Origin: Laetmonice hystrix
Taxonomy: Eukaryota
Length of the DNA stretch: 64,000 bases
Assembly: GCA_965235115.1 (NCBI GenBank)
Contig: OZ249436.1
Coordinates: forward strand, 7,132,001-7,196,000
Direction of reading: 5' to 3'
The translations under genes and the position numbers were made by a program. Each line of letters opens with the position of its first letter. Position 1 is the first letter of the stretch. The notes under the pieces are model-generated. The model did no database searches and was not told where the DNA came from. It saw only the letters and a program-made list of their open reading frames with translations. Shown piece by piece: positions 1 to 64,000 of the stretch.

Positions 1-4
1 TTAC

Positions 5-107
5 CTCAAAAAGTGGTGGGTTCTTTGGGTGTGGGTGAAATCCTGGCTCCCTGCAGTTTGCCACATAACTCAGTCCATAGTTTGGGGTAAGAGTGTAGAA
101 ACCAGTT
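5..107 (-). CDS. STAMBP: STAMBP penultimate exon ([12 protein letters not shown]...[13 protein letters not shown])
   Basis: tttacag| ... GAG|gtaa; conserved GFHPH. Confidence 0.93.
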
Positions 108-3100
108 CTGTAAATATAACATCATCATTGACTCCACAAAACTTGGACCACCTTCTTCCTACTGTGCTATGCCTGCATGCAAGTAGGTATAAAGTTCTTG
201 ATAAATAAAAAAAATTATAAAATGTTCTATTAATGCTAAATTAATAGTTACGTATACTTCAAGCCCAGTCTACCTGTTATAGTAGCGTAACAGGTAAATT
301 AAATATGGTAAGCTCAAAATCAAATGAGCTGAAAAACTAAAAGTACTTACTCCTGGTATTTTGGGGAACAGACAATTGCAACAGCCTCTGGGAGCATCAG
401 TTGGTACGAGCAGTGAGTATGGAGGTCAACGCTAGAGAGGAATGCTGTCTGCGATGGATGGGTCTGCAATTTATGAACATCTGACCTGACATTAAAATTA
501 CAACTCTTTCTCAGACAAGGCAAGTATGAATCAGCTAAAGAGTTGCCTAACTCTATAACAAACAAAATATAATAATACTTTATGGAGCCAGCCCGACGTT
601 ACATATCTGTAGAAGATACCTGCTTGGTTTTAGTCTGTAAATTCTAACAGTTTCAGATTTAGTCAAATATCTTTACAATTAGTTCTTACTTAAAATACTT
701 AATATGCTGATATCAGATCTTAAAAAAATAGATCACCATCTATGCCATTTTACACACACTGAAGAAGGGTGAGGGACGAAAAACATACATGAATCCACCC
801 GAGGGTAATGAGGTCGTACTTGTCTTGTACATCAAATAATTCCTCCTCGTTTTCCGTCTGGCAGGAGTCTGAGGTACCCGTCTGTTTTGGTAGTACTAGA
901 TGCGTGATCACGAAGGCATTCTGAGACTGGAAGTAGTAAAAAAACACATGCCTTGTTGTTGCCATTCGCACCCTACAACTTCCATAAGCCAGAATGAGGC
1001 CTTCCATTTTAAATCAGCAACCTATAATAAAACACTAAAGGGTTACCAGCTTTCCGCAGAGTATGCCACAGGTCTCCACATTCCTGTTGGTTTGGGGTAG
1101 AGCCAAGTTCAGGAACTTTAACATCAGTTCCGATGGCACAATGACATCTCTTAGCCCATTAAGGTTGGCTGTGTTGGCCCCTGTGCTTGTGAAGTGGTTA
1201 AAGCCTGGTTTTGTTGACCTGTCCACGACAGGGAGCCTAATTCATGACAGAAGAATGCTTACTGTTACACCCCATAATGTGCAAATAATCTATTAATCTG
1301 CCAGCATGACAACTGTTAAGGTGATAAAAAATGATTGCCATTCCTTTTGGTAATATTTTCAAACTTCTTAAATGGTGCATACAGTCAGAACTCCTTTACT
1401 CGTTTTTTTTTTCACCCGTATACCTCACAATCCAAACACATTATCTGGTAACCTCTTCTACTATTTTCTGTTTAAAATGATTCAGTAATCCATATGTTAC
1501 ACAATCCAAACACATTTCAATGTGCACCAAGCTGCTCAGATATATGAGGTCTGACTGTACTTGTATAAAATATGCCATAGCTTATGATATGCCCACTTAC
1601 AATGGTTTAAGCTCTCTACTGGGGACATTGGGACTTGTGGGTGATAGAGGTACACTGCCTGGCGACTGAGGAACAGCTGACTCATATGATGGGGGAGAGG
1701 GCAAGGTTCCTGCTGCTGCCGCATCATTGATCGTCATCCCTGCCACAGCCGCTGCTGCTCCATCTTCTATACGTCGCCGGTGTTCTTCCTGAAAATTTGA
1801 TACAAATCTTAATCACACTGAGCAAATTTGTATGGACCATTTTAATTAGCAAGGCTAACCTAAGCTCAACAAAGATTTGGAATTTACTCTAACATACTTC
1901 CAAAGATATTGTGATTTTAAAGAATTATATTTGATATATTCCTGAGGTATGTGATGGTACCTATAACAATGTTCATTTTACATAAGTGATGAAAAATTTA
2001 GGTTCCTCCTAATCCTACGTTATCCATGCAGGACCATGATCTCAGATGTTTCTTCTATCCTAGAGGTATAAGATTGTAAATTCCAGAATAAGATAAAAGG
2101 TAATACAAAAAGCTAGCTCGGAAATTTATTACAGAACCATCAGATCCAACCATCTCTCCCGTTACCTGGAGACGATGGTACTCTGCTTCCTGTTCATGGC
2201 GCCACCTCTGTTCATCATCTTCTCGCTTTCTTGCCTCTTCTTCCTCTTCCTGTGCACGCTTTTTCTGCCTCTCTCTTTCCTCTTTACGTTCTTTCTCTTG
2301 CTGACGGGCAATCTCTTCTGCATGTTTTTTCTTTATCATGTAATGAAAGAAGACAGTGTAACACTACCCTGATTGGCACACAACTGATTAGAGTACAGTT
2401 GATCATTTCCTTCAAATTATTTCCAATGATTAAAACTGATCTAAAGGGAAAAAAATAATATAAAAGACCTTACCAGGAAAACTTGTCGTTCAGCCTCCTC
2501 AACAGCATATTTTTCCTTGAGTTTCTTTTTTATCTCTTCAGCAAGTGGAAAAACTTTACCAAGTTTCTAGAAAAACCAAAGGTTTTCAAGAACTTAAGAT
2601 TGTGGTTTCTCTCAAGAGTTCCAGTGAGTTTGAGTAGAATTAAGATTTCACAAAAGCAAAACTTATGGATAGTTGTTCATGTCTTCATCCTACAAAACAG
2701 ATTCTGTAAAAAGCAGTGCTGTTTATTAGACTTTCAATGTACATGTGTACCTGTAAGCTATTTATGCTGTACATGAAATTCAATTACTTTGTAGAAGGTA
2801 AACAATAAGGCCTTAAAACTTTTAGTTAAATGGACACAGATACAGATATTAAGTTACCTTTTTATTTGTAGCTTTATCCAGTGAAGGCACTGACTTATAA
2901 TCAGGATGCCTGGGAAGACGTTCTACAAATAGCCTGGAAAATATTAACAATGTTGGTAATGATATTCCATAAATTTAACTGGGCTGCATCAGCATACACT
3001 TGTTTTCAACTGGGATAGGAAGTGTCCTTTTTTTTATGCAGAATCCATCACCTTACTAGTTCTAATTGAAATATTTAGGACCAGTTTACTAAAAGGTATC

Positions 3101-3329
3101 AGCTCCTATCAACTTACGTAATAAACCTTGAATAAAGAACGAAAGCACTTTCCCAGTCCTTTTCATCAGTGTACACATTGGCCATTCGTATCATTTCGAG
3201 TCCAGATCTGAAATAACGCCGGGCAGGAATGCTTGGGCTGACATCGACCTGAGCCCCAAAAGCTGACAGCTGTTTCAAACGTTCCTCTGGACTGGGCATG
3301 TCTCTCATCTTGATTAAATTGGAAGCCAT
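5..3329 (-). CDS. STAMBP: STAM-binding protein / AMSH-family JAMM (MPN+) K63 deubiquitinase; multi-exon gene, 3' end outside window. Coding exons 3329-3118, 2933-2858, 2566-2474, 2330-2166, 1788-1601, 1236-1047, 926-789, 463-351, 107-5
   Basis: Manual splicing gives one open frame with GT-AG junctions and matching phases. N-terminal MIT-like region ([17 protein letters not shown]...[23 protein letters not shown]), SH3-binding motif [23 protein letters not shown] motif [22 protein letters not shown]-terminal [12 protein letters not shown]. Recognised from memory of the family, not from a database search. Confidence 0.96.
351..463 (-). CDS. STAMBP: STAMBP JAMM exon ([17 protein letters not shown]...CSPKYQE)
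   Basis: Catalytic zinc ligands HxH...S..D; gcag| ... GA|gtaagt. Confidence 0.95.
789..926 (-). CDS. STAMBP: STAMBP JAMM exon (SQNAFVITH...LITLGWIH)
   Basis: ttccag| ... CAT|gtatgt, 138 nt. Confidence 0.95.
1047..1236 (-). CDS. STAMBP: STAMBP exon ([10 protein letters not shown]...[12 protein letters not shown])
   Basis: SH3-binding motif and start of the JAMM domain; tag| ... CTG|gtaacc. Confidence 0.94.
1601..1788 (-). CDS. STAMBP: STAMBP linker exon ([10 protein letters not shown]...PPSYES...PSRELKP)
   Basis: ttttcag| ... TT|gtaagt, 188 nt, phase 0 to 2, open frame. Confidence 0.85.
2166..2330 (-). CDS. STAMBP: STAMBP charged coiled-coil exon ([13 protein letters not shown]...YHRLQ)
   Basis: E/K/R-rich open frame, donor CAG|gtaac; acceptor (aag at 2333-2331) less certain. 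Confidence 0.8.
2474..2566 (-). CDS. STAMBP: STAMBP exon ([20 protein letters not shown]...)
   Basis: ttctag| ... CTG|gtaagg, 93 nt, phase 0 to 0. Confidence 0.9.
2858..2933 (-). CDS. STAMBP: STAMBP exon ([25 protein letters not shown])
   Basis: ttccag| ... AAG|gtaact, 76 nt, phase 2 to 0. Confidence 0.93.
3118..3329 (-). CDS. STAMBP: STAMBP first coding exon ([10 protein letters not shown]...VLYSRFIT)
   Basis: Acceptor tttgtttcag|G directly before the ATG at 3329; donor AC|gtaagt; AMSH N-terminal motif YFRSG. Confidence 0.93.
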
Positions 3330-3917
3330 CCTGAAACAAAATGTTCAACCATTTCATAATTACAACAGATCTGTTTTACTTTTAGGATGAGCAGGGATGT
3401 GCCCAGAAAATTGAGTGTCGGGCAGTATGTTCATGCCTGTTGCTGATGCTACATGGAATAACTGACCAAAAATAGAGAGAGCTTTGAAGGCATTTAAATT
3501 TGCCACTATATCGTCATCGGAGTGGCTGCTTTTATAGCCCGGCTAGTGCGGCTGCAGGTTTAAATTGCACTGCATTGAAATTCTATAAACTTCTATAAAC
3601 AGATTCCAAGCATTTCTATAAACTTCTATAAACCTACAATTCACGATTAAAATTCATCAAGTACTTTCACAGATTTCAAGGACAGTACAGTACATTCTGA
3701 CTCTGAGAAGTGGTACTAAGACCAGGGGACCGTTTCACTAAACGCTAGTACTTTAGCAGCTTGTATTATCTGGAGATCAAATAGCGAGCACAGGGAGTCA
3801 TAAAGTGGCTGACAAAGCAAGCTCTATACCCAATGAATCGCGAAAGTTGGAGGAACCAGATCTGGAAACCCACGATCTGCATGGACATAAGGACTAGGAG
3901 TAGGACTCTGGCTTCAG

Positions 3918-4168
3918 GGGCTCGTTTCACTAAGACTGTAGAAAAATTCAACTTTTGGCCACTAGCCCGGAGTCGTGTTGTGGGCAAAAAGGGCATGTAC
4001 GTTGGACTAGTTTAATGCGTTTGCTTGGCTCTTGGGGGCAGTCCGACCTGAAAAAATGCTATTCCCGGGCATCGGACTACCAGATTTTTCGACCCCTGGA
4101 GTAATATAAGGATAGCCATTAAATTAATACGTATATCCAAGCTCGTACAGTGTTAGTGAAACAAGCCC
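3918..4168. mobile_element. PIF/Harbinger-like MITE; a further similar left end lies at 3726
   Basis: GGGCTCGTTTCACTAAGACTGTA ... TACAGTGTTAGTGAAACAAGCCC imperfect TIR, flanks CAG/TAG. Confidence 0.65.
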
Positions 4169-4372
4169 TAGAAAACAAATAAATTTAAAGTTGTTCAAAA
4201 AGAGCAGTGTCCACTTGTATAACCTTCAGCAGCCGGCGTCATCCCGGCCTGAAGGTTTGTCTTGGATAACCTGATGTATTCTAGGATGTACCTATATAAT
4301 GGCAGTGGTTATTCTGCCAGCATATGGATGGGTCATGTGACTGCAATATTGGATTCTTTTTGGATGACTCAG

Positions 4373-4507
4373 GGCCCTGTTTCACTATGCCGGCGACGTC
4401 GCCGGCCCATATAAGGTAATATGTCGCCTGTTCTTATGATGTGCCCCACTGCTTTAACGTTGGCGACATTTTGACGTGCGACGTCGCCAGCTTAGTGAAA
4501 CCGAGCC
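4373..4507. mobile_element. PIF/Harbinger-like fold-back MITE
   Basis: GGCCCTGTTTCACTATGCCGGCGACGTCGC ... GCGACGTCGCCAGCTTAGTGAAACCGAGCC, CWG flanks. Confidence 0.7.
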
Positions 4508-4954
4508 CTGATGGAAGAATAGTGGACTATGTAATTAATGCTTAATTTAAAATTAACAACAATTTTGGGACTAAACTTAACTTAAGCCTAACCCAAACAT
4601 TTTGTTTCGTGTCGGTAATTAGTCAAAACTAATTTATTTATTCTGCCGTCTGACGGCAGAATAACCACTGAGATAATATTGCTGCCTTGTTGTTTGAGGC
4701 GAGGGCCGAGCCTTGCAGTGACTGACTGAGGAGGCCGAGGGACTCACTCAGACTGTCAGAGTCTCAGTCTCAGCCCAGGGGAGGTAGGGCGTGAGCCGTG
4801 ACGCCGTGTGCTGTGTGCCTGGGCTGTGGCTACGTTTACAATACAAGATCTCGTTCAAGACAACTTGCCACGACCGTCATGTGAGCAATATATTGTACTA
4901 AAATGTTTTTTTACGGACATATGAATAATTAGATATAACTGTCAGGTTTGTTAC

Positions 4955-5040
4955 CTGCTGCGATCCCAGTGACAGTGCCGTTCACAATCTTCCGGTTGTT
5001 TGTCCGTGACTCACTTCATGTTTTTATCCGCCATATTTGT
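4955..5040 (-). other. STAMBP: Probable non-coding first exon of STAMBP (5' boundary approximate)
   Basis: The start-codon exon has an acceptor 1 nt before the ATG, so an upstream exon is required; donor CAG|gtaaca at 4955/4954 lies next to promoter motifs. Confidence 0.6.
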
Positions 5041-5433
5041 ACGTCACACACAGTATGACTTCAGCAATTCCTATTGGTTGTTATTTGAAATGATATAAGC
5101 ACTGATTCATATGGATATGAGCCTCCTAAAAGATATTGTGAAAGAACCCGGACCTTCTAAAATATAACTAACCTTATATTTTGAGCATAAGTTAAATGGC
5201 AATTTTTGGGATAAAAATAGAGTCTATCTATCTTTCGGTGCGGACACACATTAAGGCCTACTACACTGACCTAATTTCTGATTGGTCAAAACGACCACCA
5301 AGGGCGCAGAGCCAGCGAGGGTTGTCAACAGAGGAAGAGGGACTACCAAACGTTGGTCAAATTTTGATTTATTTGGCGACATTTCACAATTACAGTGGTA
5401 TTTTATGCCAGCAGCAGACTCTTTGACACCTTG
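4955..5433. promoter_or_regulatory. Putative bidirectional promoter between STAMBP and the FAM13-like gene
   Basis: Outward-facing donors at 4955 (-) and 5433 (+, TTG|gtaagc); ETS-like CTTCCGGT 4989-4996, YY1-like CCGCCATATTT 5028-5038, CRE-like TACGTCAC 5040-5047, ATTGG (CCAAT) at 5073-5077 and 5281-5285. Confidence 0.6.
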
Positions 5434-6202
5434 GTAAGCTATGTCACCTTAAGTCATTACGTATGCAATGAGTAGATAGCGACGTTTTGTGAAATTCTAA
5501 AGCCTAGCAAGGAGCATGGAACTAGCGTCGGGCGAGTCACGCTGCACGAGACTGTTGTGTTGGTCGGTGGTTCTGGAACTTCTGACAGCCTCGTCTCCTG
5601 TCCTGAAAATTCTTGTTATGACACGTAACCATAAACTGTTATAGTGACATTCAAACGTAGACATGTATTACCTCTTTGTGATTTGGTTGTTTAGGTGAAT
5701 TCTTATTCAACTATCAAGCCTTAGGTTTTATTGAAACCTAACTATACAATACAGCCTAAAATCGAGTGTCGCTGTCACTGTGTCAGTCAGTGTCTCATAC
5801 TCAGTTTCAGTCTCACCCCGGCTGTCACTGTTGCTGACAGAGCCAGTCTGAAAATAGTGACTTACCTGTCAGGGTAGGCCTAGACTGGCCCTTGGCTAGT
5901 CTAGTCTAGAAACATGAGGTGCTCACTTGGATCTTGACACTGACTATGAATAACTAATCTATTGACATTTTGGGCACCCTGCAGCACAATCACAACACTG
6001 ACTGCCTGGAGGTTTACTTCCTGAGTCCCAAGACTTTTCATCCACTCAGGGGTAGATATTATGCGTGATTTTTTAGGAGTCAGCAGGGAGTCCACTATCC
6101 TATAACGTTAGGGAATACAACGTGACTGGATGTAAAAAGAGACCGATTACAGACGGTGTTATGCCGTAATAGTTTGGCATAAACACTGGAAGTAATCAAG
6201 CC

Positions 6203-6220
6203 ATGACCGGGGGGAGGGGG
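6203..6220 (+). CDS. Candidate alternative N-terminal exon MTGGRG
   Basis: gccATG, 18 nt, GGG|gtgagt, phase 0. Confidence 0.3.
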
Positions 6221-6447
6221 GTGAGTGAAACATATCAGTCTTGTGACCCATGCTGAGTAGCAGATATTCGGTTCACCGTAACTGGGCAATCATCACCTTG
6301 TCCTCGGTTAAAATCTGCCTCAGTCTGTGTTAAATATCTAGGAGACAGCCGGACTCCTGGTCAGGTGGCTGCCAGGAATCCGTCCCAATTTTTGGGAGTC
6401 TCGGACTCACGGGCTCCCGTCGAAATCGACCCCTGCCTGCTGATTTG

Positions 6448-6705
6448 TAGAGCTGGGACGATTTATCGATACAATCGTGAATCGTGATTTTTTCACTGAC
6501 CGATAAGATTTACGGTTCAAAAATTGTGAATACCTCAAACTGACATTGCGGCCATGTTCTCTATGCATTGCACTATTGCTCAATTTACTGGTATCCCCCT
6601 CCAGAGCAAACATCAAAGAGAAAGAGAGTGATATGGCATTTTCATGGAGCAAATAATATTGGGATACGTATCGTATTGTGAACAGAGTGTATCGTCCCAG
6701 CCCTA
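6448..6705. mobile_element. hAT-type MITE
   Basis: TIR TAGAGCTGGGACGAT / ATCGTCCCAGCCCTA with perfect 8-bp TSD CTGATTTG (6440-6447, 6706-6713). Confidence 0.88.
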
Positions 6706-7554
6706 CTGATTTGTGAACTGTGCATGTCTGTGACCTTTTGTTTGGATTGTCATAGCCTATCTAATAATTATTCTATAATTTCTGACTGCTACTTTGAAAA
6801 AATGTTGATTCTAAAGTTGAGTTGAGAGTTCTCTCTGAATTAAATCAGAATTCATTAGGCACTAAGTAAAAGTGTACTGTATTATGGTTATGAAATAGTA
6901 TCACACTGCAATTTGCAATATATAATTAGCAGTACCACCCACAGGTATGATGCATTCCTACTCTTGACAGTCTTGTGGAAGTTGTGTGGCTGAAAATATT
7001 TGTTCACAAAATTAATACAAATCAATGGTCTTGACTTTTTTTCAAGTAACTGGTAGCCCAGAGAGAAAAACTGCTGGATTAAGCATTTAATTTGATAAAG
7101 ATTTTTATTTTTACCACCATCACATACATAGTCGTCCTCTTTCCCACTGCTTTTCCTTTTATAGGTTTTCTTACAAATAGTACAGTAATTAAAAAAAAAA
7201 GACTTTTAGGGAAGAAACCTGACTAGAGACCTGTGATATTTTCCCCAGTATAAATGAAGCTACTTAAAAAAATGGTTAGAACCACCCCTATTTAGCCACA
7301 TCTAGGGCCCCAGTCCACCAGAGAGAAAAGATTTAGCTGGTAGCCCATTGACTTAAGCTAGTCTTAGTAGACACAAGTAGCCTGACTGGAGAATTCAGTA
7401 GCCCTGGGTGTCAGGCCACTATAGAAAGTCAACTCTACTGCAAATATTAGCTTTACTTACTGCTTTGTAAAAATTGCGGTGTAATTTTTCCCTCAAAATT
7501 TTGGACCCTGGTCATTGTGTCTGTCTTTCATGATGTCGTCTTTTTGAATTTCAG

Positions 7555-7721
7555 ATCTATGGACCTTTGTTAATCGAGTTCTTTAAAGCTTCAAGTTGGG
7601 TGTCACCCATTTGTGGTGACCGATTCCTTTTTGGCGGTTGGGCCCCCCTTGTACGTGGTCATTCAAGTCGATGCACGGATTCCGTCTGATCCTTTGTCGC
7701 AACTTGAAACAGCCATAAACT
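7555..7721 (+). other. Candidate non-coding 5'UTR exon of the plus-strand gene
   Basis: Good acceptor (tctttttgaatttcag|) and donor (CT|gtgagt); no phase-0 coding frame. Confidence 0.35.
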
Positions 7722-10700
7722 GTGAGTATAGCTTTTCAAGGTACATCAGAAACAGAATGTTACTAATTTCTGCCAAAATGCTGTGGCTAAGATCACCATC
7801 AAATGTCAGTTGGGACCAGACCATCTATATTTTTGCCTTGTGTTCATTTGAAAACTGCAACATACCAATTAAATATCCCATAATCCGTCATCACAATCAA
7901 TGAAAAAAACTCAGGCCCCTGACTGAGCACACAACATTCCAAAAGTTAATCCTTTCGACTTTAAACCAGGATCATTAGAACTACAAATGCTGAATTGGTC
8001 CACTAACAGTTTAAACATGAAGATTTTGTACCAGCATGCTTGTAAGTTATATGAAATTGTGTTGATTTTAAAACAAACTGCAGTTGCAGGTACATGCGGA
8101 ATGCAAAATAAATATATTGAAATTCAGCCACTCTGATTGAACATTGTTGAGCACTGTGAGTCTGTGACACCTTGACTTTTAAAATTTGGGGTGCACAGTG
8201 CAAAATCGGCCAAATTTGCAGGTGAACGGATTTTCGTTCTCTGCCTTTTCATTTTAGGTGAACCACATGTGAATGAAATGATTGTTCACATGTGACCCTA
8301 GATGATAGATCCATTGGGAGAGAAATTTAGAAATGAAGGCAGTGAAGAGAGTAATTGCATGCCATGTTTCAGTGTTCATGGTGTTCACAATAATACATTC
8401 ATCATATCAAGTTAGACCTCTGGGCCAAACATACTTGGCCACAAAATGACAAATGCTTGCAGTGAATCTTTCAAACATTTTAACTCAAAGTTGCACTGCA
8501 AGGGGGCTTGTTTGGAATGAATGATAGGAGTGTGTGTTGCATTCCAAGGGTTGCAATGTTGATGTGACAGCTGGAAAAAGGTACTCTGAATGGATGTACC
8601 ACTATTGTACATGTTTAACAAAAAAGATTTGTGAGGAAATCAGGCCTTGAAGCTCATCTTCTAGCAATATTTGGCTCACTCTTGGAGTAAGAAAGCCCTG
8701 TTAATTTATCTCGTTAGACATATCGCTGTCCAATGATGAACTTGGTTGTGGATGAAAATCTCAACCAAATACACGTATATTGAGATCTATCATAACGGGA
8801 GACTCAAGTCAAGACGCATGCGCAACAGGCTTTCCAAGCACATCTACATGGCAGCAGCACTGTCATGCCAGTCCCTGCTGTAGCACATAAGCATTGGTTT
8901 GGATAGGATGGCAAAGTTCTAATCTGTGCAAACCTGTATGCTGTAACTGTACATAATTATTAAGAAATTTCAAATTTCTAAATCCTATATCTTTAGCTTT
9001 TTAAATTGTGCAGAAACAGACTGCATACGGCCACCATTTGTTGAGGCTTAGCCACAGTTAACTTAGGGGGCTAATCAATCTGGTAGTCAACGGCCATTAT
9101 CCAGTTAACTTGTAATCAACATAGATTGGATTGATACAATAAGCTCTGCAGTCTGACTGTGTCCATAGTGCTGCATCCACGGTTGATATTTATACCAATA
9201 TAATTTACAGACAGGAGAAAGGGCAGTGATAGGAGTGATGAATGGAATTTGACCAAGGTGGTTAGTTGTACTGAATTGAGGTACGGTCTAAGTGTACATA
9301 TCCACGGACTGTGAGTGTGAGTAGTGATCAATACTGCACCTGCCGCGGCATGAACACAGTGCTGACTGCACAGGCAACAACAGCAGGACTGGTATTTTTG
9401 TGGCATGGTCTTTATCGCAAGAAGGCCTGCTGGTAAATACCAGTAAACCCTGGTTGTTATGAGAAAGCCTGCTGGCAAATAACCACCTCACGTTGATATA
9501 ATACTGGACGGGTAACTGATATATTCATCACAGGAGGGCCTGCTGAGATTGTGGGACCATAGTGCATAGTGCTTTGGTAGGGTAAGCGTACTGGCAAATA
9601 TCCAAGTCTAAATTTAGATCTCTTGATGGTATAATAGGCTATTTTAATTTCATGAGATATCCTATGCTTATGGCAAAAACTGAAACATTATTAGTACAAG
9701 TCTAACATAGAAATATTTGTAGGAGGTACATCTTGGAATTGGAAGACAAATTGCTTCATGGTAAAGATGAATATTTAAGTAATTTAATAGTAATTGTGTT
9801 CTAAAATTTTCCAAGAAAGCACTTCTCATACGGTACATGAATTGAGATTTCTTTAAAGTTCTAACATAAATAAACTTAATGAGCCAAATTTAACATAAGA
9901 TTGATGATTTTATAGGAATGGTCAGTTTTGAAGTACAAGACTCAGCTAGGTTATTACATAGTGACATTTAAACCTGCAGGACAAGATATGGAATATTAAT
10001 TATGGCAATTTACGCATAGGGTGCTGTACTAATATTTAATAAACCTGTAAAGTATAGTTTTCAGAATAGGAATGAGTGTACAATTTTGAATGAACAGATA
10101 AGTGCATCCTGTTTTTTGTCCAGACCTGTCCAGGCAAGCACAATAACGTTACCCAGCCTAGAAATGACTCATCAATCATGGCTTGCAATGAATGAATTAA
10201 TGACATAATGTGTAAGATTAAAGAAAAAGAACCTATTTAGTGTTTAAATAGGTGCAGTATTGCCACAGGGGTCAGGTGGATGTAGGGAAATATCAGGTGA
10301 ACTAGTAAGGTTAGATCCCTGCCTCAGGCTTGCTCTAAAGAGGTCAGTGCTTGGCCCGGTCAGGTCAGAAAATTAGATTGAAAGTCTTGGAAACCTTAGA
10401 AATATGTAACATGTTCAAAAAAGTACATGGACTAGACGGACATCAACACCCTCTGTTTGATATTAGGTGATCTTACTTCTAGAAATGGTTTGGTCTCGTT
10501 ATGTTTGGCTACATATTGGCATTGCCTACAAAACTGTGAGAGAGCCCTGCTGGGGTTTTAGGTGAGAAACAGATGCTGCCACAGATCTCGGGCAGATCTG
10601 CAGACTAGAGTAGGATTACCTATACCCTCATTATCCCATCCCCCCCCCCCCCCCCCCAAAGGGGGAAATGGCATTTTGAAGTTATTATATTATTATTTGA

Positions 10701-12435
10701 CCAGATTCATTAGGCCGACTGGATGTAAAACTATCTTGAGGCTTAGGGCCGAAGGGCCAGTGAGGAAGAGGTTCAGTTATTTCAGAGACAGGCATCGATA
10801 ACGCAACTGGGTATGTTGGTCAGGTGGACCCTGTAGCTGGTTTTTATCCCCTGCTAAGCAGCAGGCAATAACATTGATCGCGAGAGCCCAGGCAAAAGCT
10901 CGCCTCAGTAATACTTGCGACCACTTGCTATTTTCCCAGGATCATCAGGGCAGCTTATACTTATTCTCCAACATGATAGTGGTCATGTGTCACTTGTGCA
11001 CATTAACTGTATAGTAATTTTACTTAAAAACTACCGGTATTTCTGACAGTTTACATTATAAGGACGCAGTCTATTATCTCAATTTAGTCAATATTTGCAC
11101 ATGCCGGAAAATGCTTGTCAAATTCCCGGTAAATAATGATAAAATTTATGATCCTAGTATATAAATCGCTTATTACTGATAAAAGATAGAATTTGGTCTC
11201 TGATGATGTAATATTACGCCGACAGCCTACATGTGCCCAGTATATTATAGGCCTAACATTTGCTGATAATAGGGGCTGATTTATTGGAACTTGGGACAGA
11301 TGGGAATTGTTTCCTGGGGTAAGGTATGTACATAATCCCCCCAATACCAGGATGGCCAATTCCTGTTGCTCCCATAGCAAGTTTTATGGCATGGTCGTGC
11401 AAGGTTGGCATGATAAAGGGTGGATCCACTTTGCAGACGTTTGATAGTCACTGATGTCAAATTGTGACTTGTAAAATTGACATCAATATAGGTGGAGTGG
11501 TATTTAGATTATCTGTGTTTGTAAAAAGCCTTGAATGGTATTCATAAACTGACCCCAACATTTTAAAGGTTGCACGGACTAAAATGTTTGCTGGTGATAA
11601 TTGCTGACATTTGAAGTCATGACCTCACTTGCAGCCCAACGGAATAGTATTATGATTGTGTCAGTTATGTGGAACTCAAAGGACCACAGTTATCTGTAAG
11701 CACTATTTTATCTTTGAGTGCTGCATCCAAATCGAGCAGATAATGCCTTGCCATGTGTAACTTGATACAGTTTAAAATATCTAAATAATAACAGAGGGGA
11801 ATAATAGTGGTGCAGACTAGATAAGCGTACAGGTAACCGTTTGTCAATAAAGTTCTAGAATTTGCTACCTTGGGGGGACTGTGCACTAATGGCTAAAAAG
11901 CGCACAACAGGACAATAATCATTTATCTGGGCAACCATTGCTGCTTCAACTTGACTCAGTTATCTAGCTGCCATCAACAGATGAAAAAAGAATGTGGGGA
12001 AAATCGTAAACCATTAGGTTTTATTAGTTATTACCGGGGTTATTTCCCATGGTAACTTCCCCACAAATTTTTGGGCAGGGGTTTAGGTTAAGGTCAGGGA
12101 TAGGGATAGCATAGCCATAGGGATTATATTTTTGGGAGGTGTAGGGAACCGGGTTAGGGTAAGGCATAAGGTCAGGGCGGTTGATCTTTACTTCAACCAA
12201 ATTTCGTGGGGTTGAAGTTATGATGGGCAACGTACCATTACCAGTATACATGTGGTTCAGCTTCGGATTAATGTAAATTATAGGTTTTGAATTAGGTCAT
12301 CAAAAGTTGTGAGTTGTTTGCCCTCAAAAGTTCGCTGCCTTTGTTTGTTGAAGGGTGTTGGCTATTCTCAACCCTTAGCTTCAGTGTGTATGAGAGGATC
12401 GTTGCTGTGTGCTACAGGTGTTGGTTGTGTTTCAG

Positions 12436-12555
12436 GTTTATTTGCCTCTACTGGCGGTACAAGCCGTGTGGATGGGCAATGGCGTAATGCCAACTCCGTA
12501 CCTGTGTGGCGCTGTTCCTTCGGTCACCATCCCTGACATGGCACACCCCACGCAG
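12436..12555 (+). CDS. Candidate alternative N-terminal or cassette exon (...MGNGVMPTPYLCGAVPSVTIPDMAHPTQ)
   Basis: Acceptor tgtgtttcag|, 120 nt fully open, ATGs at 12472/12487/12538 in frame, donor CAG|gtaaga, phase 0. Confidence 0.55.
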
Positions 12556-15500
12556 GTAAGAAGGCATTATTGTTCAGGCAGCTTATGACAACTTGCTCAT
12601 GACATTGACAGTCATATTTGAAGAGAAACTCGTGGATGAGTACCGGTAAGCTAGCAGTATGGACAACCATCCCACTAATAAAATTTATTAAAACAAAGTT
12701 TTTTAAGGCTGCAAAAGCAGGAATCTTCAGAGGTCATAAGATTTCTAAGTTCCAAATTTTCAAGGTTAGTGCCTGCAGGTATGATCATCTTTAATCTGAC
12801 TATCGCTAATTAAATCATGCGCCGTTCAGAGTCGTGAAAACGTCGGGGTTTATAGCATGTGTATCAGGTATCAAAGTACCAGTTGAGAAAATGTGACTTT
12901 TTTATTTCCTTCATTAGTTCTACTGCATGACTTTTGTTTTTATGTTGTACTTGTGACTCCCTGGAGTTGTGTTACTAGTGGCCTCTTGTGAAGTACTATA
13001 TACAGTTTTGTAAACTCTGCTATCGGAATACACGCTACAGAAGTTCTCATTATATGTACATGTATATGACCCGCATTCATTGGAATCTATTTTATCACTC
13101 TTTGATTTCATGGACAAATTAAGTGTGAGGCAACTAGCATAAGATTATCTCACTGATAACAGAGGCTAGAACTTGGTTAGAAGGTTAAAGTCTTGTGGAT
13201 CTCTCTCGTTCTAGTAGTAGTAGAATAGTTGTGTACATAAGTACTAGATGTAGTTGAATAGTTCTTCACGTACGTTCTCTGATTCAAACCAAGACGTAAA
13301 GCCAAGTAAGTTGAATCAAAAATGCATTGGAAATTAAGATTTGAACCAGCAACTGAAGTTTAGAGTTATACAGGCATAAACAGGTGGTGGACACTTTGGT
13401 CCTACATGTATCGGTACGGATTCAGTTATTCACAGTCCAACTTCGTTGAAGGTGCAGAGCTCTGCAAATTTATGTTGGAACAAGGTGAATGTCGGTCAGA
13501 TGGGGAATCCGCAACAACCAACGAAGATTAAGATTATTGGATTAGAGACATTTTGAAAGAGAAACATTCAGAGCGTTCTACATTCTTTAAAGCTTTAGAA
13601 ACCACCATTAGGTTAACCTGTGCGAAAAACGTGATTAGTTGTCAGTGTGACTTAATTAACTCAAGACTACTTAAGATTTGATAAATACTTTTGTGTTATT
13701 TTGGGCGGGGAAAAGAGCACATCTTGACCTCCTTTTGAGAAATCTGCTGAAGATTTAGTCACCAACTGAAGTAGCAACAAGCAGAGAAAATAGCGCGGCC
13801 AAAGGCTAGTCAAAGTCTGCTGCTCATTTGCAGTGGAATGAATTAGCATCTTCATCAGACATCACCGCATGCACATAAAATGCCAAGAGACCCACTTTAA
13901 AATTCAAATTGTCTGCAAATGTCAAATTAAATGGTGACAGGTGAAAATGTCTTTTTAATCTTATCACATGTCAGTGATTCTTTGTAAGTCTTCAGATGAA
14001 GCGAGATAGTGATGTCTATTAATACTGATAGCTCTTAATGAAGAGAAGTCAAGGACAGGCGCATTGAAAACCACAGTTTGAAGTTTTAGTAAACTATATG
14101 GTGGTTCTGTAGACAACTAATGCAATAATTTCGAAAGAGAAATTATTTGTTTAAAAAAAAACACAACTTCTCCGTACTTTCATAAAGGTGAACTTTGACC
14201 ATTTATTCTATTAAATCATATTTTCCCAGACATTTTGGAAAGTGGTTTCACATTATCTTGATAATCAGATTAGAGGAACGATTGCATGCTCCCTTTGTGC
14301 TTCCCCTTTCATATCTCCACAAAAGTTGCTCCCTCTGATTAAAAGAAAGCGTTTTATCTCAACATAAAGCTTTGAATATCTGTTAGCCAGCCCCACGGGA
14401 TTGTCAATCCATTATAATGGCAATTTTAATCAAGATGAAGTTAAATATTTGTGGTGCACCGTTGAAATGTTGTGTTTGTGCGAGGCCACTCATTGATTGC
14501 AGTGGCTTGTGTCTTTCTCTTTGTGGCAGGTGTCGTTTGCGTGAGGTGTACCTAGCTAGAGCTGTTGACAGGTTAGTTGCTACTTCAATTTCCACCTAGT
14601 GGAAATCACTGAATTGACACCTGGTGGACATTCCATGTACTAAATATTGAGATAAATGCATTTGGTGCAAATCTTTGGCATGGGAGGCCCCAGACTTTTT
14701 AATTTTTCTATATCGCAGCCTAGACTATTCAGAAAAAAATATGTTTAATAAATGGGGTCTTTTACCCGCACTTATGGGGCATTAAGCCACAATCCAATAT
14801 AATATTGTATTTGGAGCCTATTGCACCCTGGGGCTTAATGCAAGTCGATAACCGCCTCCCTCCTCCCAAATTTCTGCACCATAATTCTGTGTATGTTTGG
14901 GAGTTGAAAAATTTCCAACCTTCAATTTTCACGAATAAGAAGGCTCGGCTAATTCTATGCCTATTTCATGTGCTTATGCTTAAAAAATATTTGTACCGCA
15001 ATTTATTGTGTGGTCAATGTTGTGTACGTGAGTTATGTGCATACTCCTTTAGGTGTTTTCTTGGTTTCCCGTCAGTTATTCGGCAAGTAGTTGCAATCGT
15101 TTATTTCAGGGGAATATTTCATCACTCAGTTTGCGTCAGAAAACTTGATGTTGTGTGAAGTTTTTTACACTTTCATGGTTACAAGATAACGAGGATGCCA
15201 TGCCCTCCCGCCTACCTTTGTCACAAAGGATTGGTTACCTTGGAATGTTTACAACAAATGCAATGACATCCTAAACGTGCCAATTATTTTTGGTAGCCAT
15301 AATTAGTCATAACTATCTGAGTGTGTGCTATTATAGATGCAGAGACAATTTGGAATGCAATAAATTTTTTATTTCAGGAGCATAACATAAGTACACAACA
15401 ATGACTGAAGTTATGCTCGGAATGTAAGCAAACCTGTGATAAACCTTGGTATGTGAAAGATGATTGACATTAACACACAGATGAGAAGTATCTATCTGAT

Positions 15501-17585
15501 GTACCCGTCAGCCATGTCCCCCTGGGACACAACCGTCAGAGTCAAGCTTGACAGGTTCTCTGTAACTGTTATGATATTAGTACTAGTAAATGATCTTCAT
15601 CCTGGCCATAAACATGAGGAAAGAATGAATGGTGGAATGTTGATAGTGAAATCAGCCAGTTTGGACAATCTCCAGGAAAATGATGATAACTGAAGTTTAA
15701 ACATCTGATTCTCTCGTTAGTGAAGCTCGATCCTGACCAGGTGTATGCAGGGAATGGTTCGCCTCCGCTGCACTGTTTCGGGTGTACAAGGGACTTGATA
15801 AATAGTTTCAAAACGGAGGATGTCCGATAGGACAAGATACCGTGTACATACAAAATCTGGGACCTGCCTATGTGTGACGTACTCGTACATTGTATTCGAG
15901 CAGAAACAATGACCAGAGCATTATTGGAATTGCCTTGGTAATAATTCACTCGCTCACTCCCACACTCTGTCAGGTATGGAAGTCAACAGTTGCCAAGATA
16001 CCTGGCTACCATTGATATGTAAATATCTACTCCCACTATAATATAATAGCCAGAGGTCAAATTAGTAGTCAGCGGTTATCCTGCAGAATCCGCTAGCCTA
16101 GTTGTCCCACAAGCTCATTAAAAACTCCCTATTTTGTCATTAGCTGCGACCATGGATTCATGTGACCAACAGTAAGTTATACCTGATATACCTGGTATAC
16201 AACTGGAAACCCCAGATTACCTTGGGTTGCACAGGTATTATGGCTCATTAACGTTGATTGGGTGTAATGTATGAGACCCTAATAAGGCCGCCGCCATTCG
16301 ATGCCTTGTTAGTTGGCCTGATTAGGTAGATAAATATTGAGTGGAAGTATCCCTAGGTTAACCGAGTAAATAGGGGTAGCGGTTGACCGGAGTACCGTCT
16401 CTCAGTGCAGACATTAGGTCAACATCTCACATGGTAATATAACTTGATAAGATAAGTACGGTCTTTGGTACGATGAAGATTATAACAGGGATGCCTGGGG
16501 AGGATGAATTAGGAGTAGTAATGATGGATTATTGTTAAAAGAAATGATATTTTAAAATATCATTAACTGATTAAGATAGCGAAGTATAACTGTCAAATGT
16601 TGAATACAATTACATATAGCATAGCGGAGTCGCTGTGACTCTCAAAGAAACCGGCCCACATATCCGATATCCGTTTTCCCAGAAGTTTTCTGGAATTGGA
16701 TACCGTGAAGGCAGCAGCCCGCCAGGTGGCAGGCGCGCATGACGGCAGCATGCTCGAGGTGGCCGGGTAGTATAACGTCAGCAAGGTGACGGCTCCCGGC
16801 TTCAGGACGCTGAACAAACAGTGCAGCATGTGGCATTCCAGGAGAAGTCACCTGGGATTTGGAATCCCATGTTTGGGAATACCAGCCTGGATCTTCCCAT
16901 GATAATCTCCTACTCATACTCCTGGTAGTAGTAGTCTGACGAACTGATCTATGTGGTGCTAGTCTTAAAAGTGGAGTTAAGACTTCTCGAGAGACTTGTT
17001 ATTAATTACGTAATGTCCTCTAAAATACTGTTCGTCAATGGCAGTGGCACTGAAGTTCTGTGAACTCGGCTCTTACATTGAGGTACATATATTCATGAGC
17101 TTGAAGTAGCACCGTATTTTCTGATCAGCCGTGGTAAACAAGAATATAGGATGACAAGAACAGCGTGGGATTGAGGAGTCAGTTTGTGGTCTGTCTCTGA
17201 GGCGCCCTGCCAGGCGTGCCAGTTGTGGAAATCAAAGGAATCCTGTCGACCTTCGAGTAACCGTAGGAGTCCGGTCATTGTGGTAAACAAGGTGAGGTGT
17301 GCAGCTCAGATTGTATACCACACCTCCGACCACTGAGTGACTCTCAGTGGGACAGCTGTCAAAGTGTCTCATCCCGGACTACAAACACTGAGGTGACGGA
17401 GCTCCTTGTTAGATCGTTATAGCATCAGAGGTTTACCACCATCAAACCCACGTGTTCAAAGGTTGCTTGGACACAGCCAGCCAGCGGTGCAGACGATGAG
17501 AATGGTGTAGTTGTACCACCCTGATTTTTTGTACCCGTACATTGTGGATAAGTTGGACGTAACATTAACCACTTTAGGAGGAACA

Positions 17586-17642
17586 ATGTTGGAGGCACCT
17601 CTGGCCCCAGTGAGGGAACTAGTGTCGGCCTTCACACATCAG
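17586..17642 (+). CDS. Candidate alternative N-terminal exon MLEAPLAPVRELVSAFTHQ
   Basis: acaATG, 19 codons, consensus donor CAG|gtgagt, phase 0. Confidence 0.6.
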
Positions 17643-20600
17643 GTGAGTCTTTACCAGGCTTCGTCTCCAGGTAACGGTTGTTTTACATAACTTGAGGTCA
17701 ATCATCATGTAATATTGGGATGATAACTCAGCGGTACCAGCTTAGACAGCTGGAGAACAGATGGAAACTATGGAGTTGCGAGTTAGTACGGGAGGGGTAG
17801 TTTCATGTCATGTGAATATTAGACCAAAGTGACGTCTCATCAAATGCTGCGATTCCTACACAAGATTCCCGGATGCAGGTTACGACATTGGCAGCAATTG
17901 ATTGGCAGTGAGTCTGAGGCCTTCAGGGTGTATTGAATATTTTAATAGGACATCAGACTAATGGATATGGCCAGAGTTAAGTTCAGCAATGTTGAAATTT
18001 AACGGTTATCATGTCTCTTTCACCCATTGACACCATTTCACATGTTTCAACGTATATTTCCTTTACAATTGAACTGCTCTCACTCGAGTGTGGCATGTGC
18101 CTTGTTTCCGCAACACTGCTTCACAATAGTCAAGACAAAAACAGGGAGAAATTGAAGCGCGGGGGGGGGGGGGGGTATCCTTACCCCCTTGCCCCCCCCT
18201 CGACCTGCTACTGAATAGAGTTAGTGAATAATATCAGGGTGTGATCGTGTTGGTGGAGTGGCCCCGTTTGGAGGCTGGGACCCATGGACTCCTCCTGCAC
18301 TACATTTGTGTAAGGTGGCGCCCCCTATGTAAACCTAGGCATACTACAAATACCATCCAGCCATAGCGATGAACGGCATTCGGTGTTTCTCAATAAAGAA
18401 CATTTGTAATTAAACAAGTGATTGAAGTTCTTTCAAAAAATGAAAATTATGATATAGGCAGTCGACCGTAAGTGGAAATTATTTGCCATAAACCTCTGGG
18501 CCAGTATGGCTGAATGCCTATAGTTGCTACCTGAGTGACATGTCGCAACATAAACAAAATTGCATTATATTTTTATTCATGTTGCAACTTCTCCAATACA
18601 GCTCGTAGTTACTCTGATAAGAAAGATACGTTGCTAGTAACATAATGGGTAGGTGGCATGTTCAGTTATTAGCGATGTCCTAATACAGACTGAACGCATT
18701 AGATGTCCACCAGCCTTGAGTGCAATGTGAATGTTTTATAAAGAAGTGGGCATCTACCGTTGCCATCCATTTCTCTCGAGTACATATAAAGCAGTCCAGC
18801 CTGCAAAGCTGTCATTAGTCAGTGTATTCTTTATATTTGGGGAACCAGTGCTGCATGACGATTGTCAATGTGTCGGCTACCCCGGGACAGGGAAACATTA
18901 AGGATATCCGTGGGGCAAAACTGGTGGCAGACGTACTGAGGCTAGACGCCATAAATCGCCATTTTGTTCTACGTGTACATTTCAAATATCTTATGATCTT
19001 CTGACATTTCATAATTTCGCAAGCTTTTATCTCGTTGATTATACATAATTTAATCGAAATTGACATTGTTTCCAATGTAAAGAGCTGCGTTTGGCTTTAA
19101 TTGCCTTCAGTTCACTTTACCTCCTGAAATTTATAATCCAATATCGGGAGATGTCCTTGCATTGGCTGTCGAGAAGCGGAGACTTAACTCTAGTCATTGC
19201 TGGACTCACAAAACGCAGATTAGAACCGGAGTGTGGGTTTCCTTGCTGATGATAACAATGTCATAATTTTAAATGTGCTATGTCTGGCAGGAGACCTAGT
19301 AAATAATTATGTCACTTGCCATGGTTTTGCTTGGACTTGTCCAGAATGAAGTGAACTAAATAAAACCAGATAAGAAACGTAATCCAGTATGTTTTGTGGC
19401 AGTGTTTGCATATGTCGTCTATTGGTTAATCCCAGGAAACTGATCTGACTTAATTTAAGGACACAGACCGATGAGGATCAAGTGGATATTTTTCAAACAT
19501 ACATGGCTACTCGTAGATCACACCAATCGATCACAATCTTTGCATACAGTGTTTGTGGTATACAGAACATCATTATTGAGGAAAATGTTTGCCTAGAAAC
19601 AGGACAAAGAAAGAAACAGCTGACCGAGAGGAGAGAGTGGTGACCCTTCCAATACAACTACGGTATGCCTGAGAATACACCTGGTCCATAGACAGGCTTG
19701 TAATATTCTGATTGACAGCGCCACCTGGATCGGTACACCACCTGGTGGCCACATATGTCATTGCAACTACACATGCAGCTACTCAGGAGCACATCACTTT
19801 ATTACACACACGGATCCCTTTCCTCCCTCCCCCTCCCCTTTTTAGTAACTTTTTTAGTTTAATTATTTATTTTTAAAAAATTTTTTTATTGGATTATCTT
19901 GTTAAATAACGATCTTCCGATAGTCGACAAACGTATAAGTGTAAAGATAGAGTACAATGTTCTTATCATTGCTTCACAAACGGTTTTGGGCCATGTGTAT
20001 AACATTCTGAAAAGAAAATGGATCTTGTCAACAAGAAGACTTGGTTAATACTGGTAGATGTCCTGTACAGTTCAAACCCCTTGGAATGTTCTGTATTTTC
20101 ACAGATCGTCAAACGGATTATGATTTTGATAAATGATTAGATTAATTTTTCTCAGACATATAGATCAATTTATAATTCAGTTATAATGAGAATTTGGTGG
20201 TCCTAACATGCGTATAATATAAACGCTGTCCACTTATGTTAAATAGTGGAATGGTCGCTAGATATTTGATAATTTATACAACTGGTACTTAGCGGCGGTT
20301 GACATGGGGTCACATATGGTTATTGTCAGACGGGTAGGGGTGCCCTGTGACTGGATGCATTCTTGTTCCATAAGGTAACAGCAGGGGATTGAGTCACCTG
20401 TGTGGCAGCATATGATGGACAGTCAGGACAGATGGCAGGACTTCCCAAGGTTCAGTGTGCCTGCTCTGTGGGTCGTGACAGGTTTTGAAAACAGGTTTTG
20501 AATGAATGCATGAAACATGCAATGACGACTCCCGGCTGTTCTAGGCATTGTCCGTACAGCTTATCTACACGGCAGGTCATTGTAGACCAGCACTGAATGT

Positions 20601-22285
20601 GTTGGGGAATTCCACTAATTAAAAAAAAAGGCTAGGGGAGTTGTGTAGTGCTGTCAGATCATGAAGCTAAAAAGATATAACCTTGGATCGATAAGCTGAC
20701 TCATCAGGCGCGCAGTCTGGGTCACTTACCTAGATATGACTGTTTGTCAAAATACTATGGGACTCTTGTCACTATGGCTATGGGGCCAAATCTAAAAATT
20801 TAAAACATTTAAAAAAAATTGTGGTTGAATAAAACCTATGGTTCTTTTGAAAACGATTCAACTGAAGAAAAAGGACTTGCGCTCTCCCAGTCCGAGATCC
20901 ATACCACAGATATAGCTAGACTCGGTTGTAGTTGGTTGATCGATCCGTTCGGGTTCAAGGAGAGAGAGTACTGCTGACTACAGAGACCAGGACCCAATTT
21001 ATGTGGCCCAATGATTGGTACCTAAGTGTGCGAGATACTCCCGGGTCTATGTTAGATTGAAGCATCTTTTGAGAAACCGGGAAGCCTGGCAAGGAAGGTC
21101 TGGGCTCTGGCTGAGATGGCAGTCGGGCTGTGTTTTTCTGGAGTACTGGTTGCCATAGCAGCACGTGAACATGGGATATGGTTCAGCTGGATGTTAAAAT
21201 GAGAAGGATGTGGACGAAGATTCAGGTAGGTCTTGTTGTCTGGGGTGATTGTATTGTGACCAGTGCTGGAGTGCGCCGGTGTCTTGTCGACACGTAGGCA
21301 GGAAGCAGCTCTGACAAACTGCACGTAGGCCATGGCAGCAGGCCGATCGCTCAGCAGTCTACTAGCTGTGTTATACATGTAGATCATGGAGCTACCTTAT
21401 CAGCTGATTCACCATGATCGGCTGTGATTGAGACTGACCGTGTTTCAGGCCAACCATGGCCGCCAGATAGGCAGACAGCGCAGTCAGCAGTGTGACAGCA
21501 ATATGAAAGCCGCCAGCAGAACTGAAGCATTCATATGACATTGGCAGACCGAGGATTTCTCGGTGCTTGCCATTTATAATAGATGTTTGAACAGCGCAGA
21601 TGGAACTGTGTTGGTCTGCACGTGCCTGACCTAATTACATTCCATGCTACCTTGGCGGAGGATGATCCTGATGGTTCTGATGTTTCTATATGGGTGATTT
21701 GATGGGCTAACATGGTGCCTGCTGACCACCATATGTCATTGTAATGGGGCCAGTATCAGCGGCTGTAATAAGATCCCGGTGGTGCTGCCAACATCTGAGG
21801 CCAGCTGGCAAGGGTCAACACCCTAGCGGCCTGGGCTGAGGAGTCTCTGAGAAAGTCAAGCTGGTAGGGGTGGGGGCTGGGGTGGGGCCCCAAGGCCAGG
21901 TCATTGCGGTGGAAATTTTGAGAACATTTGGATTTGTAAAAGCCGCTTACAAAATCTGCCAAGCTTTTGGGCATCCATCGGGAATAGCAACGTCGAGATT
22001 GTGGAAATTGAAGTCGAGCCAGTGCCCAGTGCAAATATGTTTGCTCGGCAGCAGTGCCACTGTACTTATCTAATCGTAGTAAACGCTCCATGTTGAACTT
22101 GAGCCCCCCCCCCCCCCCAAAAAAAAAAAAACAAAAAAAAAAAAAAACATTAAAACATTTGGAGTCTCCTTCAGTTCTAGGAGAAATAGCATGTTTCATT
22201 GAGTGTGCAACATTTACTGGAGACTGCTGATGATGACAAGCTGTCTCTGGTGGGCGCCGAGGACCGTAGAACTGCTGTCCGTGTC

Positions 22286-22352
22286 AGCGATGTTAAAGGG
22301 GTAACTCCCCGGGTCTCCAGCGATGTTAAAGGGGTAACTCGCCGGGTCTCCA
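22286..22352. repeat. 2 x 33-bp tandem duplication
   Basis: CAGCGATGTTAAAGGGGTAACTCSCCGGGTCTC repeated. Confidence 0.85.
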
Positions 22353-23423
22353 GGGTCGATTGTTCAGCAGGTGAGGACCTGAGGTTCCAACCGATGCCCT
22401 TAATAACTCCTATAAAGGGGATTTCCCTGTCGATGATTCACTGATTTAATTATTCATGCAGATCACTGAAATATTGTTCACCCAAATGATTTCCCACTGT
22501 ATTACTAGTTTTCTCGTTTTCGTAATGTCCGAAAAGGATATTTTCCCCCTTAATATTGTGGGCAAGTAAAAGAACATGGCATGAATTCAAGTCTTACATC
22601 ATTGGCAGTCGTTGGTATTAAAGTAAAAAAGACTGAGAATAGGAATGAGTTCTTGGAAAAACGGAAAATAAAGACATTAGCAAAAACACGTGTGTAATAG
22701 AAAAACGTGACGTGAGAAAGTAACCATTAACTGTGTAAAGCATTAATAAGACGGGCTCCCTCAAGCATTGGCGTCGAATTTGCTTTAATTTGTCACATGT
22801 TAGGTTTCAAAGGTCGATTCGTCATTCTGGTACCTTAACTTAAGTGACATTTACGGCTTAAATTTTAATCAATCAACCTGGAACATAAAACTTGGTGTAA
22901 TTTCTCAAAATTCCAGCGATTTTAGATATTTTTCAATTGATGGGAATATTAAGGAATGGTTCTTTCCTTTCAAGATTAATGCCTATGGTATTCATTATTC
23001 ATTTGCACTGGTTTTACCAGAGAAACAAGTACGTGTATGGCTATAGCATTTTGTTCATCAGTAAGCAACGAGCTGCGATCACATCACCATAGATATTTAA
23101 TGATTTTCTTTTATCCAGTACTAAAGGAGGTTTAGTTTGAGAAAGTTTAAATGGGCGACATATTCCTATTTTTTCTCTGTGCTGTTGTTCACCAGTATCA
23201 CTGTCAAACGAAATGGCCTCATGAAATGATCATCAGACATGTTTTCCAATCGATCCTATTGGCGCATCTGTCGGTGTTATCTATTGATGTGAGAATGTTA
23301 ACTCAGATCAGAAAGGTAACTTTCCTCTGATGTGAGCTGTTGTGTACGTACTGCAGGTGTCACAGGTGTCGGTACTGACAAACACTGTGACTGATCCAAG
23401 AGGTAACTTACTTCGGGTAAGGG

Positions 23424-23491
23424 GTAATACTAACAGGCGTCAGCAGTTGAGGGATAAGTAATACTAACAGGCGTCAGCAGTTGAGGGATAA
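23424..23491. repeat. 2 x ~34-bp tandem duplication
   Basis: GTAATACTAACAGGCGTCAGCAGTTGAGGGATAA repeated. Confidence 0.85.
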
Positions 23492-25513
23492 ATGAAGCCC
23501 TGAGCGTTGAAGCCTAATTCCCAGCATTATTAACAGTTTCTGAACATGACGAATAGATTTTGTGTGGCCAAGACTTTATCTATATTTCATTATAAGTTCG
23601 GGAGGACCGTTCTAACTGAGGTACTTACACTGTGCTGTACAAGACGGGCAGTCAGTCTCTATATGTTCCTTGAGAGGGCAGCACCAGTCCCCCCACACCC
23701 CCCAGGCTTCATGTTGTGTTTACAGGAAGAACTGGGGTGAGTGAGGAGTCGGTGAGTGACGTTTTTATGTCCTGCCAGTCGGTATCCAAGGCCATCTTCA
23801 GGTGAAAATAAAGTTATTTGTACTTTGTTCTGTCCAAAGTTCTGCCGTTACCCACGGTATAGAGGGAAGATTGTAATTAGTAACACAGGTATGAAGGAGA
23901 TCATTGAGCAGCCGCTTGTATCTCGAGATATTATATTGACAGGAATGGTGAATGATTTAAAACAGGATTTACTTATCTCTTTATACAGGTCACAGATTGT
24001 TTAGACGTTAGAGAGCTTGCGTCTTGATTGGGTGCTAAACATTGGAAACTTATCGTGTCAGTGTCGCAATGGGGGTAACTTTATTGGCAGTCATTTCCAC
24101 TCGTGATCAACGGTATCAGCCATGCTGTTTTATTACCACATATCCAGGTGTTAGATAAAAATTAGAAATGCTCTCGTATATTCAGAAAGCCTGCTTACCT
24201 ATTCATGGTTGGTATAGTCATGAATATGTGAAAACAGTAGGAGATATAACTGGTCTGTGAAGGACTCGGTCGCAGGGAGTCCAAGGGAGAACCCTGTAAA
24301 GATGGGTGTTTGGAGTGACTTCCACTCAGAGTACGTGGTGGCATTTACAAACTAGAACAGGATCAGCCTCGGGAATCAACCGGGAACCAGCTCATTGATT
24401 CCAGGGTATGCAAGGTCGATGGTGCCTTAAAAAACAGCTTGTTAAATTACTGAATGTGAAAGTGAGACGACATGGGGTTGAGACGTGTGTTACCCCCGCC
24501 CGTACTCCAACCCGACTCCAAGGTGTGGTGAATGGGGGGAAGGTGTGGGAGGTCTTGGAGTCACGTGAGAGAGCATGACCAACGAGGTGGGTTTCCCCTC
24601 ATTGTGGGTCGGACCAGTCGAGGGGCTGGCAGCCGGGCCTCTGGTACTTCCTACACACGGCTACAACACCACAGTCCGGTCGTAAATACCACCACATGGG
24701 TACGCTACCGAACCGAACCCTCCGGCAACATGACAGTTGTGAGCTGCAGGCAGTAACGGCCAAGTTTGACGAACCAACTGCCAATAGGACAGTTGTACAA
24801 TAGTGGCCTGTGATTCTGATTTACTTGTGTAAACGTATCAAACCAAGCGTGCACTGGTTGGTATCTGCAGTCTGCATGGATAATCTGGTGGATTATTGCT
24901 GGTATTGGCTGTGTGGATGACGTGGTGGTGCAGTCAGACAAACTGTCCACCCGGTGGGAACGGGCCAGACTGTAACGGTGAGGAAATGTTATTGATTGCC
25001 TATAGTGGTGTACCGTAGCCACCCAGCCCAGCCAGCGGCCCGCCACAGCATACAAAGGAAGCGTTACATGTTCGTTACACATGCAAGCTGGCCTGGACGT
25101 CCTGGACCACAGAGTTCCCTATATCCCCACACGTCAGTCTGCTGTGTAAGCCCGCCTTGACGCACAGTCACAGGCACATTGAGGAGTGGGAAGACAGCAT
25201 CACAACCCGTCATCACGACATCAGCAGCAGCAGCATCATCATCGTAGGTACCAGTGACTGTCACTGTAAAAACACAGGAGAAAACCACCAGAGAGGCTCA
25301 CTCAATAACAGAGGACGGCAGTGGACTTGTGGTATAGGCGTATGATCTGGATGATATCAACATATCTCTCTCCACGCCTAAGGCCAGATATTTTACTCTG
25401 GCTGGTCCCTGCCTGTCATATTGCACATGATATAAAACCAATCAAGATCTTGAACAAGAAGGGGTATTAGGTCGGAGATGAAGAACAATCAGCTGTGTTG
25501 TAATCTCTCAACC

Positions 25514-25555
25514 ATGTCTCTCAAACATATCATCAAGATGTCCTGCTTTACTGTG
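25514..25555 (+). CDS. Candidate alternative N-terminal exon MSLKHIIKMSCFTV
   Basis: accATG, 14 codons, GTG|gtgagt, phase 0. Confidence 0.55.
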
Positions 25556-28500
25556 GTGAGTAGTACTTACTTCTGAACAGCGTTGATCATTGGAGACAAC
25601 AAACTGTGAGGTATCACTGGGATTTATAATGTTATTGATAATGATAATATGTATAACATAGCGTTATAGTGTTACTGTCATCAGGTGGACACAACTTCAA
25701 CCGGTGTATCATCCAGCATCAATTTTCAATATGTTATGATTTCATAAATTTATGATCAAACAATTTCTTCACCTCATCTAAATGATAAACAAACCGACAA
25801 ATAATATCTAAAGGGGCTGTATTATTGCAGAGTTTGAGAGTAGTGGACATGTAATACTACACACATCCTTTGGGCTGCTGAATTCATTTTCTGTGTAAAT
25901 CGCCAGTGGGTTGCGTGTAGCGGAGCAGCCGTTCCTAAAGATGGTAAAAACCTCGCAGGGTTGCTGAAAGGGCTCTATCCACAGTTTTCGAGGCTAGATA
26001 TTGATCGTCCGAGTCAATGTGGTCTATATCACAAAGCCTGTTTGGGAAAGTGTGGCGATAGGGTTATGGGGGCCAGCCTACCACATCAAAGCACGGTAAA
26101 TGTAATTTATTTCAGGTTTGTATTGGAAACATGGAAGGCGTTCAGGATTACCAAATGTATATGTTGTAGTCTAGTGGCAATGATCCTGAGGCCGTATTCT
26201 GTGAACCAGACGATTTATGGGAAAGCAGAAGCCAATATCGACCGGTCCCCAATTGGTAATGCCTTGGGAAACCTTATACAGAGCGCAGTTATTTCTACGG
26301 ACATTTTGAGCGAAACACTTTGGATGGATAATCGATAATTAAAGAAGATAAGTGGGCAGTTTGGTTCCAAGGTTCATGGAATGAATGTCGACGGTCTGTG
26401 CCAGACGTAAATATCTGAACAACGAGGTGCTGCAGTTTTTTTATTGGTCGAGCCCCTTACAGGACACCTGACTACGTGTTTTGTGCCAGCATATGACCTG
26501 GGGCATAACACTTAAAATGTTTGGAGGGAATTCATGTGTGTTGTTTTGTATGTGTCAAGGGTGTTTGTATGTTGATATTGTAAGGAATAGAAATTCATGT
26601 CACATCCAAATACACAATCTTCTAGTCTAAGCAAGTACATGACTCACACGTTGCACAATGTCAAGTCTGCTCTGACAGACTCTTCAGCCTCAGACCCGTG
26701 CATGATCGGAGTTTGTCCTGTGGTCATAGACCTCGCTTTGGTTAGGTTGTTAAAGGCCCCTTGAAGAAAAAGTTGTAAGCGACACAGTTTGGAAGATGCT
26801 GGTTTTTGCAGTTGGTTTGGTCTGGACTCAGCAGATGTTTGTAATGGATCAGCCTGAACGTGTTATGCCATTCAGTAAGGTTCGGTTTACGTTAATATGA
26901 CGAAAGTTACTGTTACCTCTGTCATAGGGCATAATAACTTCTCGGTAACAGATATGGCGTCTGGCATAATTATGTCAGAAACCTGTAACAGTAGTTTCTA
27001 ACATTGACACTGCAACATGGCATGTAAAAATAAATTGTTTATGGCCTGAGTAGGTGTGAAGTGATTTAGTAGTTAACCTTAGCCAGCTGGTCGGGGAAGG
27101 TGTTGAGCGGACAGGTGTCCGAACTTACAATCTGGTCCCAACGACTTGGCAGATAACGGATCCAGGCCCACAGCCTCAGACGATGAGATCTGGTCAAGAG
27201 TGCCTGGACCTGCATGGCCAGTTTGGATGGAAGTGGGGCTTTTGGTAATCAAACAAGATAAATTTGATTAAAGGAAAGATTATAATATTTGTTTTAGGTA
27301 ACCCTAATTAGTGTTTCCTCACGGTAGCATCTATGATCTAGGGGATGGATGTCATTTTGTCAAGGGTAATTTGAAGAGGTTGTATTTATAGAGAATCTCG
27401 GTGTATATTTATGTAGGTAGGTAGGTAGACAGGCACAGACTGGGACAGATGCACACTTCTGCTGTGAGATGATCTATTCCCCTAATTACCCTATGTCAGT
27501 GAGTTGGATGCTGTCAGGGGCGTAGCCCCAGGTATGTGAGATTAGGAGGTATGGGGTTTATTGGGATATGTAGGTAGGTGAAGGTAGGACGGGAGAGGCT
27601 GGGAAAGGTGAGATCCCGTGTTGGTAAAGGTCATAGGTCATCCACCGGCAGGTAGAGGTATGTACTCAGACAGCAGGAATCGGGATCCACTGATGGCGTC
27701 TGCCCAACCCTAACCTTCCTGGCATCATCACCCCTCTTTACGTCAGCCCCAACCTTTTCATAGCGCGTTATTTATAATCTCGGGTCTGGACCTCCGGCAG
27801 TCTGACTGTGTGATGTGACCCTGGGCGGGCCCGCCCTGTGAGGGTTCCGTCATGGAGGCCACCCTTTTATGTTTTTATTCGGTTGGGGTTCGCTCGAGTT
27901 GACCCAGCTTTTCTTTCTCATTACGGATGACACATTTAATAAAAGGGGTTACTCTCTGATTGCCTCTCCCCATTCTGCGTCCATTGGAGTGCGGGATATG
28001 TGTCAATCGACAATATTTGTATTGAAAACATTGAAATACTAACCCATGTGGTTTTTGATGATGTACGTGTTCGGTGGGAGGCACTTGGACTTACAGTGTA
28101 CATGTTATTGAAAGCCTGGGATATGGAGGTATTTTGGAAGTTATTTGAACTATTAGTTCTTGCATGAATTTTTGGCGCTATTTGATAAAGTTGATCAAAT
28201 GCAAACACCGCTGCCAGGTTAACGCCCATTTTTACCTAAGGTATAAAAAACGAGGTTAGATAACATGCCTTCACGAAATATATAGGAAATTGAAAGTGCA
28301 AAATTAAAGGGGGTGTCAGAAACCTTGTACATGCCCGACATCATTTTTTTCCGGGGGGAGGGGATCTGAAAATATCCTTAAGCATAGTGATTGCCGCATA
28401 TAATGGACATGTAAGTTAAATAACATACAATCAGTTCCGTAAGAAGTTCGACGTTATCGCATACCCAGACCGCATAATGATAATTTATGTTGTTTATTTA

Positions 28501-28775
28501 CGTCTGTCGCCATGGCAATGAGTGTTGGAAATTCCATACTCCGTCTGTCTCCAAGAAGATATGTTTTCTATAGTAACGTTACAGCAGGGGTCGTCCGGTG
28601 ACCTCCCGTTAGCGTGCCTGGAGGTACCGCGTTGAGAAGTCAGTTATTTGGTTTATTAGGCAGTGTACAAAAGATAGCGGAGTGCAAGTCCTAGAATTAC
28701 CCGGCTACTAGCAAACGGCATCGACTTTTTATATATTTTATATATTTTTTAATTTTTAAAGTGAAGGGGAGTAAC

Positions 28776-29069
28776 CCAATCTAATTAAAATTAGATCTTG
28801 GTATTCCGCGTCTCTCTCGGCTGTTTCAGTGCTGCCGCGCTCCATACCTGGATCTAAGGACATCCCATTAGGGGTCACCTCAGGTTGACCTCTGGATTCA
28901 GCCAATCAGCGAGTCGCCTACGAAATCTTCGGTGTGCGCTCGTAGGCATTTTCAACGGCACACTTGAATCTGGGTCAAAGGTCAGCCTGAGGTGACCCCA
29001 TACGCGATGCCGTTAGATCCTAGTATGGAGCGCATGCGAAATAACTAGACCTAATTTTAATTAGATTGG
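28776..29069. mobile_element. Fold-back MITE with long TIRs and target-site duplication
   Basis: CCAATCTAATTAAAATTAG ... CTAATTTTAATTAGATTGG, internal arms GCGCTCCATAC/GTATGGAGCGC and GGGGTCACCTCAGG/CCTGAGGTGACCCC; TSD GGAGTAAC (8 bp, or 10 bp if both ends are moved in by 1). Confidence 0.88.
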
Positions 29070-29425
29070 GGAGTAACCAAGCTGATTAGAGTCACCCGTG
29101 GGGGCGTGGAGCATGTTTAAAATAGGTAGCCGTATTGGAGTCAGTTGTCAGTAGGCTTGACGTCTTCCCATAGACTTGGGGGACTCATTACTACCCACCG
29201 CACCCAGTGGTCACTCCCGGCTGACCATGTGGCGGGTACGCAGGTTTCTGAACCCACCTGTCAATAAGTTATGAGCCACGTTCACCTGGGGTCATGCATG
29301 ACTGAGGTGACTGCCAGTCTGATTGTGAGGGCACATGGAGGTTGAAGTGGCTGCGCGGAAACTTGCTGTGATGTAACCAGGAGTTGAGTAGAGCAATGAA
29401 CCTGATGTAGGGAGTGACGTGTATG

Positions 29426-29549
29426 TATTGTCACACTGCCCTCGGCAAGGTGGGACTATTGTCACACTGCCCTCGGCAAGGTGGGACTATTGTCACACTG
29501 CCCTCGGCAAAGTGGGACTATTGCCACACTGCCCTCGGCAAGGTGGGAC
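29426..29549. repeat. Minisatellite, 4 x 31 bp
   Basis: TATTGTCACACTGCCCTCGGCAAGGTGGGAC units at 29426, 29457, 29488, 29519. Confidence 0.93.
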
Positions 29550-30399
29550 ATGTGCATGCTAATGGGGATCCAAGTAGTTGGGAACCTACAGTTGTCGCGG
29601 GGAAAACAGAGGATAGGCCAGATGGTTATTGTCCGATCAGTATACCAAAGATTTTGTCAGTTTAAAAGTTGTCACGCTAGGATCTGGTATTCAGCAAGCT
29701 ATTAATAATTATATGCCGTCTAAGGGAATTACACTGTCGTACATAGTGGCGGTCCAGAAGAAGAGTTGACTCCTGTAACAAGACATACAAAATCCCTATA
29801 GGCTATAGAACAAGCTATACCGAAATATATTCCTATTGGTCGGTCCCCTAAGGCATAGGAATCCCCTTTGGTTTAGGTCTGCTTGAAAAATAACAGATCT
29901 AATGATAGATAGGAACCTATTATAGAAAGAAGTAAGAGAATTGATCAGTGATCTAATCGCTGTTTCAAGGATGTATCAATAGGGCAGCTTTTTTATACAT
30001 GTATTTGTATATTTGAGTGATCTTTGGCGCTTGCTGTAGGCCAAAGTTGAATATCCATGTGCAGATCAATCCCTCACTCCTCACGCTAAGGGAAACATTG
30101 ATCTCTGGTCTAAGCTGACTTTACAATGTTTTATGTCTGGAGACTACATATCATCTGGCATAGTGCGGTCCTGTTTACTTCCAGCCCAATGAGTAGCCAG
30201 CACCTTGTAGTGCGAACCGCCATGTTATTATCTTAAAGTTATACAACGCCCCGCCATCATTGCCACATGGCCAGGACCGGTGCGATTTTCCCCTCTTCTA
30301 TGTCTTCTTCATCCTCTTCCTCTTCTTATTCTTCTTTTACTTCAGTCTTGTATTTCCTTTTCTTGTGGGTTTCTGGGCTTCCTCTCTGCAAGGATAGTC

Positions 30400-30655
30400 C
30401 TTCCCCACCGTGGCTAAACGGGTAACCAAATGCTTTAGCCACATCAAAATTTGTTAAGCCATATTAGTTTTTCTCTAACGAAATAAAATATATAATCTGG
30501 GGAGATGTGCACGTTTCAGATGGCACGAATTTCCTCCATCTCCGGTTTTTAAAGTTCGCCAGCGTGGTGAAAAATATGGTGTGTTTTGTTATATTCCGTT
30601 TTGCCACTTTGCTATTGTTTTCGCCAAAGCGAACGTAGCGAACGGCTAGGGGAAG
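30400..30655. mobile_element. Possible degenerate MITE
   Basis: CTTCCCCACCGTGGCTA ... TAGCGAACGGCTAGGGGAAG imperfect inverted ends; no clear TSD. Confidence 0.35.
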
Positions 30656-30936
30656 CTCAGGTATTTAGACGTGAGAAACTGTCACCTAGTGAATCATCGA
30701 GTGCACTGAATCAGCTGTGGTTTCATCCTCAATGATGATGTGATCGTATGAGCATTGTTTTGATGGACCGTCATTTGTCAACGAATGTACATCAAAGTGA
30801 ACCACATCAATCAAATCACATGACGAGGTACATCCTTGACGTCCTGTTTACAAATAGCAGTTTTAGTGTACTGAGTATTTATCTAGTTTACTCATAGGAA
30901 AGGATGCCGTTTCAAAATGGTTAATAATAGAATGGT

Positions 30937-31090
30937 TGCGGGACCTCTGTGGTAAACCTCCGGCGCGTGACCAAACGATCTCTTAGTCCTGGGGTCGAAT
31001 CCCCCTCGAGTCCGATGTTTGTCAGATTTGTCAGTTACCTGCACTAAGGTCGGGGGTTTTTCCCGCGACACTCCAGTTTCCGCCACTTTT
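30937..31090 (+). mobile_element. tRNA-derived SINE fragment with V-SINE-like core
   Basis: Pol III B-box-like GGTCGAATCCC (30993-31003) followed by GGTTTTTCCCGCGACACTCCAGTTTCCGCCAC, resembling the V-domain core GGTTTCCTCCGGGTGCTCCGGTTTCCTCCCAC. Confidence 0.6.
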
Positions 31091-31700
31091 CTTACCTTAA
31101 ATGATTTTACATCTCATTTTGAAGGCAATGGTGCTCAGTGATGTATGACTGGATGAAGGTAACCCGAGGTATCATTGAAAAACTCCTCCTCTACACTTTA
31201 TAATAAAAAATGTTAAATTCGCTGTAGTTCAACCATATTAACCTTTGTATATATAGATTAACATTTGTTTTTTAGACACCCTGTATAGTAAAGCTTGGCT
31301 GTTTCCTGACATTGATATGGGTTGGCAGAGTTGGGACAGCTGAGAAGATTTGACCATCCTGAGTTGGCCGCCTGCCAGTGTTAGGTTCACGTTTTGTGGG
31401 AAATGAACTTTGAGTGTCGGATGACCTGAAAGGACCACCCAAAGGTATAGTCACGGGGCAAAGTCTTTAGAGCTCCAAAAATCAATTTAAAATACTCCCA
31501 ACTGACGTAGGCATTCCCTGCCGGATACCTCTTCCCAAAGGTGTGTGCACAAACTGCCTTTAGAACTGTAGTGTACCGAGAGGTGGAAGGCACAGAACAG
31601 CTGCTTCTATAGGTTCAGAACCCTCCACTCCCACCCCCACCCCCATACGAAACCCTTCACTGAAGTTCCCCAAGTACCGTGTCTTCATAGCTTCCGCCCA

Positions 31701-32101
31701 ATAGGGCGCCGAAGTCTCGTGACACAGTTACGGTTTTTCTGGATAGGAGGTACAAATGGAGCGTCAATGTTGACACCCAAATGTTACGTCACAAATTTCC
31801 CCATTGGTTTAACATAGGATGAAGAGACATCGTTCCAAAGATCGGCCTAGTCTTGAAGATTTTTGTGTTGTTATGTATAAAAATTATCTATTCAAGCATA
31901 AAACAGGTTGATACAAATATCTGGGAAGGTTTTATTACAAAGGGCAGCATAATTACAGAGAAATCACAAGTTGAAGTTGACAGTCGCCGTTCCCTATGGC
32001 CAGCGCCATGCTAAACAAGCGTGAGCGATAATGACGTGTCAACAAAATCGACGTTTATCGCGTTGTAACGCAACATCTCGTGACCTACTTCGGCTCCCTA
32101 T
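31701..32101. mobile_element. Non-autonomous TIR element
   Basis: ATAGGGCGCCGAAGT ... ACTTCGGCTCCCTAT (15 bp, 1 mismatch) plus internal TGTTGACAC/GTGTCAACA. Confidence 0.6.
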
Positions 32102-32374
32102 AGTGTAATAGATCCCAAGAAAATTACTCTTGGGGGGAACACTCTGTTACCCAAACTTCCTAATACTAATAGGCTAGAGGTTTAAAATCCGGACAGAGAG
32201 CGGTTGAGAATTTGGATGATCCGTTGTGTACAAGTTGTTTTCTACGTTCAGTCTTCTCGTTGAAGATCAGTGGGTGTTATCGGTAACTATGCAGTGACTT
32301 TTTGTTATTGTTTGGTTTTGTTGAATTGGATAAATCTTTACGAATTTTTAATCTAAAATCCAATGTGGCTGTCC

Positions 32375-32505
32375 CGTTTTGTGGGGAACCTGAAAGGACC
32401 ACCCGGCCTTGCCTAGCCGGTCGTGAATGAAGCAGTGTTCTCCAGTAAGAGGGATGCCTCCTCCTGTATGTCACTCCAGTAGTACAGTTGGCACCCATTA
32501 ACCTA
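32375..32505 (-). mobile_element. Possible degenerate Nin/Deu-domain SINE fragment
   Basis: Minus strand carries ordered blocks TAATGGGTGCC...GCATCCC...GCTTCAT...ACCGG resembling the Nin core as I recall it; tail shares ACCTGAAAGGACCACCC with 31424-31440. Confidence 0.35.
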
Positions 32506-34967
32506 TCAGATGTCCTCCTGATAGCTAATAGGCGGCAGCGTCCCTTCCCACAATAACTCCATCACGTCTTTGAAGTGACACAAAACAAGTGTTGAGGCAG
32601 GTGAAGAAGCACCACACGACCATACTGTCCTGCCACCTGGTGAGAGGCCTTCAACGCACCAGCGGGTGCCTGCCTGTAAACAGAGTAAATTGCGATCAGA
32701 GATTTGCACTCGGTGGCACTGCGCCCCCTCCTGACGCCACCTCCCCACAGTTCACACGGGGTTCGCCAGGAGGGGTGACGGTTCGGGCCACCAACACGAC
32801 TTTTCGATGAAGAAAGAACATTTTAAATGAAGTAAGCTGCTTCGACATTTGCCTATCAGGCCTTTTGCATTGTGTAATTATGGCTCAGATTTGGCTGTCT
32901 GTCTCAGTGCAGGCTGTAAGGAATATAAAAGACATGAAGTTCAGGCTAAACCATTTTTTCTTGCAGTAACTATACCAAAGGCACTTTAAGTGTACTCCCT
33001 CTCGGGTTGTCATTATCTTCAAAAATGGTAACAGGAATGTGATTTTACGAGCTGTCTACATGCACATACAAATCAGATATCGTTAAACTAGTGTCGGCAC
33101 GTTGTAGCCTTGCACGGTAAGGGTCTGGCCTCACAGCGAAGTCAGGGTTTGTCAGGTAGAATACACAGTATTTATGGTTCACATGATTTCTCATTTTGAG
33201 ACCCTGATATTTTGTAAAGGAGAGATTATGTAACATCACCATATGATGTTTGTTTCATAATCTGCTTATGTTGTGCAGAGCAATGGTGAACCGTTCATAC
33301 TGCGACCTGTGAATTGGTTAAAGTCCATCATTAAATATCGAATTCCGTCAAATTACAATGCAGGTACCCCAGTATAATGCTTTCATTTTGTGGTTTTCTG
33401 AAGCGGTAATTATTTAAAAACAAGAGGGGGCAGGTGTATGATTATTATAATGATTACAAAGCTTGAACTGAAGAGCATTTTTCATAGCTGATTGTGGAAA
33501 AGCTATCGTTTCTGTTATAGCTTTCGATGATATCATCGAAGTGGTCCCTCTAGTTCGCTCAACATAGATTATTTTACTAATTAAGGAGATCCCTACTCGG
33601 TGGATACCTCCAGGCTAGGTCGTATAATTACCGTAATTATGGCACAGGGGCCATGGGCAGACTCGGCGGCCAGTAGGACTAGCCAGAAGTCAGATCAGCA
33701 TATTACACCATAGAATTGCAGTTTGCCCTACTTGACTTTGGGCCAGTGATGTTTAATAGCAGTGGGAATACTTGGGAACCGGCCACAGGATGTACATCAT
33801 ACAATGTATTGCAGCCAGGGAACAGGACTAGAGCTGGATATTGCAATCAGTAGAAATGGTCATGATTGAACATTTTAACTATGAATAGTCTATGGATAGC
33901 TTTGGATGTGATGGGGGAAATCAATGTTTGAATGATTCATTCAAAATTTCTGTCCGATTTTTCTATCAGGCTGGTTCACCTGTTGCGACATTAAATGATT
34001 GATGCCGCTTGCACAGTGAATTTAAGCTTGCAAGTGTGGTTGCCATGGTGAGAAATCATGTGACTGTTTGGATAAAGTTATGTCATAGTGACTACAACTA
34101 ATTTTTTTTTAACCTGGCCACAGATTGGGGCCCCAGAAAACACAGATCAGTCAGGTGGTTCTGACACCGGTCGGTATGCAAACGTTTTCTATCCCGGATA
34201 ACCCACCGGCTGACGCCCCCCCCCCCCCGCCACACCCACCCACACCCCCACTGCACGGGACAACTATTGCTTTCAACTAGCCTGACCACCCCTTTTTCTT
34301 TTCGAGAGATGGTACATTCCGGATAGAGTCCAGCACCACGTTTGAAATTGGTAGATGTGTTGAGACACTAGAATCAGGATTGTCCCAAGCTGTGTTTAGA
34401 TTGGCCGGACAGACAGGTGTCAGAGACGCCGGATCTCTGTACACCTGGCAAAAAAAACTGACTTCCTTCCTCACTCCATCAACAGTGATTGAAGATGACA
34501 TGCTGGGCACGGCATAGTGGCCGTCAAATTTCAAGGTGTGCTAATGGATTGTAAATACATTGTACACACCTGGCTGATCTAGAAGGGATCTTCTTCAGAC
34601 AGTTGGAATCATCTCCTGTTTGGACAGTCTTCCTCAGATACTTTGGATTGTCGTGTGCTTTCAGTGGAAAACAACGGATACCGAAAGGGAGTTAGCGTGA
34701 TACGCAGGCAGCTTACGGTATGTGCCTGCTGACATAGAAAGAAAAAATTATATCTTATCTTAGGCAAGAAGTACGGTGATTCTAATCTCGGAACCGATTG
34801 GTTATATTTCGATGATTGTTCCGTTTATGGTTGGATTCGAGAGAGTTCGAAAGGTTTCATGTTGGAACTAGAAACAAGAAACCGTCTGACACTACTGAGC
34901 TGTTCTTTTAAACATTCATATTTTGGTTTTGGGTTCCACCCACTAAACATTTGACATGATCCTGTAG

Positions 34968-35051
34968 TTGGATGGCTGCCGCACACACGGATCATCAAAG
35001 ATTCTGGAGAACAGAATCCCCAAAGTGATCATGACAGTTGCAGTCTGGAAG
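34968..35051 (+). CDS. Candidate alternative exon ending MTVAVWK (ATG at 35031)
   Basis: Possible acceptor cctgtag|, 84 nt open, AAG|gtaagg, phase 0. Confidence 0.5.
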
Positions 35052-35429
35052 GTAAGGCTTTTTAAGGTCCTGTTACTTGACAGACGGAAACTACAGAAGA
35101 GAAGATACATTTGATCAGATATTCAGGAATTAAACGTTGTATTTTCAATTGTAAGTGTACACATGTAGTAGGTGACTGTTATCAGTAGTAGACGATGCTT
35201 CCATGCCCTTAATGGGTCAGCAGGTCTGACACTGTTGTCATTTTGTACTGTCGTGAACAAGTTATCGGGGTATACAGACTTAGGTATCTCGGCTTATGAA
35301 TATTTTGAAGTGAGCAGATCAGCGTGATATGATAACGGTCAGTCTCTTGTTCCCTACTCTATATCAGGAGTGCTGATTTATCACTCAGCTTCAGACTAAC
35401 TGAGCCAGCAAGATCTCGGTATAAACTCA

Positions 35430-37150
35430 ACCAGAGCGGTACCTACCACGCTGGTGTCTGTGAGGGAACATGTACCAGAGCGGTACCTACCACGCTGGTG
35501 TCTGTGAGGGAACATGTACCAGAGCGGTACCTACCACGCTGGTGTCTGTGAGGGAACATGTACCAGAGCGGTACCTACCACGCTGGTGTCTGTGAGGGAA
35601 CATGTACCAGAGTGGTACCTACCACGCTGGTGTCTGTGAGGGAACATGTACCAGAGCGGTACCTACCACGCTGGTGTCTGTGAGCGAACATGTACCAGAG
35701 CGGTACCTACCACGCTGGTGTCTGTGAGGGAACATGTACCAGAGCGGTACCTACCACGCTGGTGTCTGTGAGGGAACATGTACCAGAGCGGTACCTACCA
35801 CGCTGGTGTCTGTGAGGGAACATGTACCAGAGTGGTACCTGCCACGCTGGTGTCTGTGAGGGAACATACCAGAGCGGTACCTACCACGCTGGTGGTATCT
35901 GTGAGGGAACATGTACCAGAGCGGTACCTACCACGCTGGTATCTGTGAGGGAACATGTACCAGAGCGGTACCTACCACGCTGGTGGTATCTGTGAGGGAA
36001 CATGTACCAGGGCGGTACCTGCCACGCTGGTGTCTGTAAGGGAACATGTACCAGAGGTACCTACCACGCTGGTGTCTGTGAGGGAACATGTACCAGAGCG
36101 GTACCTACCACGCTGGTGTCTGTGAGGGAACATGTACCAGAGTGGTACCTACCGCGCTGGTGTCTGTGAGGGAACATGTATCAGAGCGGTGCCTACCACG
36201 CTGGTATCTGTGAGGGAACAGGTACCAGAGCGGTACCTACCACGCTGGTATCTGTGAGGGAACATGTACCAGAGCGGTACCTACCACGCTGGTGGTATCT
36301 GTGAGAGAACATGTACCAGAATGGTACCTACCACGCTGGTATCTGTGAGGGAACATGTACCAGAGCGGTACCTGCCACGCTGGTGGTATCTGTGAGGGAA
36401 CATGTACCAGAGCGGTACCTACCACGCTGGTATCTGTGAGGGAACATGTACCAGAGCGGTACCTGCCACGCTGGTGGTATCTGTGAGAGAACATGTACCA
36501 GAATGGTACCTACCACGCTGGTGGTATCTGTGAGGGAACATGTACCAGAGCGGTACCTACCACGCTGGTGTCTGTGAGGGAACATGTACCAGAGCGGTAC
36601 CTACCACGCTGGTATCTGTGAGGGAACATGTACCAGAATGGTGCCTACCACGCTGGTATCTGTGAGGGAACATGTACCAGAGCGGTACCTACCACGCTGG
36701 TATCTGTGAGGGAACATGTACCAGAATGGTGCCTACCACGCTGGTATCTGTGAGGGAACATGTACCAGAGCGGTACCTACCACGCTGGTATCTGTGAGGG
36801 AACATGTACCAGAGCGGTACCTACCACGCTGGTATCTGTGAGGGAACATGTACCAGAGCGGTACCTACCACGCTGGTATCTGTGAGGGAACATGTACCAG
36901 AGCGGTACCTACCACGCTGGTGTCTGTGAGGGAACATGTACCAGAGCGGTACCTACCACGCTGGTGTCTGTGAGGGAACATGTACCAGAGCGGTACCTAC
37001 CACGCTGGTATCTGTGAGGGAACATGTACCAGAGCGGTACCTACCACGCTGGTGGTATCTGTGAGGGAACATGTACCAGAGCGGTACCTACCACGCCGGT
37101 GTCTGAGGGAACATGTACCAAAGGTACCTTCCACGCTGGTATCTGAGGGA
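35430..37150. repeat. Minisatellite, ~39 copies of a 44-bp unit with 47-bp variants
   Basis: ACCAGAGCGGTACCTACCACGCTGGTRTCTGTGAGGGAACATGT head-to-tail with no spacers. Confidence 0.97.
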
Positions 37151-37426
37151 AACTGCTGAGTTCAGTTCTTCACATTATTAACAGTGACTGGACCCGATTG
37201 TGGTGGAGAGGATCCAGCTGAGATATGAAGGACTTCTTGGAAGATCTCCAGGATGTTGCCGGAAGTCCTTAGAGAACTTTGACAGCTGAGCCGGACGGTA
37301 TTAGTATCATGAGGGTGACACTGCACGTATCCGTCCAGGGGTCGGTGGGACTAATCCAGGTATCGGCAGGCTGGATCCGGTTAGCAGCAGTAGCAGTAGC
37401 AAAAGCAGCAGCAAGAGTCTGAAAGG

Positions 37427-37620
37427 AATACTGCCCTCCGAAGAGCGACTGCAGTATCTGCAAAATTGTGAAATTGATCAAATCGACCCTAAAGATGATG
37501 CTTCAGCCATAGTATTTCAACGAGTAGTTATGGTATAGAATGCCATAACTACTTTAGGGTCGATTTTTATTAATTTCACAATTTTGCAGATTCTGCAGTC
37601 TCTCTTGGGATTGCAGAATA
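37427..37620. mobile_element. Fold-back MITE-like inverted repeat
   Basis: GACTGCAGTATCTGCAAAATTGTGAAATTGATCAAATCGACCCTAAAG versus CTTTAGGGTCGATTTTTATTAATTTCACAATTTTGCAGATTCTGCAGTC. Confidence 0.8.
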
Positions 37621-39981
37621 AACCAATATCGGTATATGGTTCCATTCTCTTGGAGCTGCACCATAACAAATGTTGCTGAAGCTCACAAGTCGCTCCCAGT
37701 GCCATAATTTGTGGCAAGAAATAAAAACAAAACAAATCGTGGGAGAAGTGAGCGGTAATCAGGAGTCATGTCGAGTAATCATGTTGGGAGTAGAATGTGA
37801 GTACGTATTTAACATTGTCGGTGTTCATGTGTGTTTCTGGATACACCAAAACGGTACGTATTGTGTGCCTCTGGTGTTTAATTCATGTCTGTGCTCAGAC
37901 CATGCAGTTGGCGTGTTGCTGGCTCAGCAGACCGAAGCAGGTTACTCCCACGAAAAGATTCGTGTAACTCTTCCAGGAACAGAACAGTGGGGTGGCAAAC
38001 CCCCTGGGACAGGGCTGACAAGAAGTCGGTCAGGCTGCACTGGATGACCTGATCTTCCCGAATCCTGTGCGGTCACTGGGTACAACGGCCCAGACAGATG
38101 ATCATGAACATCATGCCTTGTAACTGGAGGGTGTGGGTGGGGAGGGGAGAGACTGAATGTGCGTTTCTGGATACACCAAAACGCTACGAATTGTGTGTCT
38201 CTGCTGCTTTAATTCAACACCACTGCTAATAGTTTTCTTTTTAAAGCTCATATTAAGTCTGTAAATTATCTTAATTGCAGTCATTTATATTTAGGAATCC
38301 AGACTTAAGTTTCGTATCCACCGGATGCCCCAGTTTTGCGACATGATGAGAATTCTTAGAAGTGGGAAGGGTTAAATCCTGCAGAAAGATCTGCCTGTGA
38401 TAGTTTGATTGTGGCATTGGGGCTCCAACGTATTGAAGATCAGGTGTAGAAAAGCAGGCTTTGCTAATCTTGTTAATCTGTGCACATCTCCTCCACTGTT
38501 TGAAGATCATCGAGATAATCCGTGATCAGGATGCCGACAGTCCTAATCTCATGCTTTCTTATCGGAACTCCCTAAACAAAAACTTCTCAGAATTGGATGC
38601 TTCCTAGAAAGCTGTTCATACACAACCGAAGATGGTTTTCCCATCCTGAGATCATACTTAACTTTTGGTGGGGAGGGTTACACTGAATTACATCAAAATT
38701 CAAAGCCTGGTTACTGCAATTATAATATACTGACGGATCATTAAAAAAATGATTTCTGTAGTTTTTTGTTTTTTTTTGGGGGGGGGGGGGGTATTCAATC
38801 TTCGTAAAACCTGCAGAGAAAGAAGCCACCGGTTTCCGTTGACCTCCCAAAGACTGATATCGTTCTGATTTCAGTATTGTGCTGTACAAATGTACATTAA
38901 CACCACCCTCCACTAAGCCTGACCTGAGGCGGGCTGTGGGCCAGCGATTGTATAACACGTATCTGGGGTCACTCGTCAGGGACACCTCTCCGGGACAGAG
39001 GTCAGCCGTGGGTCAGTTTTGTAAGTTAGTGGAACAGCTGTAGCTGGCACAGTGGACTGCGATTGACAGGTCTGTTCATACAATGGTTGGTCGACGATCG
39101 CAGTCAGTACAGTGGGGTTCACACTGCTCGTCCGGTGCAAAATCGTCCGGCACATCTCATATGATCTTGCGGCTGCTCATATTGAGCGACCCTTACCCGC
39201 ACTAAAGTCCATATCCACCAGAGCGTGTCGAGAAACGAATCACCCCAGAACAGCCACTAGGTGGCGTCGCAGACAGTCAAGCTGCCGTTTTAACAGGAAA
39301 TGGGTAAAGTCAACCTGTCAGTAGACCTCATCAAGGTTTGGTACCGAGAAACGCGTATTTTTTTTTTATAGTGTGGACATATTTTCAGGGTGGCATCAAT
39401 GCACCAGCGCCCCTGGTGCACTATGGCGGGTGCACTATGGTGCACTATGTCGGCAAGCGAGCGTTCAGATTGAAGTTATCCGACATAAGTAGTTTATCGA
39501 CATAGCTATGCCCCCAATGTACCCGTGTAACTCGGTGGCTTACGCGACGTAAGTTATGTCGGGTGATTGCGTCCATATACAGGTGCCCACCCGAAACAGC
39601 TGGTAGGCGTTGCAACAAGCCTCCACTGTGTGAACATGGCCTAAGGCACTGGATACAGACGTCGATATGATACTGTTCGTAGAAAATGTGATAAAACAAC
39701 AATATCTCAAGTCCATATTAAAACAAAATGTTATTGGTTATTTAAGAAGCAAGTCTACTGGTGTCCGTGTATCGAAATTGAATATATGAGAAAATCCATG
39801 ATGAATTATCCGGGACAAAGAGCAAGGCTGCGATTACCTTCCCCACGCGTTAAATATTGATCCTTGTGTCTTTCAATAAAATTGTATCTACAATATAGAT
39901 TGTCTTTTATTAAAAGATATATACCTGGTTATTCAGAAAATGTTTCCATAAAGCCCGTCGCAGACAACAAGGAAATATTAA

Positions 39982-40321
39982 AGGTGCTATTCGTGAAAAA
40001 AAGTTCAATTTTTTTATTTTTTATTTTGTTGACGTTTATGTGATCCCACCTATCATGGAAATAGATTCACAACAAAGGAAATCAAAATTTTTCATGGATA
40101 ACGGCACAAATGGGGCTCTCTCAGAAGGCCTGTGGAGACCCTGACACGCCCCACCATAGGAAATGGCTCTATCTCGGTGCGCACCGAGATATGTTTCAAA
40201 TGCTGCACACAAACTAATAGAAGGTTTATCAGGCCAATGGTATCGGTAGGAATTTTTTCTAGTACTATGTGCACAATGTATGATAGGAGAAATGCCATTC
40301 TGTGCGAGACGAATAGCACCT
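39982..40321. mobile_element. Kolobok-like non-autonomous DNA transposon
   Basis: TTAA|AGGTGCTATTCGT ... ACGAATAGCACCT|TTAA: perfect 13-bp TIR, TTAA TSD, purine-purine start. Confidence 0.8.
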
Positions 40322-40423
40322 TTAAACATGTCGGATACCGTCGAACAATAGTCGGCCTTTTAATCACTGTATACAGACGGATTTTTGCAAATGTTCGTCG
40401 TCTGCGGCGGGCTTAAAGGCCCA

Positions 40424-40474
40424 GCCACACATACCGACCCGATCGTCTGCGACGATCGGGTCGGTATGTGTGGC
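40424..40474. repeat. Perfect 24-bp inverted repeat with 3-nt loop
   Basis: GCCACACATACCGACCCGATCGTC-TGC-GACGATCGGGTCGGTATGTGTGGC. Confidence 0.95.
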
Positions 40475-41834
40475 GATTCGTTGAGATGTTGATGTTGAGA
40501 TGTTTACGACGCGACGGTTCCATCGGCAGTGCACAGCGGGCGTCAAACGCAGCATGCGTCGTTTATCAACCATTCCGCATGGGGAACCACTGGCGTTCCG
40601 ACGATCGCGTCGTCGTCTGTCTGACCGGCCCATGAAATACGGGGCGACGGAATCGTCTTTACCCGTCGGGGACTATGCTGGTTTATGCCCGACGATCAGT
40701 CACTCCGCAGTCAGTTCTAAGTGCAATCAGGATAATTCAAAAATAAATTCGAACCGACATTTTTGAATAACGTATGATCACACGGTGGCTGACATCGACG
40801 TCTAATCTTGAACCGAAGTGATGAACTTCGCAGACATGAGGAAGATTCTAAATAAAAAGTAATTTTAAAGCAGTTGTTTAGATATCAAGATGTTTGTATT
40901 CCCAAAACGACGTAGTACAAAAATACCGGAAACTGAAGAATGGAGCATTTGTTATGATATCTAGAACAAAGACGATAAAGATTGCAGATAATGATATCAA
41001 ATTCACGGTCTGACCCACTTGTGGCAGGACCGCCTGTAAAACTGACCCCTCGATATGACCCAAGGTAGCGTTTGAAACCCAAGTCTAAGTCTAGATGAAC
41101 AAACATAAAGAAAACCACGAACTTCAACACTGGAGCCATTAAGGAAATGAATGTATTGAATTATGGTTCCTTGACGATGGATTTTCGTATGCATTGACCC
41201 TTGTTTGGAAGGAGAAAACTACAAAGAGTTTCTTTCACAGGAACAATGTCAGCCTGATTCAAGATATTCGAAATTAAAAGACATTTCTTGTTAAATATGG
41301 TGCGTGATACTGTCTCCAATCTCTCATTGCCATTCGCTCCATGTAAGGAACGTTTTAATTCGCGTCTTATATCCTGCAGAGGCTTGTTTTCACGTGGAAA
41401 TAAGTGTTGTTTATCACAAGCGCTCCAGGCTTTAGTCAATGACGCAATGACTTATCTATATTGCATCAATCGACATGCCAAACCTTACTTTAATCAGCGT
41501 TAGGAATATTTGAAGGAATGTCGTCAACTTGGCGTCAACTTGGCGTCTTTCATGCCTCGAGGCATTACTTCTGGAGAATATGCTTTGAGGTCTAACTATA
41601 CCAAAAATACCCTGCGGCATTTTACTTGGGAGGAGGGGGGGGGTCTTGTTTCCAGTTAGTGTAGAAGGTGGGTCACATTGTTTTGTTGGTGAGTGACTCA
41701 CAGAATACTGGGGCCACCTGACAAGGTCTGGGAATGTTGTAGCACGTTGTTTACAGCTCCGTCCAACAGACGGGTGACCCTGGCTATCTCATTGGAATGT
41801 GTATGTGACACCTTCACGTAGCCTCCCTTCCCGC

Positions 41835-41894
41835 CACAACAAGCCAGCACCACGAGTTAAGTCACAACAAGCCAGCAGCACGAGTTAAGTCACA
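41835..41894. repeat. 2 x 28-bp tandem duplication
   Basis: CACAACAAGCCAGCASCACGAGTTAAGT repeated. Confidence 0.85.
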
Positions 41895-43937
41895 TGGTCC
41901 TTGGAACTCTGCCCAGCAGGTGGCAGTAACGTGCTGGCTTCGGTTATTTATCATGTTTCATGGGAAATAAAGTGCAGCCACATCAGTCTTAGTCTCACAG
42001 GTCAAGTTGTCGGACTAAACGTTTCGACTTCAAGCTGATGATATACCAGGAACCGAGAATGGAAACGGATGTTGTGAGGTCTTGAATAGAAAGCTAGACT
42101 GTTTGACAGGTTGTTAGCTGTTTGTGCCTTTTAATTGCTTTGGCCATTACAACTGATCTGTGTGTACTGCACCAATTGTAACTGGTCGGCAGTTACTAAG
42201 TGTCTATGATTGCAATACAAATATCATATCCCAGTATTGAGACCTTGAAATTGACAGGTGTGGTGTGGTAAGGCAGACACCTAATGAAGTACAGGTATAC
42301 CTGCTGTCTCACGGTAGGAGGCTGGCCTTCAGGTAGACCACAGCACGATAATTAGGGTAACTAATCAGGGAACAGACGGGTATACAACAGCAGGGTAACA
42401 CAGAACGCTCAAGGTCACCGGCTACCTAAGTGTCATCCACCGGAACTGGGTTAATGACTTACTCAATACGGCCCAATCACCCCTCTTGACCCTGACCAAT
42501 CAGATAGTACTTGATATTGTCGGGAGGTGGCGCTGCATAACTTAATAACTGACCAGTTACCTTGTCTCCAGAACACGACAGAGAAATTCTGCAATGCTGA
42601 CTTACAAACGAAGCGGTGGGTTGTTATGGCACTGAGTATGATTTAGTGCGCCGTGTATCTATAAAAGTGGACATTGGACATGGTTGTAGCCAATACATGG
42701 TAATGGTTGAATCGCTGTGCCCATTGAGCTCCAGGTTATCGGGGCTATCCCTCACTCGGCATGGAGAGAGTAATAGCATATTGATTCGTGAGGATCTCGC
42801 CTGCCTCGCTTCCTTCCCAAGGTTCATGAGAGTTGTGGCGGTTTCATGTCTGAACTTGACAACTACAGCTGACCTGAGGTCACTTTCCTCGTCCAAACCC
42901 AGCCATTTCAGGCGAGAGGATTACCGTATTTCCTGCTCCACCCAAGCTGGGCCCTTAGTATAAAAATGTGATGGTTTCTGCCATGTCCGGATGGCTGTTT
43001 ATTCCATCCGTTTTTCCGCTTGTATTGCTGCAGCACTTCTACGTTCTGCGTTCTCGATATCTGGGTGTTCAGAGGATCGGTCCTAACTGTACGTTCAGCA
43101 ATATGTATTTCAGTTTCCCCGAAAGATCCCGAGTTATTTTCCTGTTTTCATGAAGAGTATTTACTCAGAGTCGTAATGTTGGCCAGGTTTTTGTTGATAT
43201 GCCAGGTTGATGGGTTAAGGAGAGGATTAATTGTTAGTGAATCTCCACCGTGAAGGCCGGGGATGGGCCACATCAGAGCTGGCCTGTATGCTGGGCGTCA
43301 AGGCGTCCTGTCTGCTGGACAGCGGCCAGTTAGGCCTTCAGGACATGTCCCTCTGCCAACCACACCACACGGATTGCTACCACACCCACGTCAACACCCA
43401 GCCAAACCAAGGCATTGTTCACATATCTCGGTCAGTGTGTCCTCACGGAGGTTAAGTTAAGAGTTTTAACTTACAGTTACAGTCACCTTCTGAGATTTGC
43501 GCAGGGTACTGAAGAAAACACGATTTTATTATTGTTCTCCTGTATCACGTGTATTGACGCCTGTTGATCCGCGATGGTGTCAGATGGGCGTAGCCTAACG
43601 GATTACGTTGTGAGAAAGCATCCCGAACACACTAAACCAGTATTATGGGATTAATTAGCAAGGGCAGAGGTGTGGGGAAAAGTAGCTTCAGCAGTAAAAG
43701 ACAGTTACAGGTGTGACATTACCACAGGCCCCCTCCCCCCGGGTGCCAGAGGGGTGCTGAGCCCGGAAATTACAGAGCACATCTAGACAAAACATATGTA
43801 GGAGCATTGAGATGACTTGGCGATACTGACAGTGAGAATGTGTGCTACCGTCTCTGGCCCAGTTTCTAGCTAAAGGTACCATACTCCCTGCCAAGAAACA
43901 TGAGTCCCTTTGTGATATTCTGAACCGGCCACTGAGG

Positions 43938-43952
43938 ATGAACACCCCGTGG
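43938..43952 (+). CDS. Candidate alternative N-terminal exon MNTPW
   Basis: aggATG, TGG|gtaagg, phase 0. Confidence 0.3.
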
Positions 43953-44926
43953 GTAAGGCCCAGCCTCCCACCCACTGAACATAAACTACCCCTGCCTAGC
44001 TTAACATTGACAACACCTGATCTGTGGTTGGCTCGGTCAGGGGTTGTTAGGGAACGCGAGCGAGTATAAAGAAACGATGGTTTAGTTATGTGTTACACTG
44101 CAGTGATGGTTTCCTGGAGGGAGGAAGTGTTCAACAGTAATGAGGTTGGTGTCGGTATGTGTGTGTTTCTTGCCCCAGTGGTTTCAGACAGGGAGCTGTG
44201 CGGCTGCTGTCAACTCGCCTCGACCGGTGTGAGTTTGTACGCACAGTTGCTGAATCAGCTGCAGTGATTACCACGCAGTTTTCACCACCGACTCGGTCTG
44301 AAGTCTGGCGGTGTATGTCGGCTGTGGTCTACCGCTGGTTCTCTGGTTTCTCAGGACACAATACTCGCTGTTCGCGGCGGTTCCTCCCCACCCTGACACG
44401 GATGCATTGCGATGGGCCAATGATCAACTCAACTTGTGGAGGTCATTACATCTAGTAGTTTCGATGTATCTATCACCTCCGGAAATTACATATATGCTGA
44501 AGGATACAGAATAACGTCTAACAAAGTTTTAAAAAATGCCACTTTTCGAGCATCGATCACTAGTGTCATCTATACATGGAGTGTTTGAGGTTGTTGTTCA
44601 CACCAGACAGTTTGATTAGCGGTAAGAAGCAGCCGAGCGTCGTAACCAATGAAAGGTGTGAAAACCAATCAAGGTAGTGGTCTCTATGAGGTTACCTGGG
44701 TACTTCAAGGTGGGGACTGCCTTCATGACTTCATATCAAGGGTGAAGTTGGAGCAGTGAGCAGCATACAGGCCCAGACTATTGAGGCTGTGTTAGAACTG
44801 AAGTCATTGAGAAACGTCAGGCTGTATACTGGTGTGTGTGTCTGAGAGAACCAAGCACCGAGTCAGTGGTACAGGCTCAGACAGAGTCTCGTTCAAGGTA
44901 CAGCTGACTTCATGTAACTGGTCGCC

Positions 44927-44938
44927 ATGATCCAAAGG
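44927..44938 (+). CDS. Candidate alternative N-terminal exon MIQR
   Basis: gtcgccATG, AGG|gtacgt, phase 0, ~700 bp upstream of the common exon. Confidence 0.5.
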
Positions 44939-45633
44939 GTACGTTTGTTTGTCAATACTGGGTCAGTCTGAGGTCAGGACATATTGTGGAGGCGATATAA
45001 CAACAAAGTATCACCCCAGGTAGGCCTACCTGCTACCAGGAGGATAATGAATACCTGTCTATGAACCAAGATATGAACTTGTACTGGCTGTACTGTAGGT
45101 AAGGTTGTACCAGTGAACTTGGTCCACAACTGCTGAGTGTTATGTCATAGTGGCCACTCAGTGGTCAAGTACTATATGCATGGTCAGCTCCACACTGGCA
45201 ACAGTGTGCTATCTGGTACAAACGTGAACGGGCCCCTATTAGTGTAACCCGAACCAAGACAACCTTTGTTGTAATGGGCGTATATATGTCCGGGAATTCT
45301 TTTTCCTTTTTATTTATTCCAGTCAACACAGAGTATAGGATATATGCAGGTTTTTTTCAGGAGAGAGATCGGTTTCAATATTTAAATTTTACAGGGCAGG
45401 CTTACTTTTTTTTAGGTTGACTTGCTGTTTTCGTTAATAATTATCAAAAGACTGATCTAAGGGGAAATTTTAATATGTTGATCTATAATATCTTTATTGC
45501 AGTCATATTTTGAGAGTCAGCAAAATTCAAGCCGGATCAGTACCATTCAGTGTGCCCACCGTTTCTAATTACTCGAAATACATAAAAGTGGAGACAGACT
45601 TATTAATAAGTGTTGTTTATTTTGTTGTCACAG

Positions 45634-45820
45634 AGCCAGGAGGTGGGAGGGGAGTCGGCCATGGATCGAATGAAGAAGATCCTCAGCTCACCCATGACTA
45701 AGAAACGAGCCATCTCCTCGAACCGCTACTTTGGCATTCCCCTGGAAGATGTCATCAAGAGAGAGGACTCTACGGTTCCTTTCCTTGTACAGAAGATCTG
45801 CATCTACATACAGACACATG
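45634..45820 (+). CDS. FAM13A: FAM13-like first common coding exon (SQEVGGESAMDRMKKIL...IQTHG); in-exon ATG at 45661
   Basis: gtcacag| ... G|gtgagt; FGIPLE RhoGAP start. Confidence 0.9.
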
Positions 45821-48800
45821 GTGAGTGGCCAACCTTGTCTCAGACCTTGGGGCCATTATTATCAATCCAATGTCAGACTAACCAACGAGTTCTATACTCG
45901 CTGGACTAACACAGTCTGAGAACAGAAGTGGCAGACTTGTTATTGGATCTTTATCAATCCAATGTCAGACTGACCAACGAGTTCTATACTCACTGGACTA
46001 ACACAGTCTGAGAACAGAAGTGGCAGACTTGTTATTGGACCTTTATCAATCCAATGTCAGACTAACCAACGAGTTCTATACCCGCTGGACTAACACAGTC
46101 TGAGAACAGAGATGGCAGACTTGTTATTGGACCTTTATCAATCCAATGTCAGACTAACCAACGAGTTCTATACTCGCTGGACTAACACAGTCTGAGAACA
46201 GAAGTGGCAGACTTGTTATTGGACCTTTATCAATCCAATGTCAGACTAACCAACGAGTTCTATACTCGCTGGACTAACACAGTCTGAGAACAGAGATGGC
46301 AGACTTGTTATTGGACCTTTATCAATCCAATGTCAGACTAACCAACGAGTTCTATACTCGCTGGACTAACACAGTTTGAGAACAGAGATGGCAGACTTGT
46401 TATTGGACCTTTATCAATCCAATGTCAGACTAACCAACGAGTTCTATACTCGCTGGACTAACACAGTCTGAGAACAGAGGTGGCAGACTTGTTATTAGAC
46501 CTTTATTATCACTGGATGCAAATGGAAGCAAGGCTCTTGAAAGTACAGATATAATACAAATACAAATTTACAGTGTAGAAATCAGAATGTTCCGATTTTC
46601 GAACTTTCAGATCACAATATATTCATCAAATAATGTCAACTTTTAAGGTTCAAAACAGCCTTTCCTTAGGCTTAACAATGCCCAAACCCCAGGAGCTCAC
46701 AGGGGCTCCGCCCCCTGTACCCCACTACCCCAGGCCCCTGCCCCCTGGACCCCTGACGGGTAGTGTTCAGATGGGTTTCCAATGTTGGCAGGGATGACAG
46801 TATTGTTGCGGTGAATCTGTGTCCTCGGGATACGGCCATGTTGTATGACTATATCTGACCTGGATGTGTTTGTTATGCTCTTAAAGGAACCTTGTTTGAT
46901 AGACTTGAAGAGTGCAGGTTTTCACGTGTATTTATTAAGCTGTGGTCAGTGTCAGCTGGCTGAAGGAGACAGTCTGACCAGTGACCAGATGGCTGGCGTC
47001 ATATGTGTAACTGCTATCTAACCTAAACCACTCGGCTTTCCTTGTCTTGCAGCATGTGATGCTGTACCTTTTGAAAATAGTTATTTAATTAAATAAAATA
47101 TTATTCTTTTGATGTATTGACATTTGTATCATAGAATTTCTAATAGCGTAGAGGATCCGCGTCGAGCCATAGAAACAAATATCGTTTTCTGTTACAGGAA
47201 TAACGTCTGAAGGTATTTTTCGTGTGAATGGAAACTCCCGGGTGGTGGATCGTCTACGAACGTCATTTGACCGTTCAGGAGATGCAGACTTGGAGGAGGC
47301 TGGGGATGTCATGGCCGTCGCCGGACTCCTAAAACTCTACCTGCGAGAATTACCTGACGGCGTTATCCCTGACAATATGACCCAACTCTTTGTGACCACA
47401 CAACTTGGTAAGAAAATCATTTTGATCATAAAGTGTTGTAGTTAGGAATTATTGATTGTCATTACCAGTGGATAATTTGGAGGGTGGCCACAGCACAAGG
47501 AAATGGGAAAAGCAGAGAAAATGGCCGAAATAATTCCCTGCAGGAAAAACACGGCAACAAATCGCAACAACAAAAAAACAACAACAAAATTGACAGCCAA
47601 GAAAAATATTAGGCAGATTCTGTACGACATCTCATGTTGCATTCATATGATTGTGATCCTCTCCGTTTTATACACGTAATTAGATTTTCTTTTCTTATTA
47701 TTTCTTCCCATTTGAACAGTTTTGATTGTCCGGTACATAACAGGTTCTTCATAAAGATTTGACTATACTGTGTATGAAAATCCTATCTTGTAGAATATGC
47801 TTCGAATGTGGCCGAGTGTGTGGTTCGGCTACGCATGCTTCTCACCAAGTTACCACGTCCTAGCTACGACCTGCTCAAGTTCCTGTCCCGGTTTCTTGTC
47901 GTCGTGTCCCTCAGTGAGAGCCAGAATAAGATGAATCCCATGGCCCTGGGCATCATCTTTGGCCCCAATCTCTTCAGGTAAGCAATGAGGTCAATCTCAG
48001 AGAGAGATGTACTCAGAGTGAAGGAAATACACGGATAGTCTGTTTACAGGGATTGAGTAATAGAGACAGAGGGAAGAAAATCTTAAAGTTGGACTGAGAA
48101 ATATGAATGGGAAGCAGGTTCCTTTATAAAAGAAGCTTATTTATTCTATATGCAGATCATAATCTTAACCGAATCAGAAAGTGAAATTGAGATTTTGGTG
48201 TTTTGAAATTTGTGAGTTTACAACTGTTGCGGAAGGAAACAATGCAATGCATAGGGCAATGTGACTAGAACATAGAGGTAAGGGGGTTTGTGTGTACGAG
48301 TTGGGTGTAGTTCTCTTCATGGCTTGTAGATCTTCGGTACGAACCTTGGAAATCTCTGCTTAAATCATCATTTCCTAGGCTGACCTAAGTCGAAATCCTA
48401 TTAAAACTGACAGTCGAGGTTTAAGAGTAAGACAAGCGTTCATTCAGGCCTGTTTCCCATGTCAGCCGTTTTGATGATACAAGCTGCAAATATATCTCCA
48501 TGGAAACGTGCACATCTCTGGTCTGATGGTATCCGTCCAGGGAATGACAAACTAGATAAGGAGTGCGTTGACGTAGACAGAACGAGTAGGCCGTGTCAGG
48601 GGCCTGGGATACGATCCCATTAAATGGGGACCGGGCTGGCTGGCTCTAATCGCCAGGCTGTCAGTGGTAAACACTGGAGAGATCCCATCGAGGGGATCAA
48701 CCACTTCCATGTCGGTTCAATCAGTGGGTGTTTGTGGATCGCAGCAGGCAGTGTCGTCATGTACGAAACACCATGGGAATCTTATGAGGACAGATGGGTA

Positions 48801-51800
48801 GTGGTGGAACAAGATGAAAAGAGAACATTCATTAAATGCTTAGAGTTACACGGTAAATGTTGCAGCTCATAAGATGTACTTTAATGTATTTTAATGTCTC
48901 CCAGCTTTTATAATATATAGCATTTAGGATATGGCGCAATAATCCTGAATTTGAACCTCAGGGATTTCAAACCGTATGTCATTGTACCTGTGAATATAAT
49001 GTGATTGCTGACTGTGGCTGTAGACACAAGATTATGCTCCCTGAATTATAAATTACCTATTTCATACATACCTGGGTGTATCTGCATCAGGGAGAAAATC
49101 TGAATTATGGGTCAGTCAGGGTAGATTAGTACAACTGACGGTTTCATTGGCTGACGGGTTCATTGTGTATAATAGTTATATAATCCTGAAGAACAACGCT
49201 GACTAAAGTGACTTACATTATGAGCTAATTATCAGCTGATAAAGAAATCCAGAAAGACATTCAATTAATAATCATACGATTTGTCAATACTCCTAGATAA
49301 CTATCAAATGCTGGTAGTATTAATAGTGTTCAGATCGGAGTGCATGTTCAGCTACAGCTGACTGGTGTTCATTGGGATGGTTTAGGTATGAACAAAATTC
49401 ACCGAAAAAAGTTCTATTAGTGTAAATTAGAAACCCTGCTGTTAGTGTCATCATCTAGGTACTGTTGTCATAGATATTAAAAAGGATGTTGGTGAGTGAG
49501 TTTGTGAGTGAGTGCTGCTAGTGTGAGTAATGTAAACATGGCGGTGTGAATGGTCGTTGATGGTGTGAGTGATTGAGTGCCTGTGTGGGTGATTGATTGA
49601 GTGGGATGGCGGCCCTGCATGGCATCAATCTGCATGACCAGACCAATGTTCTCTTCTGATCCTCCAGCAAACCTGTGTCCGACACAAGGTAAACGCTCAG
49701 GTTTCTCGTACCAAGGCTTGTCTTGATACAGCAACCTTTCCTTCTCTTCCTTACCCTCTGCCTAGGTTATACGTTTTTGACACTGTCCTCCCCAATTTTC
49801 ACAATCCTTTGTACTTTGAATGTAGCTCACACTCTATCTGGTATTAACCGTCTTTGTCCCATAGCACAACTGCCCAATGGCAGTACGTACTTCGGTTTTT
49901 TGTAGCCAATAGTACGGTAGTAAGATTTTGCATTAGCACTGCGGTAATGAGGCACCATTTTCTAATTTAATAGATAATGACCATTAGACATTTTTTGAGA
50001 AGAAATTTAAGCCTAATGGTAGGAGGAAATTTTCAAGCAATACATACAAGATTGTTGCAAAATACATGTACATGTATATCATTTACTTTTATTGAAGCGT
50101 AACTTCTGGAAACGTTTTATTGTGGTACATGAGAAGAAAAATGGTGGCTTGTTAGTGACACTTGCTTAATGTGTATTATGTGGTGACCCACAACTCTGGC
50201 CTGTAGGCTGCTAACGATAACGGTGATTTAAGTCCAGGTGTTCTAACATAGATAGGTTCACATACAACTGCAGACATTAAGATGGAGGGGATTAACCCAT
50301 CACAGTAAGGATTATGATAAGGACCTGGGCCCAGTTCTTAAAAACTTAAGATCTTGCTTAAGCTTAACACTTCTGGGCCCAGTTCGTAAAAACGTAAGAT
50401 TTTGCTTAAGCTTAATCTTAACGCTTCTGATTGGCTGGCCTCAGTAGATCAGCCAATCAGAACCGTTAAGCTTAAGCTTAAGCAAGATCTTAAGTTTTTA
50501 CGAACTGGGCCCTGAATGGCTGCTCTGATTAGACTAGTCAATCAGAAGCCTTAAGCAAGATAAGTTTTTACGAACTGGGCCCTGTTCACATTTAATACTA
50601 ATCTGAAGGAATGCTAAATAAGTCTGGGACGGAAAGATAAATAAGTTTTTTTAAACATATTATTTATTTATTTAATTTTTCTTGATAGGGGACGACCAAT
50701 ATTTTAGGTGCATGCCACATGGGTCACAGAAATTGACTTTTGTAAAGGAACATACTACTAAGTGCACACATGTGTTGCTGCTATGAATGGCTCCACGTGG
50801 CTGGCACAATCATTTTTACGGGATCACCTGTAGAAGCAGTGACACGTAGTCGGGTAAATTCAGACGTGTGTTGTCCACTGAATGGTTGTTGCAGCAGCAG
50901 CAGCTTTGTGATTGTAATCATATGTCAGTCATCTTCTCGGGAGGTAGGCCACAATATTGTGGGCTACCCATGGCTCTTTTTATTAACAACTACGGCTTAA
51001 GTCAGTGGCAACGTTGTGATTAAGTCGGCTTTAGTCGGTCTTTCTTCTGTCTTTTCTTAGATTTTGAGTGATCTTTTATCGTTCTTATCTTATCAAAGAA
51101 AGATCAGAATATAGAACTTGGGATTTTGGCATTACCACTGTAGATTTATCTTATCTCTGTGATATATAGCAAGATATTAAGGTAACTCGTATATCTGGGT
51201 TATCATTTCAAATCCCATACACAGTTGACAAAGAGGAGGACCATTGTTTTGAAGTAGTACAATCTAAATGGCTCTTTTGACAACCTCCCTATACACATTA
51301 CAAATGTTTACATGTAGCGACCAGTAAAGCATGGGTCCTGGAAACATGTTACTTTGTTATCATAGTTTGGCTCACCACTTTTTCATTCTGCCCACAGATG
51401 TTCAAGTGGTATCGAGGGTCTACGTCAACAAGGTGTCACCAATCAAATTGTTCTTCAGTTCATTACTCAGTACGACGCCATCTTCCTGGAACCAGGAGAA
51501 CTTTCTCCTTACAAGGCCACCACTATACAGGTCACAATTTGTTTGTCACACCTGTATCAAACTGAGAATATCAATATATCAATCCTACACAAACATACAT
51601 GTACATTATTAATTGAAATAACAGTTGAACTGCAGATATGTCCCTTGCTGTTGTCTTAGATTTCAGAGTTGCACAACCTAAAAAAAAGCTGTGTAGCAGT
51701 CTTTGAGTGTCTATGAAAAAGTGGTTTTATATCAAAATTAGATATACCAGGTTTTTTAGGCAGTATGTAGAAAGTTTTCAGTGCAGCGAATCTGTAATTT

Positions 51801-54800
51801 GTGCCATATGATTGATGTTAGGTTGTGGAGCTGAAAAAGTCGCGCGCACCTCCACAACGACCCCCACCTCCACGGACAGATGGTACCAGTAGTCCACCTG
51901 TGCCCTCCCCAAGAAAGGTCAGTTATGCAGATGTTACCCCATTCTGTTTATCTCTCAGTATGTACAAATATACTGAACGGTAATGAAAATATAGCTCAAA
52001 TATTTACACATTTAACATTTAACATCAAACAATGAAACATTTGATTTTTGGCAAGAACTCAAACGTACGCGAGAGGTAACTCAACTGAATAGACTACTCA
52101 GAAAACATTCTTGTTCTCAACCAAAACACATCCTACTAGTGATGAAATATGTCGACCTTTATTAAAGAATTCCTGTCATCCATACATTGTCATTGAATTA
52201 AGAAATGTAGATTTAAAACTGAGCCTTTTGTTTTGATTGTTACAGGCACGGTCGAGACTGGCCACTCTCCAGGACAGTGATGACGTGGAGGGTGGGAGTG
52301 ACGAGTCTAGGACGAACACACCTCGGAGTGTGGGCAATCACACCCCTCGACTGTCTGATGATGAGTTTCTCGATACTTACCGGTCTGCCTCACCTTTTGT
52401 ACTCGACAGGTAGGTCAAGACAGCCCTGCTACAAAACATGTCCCTCAGGTACTCGTTAACAATTGACATGGGGTGGGGTGGTGGTGAGGGTTATGTCTGA
52501 CTGACCAAGGTAACATGGAGTCAAGTTGTAGGTTCCAGTGACGGTGTAATCTTTATAAGTTAGGTACTTGCTACAGGTGGACCGGTTACTCTTAACATCA
52601 TCCTGGGTGATGTTGCCGCAGGATGTGATGCTGAGCATGTTATAATTAACATGGTACGGATCCAGGATTTTGGAAAGGGGGCGCGTGGGGTGGAAAGGGG
52701 GGGGGCGTGGGGTGGAAGGGGGGCGTGGGGTGGAAAGGGGGCGTGGGGTCTGAGGGGTGAACTGTGCTGCGCAAAGTATGGGTGCAAGTAATTTTTTCAA
52801 TAAAAAGTGGGAGTGTGTCCCCATGCCCCCCAGGATCTGCCCCTGAATATGTCATGGAATTAGGTATGGAAGAGTTGGTAAATAGATGGTGGTTCTGCTT
52901 GTCATTTAGGACCAGGAAGTGCACGTTTGAATCTTTAGTATATTCTAGAAAATGCTAGAAGACTGCGGTCAAGGTAAACTATCCCTGTGTAAATAGAAAA
53001 TAGGAAGAAACCCATTGTATGTTCGTGGTAGAGAGTTTGAAATGGGTTTTGGGGGATCTCCTGTATGCGCCAAGAGGATTGGCTGAAGTATTCGCACCCA
53101 TTGTGGTATCATATATTTGCTAAGATCAACGAAAACTGCTGCGTAGCCACTGTGCTAGCCACTAAAAGACAGTGACGTGAGAAGAGAATGAGACAACTGT
53201 CAGATTGCTGTATCAAGTATTTACACACTAGTTGAATATGAAATCCCATAGTGGTAGAAGTTTTTAGGAGTGAGCAAGACCTGCCAAGTATCACTGTTGA
53301 TCAGTGTAGCGTTGTTTGACGAGTGAACTGCCCTGATCCTGTCAGTGTTTGTTTAGGAGTCGGTGGGATGGGCCTCATCCAGGTGGCCTCACTGTGTTCA
53401 GTATGGGTCACGTTCTGTCCAGGCTGGTCCTTTGATGGGCTTCCTGGTACGGCGGGCGGTGTGGGCCTGTGACCCATTCCTGGCAGCTGACTTCATGGTA
53501 TCAATAATAAAAGATGACGTCATGGTCTACACGCCATCACAGCGTCTGACGACACACAGATAGAGTCGGAGTGGTGGTAGGGGGACATATAAATGTCACC
53601 ATGCCTGCCACTGGACACAGTACCGGGCACACGCAAGGCGGCTACCTACCTAAAGCCTATGCTACACAGAAACCAGGTTTACCGGCACAAACAGGCTCAA
53701 TGGCGGATGTGCTAAGTCTTATACAAGGTTTACTTTGGTGGATTGATTCGTGGAGAAGAGGAAAGCTCCAGAATGAATCTATAACTTTCCACACAAGGTA
53801 ACAATTATTTCTCTCCATCAACTATTGCCACATGGCAGCATGTTGACTGTCAACTCTGGCAGTGACTGATTGATGTACTCAGCTGGGACCGTGTCAGATT
53901 TAACTCTCACAGGTACACAACCTCATGACAAAATACCAAGAAAACGGTTGGAATTTCTTGTTAAAGTTCTACTCTCCGATGTAAAGGTTTGAATTGTAGA
54001 TGGAACTACCTGACTTTATGTTACATCAGCAATATCTCTGAGTGTAGGTGCTCCGTGAACTGGTCGGGTTATGTGTGTTTGATTTGTTGGTCTCCTCGGA
54101 TGAGTTAAGACACAGGTACAGGATGTGATCAAGGCTGTAACCCAAGGATCTGGTTGAGCCGTCAGTGTATCCACATGCCACCAGGTGGCGGTGGCCCACT
54201 CCCCCTTCATGCTAGTATTCACGTGTAGAGCACAGATTTTAAGTAAGGTACCTTCTCCAGACATTTACCATTTCACCGGGAACTTCAAAGCAAGAGGGGT
54301 TTTCCATTTTGCAGTGACCGAAGTGAATCCAGTGCCATAGCGTCCTCTATGGCCTCCGTCAACTCTGAGTAAGTATTAGCTGACATAGATGAGGGATCCC
54401 CCATGTAAACTGCCAACAAATTGACATATTTGGAGGCTCGGGCACAGTTCGGACACGTGCCCAGGCGTGTCATGTGTCAGTTTGGTGGAGTTGACATGAG
54501 GAACAAATGTTGTCGGCGTCATGTTGTGTTTGTGGCGCAGTTTTTGCTTTCAAGTGCTGGTGAAGATAGTCCTGGATCAGATCAATGTATGATAGAAATC
54601 TTAGTACATGTACCAAGTCGGCTGTCCTATGGTGATTCCCTTACTCTGTCACTCTTGTTGCATGCACGGTCGGTTAGGTCGTTTTAGTACTGGCTTGATG
54701 TAGATCGTCGACAAGGAGAAGGTTAGGCATCATTGTATATGACTGGGAGCTTTCTTTTCGGATAGAAAATGTGTTCAAAGATTGAAAATTGTGATTCTGT

Positions 54801-55830
54801 AAATACAATTGGATAGTTTAGGTTGGTTATGAGTTGAAATATCAGAAATTTATTTTATGTCAAGTGATGATATGCTTCAGATTGCAATAAAACTTCATTT
54901 ATATATTATTGGATATTTATTGAACATTGCATGAGGGCGCGAGGTTAAGAATGTGTTATGCCCTGACAATCTGCCTGGTCGCTAAGATTTCATTAGCTTT
55001 TAATAATGTAAATTCTATCAGGGCATAATGTTTTAGCAGCGCCAGTGTGTGCTAAATGTGCATACAGTAAAATCCCCTTATAGTGAACACTTTGGGAACT
55101 GAGAAACAATGTTCAATATATAGAGTAGTTCCCTAATCAGAAGGAGCCGTATCTGACACCTCAAGGTTCACTAATGAAAATTAAAAGACTTCAGCACATT
55201 TTCAAATGTCAAACATTTTATACAGTAACTATAAAAACATTGAACACTTTTTCAACAAAAGTAATTGACTTTATACACAACTGTTTTCCATAACATCCCC
55301 CCCCCCCCCAAGGTAGCATCAAGAGAACACACTCTAGCCACGTCCTCATCATCTTTTTTCCACAACATGTTATTGTTATAATGATAGCCAAGCATGCAGC
55401 AGGTTGCACACAGTGCAGACTCCAAAATCACAGCCTGCAGTGTTCCCTAAAGAGAGGGTCAAAACAATGGGAGAAGTACATGACTGTACTTGAAAGTTTG
55501 TTCACTGTTTTCAGTACTATTATAGAGGTATTCACGAAAGAGAATTTGCCAAATATGATACAATGTTAAAACATAGGGAAGAACTTGGGACTGTGAAAAA
55601 GTGTTCACTATTCAGAGGTGTTCCTTAATCAGAGGTGTTTACTAACGGAGGTTTTACTGTATTTGGTTCTTGTGGTTACTGTCGCTTTAAGGCATAAATC
55701 TTTTTACAATATGGTCAAAGCATGAGAATCAAGAAAATGTATCTGTTGTGGCACAAATGTAAAGAAAAGCGTTTTAAAAAGCGTTCACAACCTTGGTGGG
55801 TCGATCAATACATAGAAATATTTTTAGACT

Positions 55831-55875
<45 letters not shown>

Positions 55876-58800
55876 CAACGAGACTAGACAGACCGGAGGT
55901 CCAGCTCTCCCTGCCGGCAACATCTGAGAGAAATATGTACCTTATCAGGAGTAATAAATCTGACCAGGCCGCTGACCACAGGCCAGTTCAGCACCACGTA
56001 CCCTGCTGGGGCGGCACCCTTTGTACCCAGACCTGTTTTCAGACCAGAATAAAAATTTCCACATCCCCCATCAGACCCCTGACACAGTTAGAGATGGAGC
56101 TTGCCTTTTTCAGATAATCCAGCCTTTATTCCAGTGGTTTTTGTGTCATATATATTAAATCCTGACGTCAGCAACCTGGTTCAGATACTATATGACACCA
56201 TAATCTAGCAGGAGATAGCTTAGTCAAGGCTTGTTAAGGGCAACTGGACGGGTGTTGGGCCACTTTTTGGCAAAGTAAGTAAATAGGTCAAGTTTTCCTT
56301 TCAAGATAACCTAAGTTTGTACCATGAAGCGATCAGTTTACGTCATATAATCGGGATCAGAATGAAGGAACAGGTAATTGCTTAACTCACTGCATTGGTA
56401 AATAAGACGTAAACAGATCGAAACACAGAGCAATTGTTCATTGATTTGAGAGTGTCTCACTACAGGAGCTAACAAGGCGTGGGGGGGGGGGGGATAACAG
56501 AACTTCATGGCACTGCATCCTTCAAGGCCACATCACCAGTACTGATGCAGCACTATAGGGCCTAATAATAAAATAATAATCCCTAATAGTACACGAATCA
56601 GCAAGGATTGCAGGATCCACGAGGTGGTCAGATCTGCTTCTATTGCCGTGGAGTCCAGATTCAGAATGAGATGCTCCCATGTCATTCTGCTTGTGTAGAG
56701 GTCGTAACCTGAGCCTTGCCTAGTCCCTCCCAACCCCTCCTCACCCCCTTTACTGGCGTTAGTTGGTAATCGTCTGTGACTAATTTGAAAACAAGCTCGG
56801 GTCTGGAGCCCCCAAAGAGGCCCAGCCGAGTTGGACCTCCGGTCTGTCTAGTCTCGTTGGTAGTAGTAAGAATTTTTCTTTTACCTTTAATTCGTTGGTG
56901 TTTTAATTTCAGGCAAAATATCAAACTATTTTGCCTGATTGATACTGTGGTAAAAGTTGTCCATTGAATTGTCTCCAGTCACGTTATCCCAACTGATTTC
57001 TTTCCCCCTCACTCATTGTCTTTCTTCACTGATTTATCCAAACAGTGGAGAGGATCCACCATGGTATGTGTGTGTGTAAATTTGTTGTTGTATTGTCACT
57101 GTCTAATTGTGTCTCGTCATTGTCATGCCTGACTGAGGGGAAGGAAAAGATATTGTATTGTGTTTTCCGATAGGATTATTTCTTTTGACTATTCTTGTCT
57201 GCATAGAGTAGTTAGTATTGTACATGTGATGTCGGTGGTATGCCTCATCCAGTTCCACCTGGCACCAGGAGGACATACCGAGTGTGCGAAGGTTTTCAAA
57301 TGAAAACAGAAATGTCCACATCCTTGCATCTGGTACATCATGATGTATCCTTGGTTAATGATGCTCGTCACCGCCTACAAATATGAAAAGAGACGGAGAT
57401 TACAAGAATGGATGTGTACACCAAAGAGGACATTTCCACCAGTGTGGTACCGTATGATGTACAACAGAGGACAAAACGAAATACTGGGACCATTCCCATC
57501 ACACCGATATAGAAATTTAAAAATTCAGACTGGGTGGGAACAGACTTTAGATTTCCGAATATTGATGATCATGCCAAGGTAGCCTGTTTATAACGGCAGC
57601 CTTTCGTGAGGAGTCAGTGGCGGGTACCACAGATAGTTGACCCGTATGAGGGGTGGCAACCCAGCAATACGGGATGAGTTGGAACATGTCTATGATGGGC
57701 TACTGTCCACCAACAAACAATTGTATTTACTGCTGTTACATGTAGGGATGTAAATGTTGAGAGTTTAGCAATAATGTTGGTTCCATATTGAGATTAAAAG
57801 CGTATTGTTAGACATGATTTATGGTTCTGCGCGGGGGGAGGAGGGGTTAAACAGTCAAACTTGACTAGAAGGCTGCTAGAAATCATGATAACCCCTGCTA
57901 TAAGAGATGACATTGGTGGTGACATCGACGGGTAGCCTTCTCGCCATTCGTTATCAATTTAAAATAGTTTGTCTGGAAAACAGCAGAATTGAAAATTTTT
58001 TTTTCTTGTGACCTCTCAAGATAGCAAAGATGATAGAGATTCCACGCAGTGTTGATTGCACTGCATTTTGTTCAGTTGACATTTTTTCAAATTTCTCGTA
58101 ACACTCCTAAAGTTTGCGATATCACTTTAAGAAGGTGAATGGAGTGGAGAGAGTGTATTACTTTCTAATAAGGCTTAAGAGATCAATGCCCACATGCTTC
58201 GTTTTACTTTGTTGTCTCCTTGTACCTTTCTTTCATCTTGGAAAAAATTATCTTCCACAAATCAACCTGTGTGATTCTATCATTGTGTCTGCCTTTTTGC
58301 CCATATAAGTTTGCACGTGCATGGCTTGCTTATTGTTAGAGGTGAAAAAGAACCAGTCTCTGTTGAGAACGTGTACACATAAAGTGTTTCCGTTCGTTAA
58401 ACACTATTTCATTTTTTAACCTGATTTTGTTTGGATTTTTGCAGGGCTGTAGAGAAGGCCATTAGTTCGGCAGTCTCCCAACATATGTTCGGGGACCTCA
58501 GTTCTGAGGAGGACACAACTTCTGGGGGTGAGTGTATGTTGGATATTAGATTTTTAATGTCGCTCTTGCCAAATGACGGAGTGGGGCTTCTCTGTTCTGA
58601 TGATAAATTCTGCAGATTATTAATAAATGCTAAATGATGTTGTGTCTGGATGAAGTCATTCTCCTTTTTCTTTTGGCTTTTGCATCTTTTGGTCAAATAT
58701 CCTTTAAAACAAACTATTGACCACCTGTCTGTGTCTGTAGCTACTGGTTTGATTAGTACAGAGTTGGTGTTTCTGATATTGTATAAGGACCAGTTGTGAC

Positions 58801-61238
58801 TTATTTATTGTGTTGATGTAGGCCCCTCAATGTGCCCCTAGTGGTGTCACCCTAGACGTTATATTGATACATTCTACTCTCTGCACTAAGGGGCGGACCA
58901 TTTGATACGTGGAAGGGGCTGTGGTTTTTCTTCATAAGCCTCCAGGCTGGAGCTATCTTTTTTTTTTGCCATGACCATTAATTAAACTATTCTTGCCCCA
59001 TTTCGACTATACTACATGTATATTTTTTTCACATAGAACAAACTTTTTTGTGTGTGTAGTTTGATGAACAAACTATTTTTTTCCCTGTGTTTGGTGAACA
59101 GATTTTGTTTTTTTAACCATAGCCCCCCTCCACGTATCAAATGGTCTGCCCCTAAGTTGTTTTGGATTGGTTGGTGATAGTTGATACCCAGGTGGAGGTA
59201 GCGAAATGGTGTGCATGGCTGTAGTCCTATCCCGGTGGTGTTCGCATGCTGATAGCGCCACTACGCCGATGTTCACATTTCAGCTCCTATTCCAGCGCCA
59301 CGTAAGAAGCGTCGCGAACGTGACACAACGACATCTACCTCGACAAGTGACAGCTTTGAAGTGACCGGGTCCGTGCTACAGAAAGTCTCCATCAAGGAGC
59401 GCATCCAGAAGTTTGAGGTAGATGATGATGATGATGAGGATGAGGATACTGCCACGTTGGACGATTCAAAACCACGCAGGAGCAGGCCCAAGTCCAAGGC
59501 CTTTGAATTGTTTGAAAGCCAGGGGCTTGTGATTACTCCTGTAAGTGCAATCTGTAATAGACTTCTCATGTCATTTCAGCTACCCAGTACATAAAATAAT
59601 GAATATCATAAACGGTTTAGCAATATCGTATCCAATTTCTCAAATATATTTTTCACACAACAGGGGGGAAACTACTTGATAAATCTTCATTAGATTTCAA
59701 TATTTGAGTTTATTTGGCAAAACAACTGCCCCCCATAACTACCTGTCTGGATCTGCCCTGTACACCATAAAAACTGTGTTGTATTACCGTGGACTTGTCT
59801 TGTTCACCTGTCCGTATGTCTAGTGAGGTCATTGAATGACAACTTTTACTTTAATTTCTATAGGCTCCAGAAGCTCTTGGTCAGTCTCTGTTAGCTGGCC
59901 GTGGTGGCAGCGACACGATCGAGGTAGCCGTGGATGGAAGCGACGAGGATGAGGAGGATGGGTATATTGAGGATGAGGGAGAAAGTCCAAACAGCAGTTC
60001 ACCCTTGAGGCCAACACCCAAACCACGCCTTGCAAACAAACGTAGAGGGATACATGAAAGGTGAGCTTGTATTCTTCTATTAACAACGTTTAATACACTT
60101 GGTAACCAATAAATGCACATATTGTGCCTCACACCTTCCATTCTAAACCTTCATATTGATGTATGCAAAACTCATGGATAATGTGGGTTTTTTTTTTTAG
60201 TGATGAAGACTTGCTGTACAGCACCCTGGAGAGCGTGGCCAACCTGGACAGTGATGACTCAGGTTTCAGCAGTGTCCAGCGAGGAGCCACTACACTCAGC
60301 ATGGTAAGGTTATTAACTACACAAGCTCTCAATAATTGTATACACTTGTCTCTTATTTGTACTTGTTAATTATAGCCAGCTGCTTCATTCTCATCTGTCA
60401 CTCAGGCCCAGCATTCATTTTGTACAAGTTCGCAATCTGATGTGATTCTATTCGGAAGAGGTATTGTTGACCATGAAAGTAAAGTCCCAAGAACACAAAA
60501 GTAATTTTCCGTTTCTCTTACCTGCAGTTTAAACGCGCACCTGGTCCTAAGAATAGGAGAACACCATCTCGTCGATCACTCCATCAGAATGTCCCCTCAG
60601 AAAATGAGAGTCCGTTAGATCTGATTGATGAAAACCAGGAGGAGGTATATCGGCCTGAGCTCCAACCTATCACTAACGGTACCTCGCAACCTGATGAAAA
60701 TCACAATGGCACCAAACCAAGCATCAACTTTCTCAACATTCATCACACCGGGAACGGTGAGGACCGCCATTCTCCGGACCGCTCCCCAACCAGCCAACAC
60801 AAGCCCTACGTACCCCCACTAGATCTCTCCATACTACATGAACATGGCGATGGAAGCGGTAAGGGATTTCACAAACTAAACTCAATCAAACTAAACTCAA
60901 TCAAATACCATGTTTCTCATTTACTGCCTACTGGCATTTGACATTTTGAAAATTTTTGAATTCGCAAGCACATGATTTGAGCCTGAAACCTAAGATGGCT
61001 TTATATATTTAAAATTACCCCCGGTGTGTCAACAACTGAACCATTGCTGGACAGTCTTGTTAAAAGTGGGGTTTATATTAGTGTTGTGGCAGCTTTGTGA
61101 CGTGAAGTTTGGTGTATCCACAGACCCCATCCCAGCCGAGCAGGGCCCGTCCCTGGCCATACACAAGGCAAAGACACTGAAGGAGGAGGACAGCGTCATG
61201 CTCTCACCACGCATGTCCAAGCTGAAGAAAAAGACAAA
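45634..61238 (+). CDS. FAM13A: FAM13-family Rho GTPase-activating protein (FAM13A/B-like); multi-exon, continues beyond window. Core exons 45634-45820, 47198-47407, 47794-47977, 51398-51530, 51822-51917, 52246-52409, 54315-54368, 58445-58527, 59284-59540, 59864-60060, 60201-60303, 60528-60858, 61124-61238
   Basis: Continuous frame with matching phases. RhoGAP domain (YFGIPLED...EGIFRVNGNSRVVDRLR...LLKLYLRELPD...NKMNPMALGIIFGPNLFR), then motifs resembling vertebrate FAM13A as I recall it (GIEGLRQQ, AVEKAISSAVSQHMF, PPLDLS, DPIPA, EEDSVMLSPR). Invertebrate co-orthologue; the A versus B label is nominal. Confidence 0.88.
45859..46506. repeat. Intronic minisatellite, 7 x 92 bp
   Basis: ATCAATCCAATGTCAGACT... 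recurs at 45861, 45953, 46045, 46137, 46229, 46321, 46413. Confidence 0.96.
47198..47407 (+). CDS. FAM13A: RhoGAP exon containing the arginine finger (GITSEGIFRVNG...)
   Basis: ttacag| ... G|gtaaga, 210 nt, phase 1 to 1. Confidence 0.94.
47794..47977 (+). CDS. FAM13A: RhoGAP exon (EYASNVAEC...NKMNPMALGIIFGPNLFR)
   Basis: ttgtag| ... AG|gtaagc; conserved N-K-M...FGPN motif (missed by the ORF track). Confidence 0.94.
50328..50581. mobile_element. PIF/Harbinger-like MITE (outer copy) containing a nested copy of the same family at 50376-50511
   Basis: TIR GGCCCAGTTC(G/T)TAAAAAC ... GTTTTTACGAACTGGGCC; CTG TSD around both copies. Confidence 0.9.
51398..51530 (+). CDS. FAM13A: RhoGAP C-terminal exon (CSSGIEGLRQQGVTNQIVLQFITQYDAIF...)
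   Basis: cccacag|, phase 2 entry; donor CAG|gtcaca is weaker. Confidence 0.88.
51822..51917 (+). CDS. FAM13A: Pro-rich exon (VVELKKSRAPPQRPPPPR...PSPRK)
   Basis: ttag| ... AAG|gtcagt, 96 nt, phase 0 to 0. Confidence 0.78.
52246..52409 (+). CDS. FAM13A: Exon (ARSRLATLQDSDD...RSASPFVLDS)
   Basis: ttacag| ... AG|gtaggt, phase 0 to 2. Confidence 0.85.
52657..52845. mobile_element. Short interspersed element with G-rich internal tandem repeat
   Basis: GGATCCAGG...CCAGGATCTGCCCCTG ends; internal GGGGCGTGGGGTGGAA repeats at 52676-52748; a related end at ~59747-59760. Confidence 0.5.
53700..53797 (+). CDS. Candidate internal first exon (MADVLSLIQGLLWWIDSWRRGKLQNESITFHT) for a GAP-less isoform
   Basis: Ends AG|gtaaca in phase 2, matching the acceptor at 54315; TATAAAT at 53588-53594. 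Confidence 0.45.
54315..54368 (+). CDS. FAM13A: 54-nt exon (DRSESSAIASSMASVNSE)
   Basis: ttttgcag| ... GA|gtaagt, phase 2 to 2, open. Confidence 0.78.
55065..55659. mobile_element. Tc1/mariner-pogo-type MITE
   Basis: TA|CAGTAAAA ... TTTTACTG|TA, subterminal ATAGTGAACACTTT/AAAGTGTTCACTAT and repeated AGAGGTGTT motifs. Confidence 0.8.
55831..55875. repeat. (TAG)15 microsatellite
   Basis: Direct reading. Confidence 0.97.
57046..57063 (+). CDS. Candidate 18-nt cassette microexon
   Basis: Long pyrimidine tract + aacag|TGGAGAGGATCCACCATG|gtatgt; phase 2 to 2, frame-preserving, no stop. Confidence 0.55.
58445..58527 (+). CDS. FAM13A: Exon (AVEKAISSAVSQHMFGDLSSEEDTTSG)
   Basis: ttttgcag| ... G|gtgagt; FAM13-like helix motif. 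Confidence 0.88.
58890..59152. mobile_element. PIF/Harbinger (Tourist-like) MITE
   Basis: TAA|GGGGCGGACCATTTGATACGTGGA ... TCCACGTATCAAATGGTCTGCCCC|TAA. Confidence 0.88.
59284..59540 (+). CDS. FAM13A: Exon (APIPAPRKKRR...SIKERIQKFE...FELFESQGLVITP)
   Basis: tttcag| ... CCT|gtaagt, phase 1 to 0. Confidence 0.87.
59864..60060 (+). CDS. FAM13A: Acidic exon (APEALGQSLLAG...PTPKPRLANKRRGIHES)
   Basis: ctatag| ... AG|gtgagc, phase 0 to 2. Confidence 0.85.
60201..60303 (+). CDS. FAM13A: Exon (DEDLLYSTLESVANLDSDDSGF...TLSM)
   Basis: poly-T ag| ... ATG|gtaagg, phase 2 to 0. Confidence 0.87.
60528..60858 (+). CDS. FAM13A: Exon (FKRAPGPKNRRTPSRR...YVPPLDLSILHEHGDGS)
   Basis: cctgcag| ... G|gtaagg, 331 nt open, phase 0 to 1. 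Confidence 0.87.
61124..61238 (+). CDS. FAM13A: Exon (DPIPAEQG...EEDSVMLSPRMSKLKKKT)
   Basis: ccacag| ... AA|gtaagt, phase 1 to 2. Confidence 0.87.
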
Positions 61239-61907
61239 GTAAGTAGTAGCTGCTTCACTCGTCTTCTGAACATCCTCACCACACAGATGGCACTAAGTGT
61301 CTCAAATAAGGCAGATATTTCAGCTGTTATTCACATGGCCTAAGTCGGGCAAGTGAACTTGTGCCCATCTGATACAATCGTTTGTCTTGGCAAATGTGAA
61401 AGTTGAACAAGTTCATAAAAATGTCATGAAAACCTTTTGATTATATCAAACATAATAGAATATGCCCTATTTCAAACACTTGCTAACAACTTTTCAGAAA
61501 TAACCATTTCTTTATAAATAAAATCTACTTAAATATTTGTTATCTTTTGTCCCATGTCAATAATAGAATTTATGGGCCTCTTTAGTTATCATATAACTAG
61601 GTCCATGCCATGATATTTTATGGTTTCTGCAACACAAAATGTAGGACATACATAGACTGATTGGCTTGTAGATCCCTAATTATTTTCCAGGACCCAATTT
61701 CTAGAAGATAAAAAGAGTCACGCTATATTTGTTCTGAAAGCTTGGCTCTAGTTGTTTGTGTTTGCACATGAAGCTTTGAAGCACATGAATTTTCCCGTCA
61801 AATCTTTTGAGGTGTTTTCTCCAAAGGTTACAGTTAGGCAAATAATGTAACAACAATTGTTTTGAGTCCGTATCGCCTAAAATGGGGACAAATCCTGGGT
61901 AATTTAA

Positions 61908-62067
61908 GGTGCTTTCACATGTGTGCGGCGTGCGTTTTTGCAAAAAATGGAACAAATGAAAATAGATTTAACCGTTCACATGCCCCCGGTTTGTGGCATG
62001 CGGTGATTTTCATTTGTTATATTATTTGCAAAAAAGCACGCTGCACACCGTATGCAGTGAAAGCAGC
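61908..62067. mobile_element. Fold-back MITE
   Basis: TTAA|GGTGCTTTCAC...GCGTGCGTTTTTGCAAA versus TTTGCAAAAAAGCACGC...GTGAAAGCAGC|TTAA. Confidence 0.7.
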
Positions 62068-62617
62068 TTAAGACTGACTTTTATTAGTGTGTTGTGAACG
62101 AGGATTATTGTTGACAACAAGAATTAAATCTCAGGGATGTTTTGAAAGTGTAATTTTTGAAAAACGCACATTTCGATCTCTTCACCATGGTAGGGATGGC
62201 CAGGTGGTGATGTATTGACTGGGCCTGGTGGCGTTTACCACAACGTTCAGAAGGGACATTGTTAGGTGAACGACTGTAAGGGACAGCCTGAAATGGTGAT
62301 GACGTGAACTTCACCAGTCACTTTGGGTGACAGCTGAGAATTCAACTCTGTGGTCACAAATGATGCAACTGTGTTTGCTTATTTTGATTGCCTTTGTACT
62401 TCAACAAGTACTAATGTATATGCCTGTGTGTTTCTTTTTTTTTCCCTTTGGTTCCGCAGTAGGCACAATATTGAAGCGCCATTGTCGCCAAGTGCATACC
62501 GCACCATTCCGTACAAAAGGTGAATGTCCACCGCCATGTTTTTGTTACCATGGTTACAAAATCTGTACTATGTGCTAAGCTTTTGATGCCCTTGCTTTGA
62601 GGTAGGCGCAACTGCTT

Positions 62618-62797
62618 GTGACCCTACATAATGATGTATGCTATTGTATGGCAGGCTGCTAGTGACCCTACATAATGATGTATGCTATTGTATGGCAGGC
62701 TGCTAGTGACCCTACATAATGATGTATGCTATTGTATGGCAGGCTGCTAGTGACCCTACATAATGATGTATGCTATTGTATGGCAGGCTGCTAGTGA
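62618..62797. repeat. Minisatellite, 4 x 44 bp
   Basis: GTGACCCTACATAATGATGTATGCTATTGTATGGCAGGCTGCTA units at 62618, 62662, 62706, 62750. Confidence 0.95.
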
Positions 62798-63595
62798 ATG
62801 TCAGACGTAGATTTTAACCCATTTGTATGGTTCCTCCTTTATGCTTGATACTAAAAGCTTGGTGACATACCGACAGCAGTTCTTAAACATAAATTGACAT
62901 GCTAGAATTAGAAAACTGCGCATCGTATGCGATATTGACGTAGTTCCGGCTCAGTGTTGAGGATGTTTGTATTAAGGGGGGGAAAAAAGTGGTCGACATT
63001 TGTGTGTCTCATTCCATATAAATTAAATGAGGGCACGAATCTTGCCTTTGGCAAGGACAAGTTACAACTGTTCCCATGCTGAACCACAAAGTCAGGTGTC
63101 AGTAATCCAGGATGTCTCCTGAGTATGGTTTCACCCTCCTCAGTGGTTGATTGTCGGTCACTTTGTCATTGATATCCGTACACGTAACGTGTTGGTCAGA
63201 TGGTCCTTGTATCCGTGGACAGTTTCTAGTATTTACACCAACTCAAACCTTGCATTGCTTGTCGCATGGATCACATAGAGGCTGTTACCACCTCTTCTTC
63301 TTCCTCTGGCTCTTCCTACCCTCTTATTTATCCTCCTACCCCTGTTCCTCATTCTCCCTCTTCTTCCTCCTCTTCCTCCCCTCTTATTCATCCTCCCCCT
63401 GTTCCCCATTCTCCCCCTCTTCCTCCTCCTCACTCGCCACTTCTGTAGGGTGCTGGAGTTGTCCGATATAGACCCGACTTTTTTCGGACTACCATTCATT
63501 AGCTAGGTGTACAGGTATACTCCCTGTTGTCCTGTGATGTTGTGGTAGAGTGTATGGCCGTGGGATAATACTAATGGTCTTTAGCTAGCCTAGGA

Positions 63596-63920
63596 CAGGG
63601 TTCGTTCGGGTTTTGGAAAGGTATGGAAAGTGATCTTTGTGTTTTCCAGGACCTGGAAAGTCGTGGAAAATCAAGTTTTTTGTCATGAGCTATGGAAAAG
63701 TTATGTAAATTTATCACGTTCCTGCTATTTTATAAAGTAGTGCTTCAGCTGAGTTTTTGGTTTCAGTAATTAGCCGTCGTCATCTCTGAATTAGCCAGGC
63801 AGTTAGGGCACTGTGCATTGCTTGGGATTGAAGGTAGAGGGTATGGAAATTTGAATTTTGTGTTTTGGAAAGTTTGGAAAAGTTCTGGAAATTCTTGCAG
63901 CCAAAGCTGTACGAACCCTG
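63596..63920. mobile_element. hAT-like MITE with repeated TGGAAA motifs
   Basis: TIR CAGGGTTCGT ... ACGAACCCTG; flanks CTAGGA/CTAAGA (near 6-bp duplication). Confidence 0.75.
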
Positions 63921-64000
63921 CTAAGAGTTTCAGCACACAAGTCTTCATCACCGACAGCACTCGGTGCTACATGAATATCTTCAACTCTATCAGGAAAGAT

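Follow-up and report, generated by a model that had tools for sequence, protein, structure and literature searches.

The window analysed here, a stretch of 64,000 nucleotides from Laetmonice hystrix, carries on its + strand a gene that encodes a FAM13-family RhoGAP. Using the exon that begins at position 45634 as a query, we found a protein of 1051 residues (P0001) that carries PF00620 and PF26116, and in a tblastn search residues 6–677 of P0001 mapped exon by exon onto exons in the window. The named relatives of P0001, from molluscs, annelids, hemichordates, nemerteans and other groups, are FAM13A/B-like, with ~50–57% identity. The identity proposed for this gene in an earlier note on the same DNA is thus upheld by the Pfam domain PF00620, by the mapping of P0001 and by the named FAM13A/B relatives. 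The first constant exon (45634–45820, + strand; 79% identity to P0001) comprises nine leader codons, a core ATG at 45661, a basic patch and the start of the RhoGAP fold. It is followed by a second RhoGAP exon (~47198–47407, + strand; PF00620 in Pfam, E = 1.7e-16; 91% identity to P0001) with an EGIFR motif, which we take to be the arginine finger, by a third RhoGAP exon (~47794–47978, + strand; PF00620, E = 6.8e-15), and by the rest of the FAM13 exons within the window, ~11 in number (51398–62519, + strand), placed by tblastn of P0001 up to residue 677. The 3' part of the gene extends beyond the window end. Two further assemblies (P0249 and P0250) contain RhoGAP exons with 86–90% identity to these. 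A metagenome scan returned 19 loci, the best of them 74% identical, on short contigs, and was set aside.

Head-to-head with FAM13, on the − strand at ~1.6–3.3 kb, lies a neighbouring gene, presumably STAMBP/AMSH-like, whose first coding exon (3135–3329, − strand) matches USP8_dimer (PF08969, E = 1e-7) and has open frames, with later exons running down to ~1600. This neighbour likely marks the 5' limit of the FAM13 gene, and its head-to-head position indicates that the FAM13 5' region probably starts at ~4.7–5.9 kb. That region contains donors on the + strand that lack an ATG, and three of them, at 4783 (score 8.8), 5432 and 5872, are candidate donors of non-coding FAM13 first exons. TCAGT occurs three times within the 400 nt before 5872 (mean 0.66), and CpG observed/expected is 0.84 in 4001–5000 as against 0.27–0.6 nearby. 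We infer that a putative promoter region at 4700–5900, assigned to neither strand, may be common to FAM13 and its neighbour.

The first constant exon opens, as had been described, with an acceptor at 45634 followed by nine open codons and then by its own ATG at 45661, which stands in a strong context. The proposal that this exon receives coding sequence in phase 0 is supported by protein comparisons: the 10-residue leader of P0001 lies directly ahead of the homologous nine residues, so that it is joined at the homologous point, and orthologues exchange their leaders at the same junction. Relatives have kept the length of this nine-codon stretch before the core ATG and part of its sequence, and the nine-codon spacing after an acceptor-like stretch is also present in four gene calls that apparently read through the acceptor. 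With phase-1 or phase-2 input at 45634, the frame would pass the core ATG before reaching a stop.

The earlier note had listed seven short upstream segments as interchangeable first exons on this constant exon. We found all seven where they had been placed, each beginning with an ATG, consisting of whole codons without a stop, and followed directly by GT, so that each ends in phase 0. The purine that had been reported at −3 of an in-frame ATG in each segment is lacking at 12472 (T at −3) and is present in that segment only at the second ATG, 12487, a start that gives no Gly2. For segment 25514, a further in-frame ATG with G at −3 lies upstream, at 25478. The seven are a selection, since 11 of 62 donors scoring at least 8 pass the same phase-0 test, those that pass and had gone unlisted including 21225, 23315, 24522, 24586 and 43710; the donor of the listed segment 44927 (MIQR) scores 7.6, below this cut-off. 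Ranked by joint score, the order was 17586, 12472, 35031, 6203 and 25514, followed by the unlisted 21225 and 24586, and the joint scores of 44927 and 43938 sit among control values. Within 300 nt of five of the seven segments, acceptor scores stayed at or below 1.2; the values for segments 12472 and 6203 were 6.1 and 3.8, respectively. Among the seven, a TATA box was observed only at 25478/25514.

The segments differ widely in quality. Segment 3 (17586–17642, + strand, 19 codons) is a candidate alternative first exon with the strongest donor in the window (12.4), the top joint score and no acceptor within 300 nt, and it is single copy. Segment 5 (35031–35051, + strand, seven codons; donor 11.4, joint score 12.2, no acceptor) is a further candidate alternative first exon, as is segment 4 in its extended form (25478–25555, + strand; donor 9.3), which is single copy, has TATAAAA at 25431, encodes up to three Cys, and is preceded by no out-of-frame start from that element onwards, the three ATGs between 25431 and the donor at 25555 all being in frame. 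An additional phase-0 candidate that had not been listed (21178–21225, + strand; donor 10.7, joint score 11.5) contains three in-frame ATGs plus out-of-frame ATGs, and had no significant match to an orthologue leader in the anchored alignment described below. Segment 6 (43938–43952, + strand, five codons; donor 8.0) is a weak candidate whose joint score of 8.6 lies below the 12 best control hits, and segment 7 (44927–44938, + strand, four codons; donor 7.6, joint score 9.9) is a weak to moderate candidate with a good start context. Segment 1 (6203–6220, + strand, six codons) is doubtful: it has a donor of 9.5 and a good start context, and it lies in a high-copy dispersed repeat. Summed over contigs, its depth was 765–2538 at 6208 and 6226–11296 at 6188, against ~30–70 in single-copy bins, that is 10 to >100 times single-copy depth; some contigs carry a 1-base deletion at 6208, for which an allele and another repeat copy are indistinguishable. 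These copy numbers and variants come from DNA-like contigs of one sample over positions 5900–25899 only, a range that includes four of the seven segments, and 40 of 410 variant rows were viewed.

Segment 2 (12472–12555) stands apart through its conservation. It forms part of a candidate leader exon, 12436–12555 (+ strand; donor 11.3), with in-frame ATGs at 12472, 12487 and 12538, and it encodes a P-x-hydrophobic-C-G motif that recurs in FAM13 leaders of starfish, mayfly, tick and brachiopod. When we compared 45 orthologue leaders with one another, the window excluded, the top two of 833 cross-phylum 8-mer pairs were starfish–mayfly pairs of the form RPV[LI]CG. With a two-row profile made from this starfish–mayfly match, whose rows had been found blind, segment 12472 ranked second among the 56,496 peptide stretches of nine residues that the six frames yield. 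With profiles of three, four or nine rows it ranked first of the 56,496, also when starfish were left out; the tick and brachiopod rows in these profiles were picked after segment 12472 had been seen. We also aligned 36 orthologue leader queries, anchored and end to end, with 46 phase-0 window peptides and 1236 controls, the junction positions for single-leader species being estimates. Segment 12472 was the best match of the leaders of Acanthaster (score 32), Patiria (27), Ixodes (17), Lingula (17) and Owenia (13), and controls scored as high in 0/1236 cases for Acanthaster, Patiria and Owenia and in 1/1236 for Ixodes and Lingula. In a leader-by-leader six-frame scan this segment was the only one to recur, for three of the 45 leaders, at ranks 1, 8 and 9. 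The segment is single copy, and its donor keeps GTRAG in the presence of a variant at +3 (12558 A>G). The homology of segment 12472–12555 to orthologue leaders is therefore well supported by sequence comparison. Among the leaders listed, those of molluscs, nemerteans, Owenia and P0001 lack the Cys motif.

The conserved segment had been presented, together with the other six, as a first exon. However, an acceptor at 12435, 36 nt before the ATG at 12472, scores 6.1, in the top 0.6% of AGs; if it is used, 12436–12555 is a 120-nt exon with phase 0 at both ends. A second acceptor, 12417, lies 18 nt further upstream, both acceptors lead in frame into open sequence, and if transcription began further upstream, the reading frame opened by an ATG at 12390, which is out of frame, would overlap the two starts. 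Because of these acceptors and this overlap, 12436–12555 is probably an internal exon rather than a first exon. Several starfish accessions share one Cys-leader protein, which fits an internal exon.

We compared FAM13 isoforms in 22 orthologue species sets, counting up to 15 listed members per cluster and excluding fragments, partial proteins and clusters without a named species, except for the cephalopod set. Among the matches listed, a common tail carries two or three mutually unrelated coding leaders in 12 of the 22 sets, of which two (sea urchin and Lingula) depend partly on unnamed or fused records; 17 of the 22 sets include a form that starts at the core Met. The largest number of coding leaders among the matches listed is three, in Haliotis cracherodii, and ten sets, those of both starfish with the Cys leader included, have at most one. 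In the cephalopod set, nine of the nine matches listed start at the core Met. A swap of two or three unrelated short leaders just ahead of the core Met, together with a core-Met form, is seen in the RefSeq FAM13A/B-like isoforms of Haliotis cracherodii (XP_071105549-65), Patella vulgata, Ptychodera flava, Glandiceps talaboti, Mizuhopecten yessoensis and Actinia tenebrosa and in goose FAM13C. The two hemichordate leaders are each shared between two genera; those of abalone and limpet are each shared between two species. These isoforms are mostly automatic gene models at the protein level, at which first exons and cassette exons are indistinguishable. The orthologue leaders, at most three listed per set, come from annotation pipelines, whereas those of the window are predicted from genomic sequence.

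None of the other six segments had a significant match among the 36 orthologue leader queries in the anchored alignment, and the leader of P0001 itself had no match within the window in either the six-frame scan or the anchored alignment. Segment 43938 came up once in the six-frame scan, at rank 5. Four further pairs were rejected as multiple-testing noise among the 36 queries: 44686–44709 with an abalone leader (corrected value 0.04), 44140–44154 with a limpet leader (0.07), 44927 with a four-residue sea-urchin leader (0.11) and 29271 with a spider leader (0.04). A likeness by eye of segment 25514 to the long Glandiceps leader was absent from both the six-frame scan and the anchored alignment. 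The seven segments, which are 12–84 nt long, resemble one another no more than random pairs do (mean pairwise DNA score 19.0 as against 19.4), and their best peptide score is 16. No 6-, 7- or 8-mer is shared upstream of them beyond random sets of seven (P = 1.0), counts of promoter motifs upstream of the segments are at background level, and none of the seven coincides with a peak in the CpG profile. A CpG peak at 40.2–41.0 kb contains no candidate segment.

We asked whether phase-0 combinations of an ATG and a donor exceed chance, using generic donor and start-context matrices, at cut-off settings that are not independent of one another. With the purine-at-−3 rule and donor cut-offs of 6–10, the phase-0 counts were 26, 16, 11, 7 and 4, against 22.9, 14.1, 8.6, 3.8 and 1.2 expected from a random-upstream null (P = 0.26, 0.35, 0.23, 0.085 and 0.028), an excess that is not significant at four of the five cut-offs and reaches P < 0.05 at cut-off 10 only. 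With a graded start context of at least 0.5, the counts were 13, 12, 10, 7 and 4 against 8.0, 6.1, 4.8, 2.2 and 0.7 expected (P = 0.057, 0.021, 0.015, 0.004 and 0.005), an excess of ~3–6. With a graded context of at least 1.0 they were 8, 8, 6, 5 and 2 against 5.5, 4.2, 3.4, 1.5 and 0.5 (P = 0.19, 0.06, 0.11, 0.013 and 0.09), an excess of 1.5–4, with P < 0.05 at one of five cut-offs. Overall, the excess under graded context is ~3–5 (P = 0.004–0.19), suggesting that several of the exons are real.

Phase 0 was also favoured over the other phases on the + strand, with a ratio of phases 0:1:2 of 11:1:4 at cut-off 8 (P = 0.003); over 15 settings, P was 0.0005–0.046 with the purine rule and 0.02–0.44 without it. 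The same test found no such preference on the − strand. After removal of segments 6203 and 12472 the ratio was 9:1:4 (P = 0.014 at cut-off 8; range 0.003–0.11). The skew is partly a deficit in phases 1 and 2, with one phase-1 hit observed against 8.2 expected, and this deficit exceeds what a few real exons can explain, so that part of the skew is due to chance. In addition, phase-0 ATGs before strong donors had better start contexts than controls (Mann-Whitney P = 0.0006–0.015), and a joint score of at least 11.5 was reached by 6/72 donors as against 3/399 control donor-phases. The phase-0 rate rises above background under graded context and, on the + strand only, in the phase skew; under the purine rule it does so significantly at one cut-off of the five.

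In the first constant exon of this FAM13 RhoGAP gene an in-frame acceptor is combined with a start codon, and taken together, these data make it fairly probable that this exon receives several short coding exons as alternatives at the 5' end, most likely three to five. A distal promoter at ~4.7–5.9 kb, shared with the neighbour, would yield a non-coding exon spliced to 12436–12555 and from there to 45634, and internal promoters in the 33-kb intron would supply two to four further leaders, for which 17586, 35031 and 25478/25514 are the best candidates. Non-coding first exons would lead to a leaderless form starting at 45661. Promoter choice, which may differ between tissues, would set the N-terminal leader, and all forms would keep the RhoGAP domain. 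Out-of-frame ATGs would give rise to uORFs overlapping the core ATG, whereas in-frame leaders would be tolerated, and this contrast would account for the shortage of phase-1 and phase-2 hits.

The main alternative, which we regard as doubtful, is that the Cys-motif exon 12436–12555 is real, being included or skipped, and that the other six segments are chance pairs of an ATG and a donor or are non-coding first exons. Homology support does exist for segment 12472 alone, chance predicts two to nine phase-0 hits here, depending on the cut-off, and ten of the 22 orthologue sets, both Cys-leader starfish among them, have at most one coding leader among the matches listed. However, the phase skew persists when segments 6203 and 12472 are removed (9:1:4, P = 0.014), the six donors of 72 that reach a joint score of 11.5 stand against three of 399 control donor-phases, and P0001, from a close relative, has a different leader that is free of Cys. 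At the opposite extreme, a plectin-sized array in which all or nearly all of the seven segments (at least six) are true alternative first exons would accommodate donors that all score above 7.5 and start contexts that are fair to good, and taking the three phases as interchangeable could raise the excess to ~8 (11 against a mean of 2.5). We nevertheless consider such an array very unlikely, given that the excess over the random-upstream null is 3–5, that 6203 lies inside a repeat, that 12472 looks internal, and that orthologue sets have a maximum of three coding leaders among the matches listed. Least probable is the reading that dismisses every segment, has translation begin at 45661 in all cases and takes the nine open codons for a coincidence; it agrees with the strong context of the core ATG and with the nine core-Met starts out of nine listed for cephalopods, and is opposed by the conservation of the nine codons in length and partly in sequence and by the match of segment 12472 to orthologue leaders.

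We therefore retain several alternative leaders as the preferred reading. The interchangeable N-termini claimed for this FAM13 are supported in kind, by leader swaps at this junction in orthologues and by the phase-0 excess, and fail in the number seven. The gene is likely a multi-leader gene of the ordinary multi-promoter type, for which the earlier note overstated both the number of leaders and the likeness to tandem clusters.

The same note had suggested that an N-terminal Gly or a Cys in some leaders could be lipidated. Gly2 occurs in one of the seven segments, or one of nine starts tested, on a weak ATG, and this sole Gly2 start fails a PROSITE-type myristoylation pattern; myristoylation thus finds no support at this locus. 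Both goose FAM13C leaders pass this pattern. Cys is encoded in segments 12472 and 25514 and is conserved for the former. S-palmitoylation of the conserved Cys is speculative, a possibility that we hold to be rather more likely wrong than right; if it does occur, the Cys leader and the basic patch behind it would hold the GAP domain of this isoform at membranes. The motif may alternatively have a protein-docking role. It seems unlikely that an optional Cys tag is conserved across cnidarians, arthropods, echinoderms and this animal as a palmitoylation switch that targets the RhoGAP to membranes, and that a plectin-like array of at least five leaders has grown around it in this lineage. We found no paper on the Cys motif or on invertebrate FAM13 leaders in the open-access literature, most subscription journals being outside this coverage. 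The Cys-motif leader is the point of this gene that is worth an experiment, the rest being ordinary: a Cys motif in an optional leader offers a handle on how a poorly understood RhoGAP family is aimed in the cell.

Alternative starts such as those proposed for this FAM13 gene are common in animals, and roughly one in two human genes has alternative first exons. Multiple variable first exons were reportedly treated by Zhang, Haws and Wu in 2004. The segments here are mutually unrelated, which makes the arrangement plectin- or KChIP-like rather than UGT1A- or protocadherin-like. In vertebrate plectin (PLEC), unrelated short 5' exons are joined to a common exon, as proposed here for FAM13; for plectin, however, both the exons and their targeting are proven by experiment, whereas in this FAM13 gene one exon is well supported and is probably internal. 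In KChIP1–4, variable N-termini decide whether the protein takes a cytoplasmic, myristoylated, palmitoylated or transmembrane form (PMC3973911), which provides a working model for the FAM13 Cys leader; KChIPs are unrelated proteins, and for FAM13 lipidation they serve as an analogy. UGT1A, GCNT2 and the clustered protocadherins, to which the gene had been likened, also have variable 5' exons ahead of constant exons. In these genes, however, the variable exons are duplicates of large size and high mutual similarity, and each variable exon of Ugt1 has a conserved upstream motif (PMC1885805), whereas the FAM13 segments are tiny, mutually unrelated and without a common upstream motif, so that this likeness does not hold. 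Human FAM13A, from a family linked in humans to lung disease risk and fat biology, also has alternative start sites that alter the protein (PMC8836216). Those starts, as described there, lie 235 kb apart and include or omit the whole RhoGAP domain (PMC8836216), whereas in the gene described here the leaders would vary and the RhoGAP domain would stay.

A gene with a USP8_dimer domain lies on the minus strand at 1600-3329, head to head with the RhoGAP gene FAM13, and we take it to be STAMBP/AMSH-like. A non-coding first exon of this neighboring gene may be marked by a YY1-like motif near 5030 and by a donor on the minus strand near 5010.

Donor scores, taken from a generic splice-site matrix, single out a very strong donor (11.0) at 17291, without an in-frame ATG and 295 nt upstream of the candidate ATG-to-donor leader at 17586-17642 (segment 3). 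This donor may belong to a non-coding first exon that shares a promoter with segment 3. A phase-0 segment of eight codons at 44686-44709 has a donor of 8.8 and a poor start context. It equals an abalone leader in length, with four identical residues; in the anchored match to orthologue leaders, this likeness was not significant once corrected. In the middle part of FAM13, the large intron holds a possible micro-exon of about 18 nt (57047-57063), with CAG as its acceptor and GTATGT as its donor.

High-copy dispersed repeats, with a summed depth in the thousands and many loose ends, occupy 6100-6435 and 12046-12228, the latter stopping about 200 nt upstream of the conserved leader exon (12436-12555). 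A minisatellite at 35430-37145, in which a 44-nt unit is repeated 38.7 times, begins about 380 nt downstream of the candidate leader at 35031-35051 (segment 5). Another tandem array, at 45859-46506, has a 92-nt unit present in seven copies that are 96% alike; it begins 38 nt inside the intron that follows the first constant exon of FAM13. CpG observed/expected reaches 1.63 in a patch at 40200-41000 that contains no candidate exon; this patch could represent either a young repeat or a promoter not listed so far.

Bird FAM13C records (duck and goose; P0082-P0084, P0234-P0247) retain the RhoGAP domain. They have two alternative leaders, both with Gly2 and with a Cys at about position 10-12, and both leaders match the PROSITE-type myristoylation pattern.
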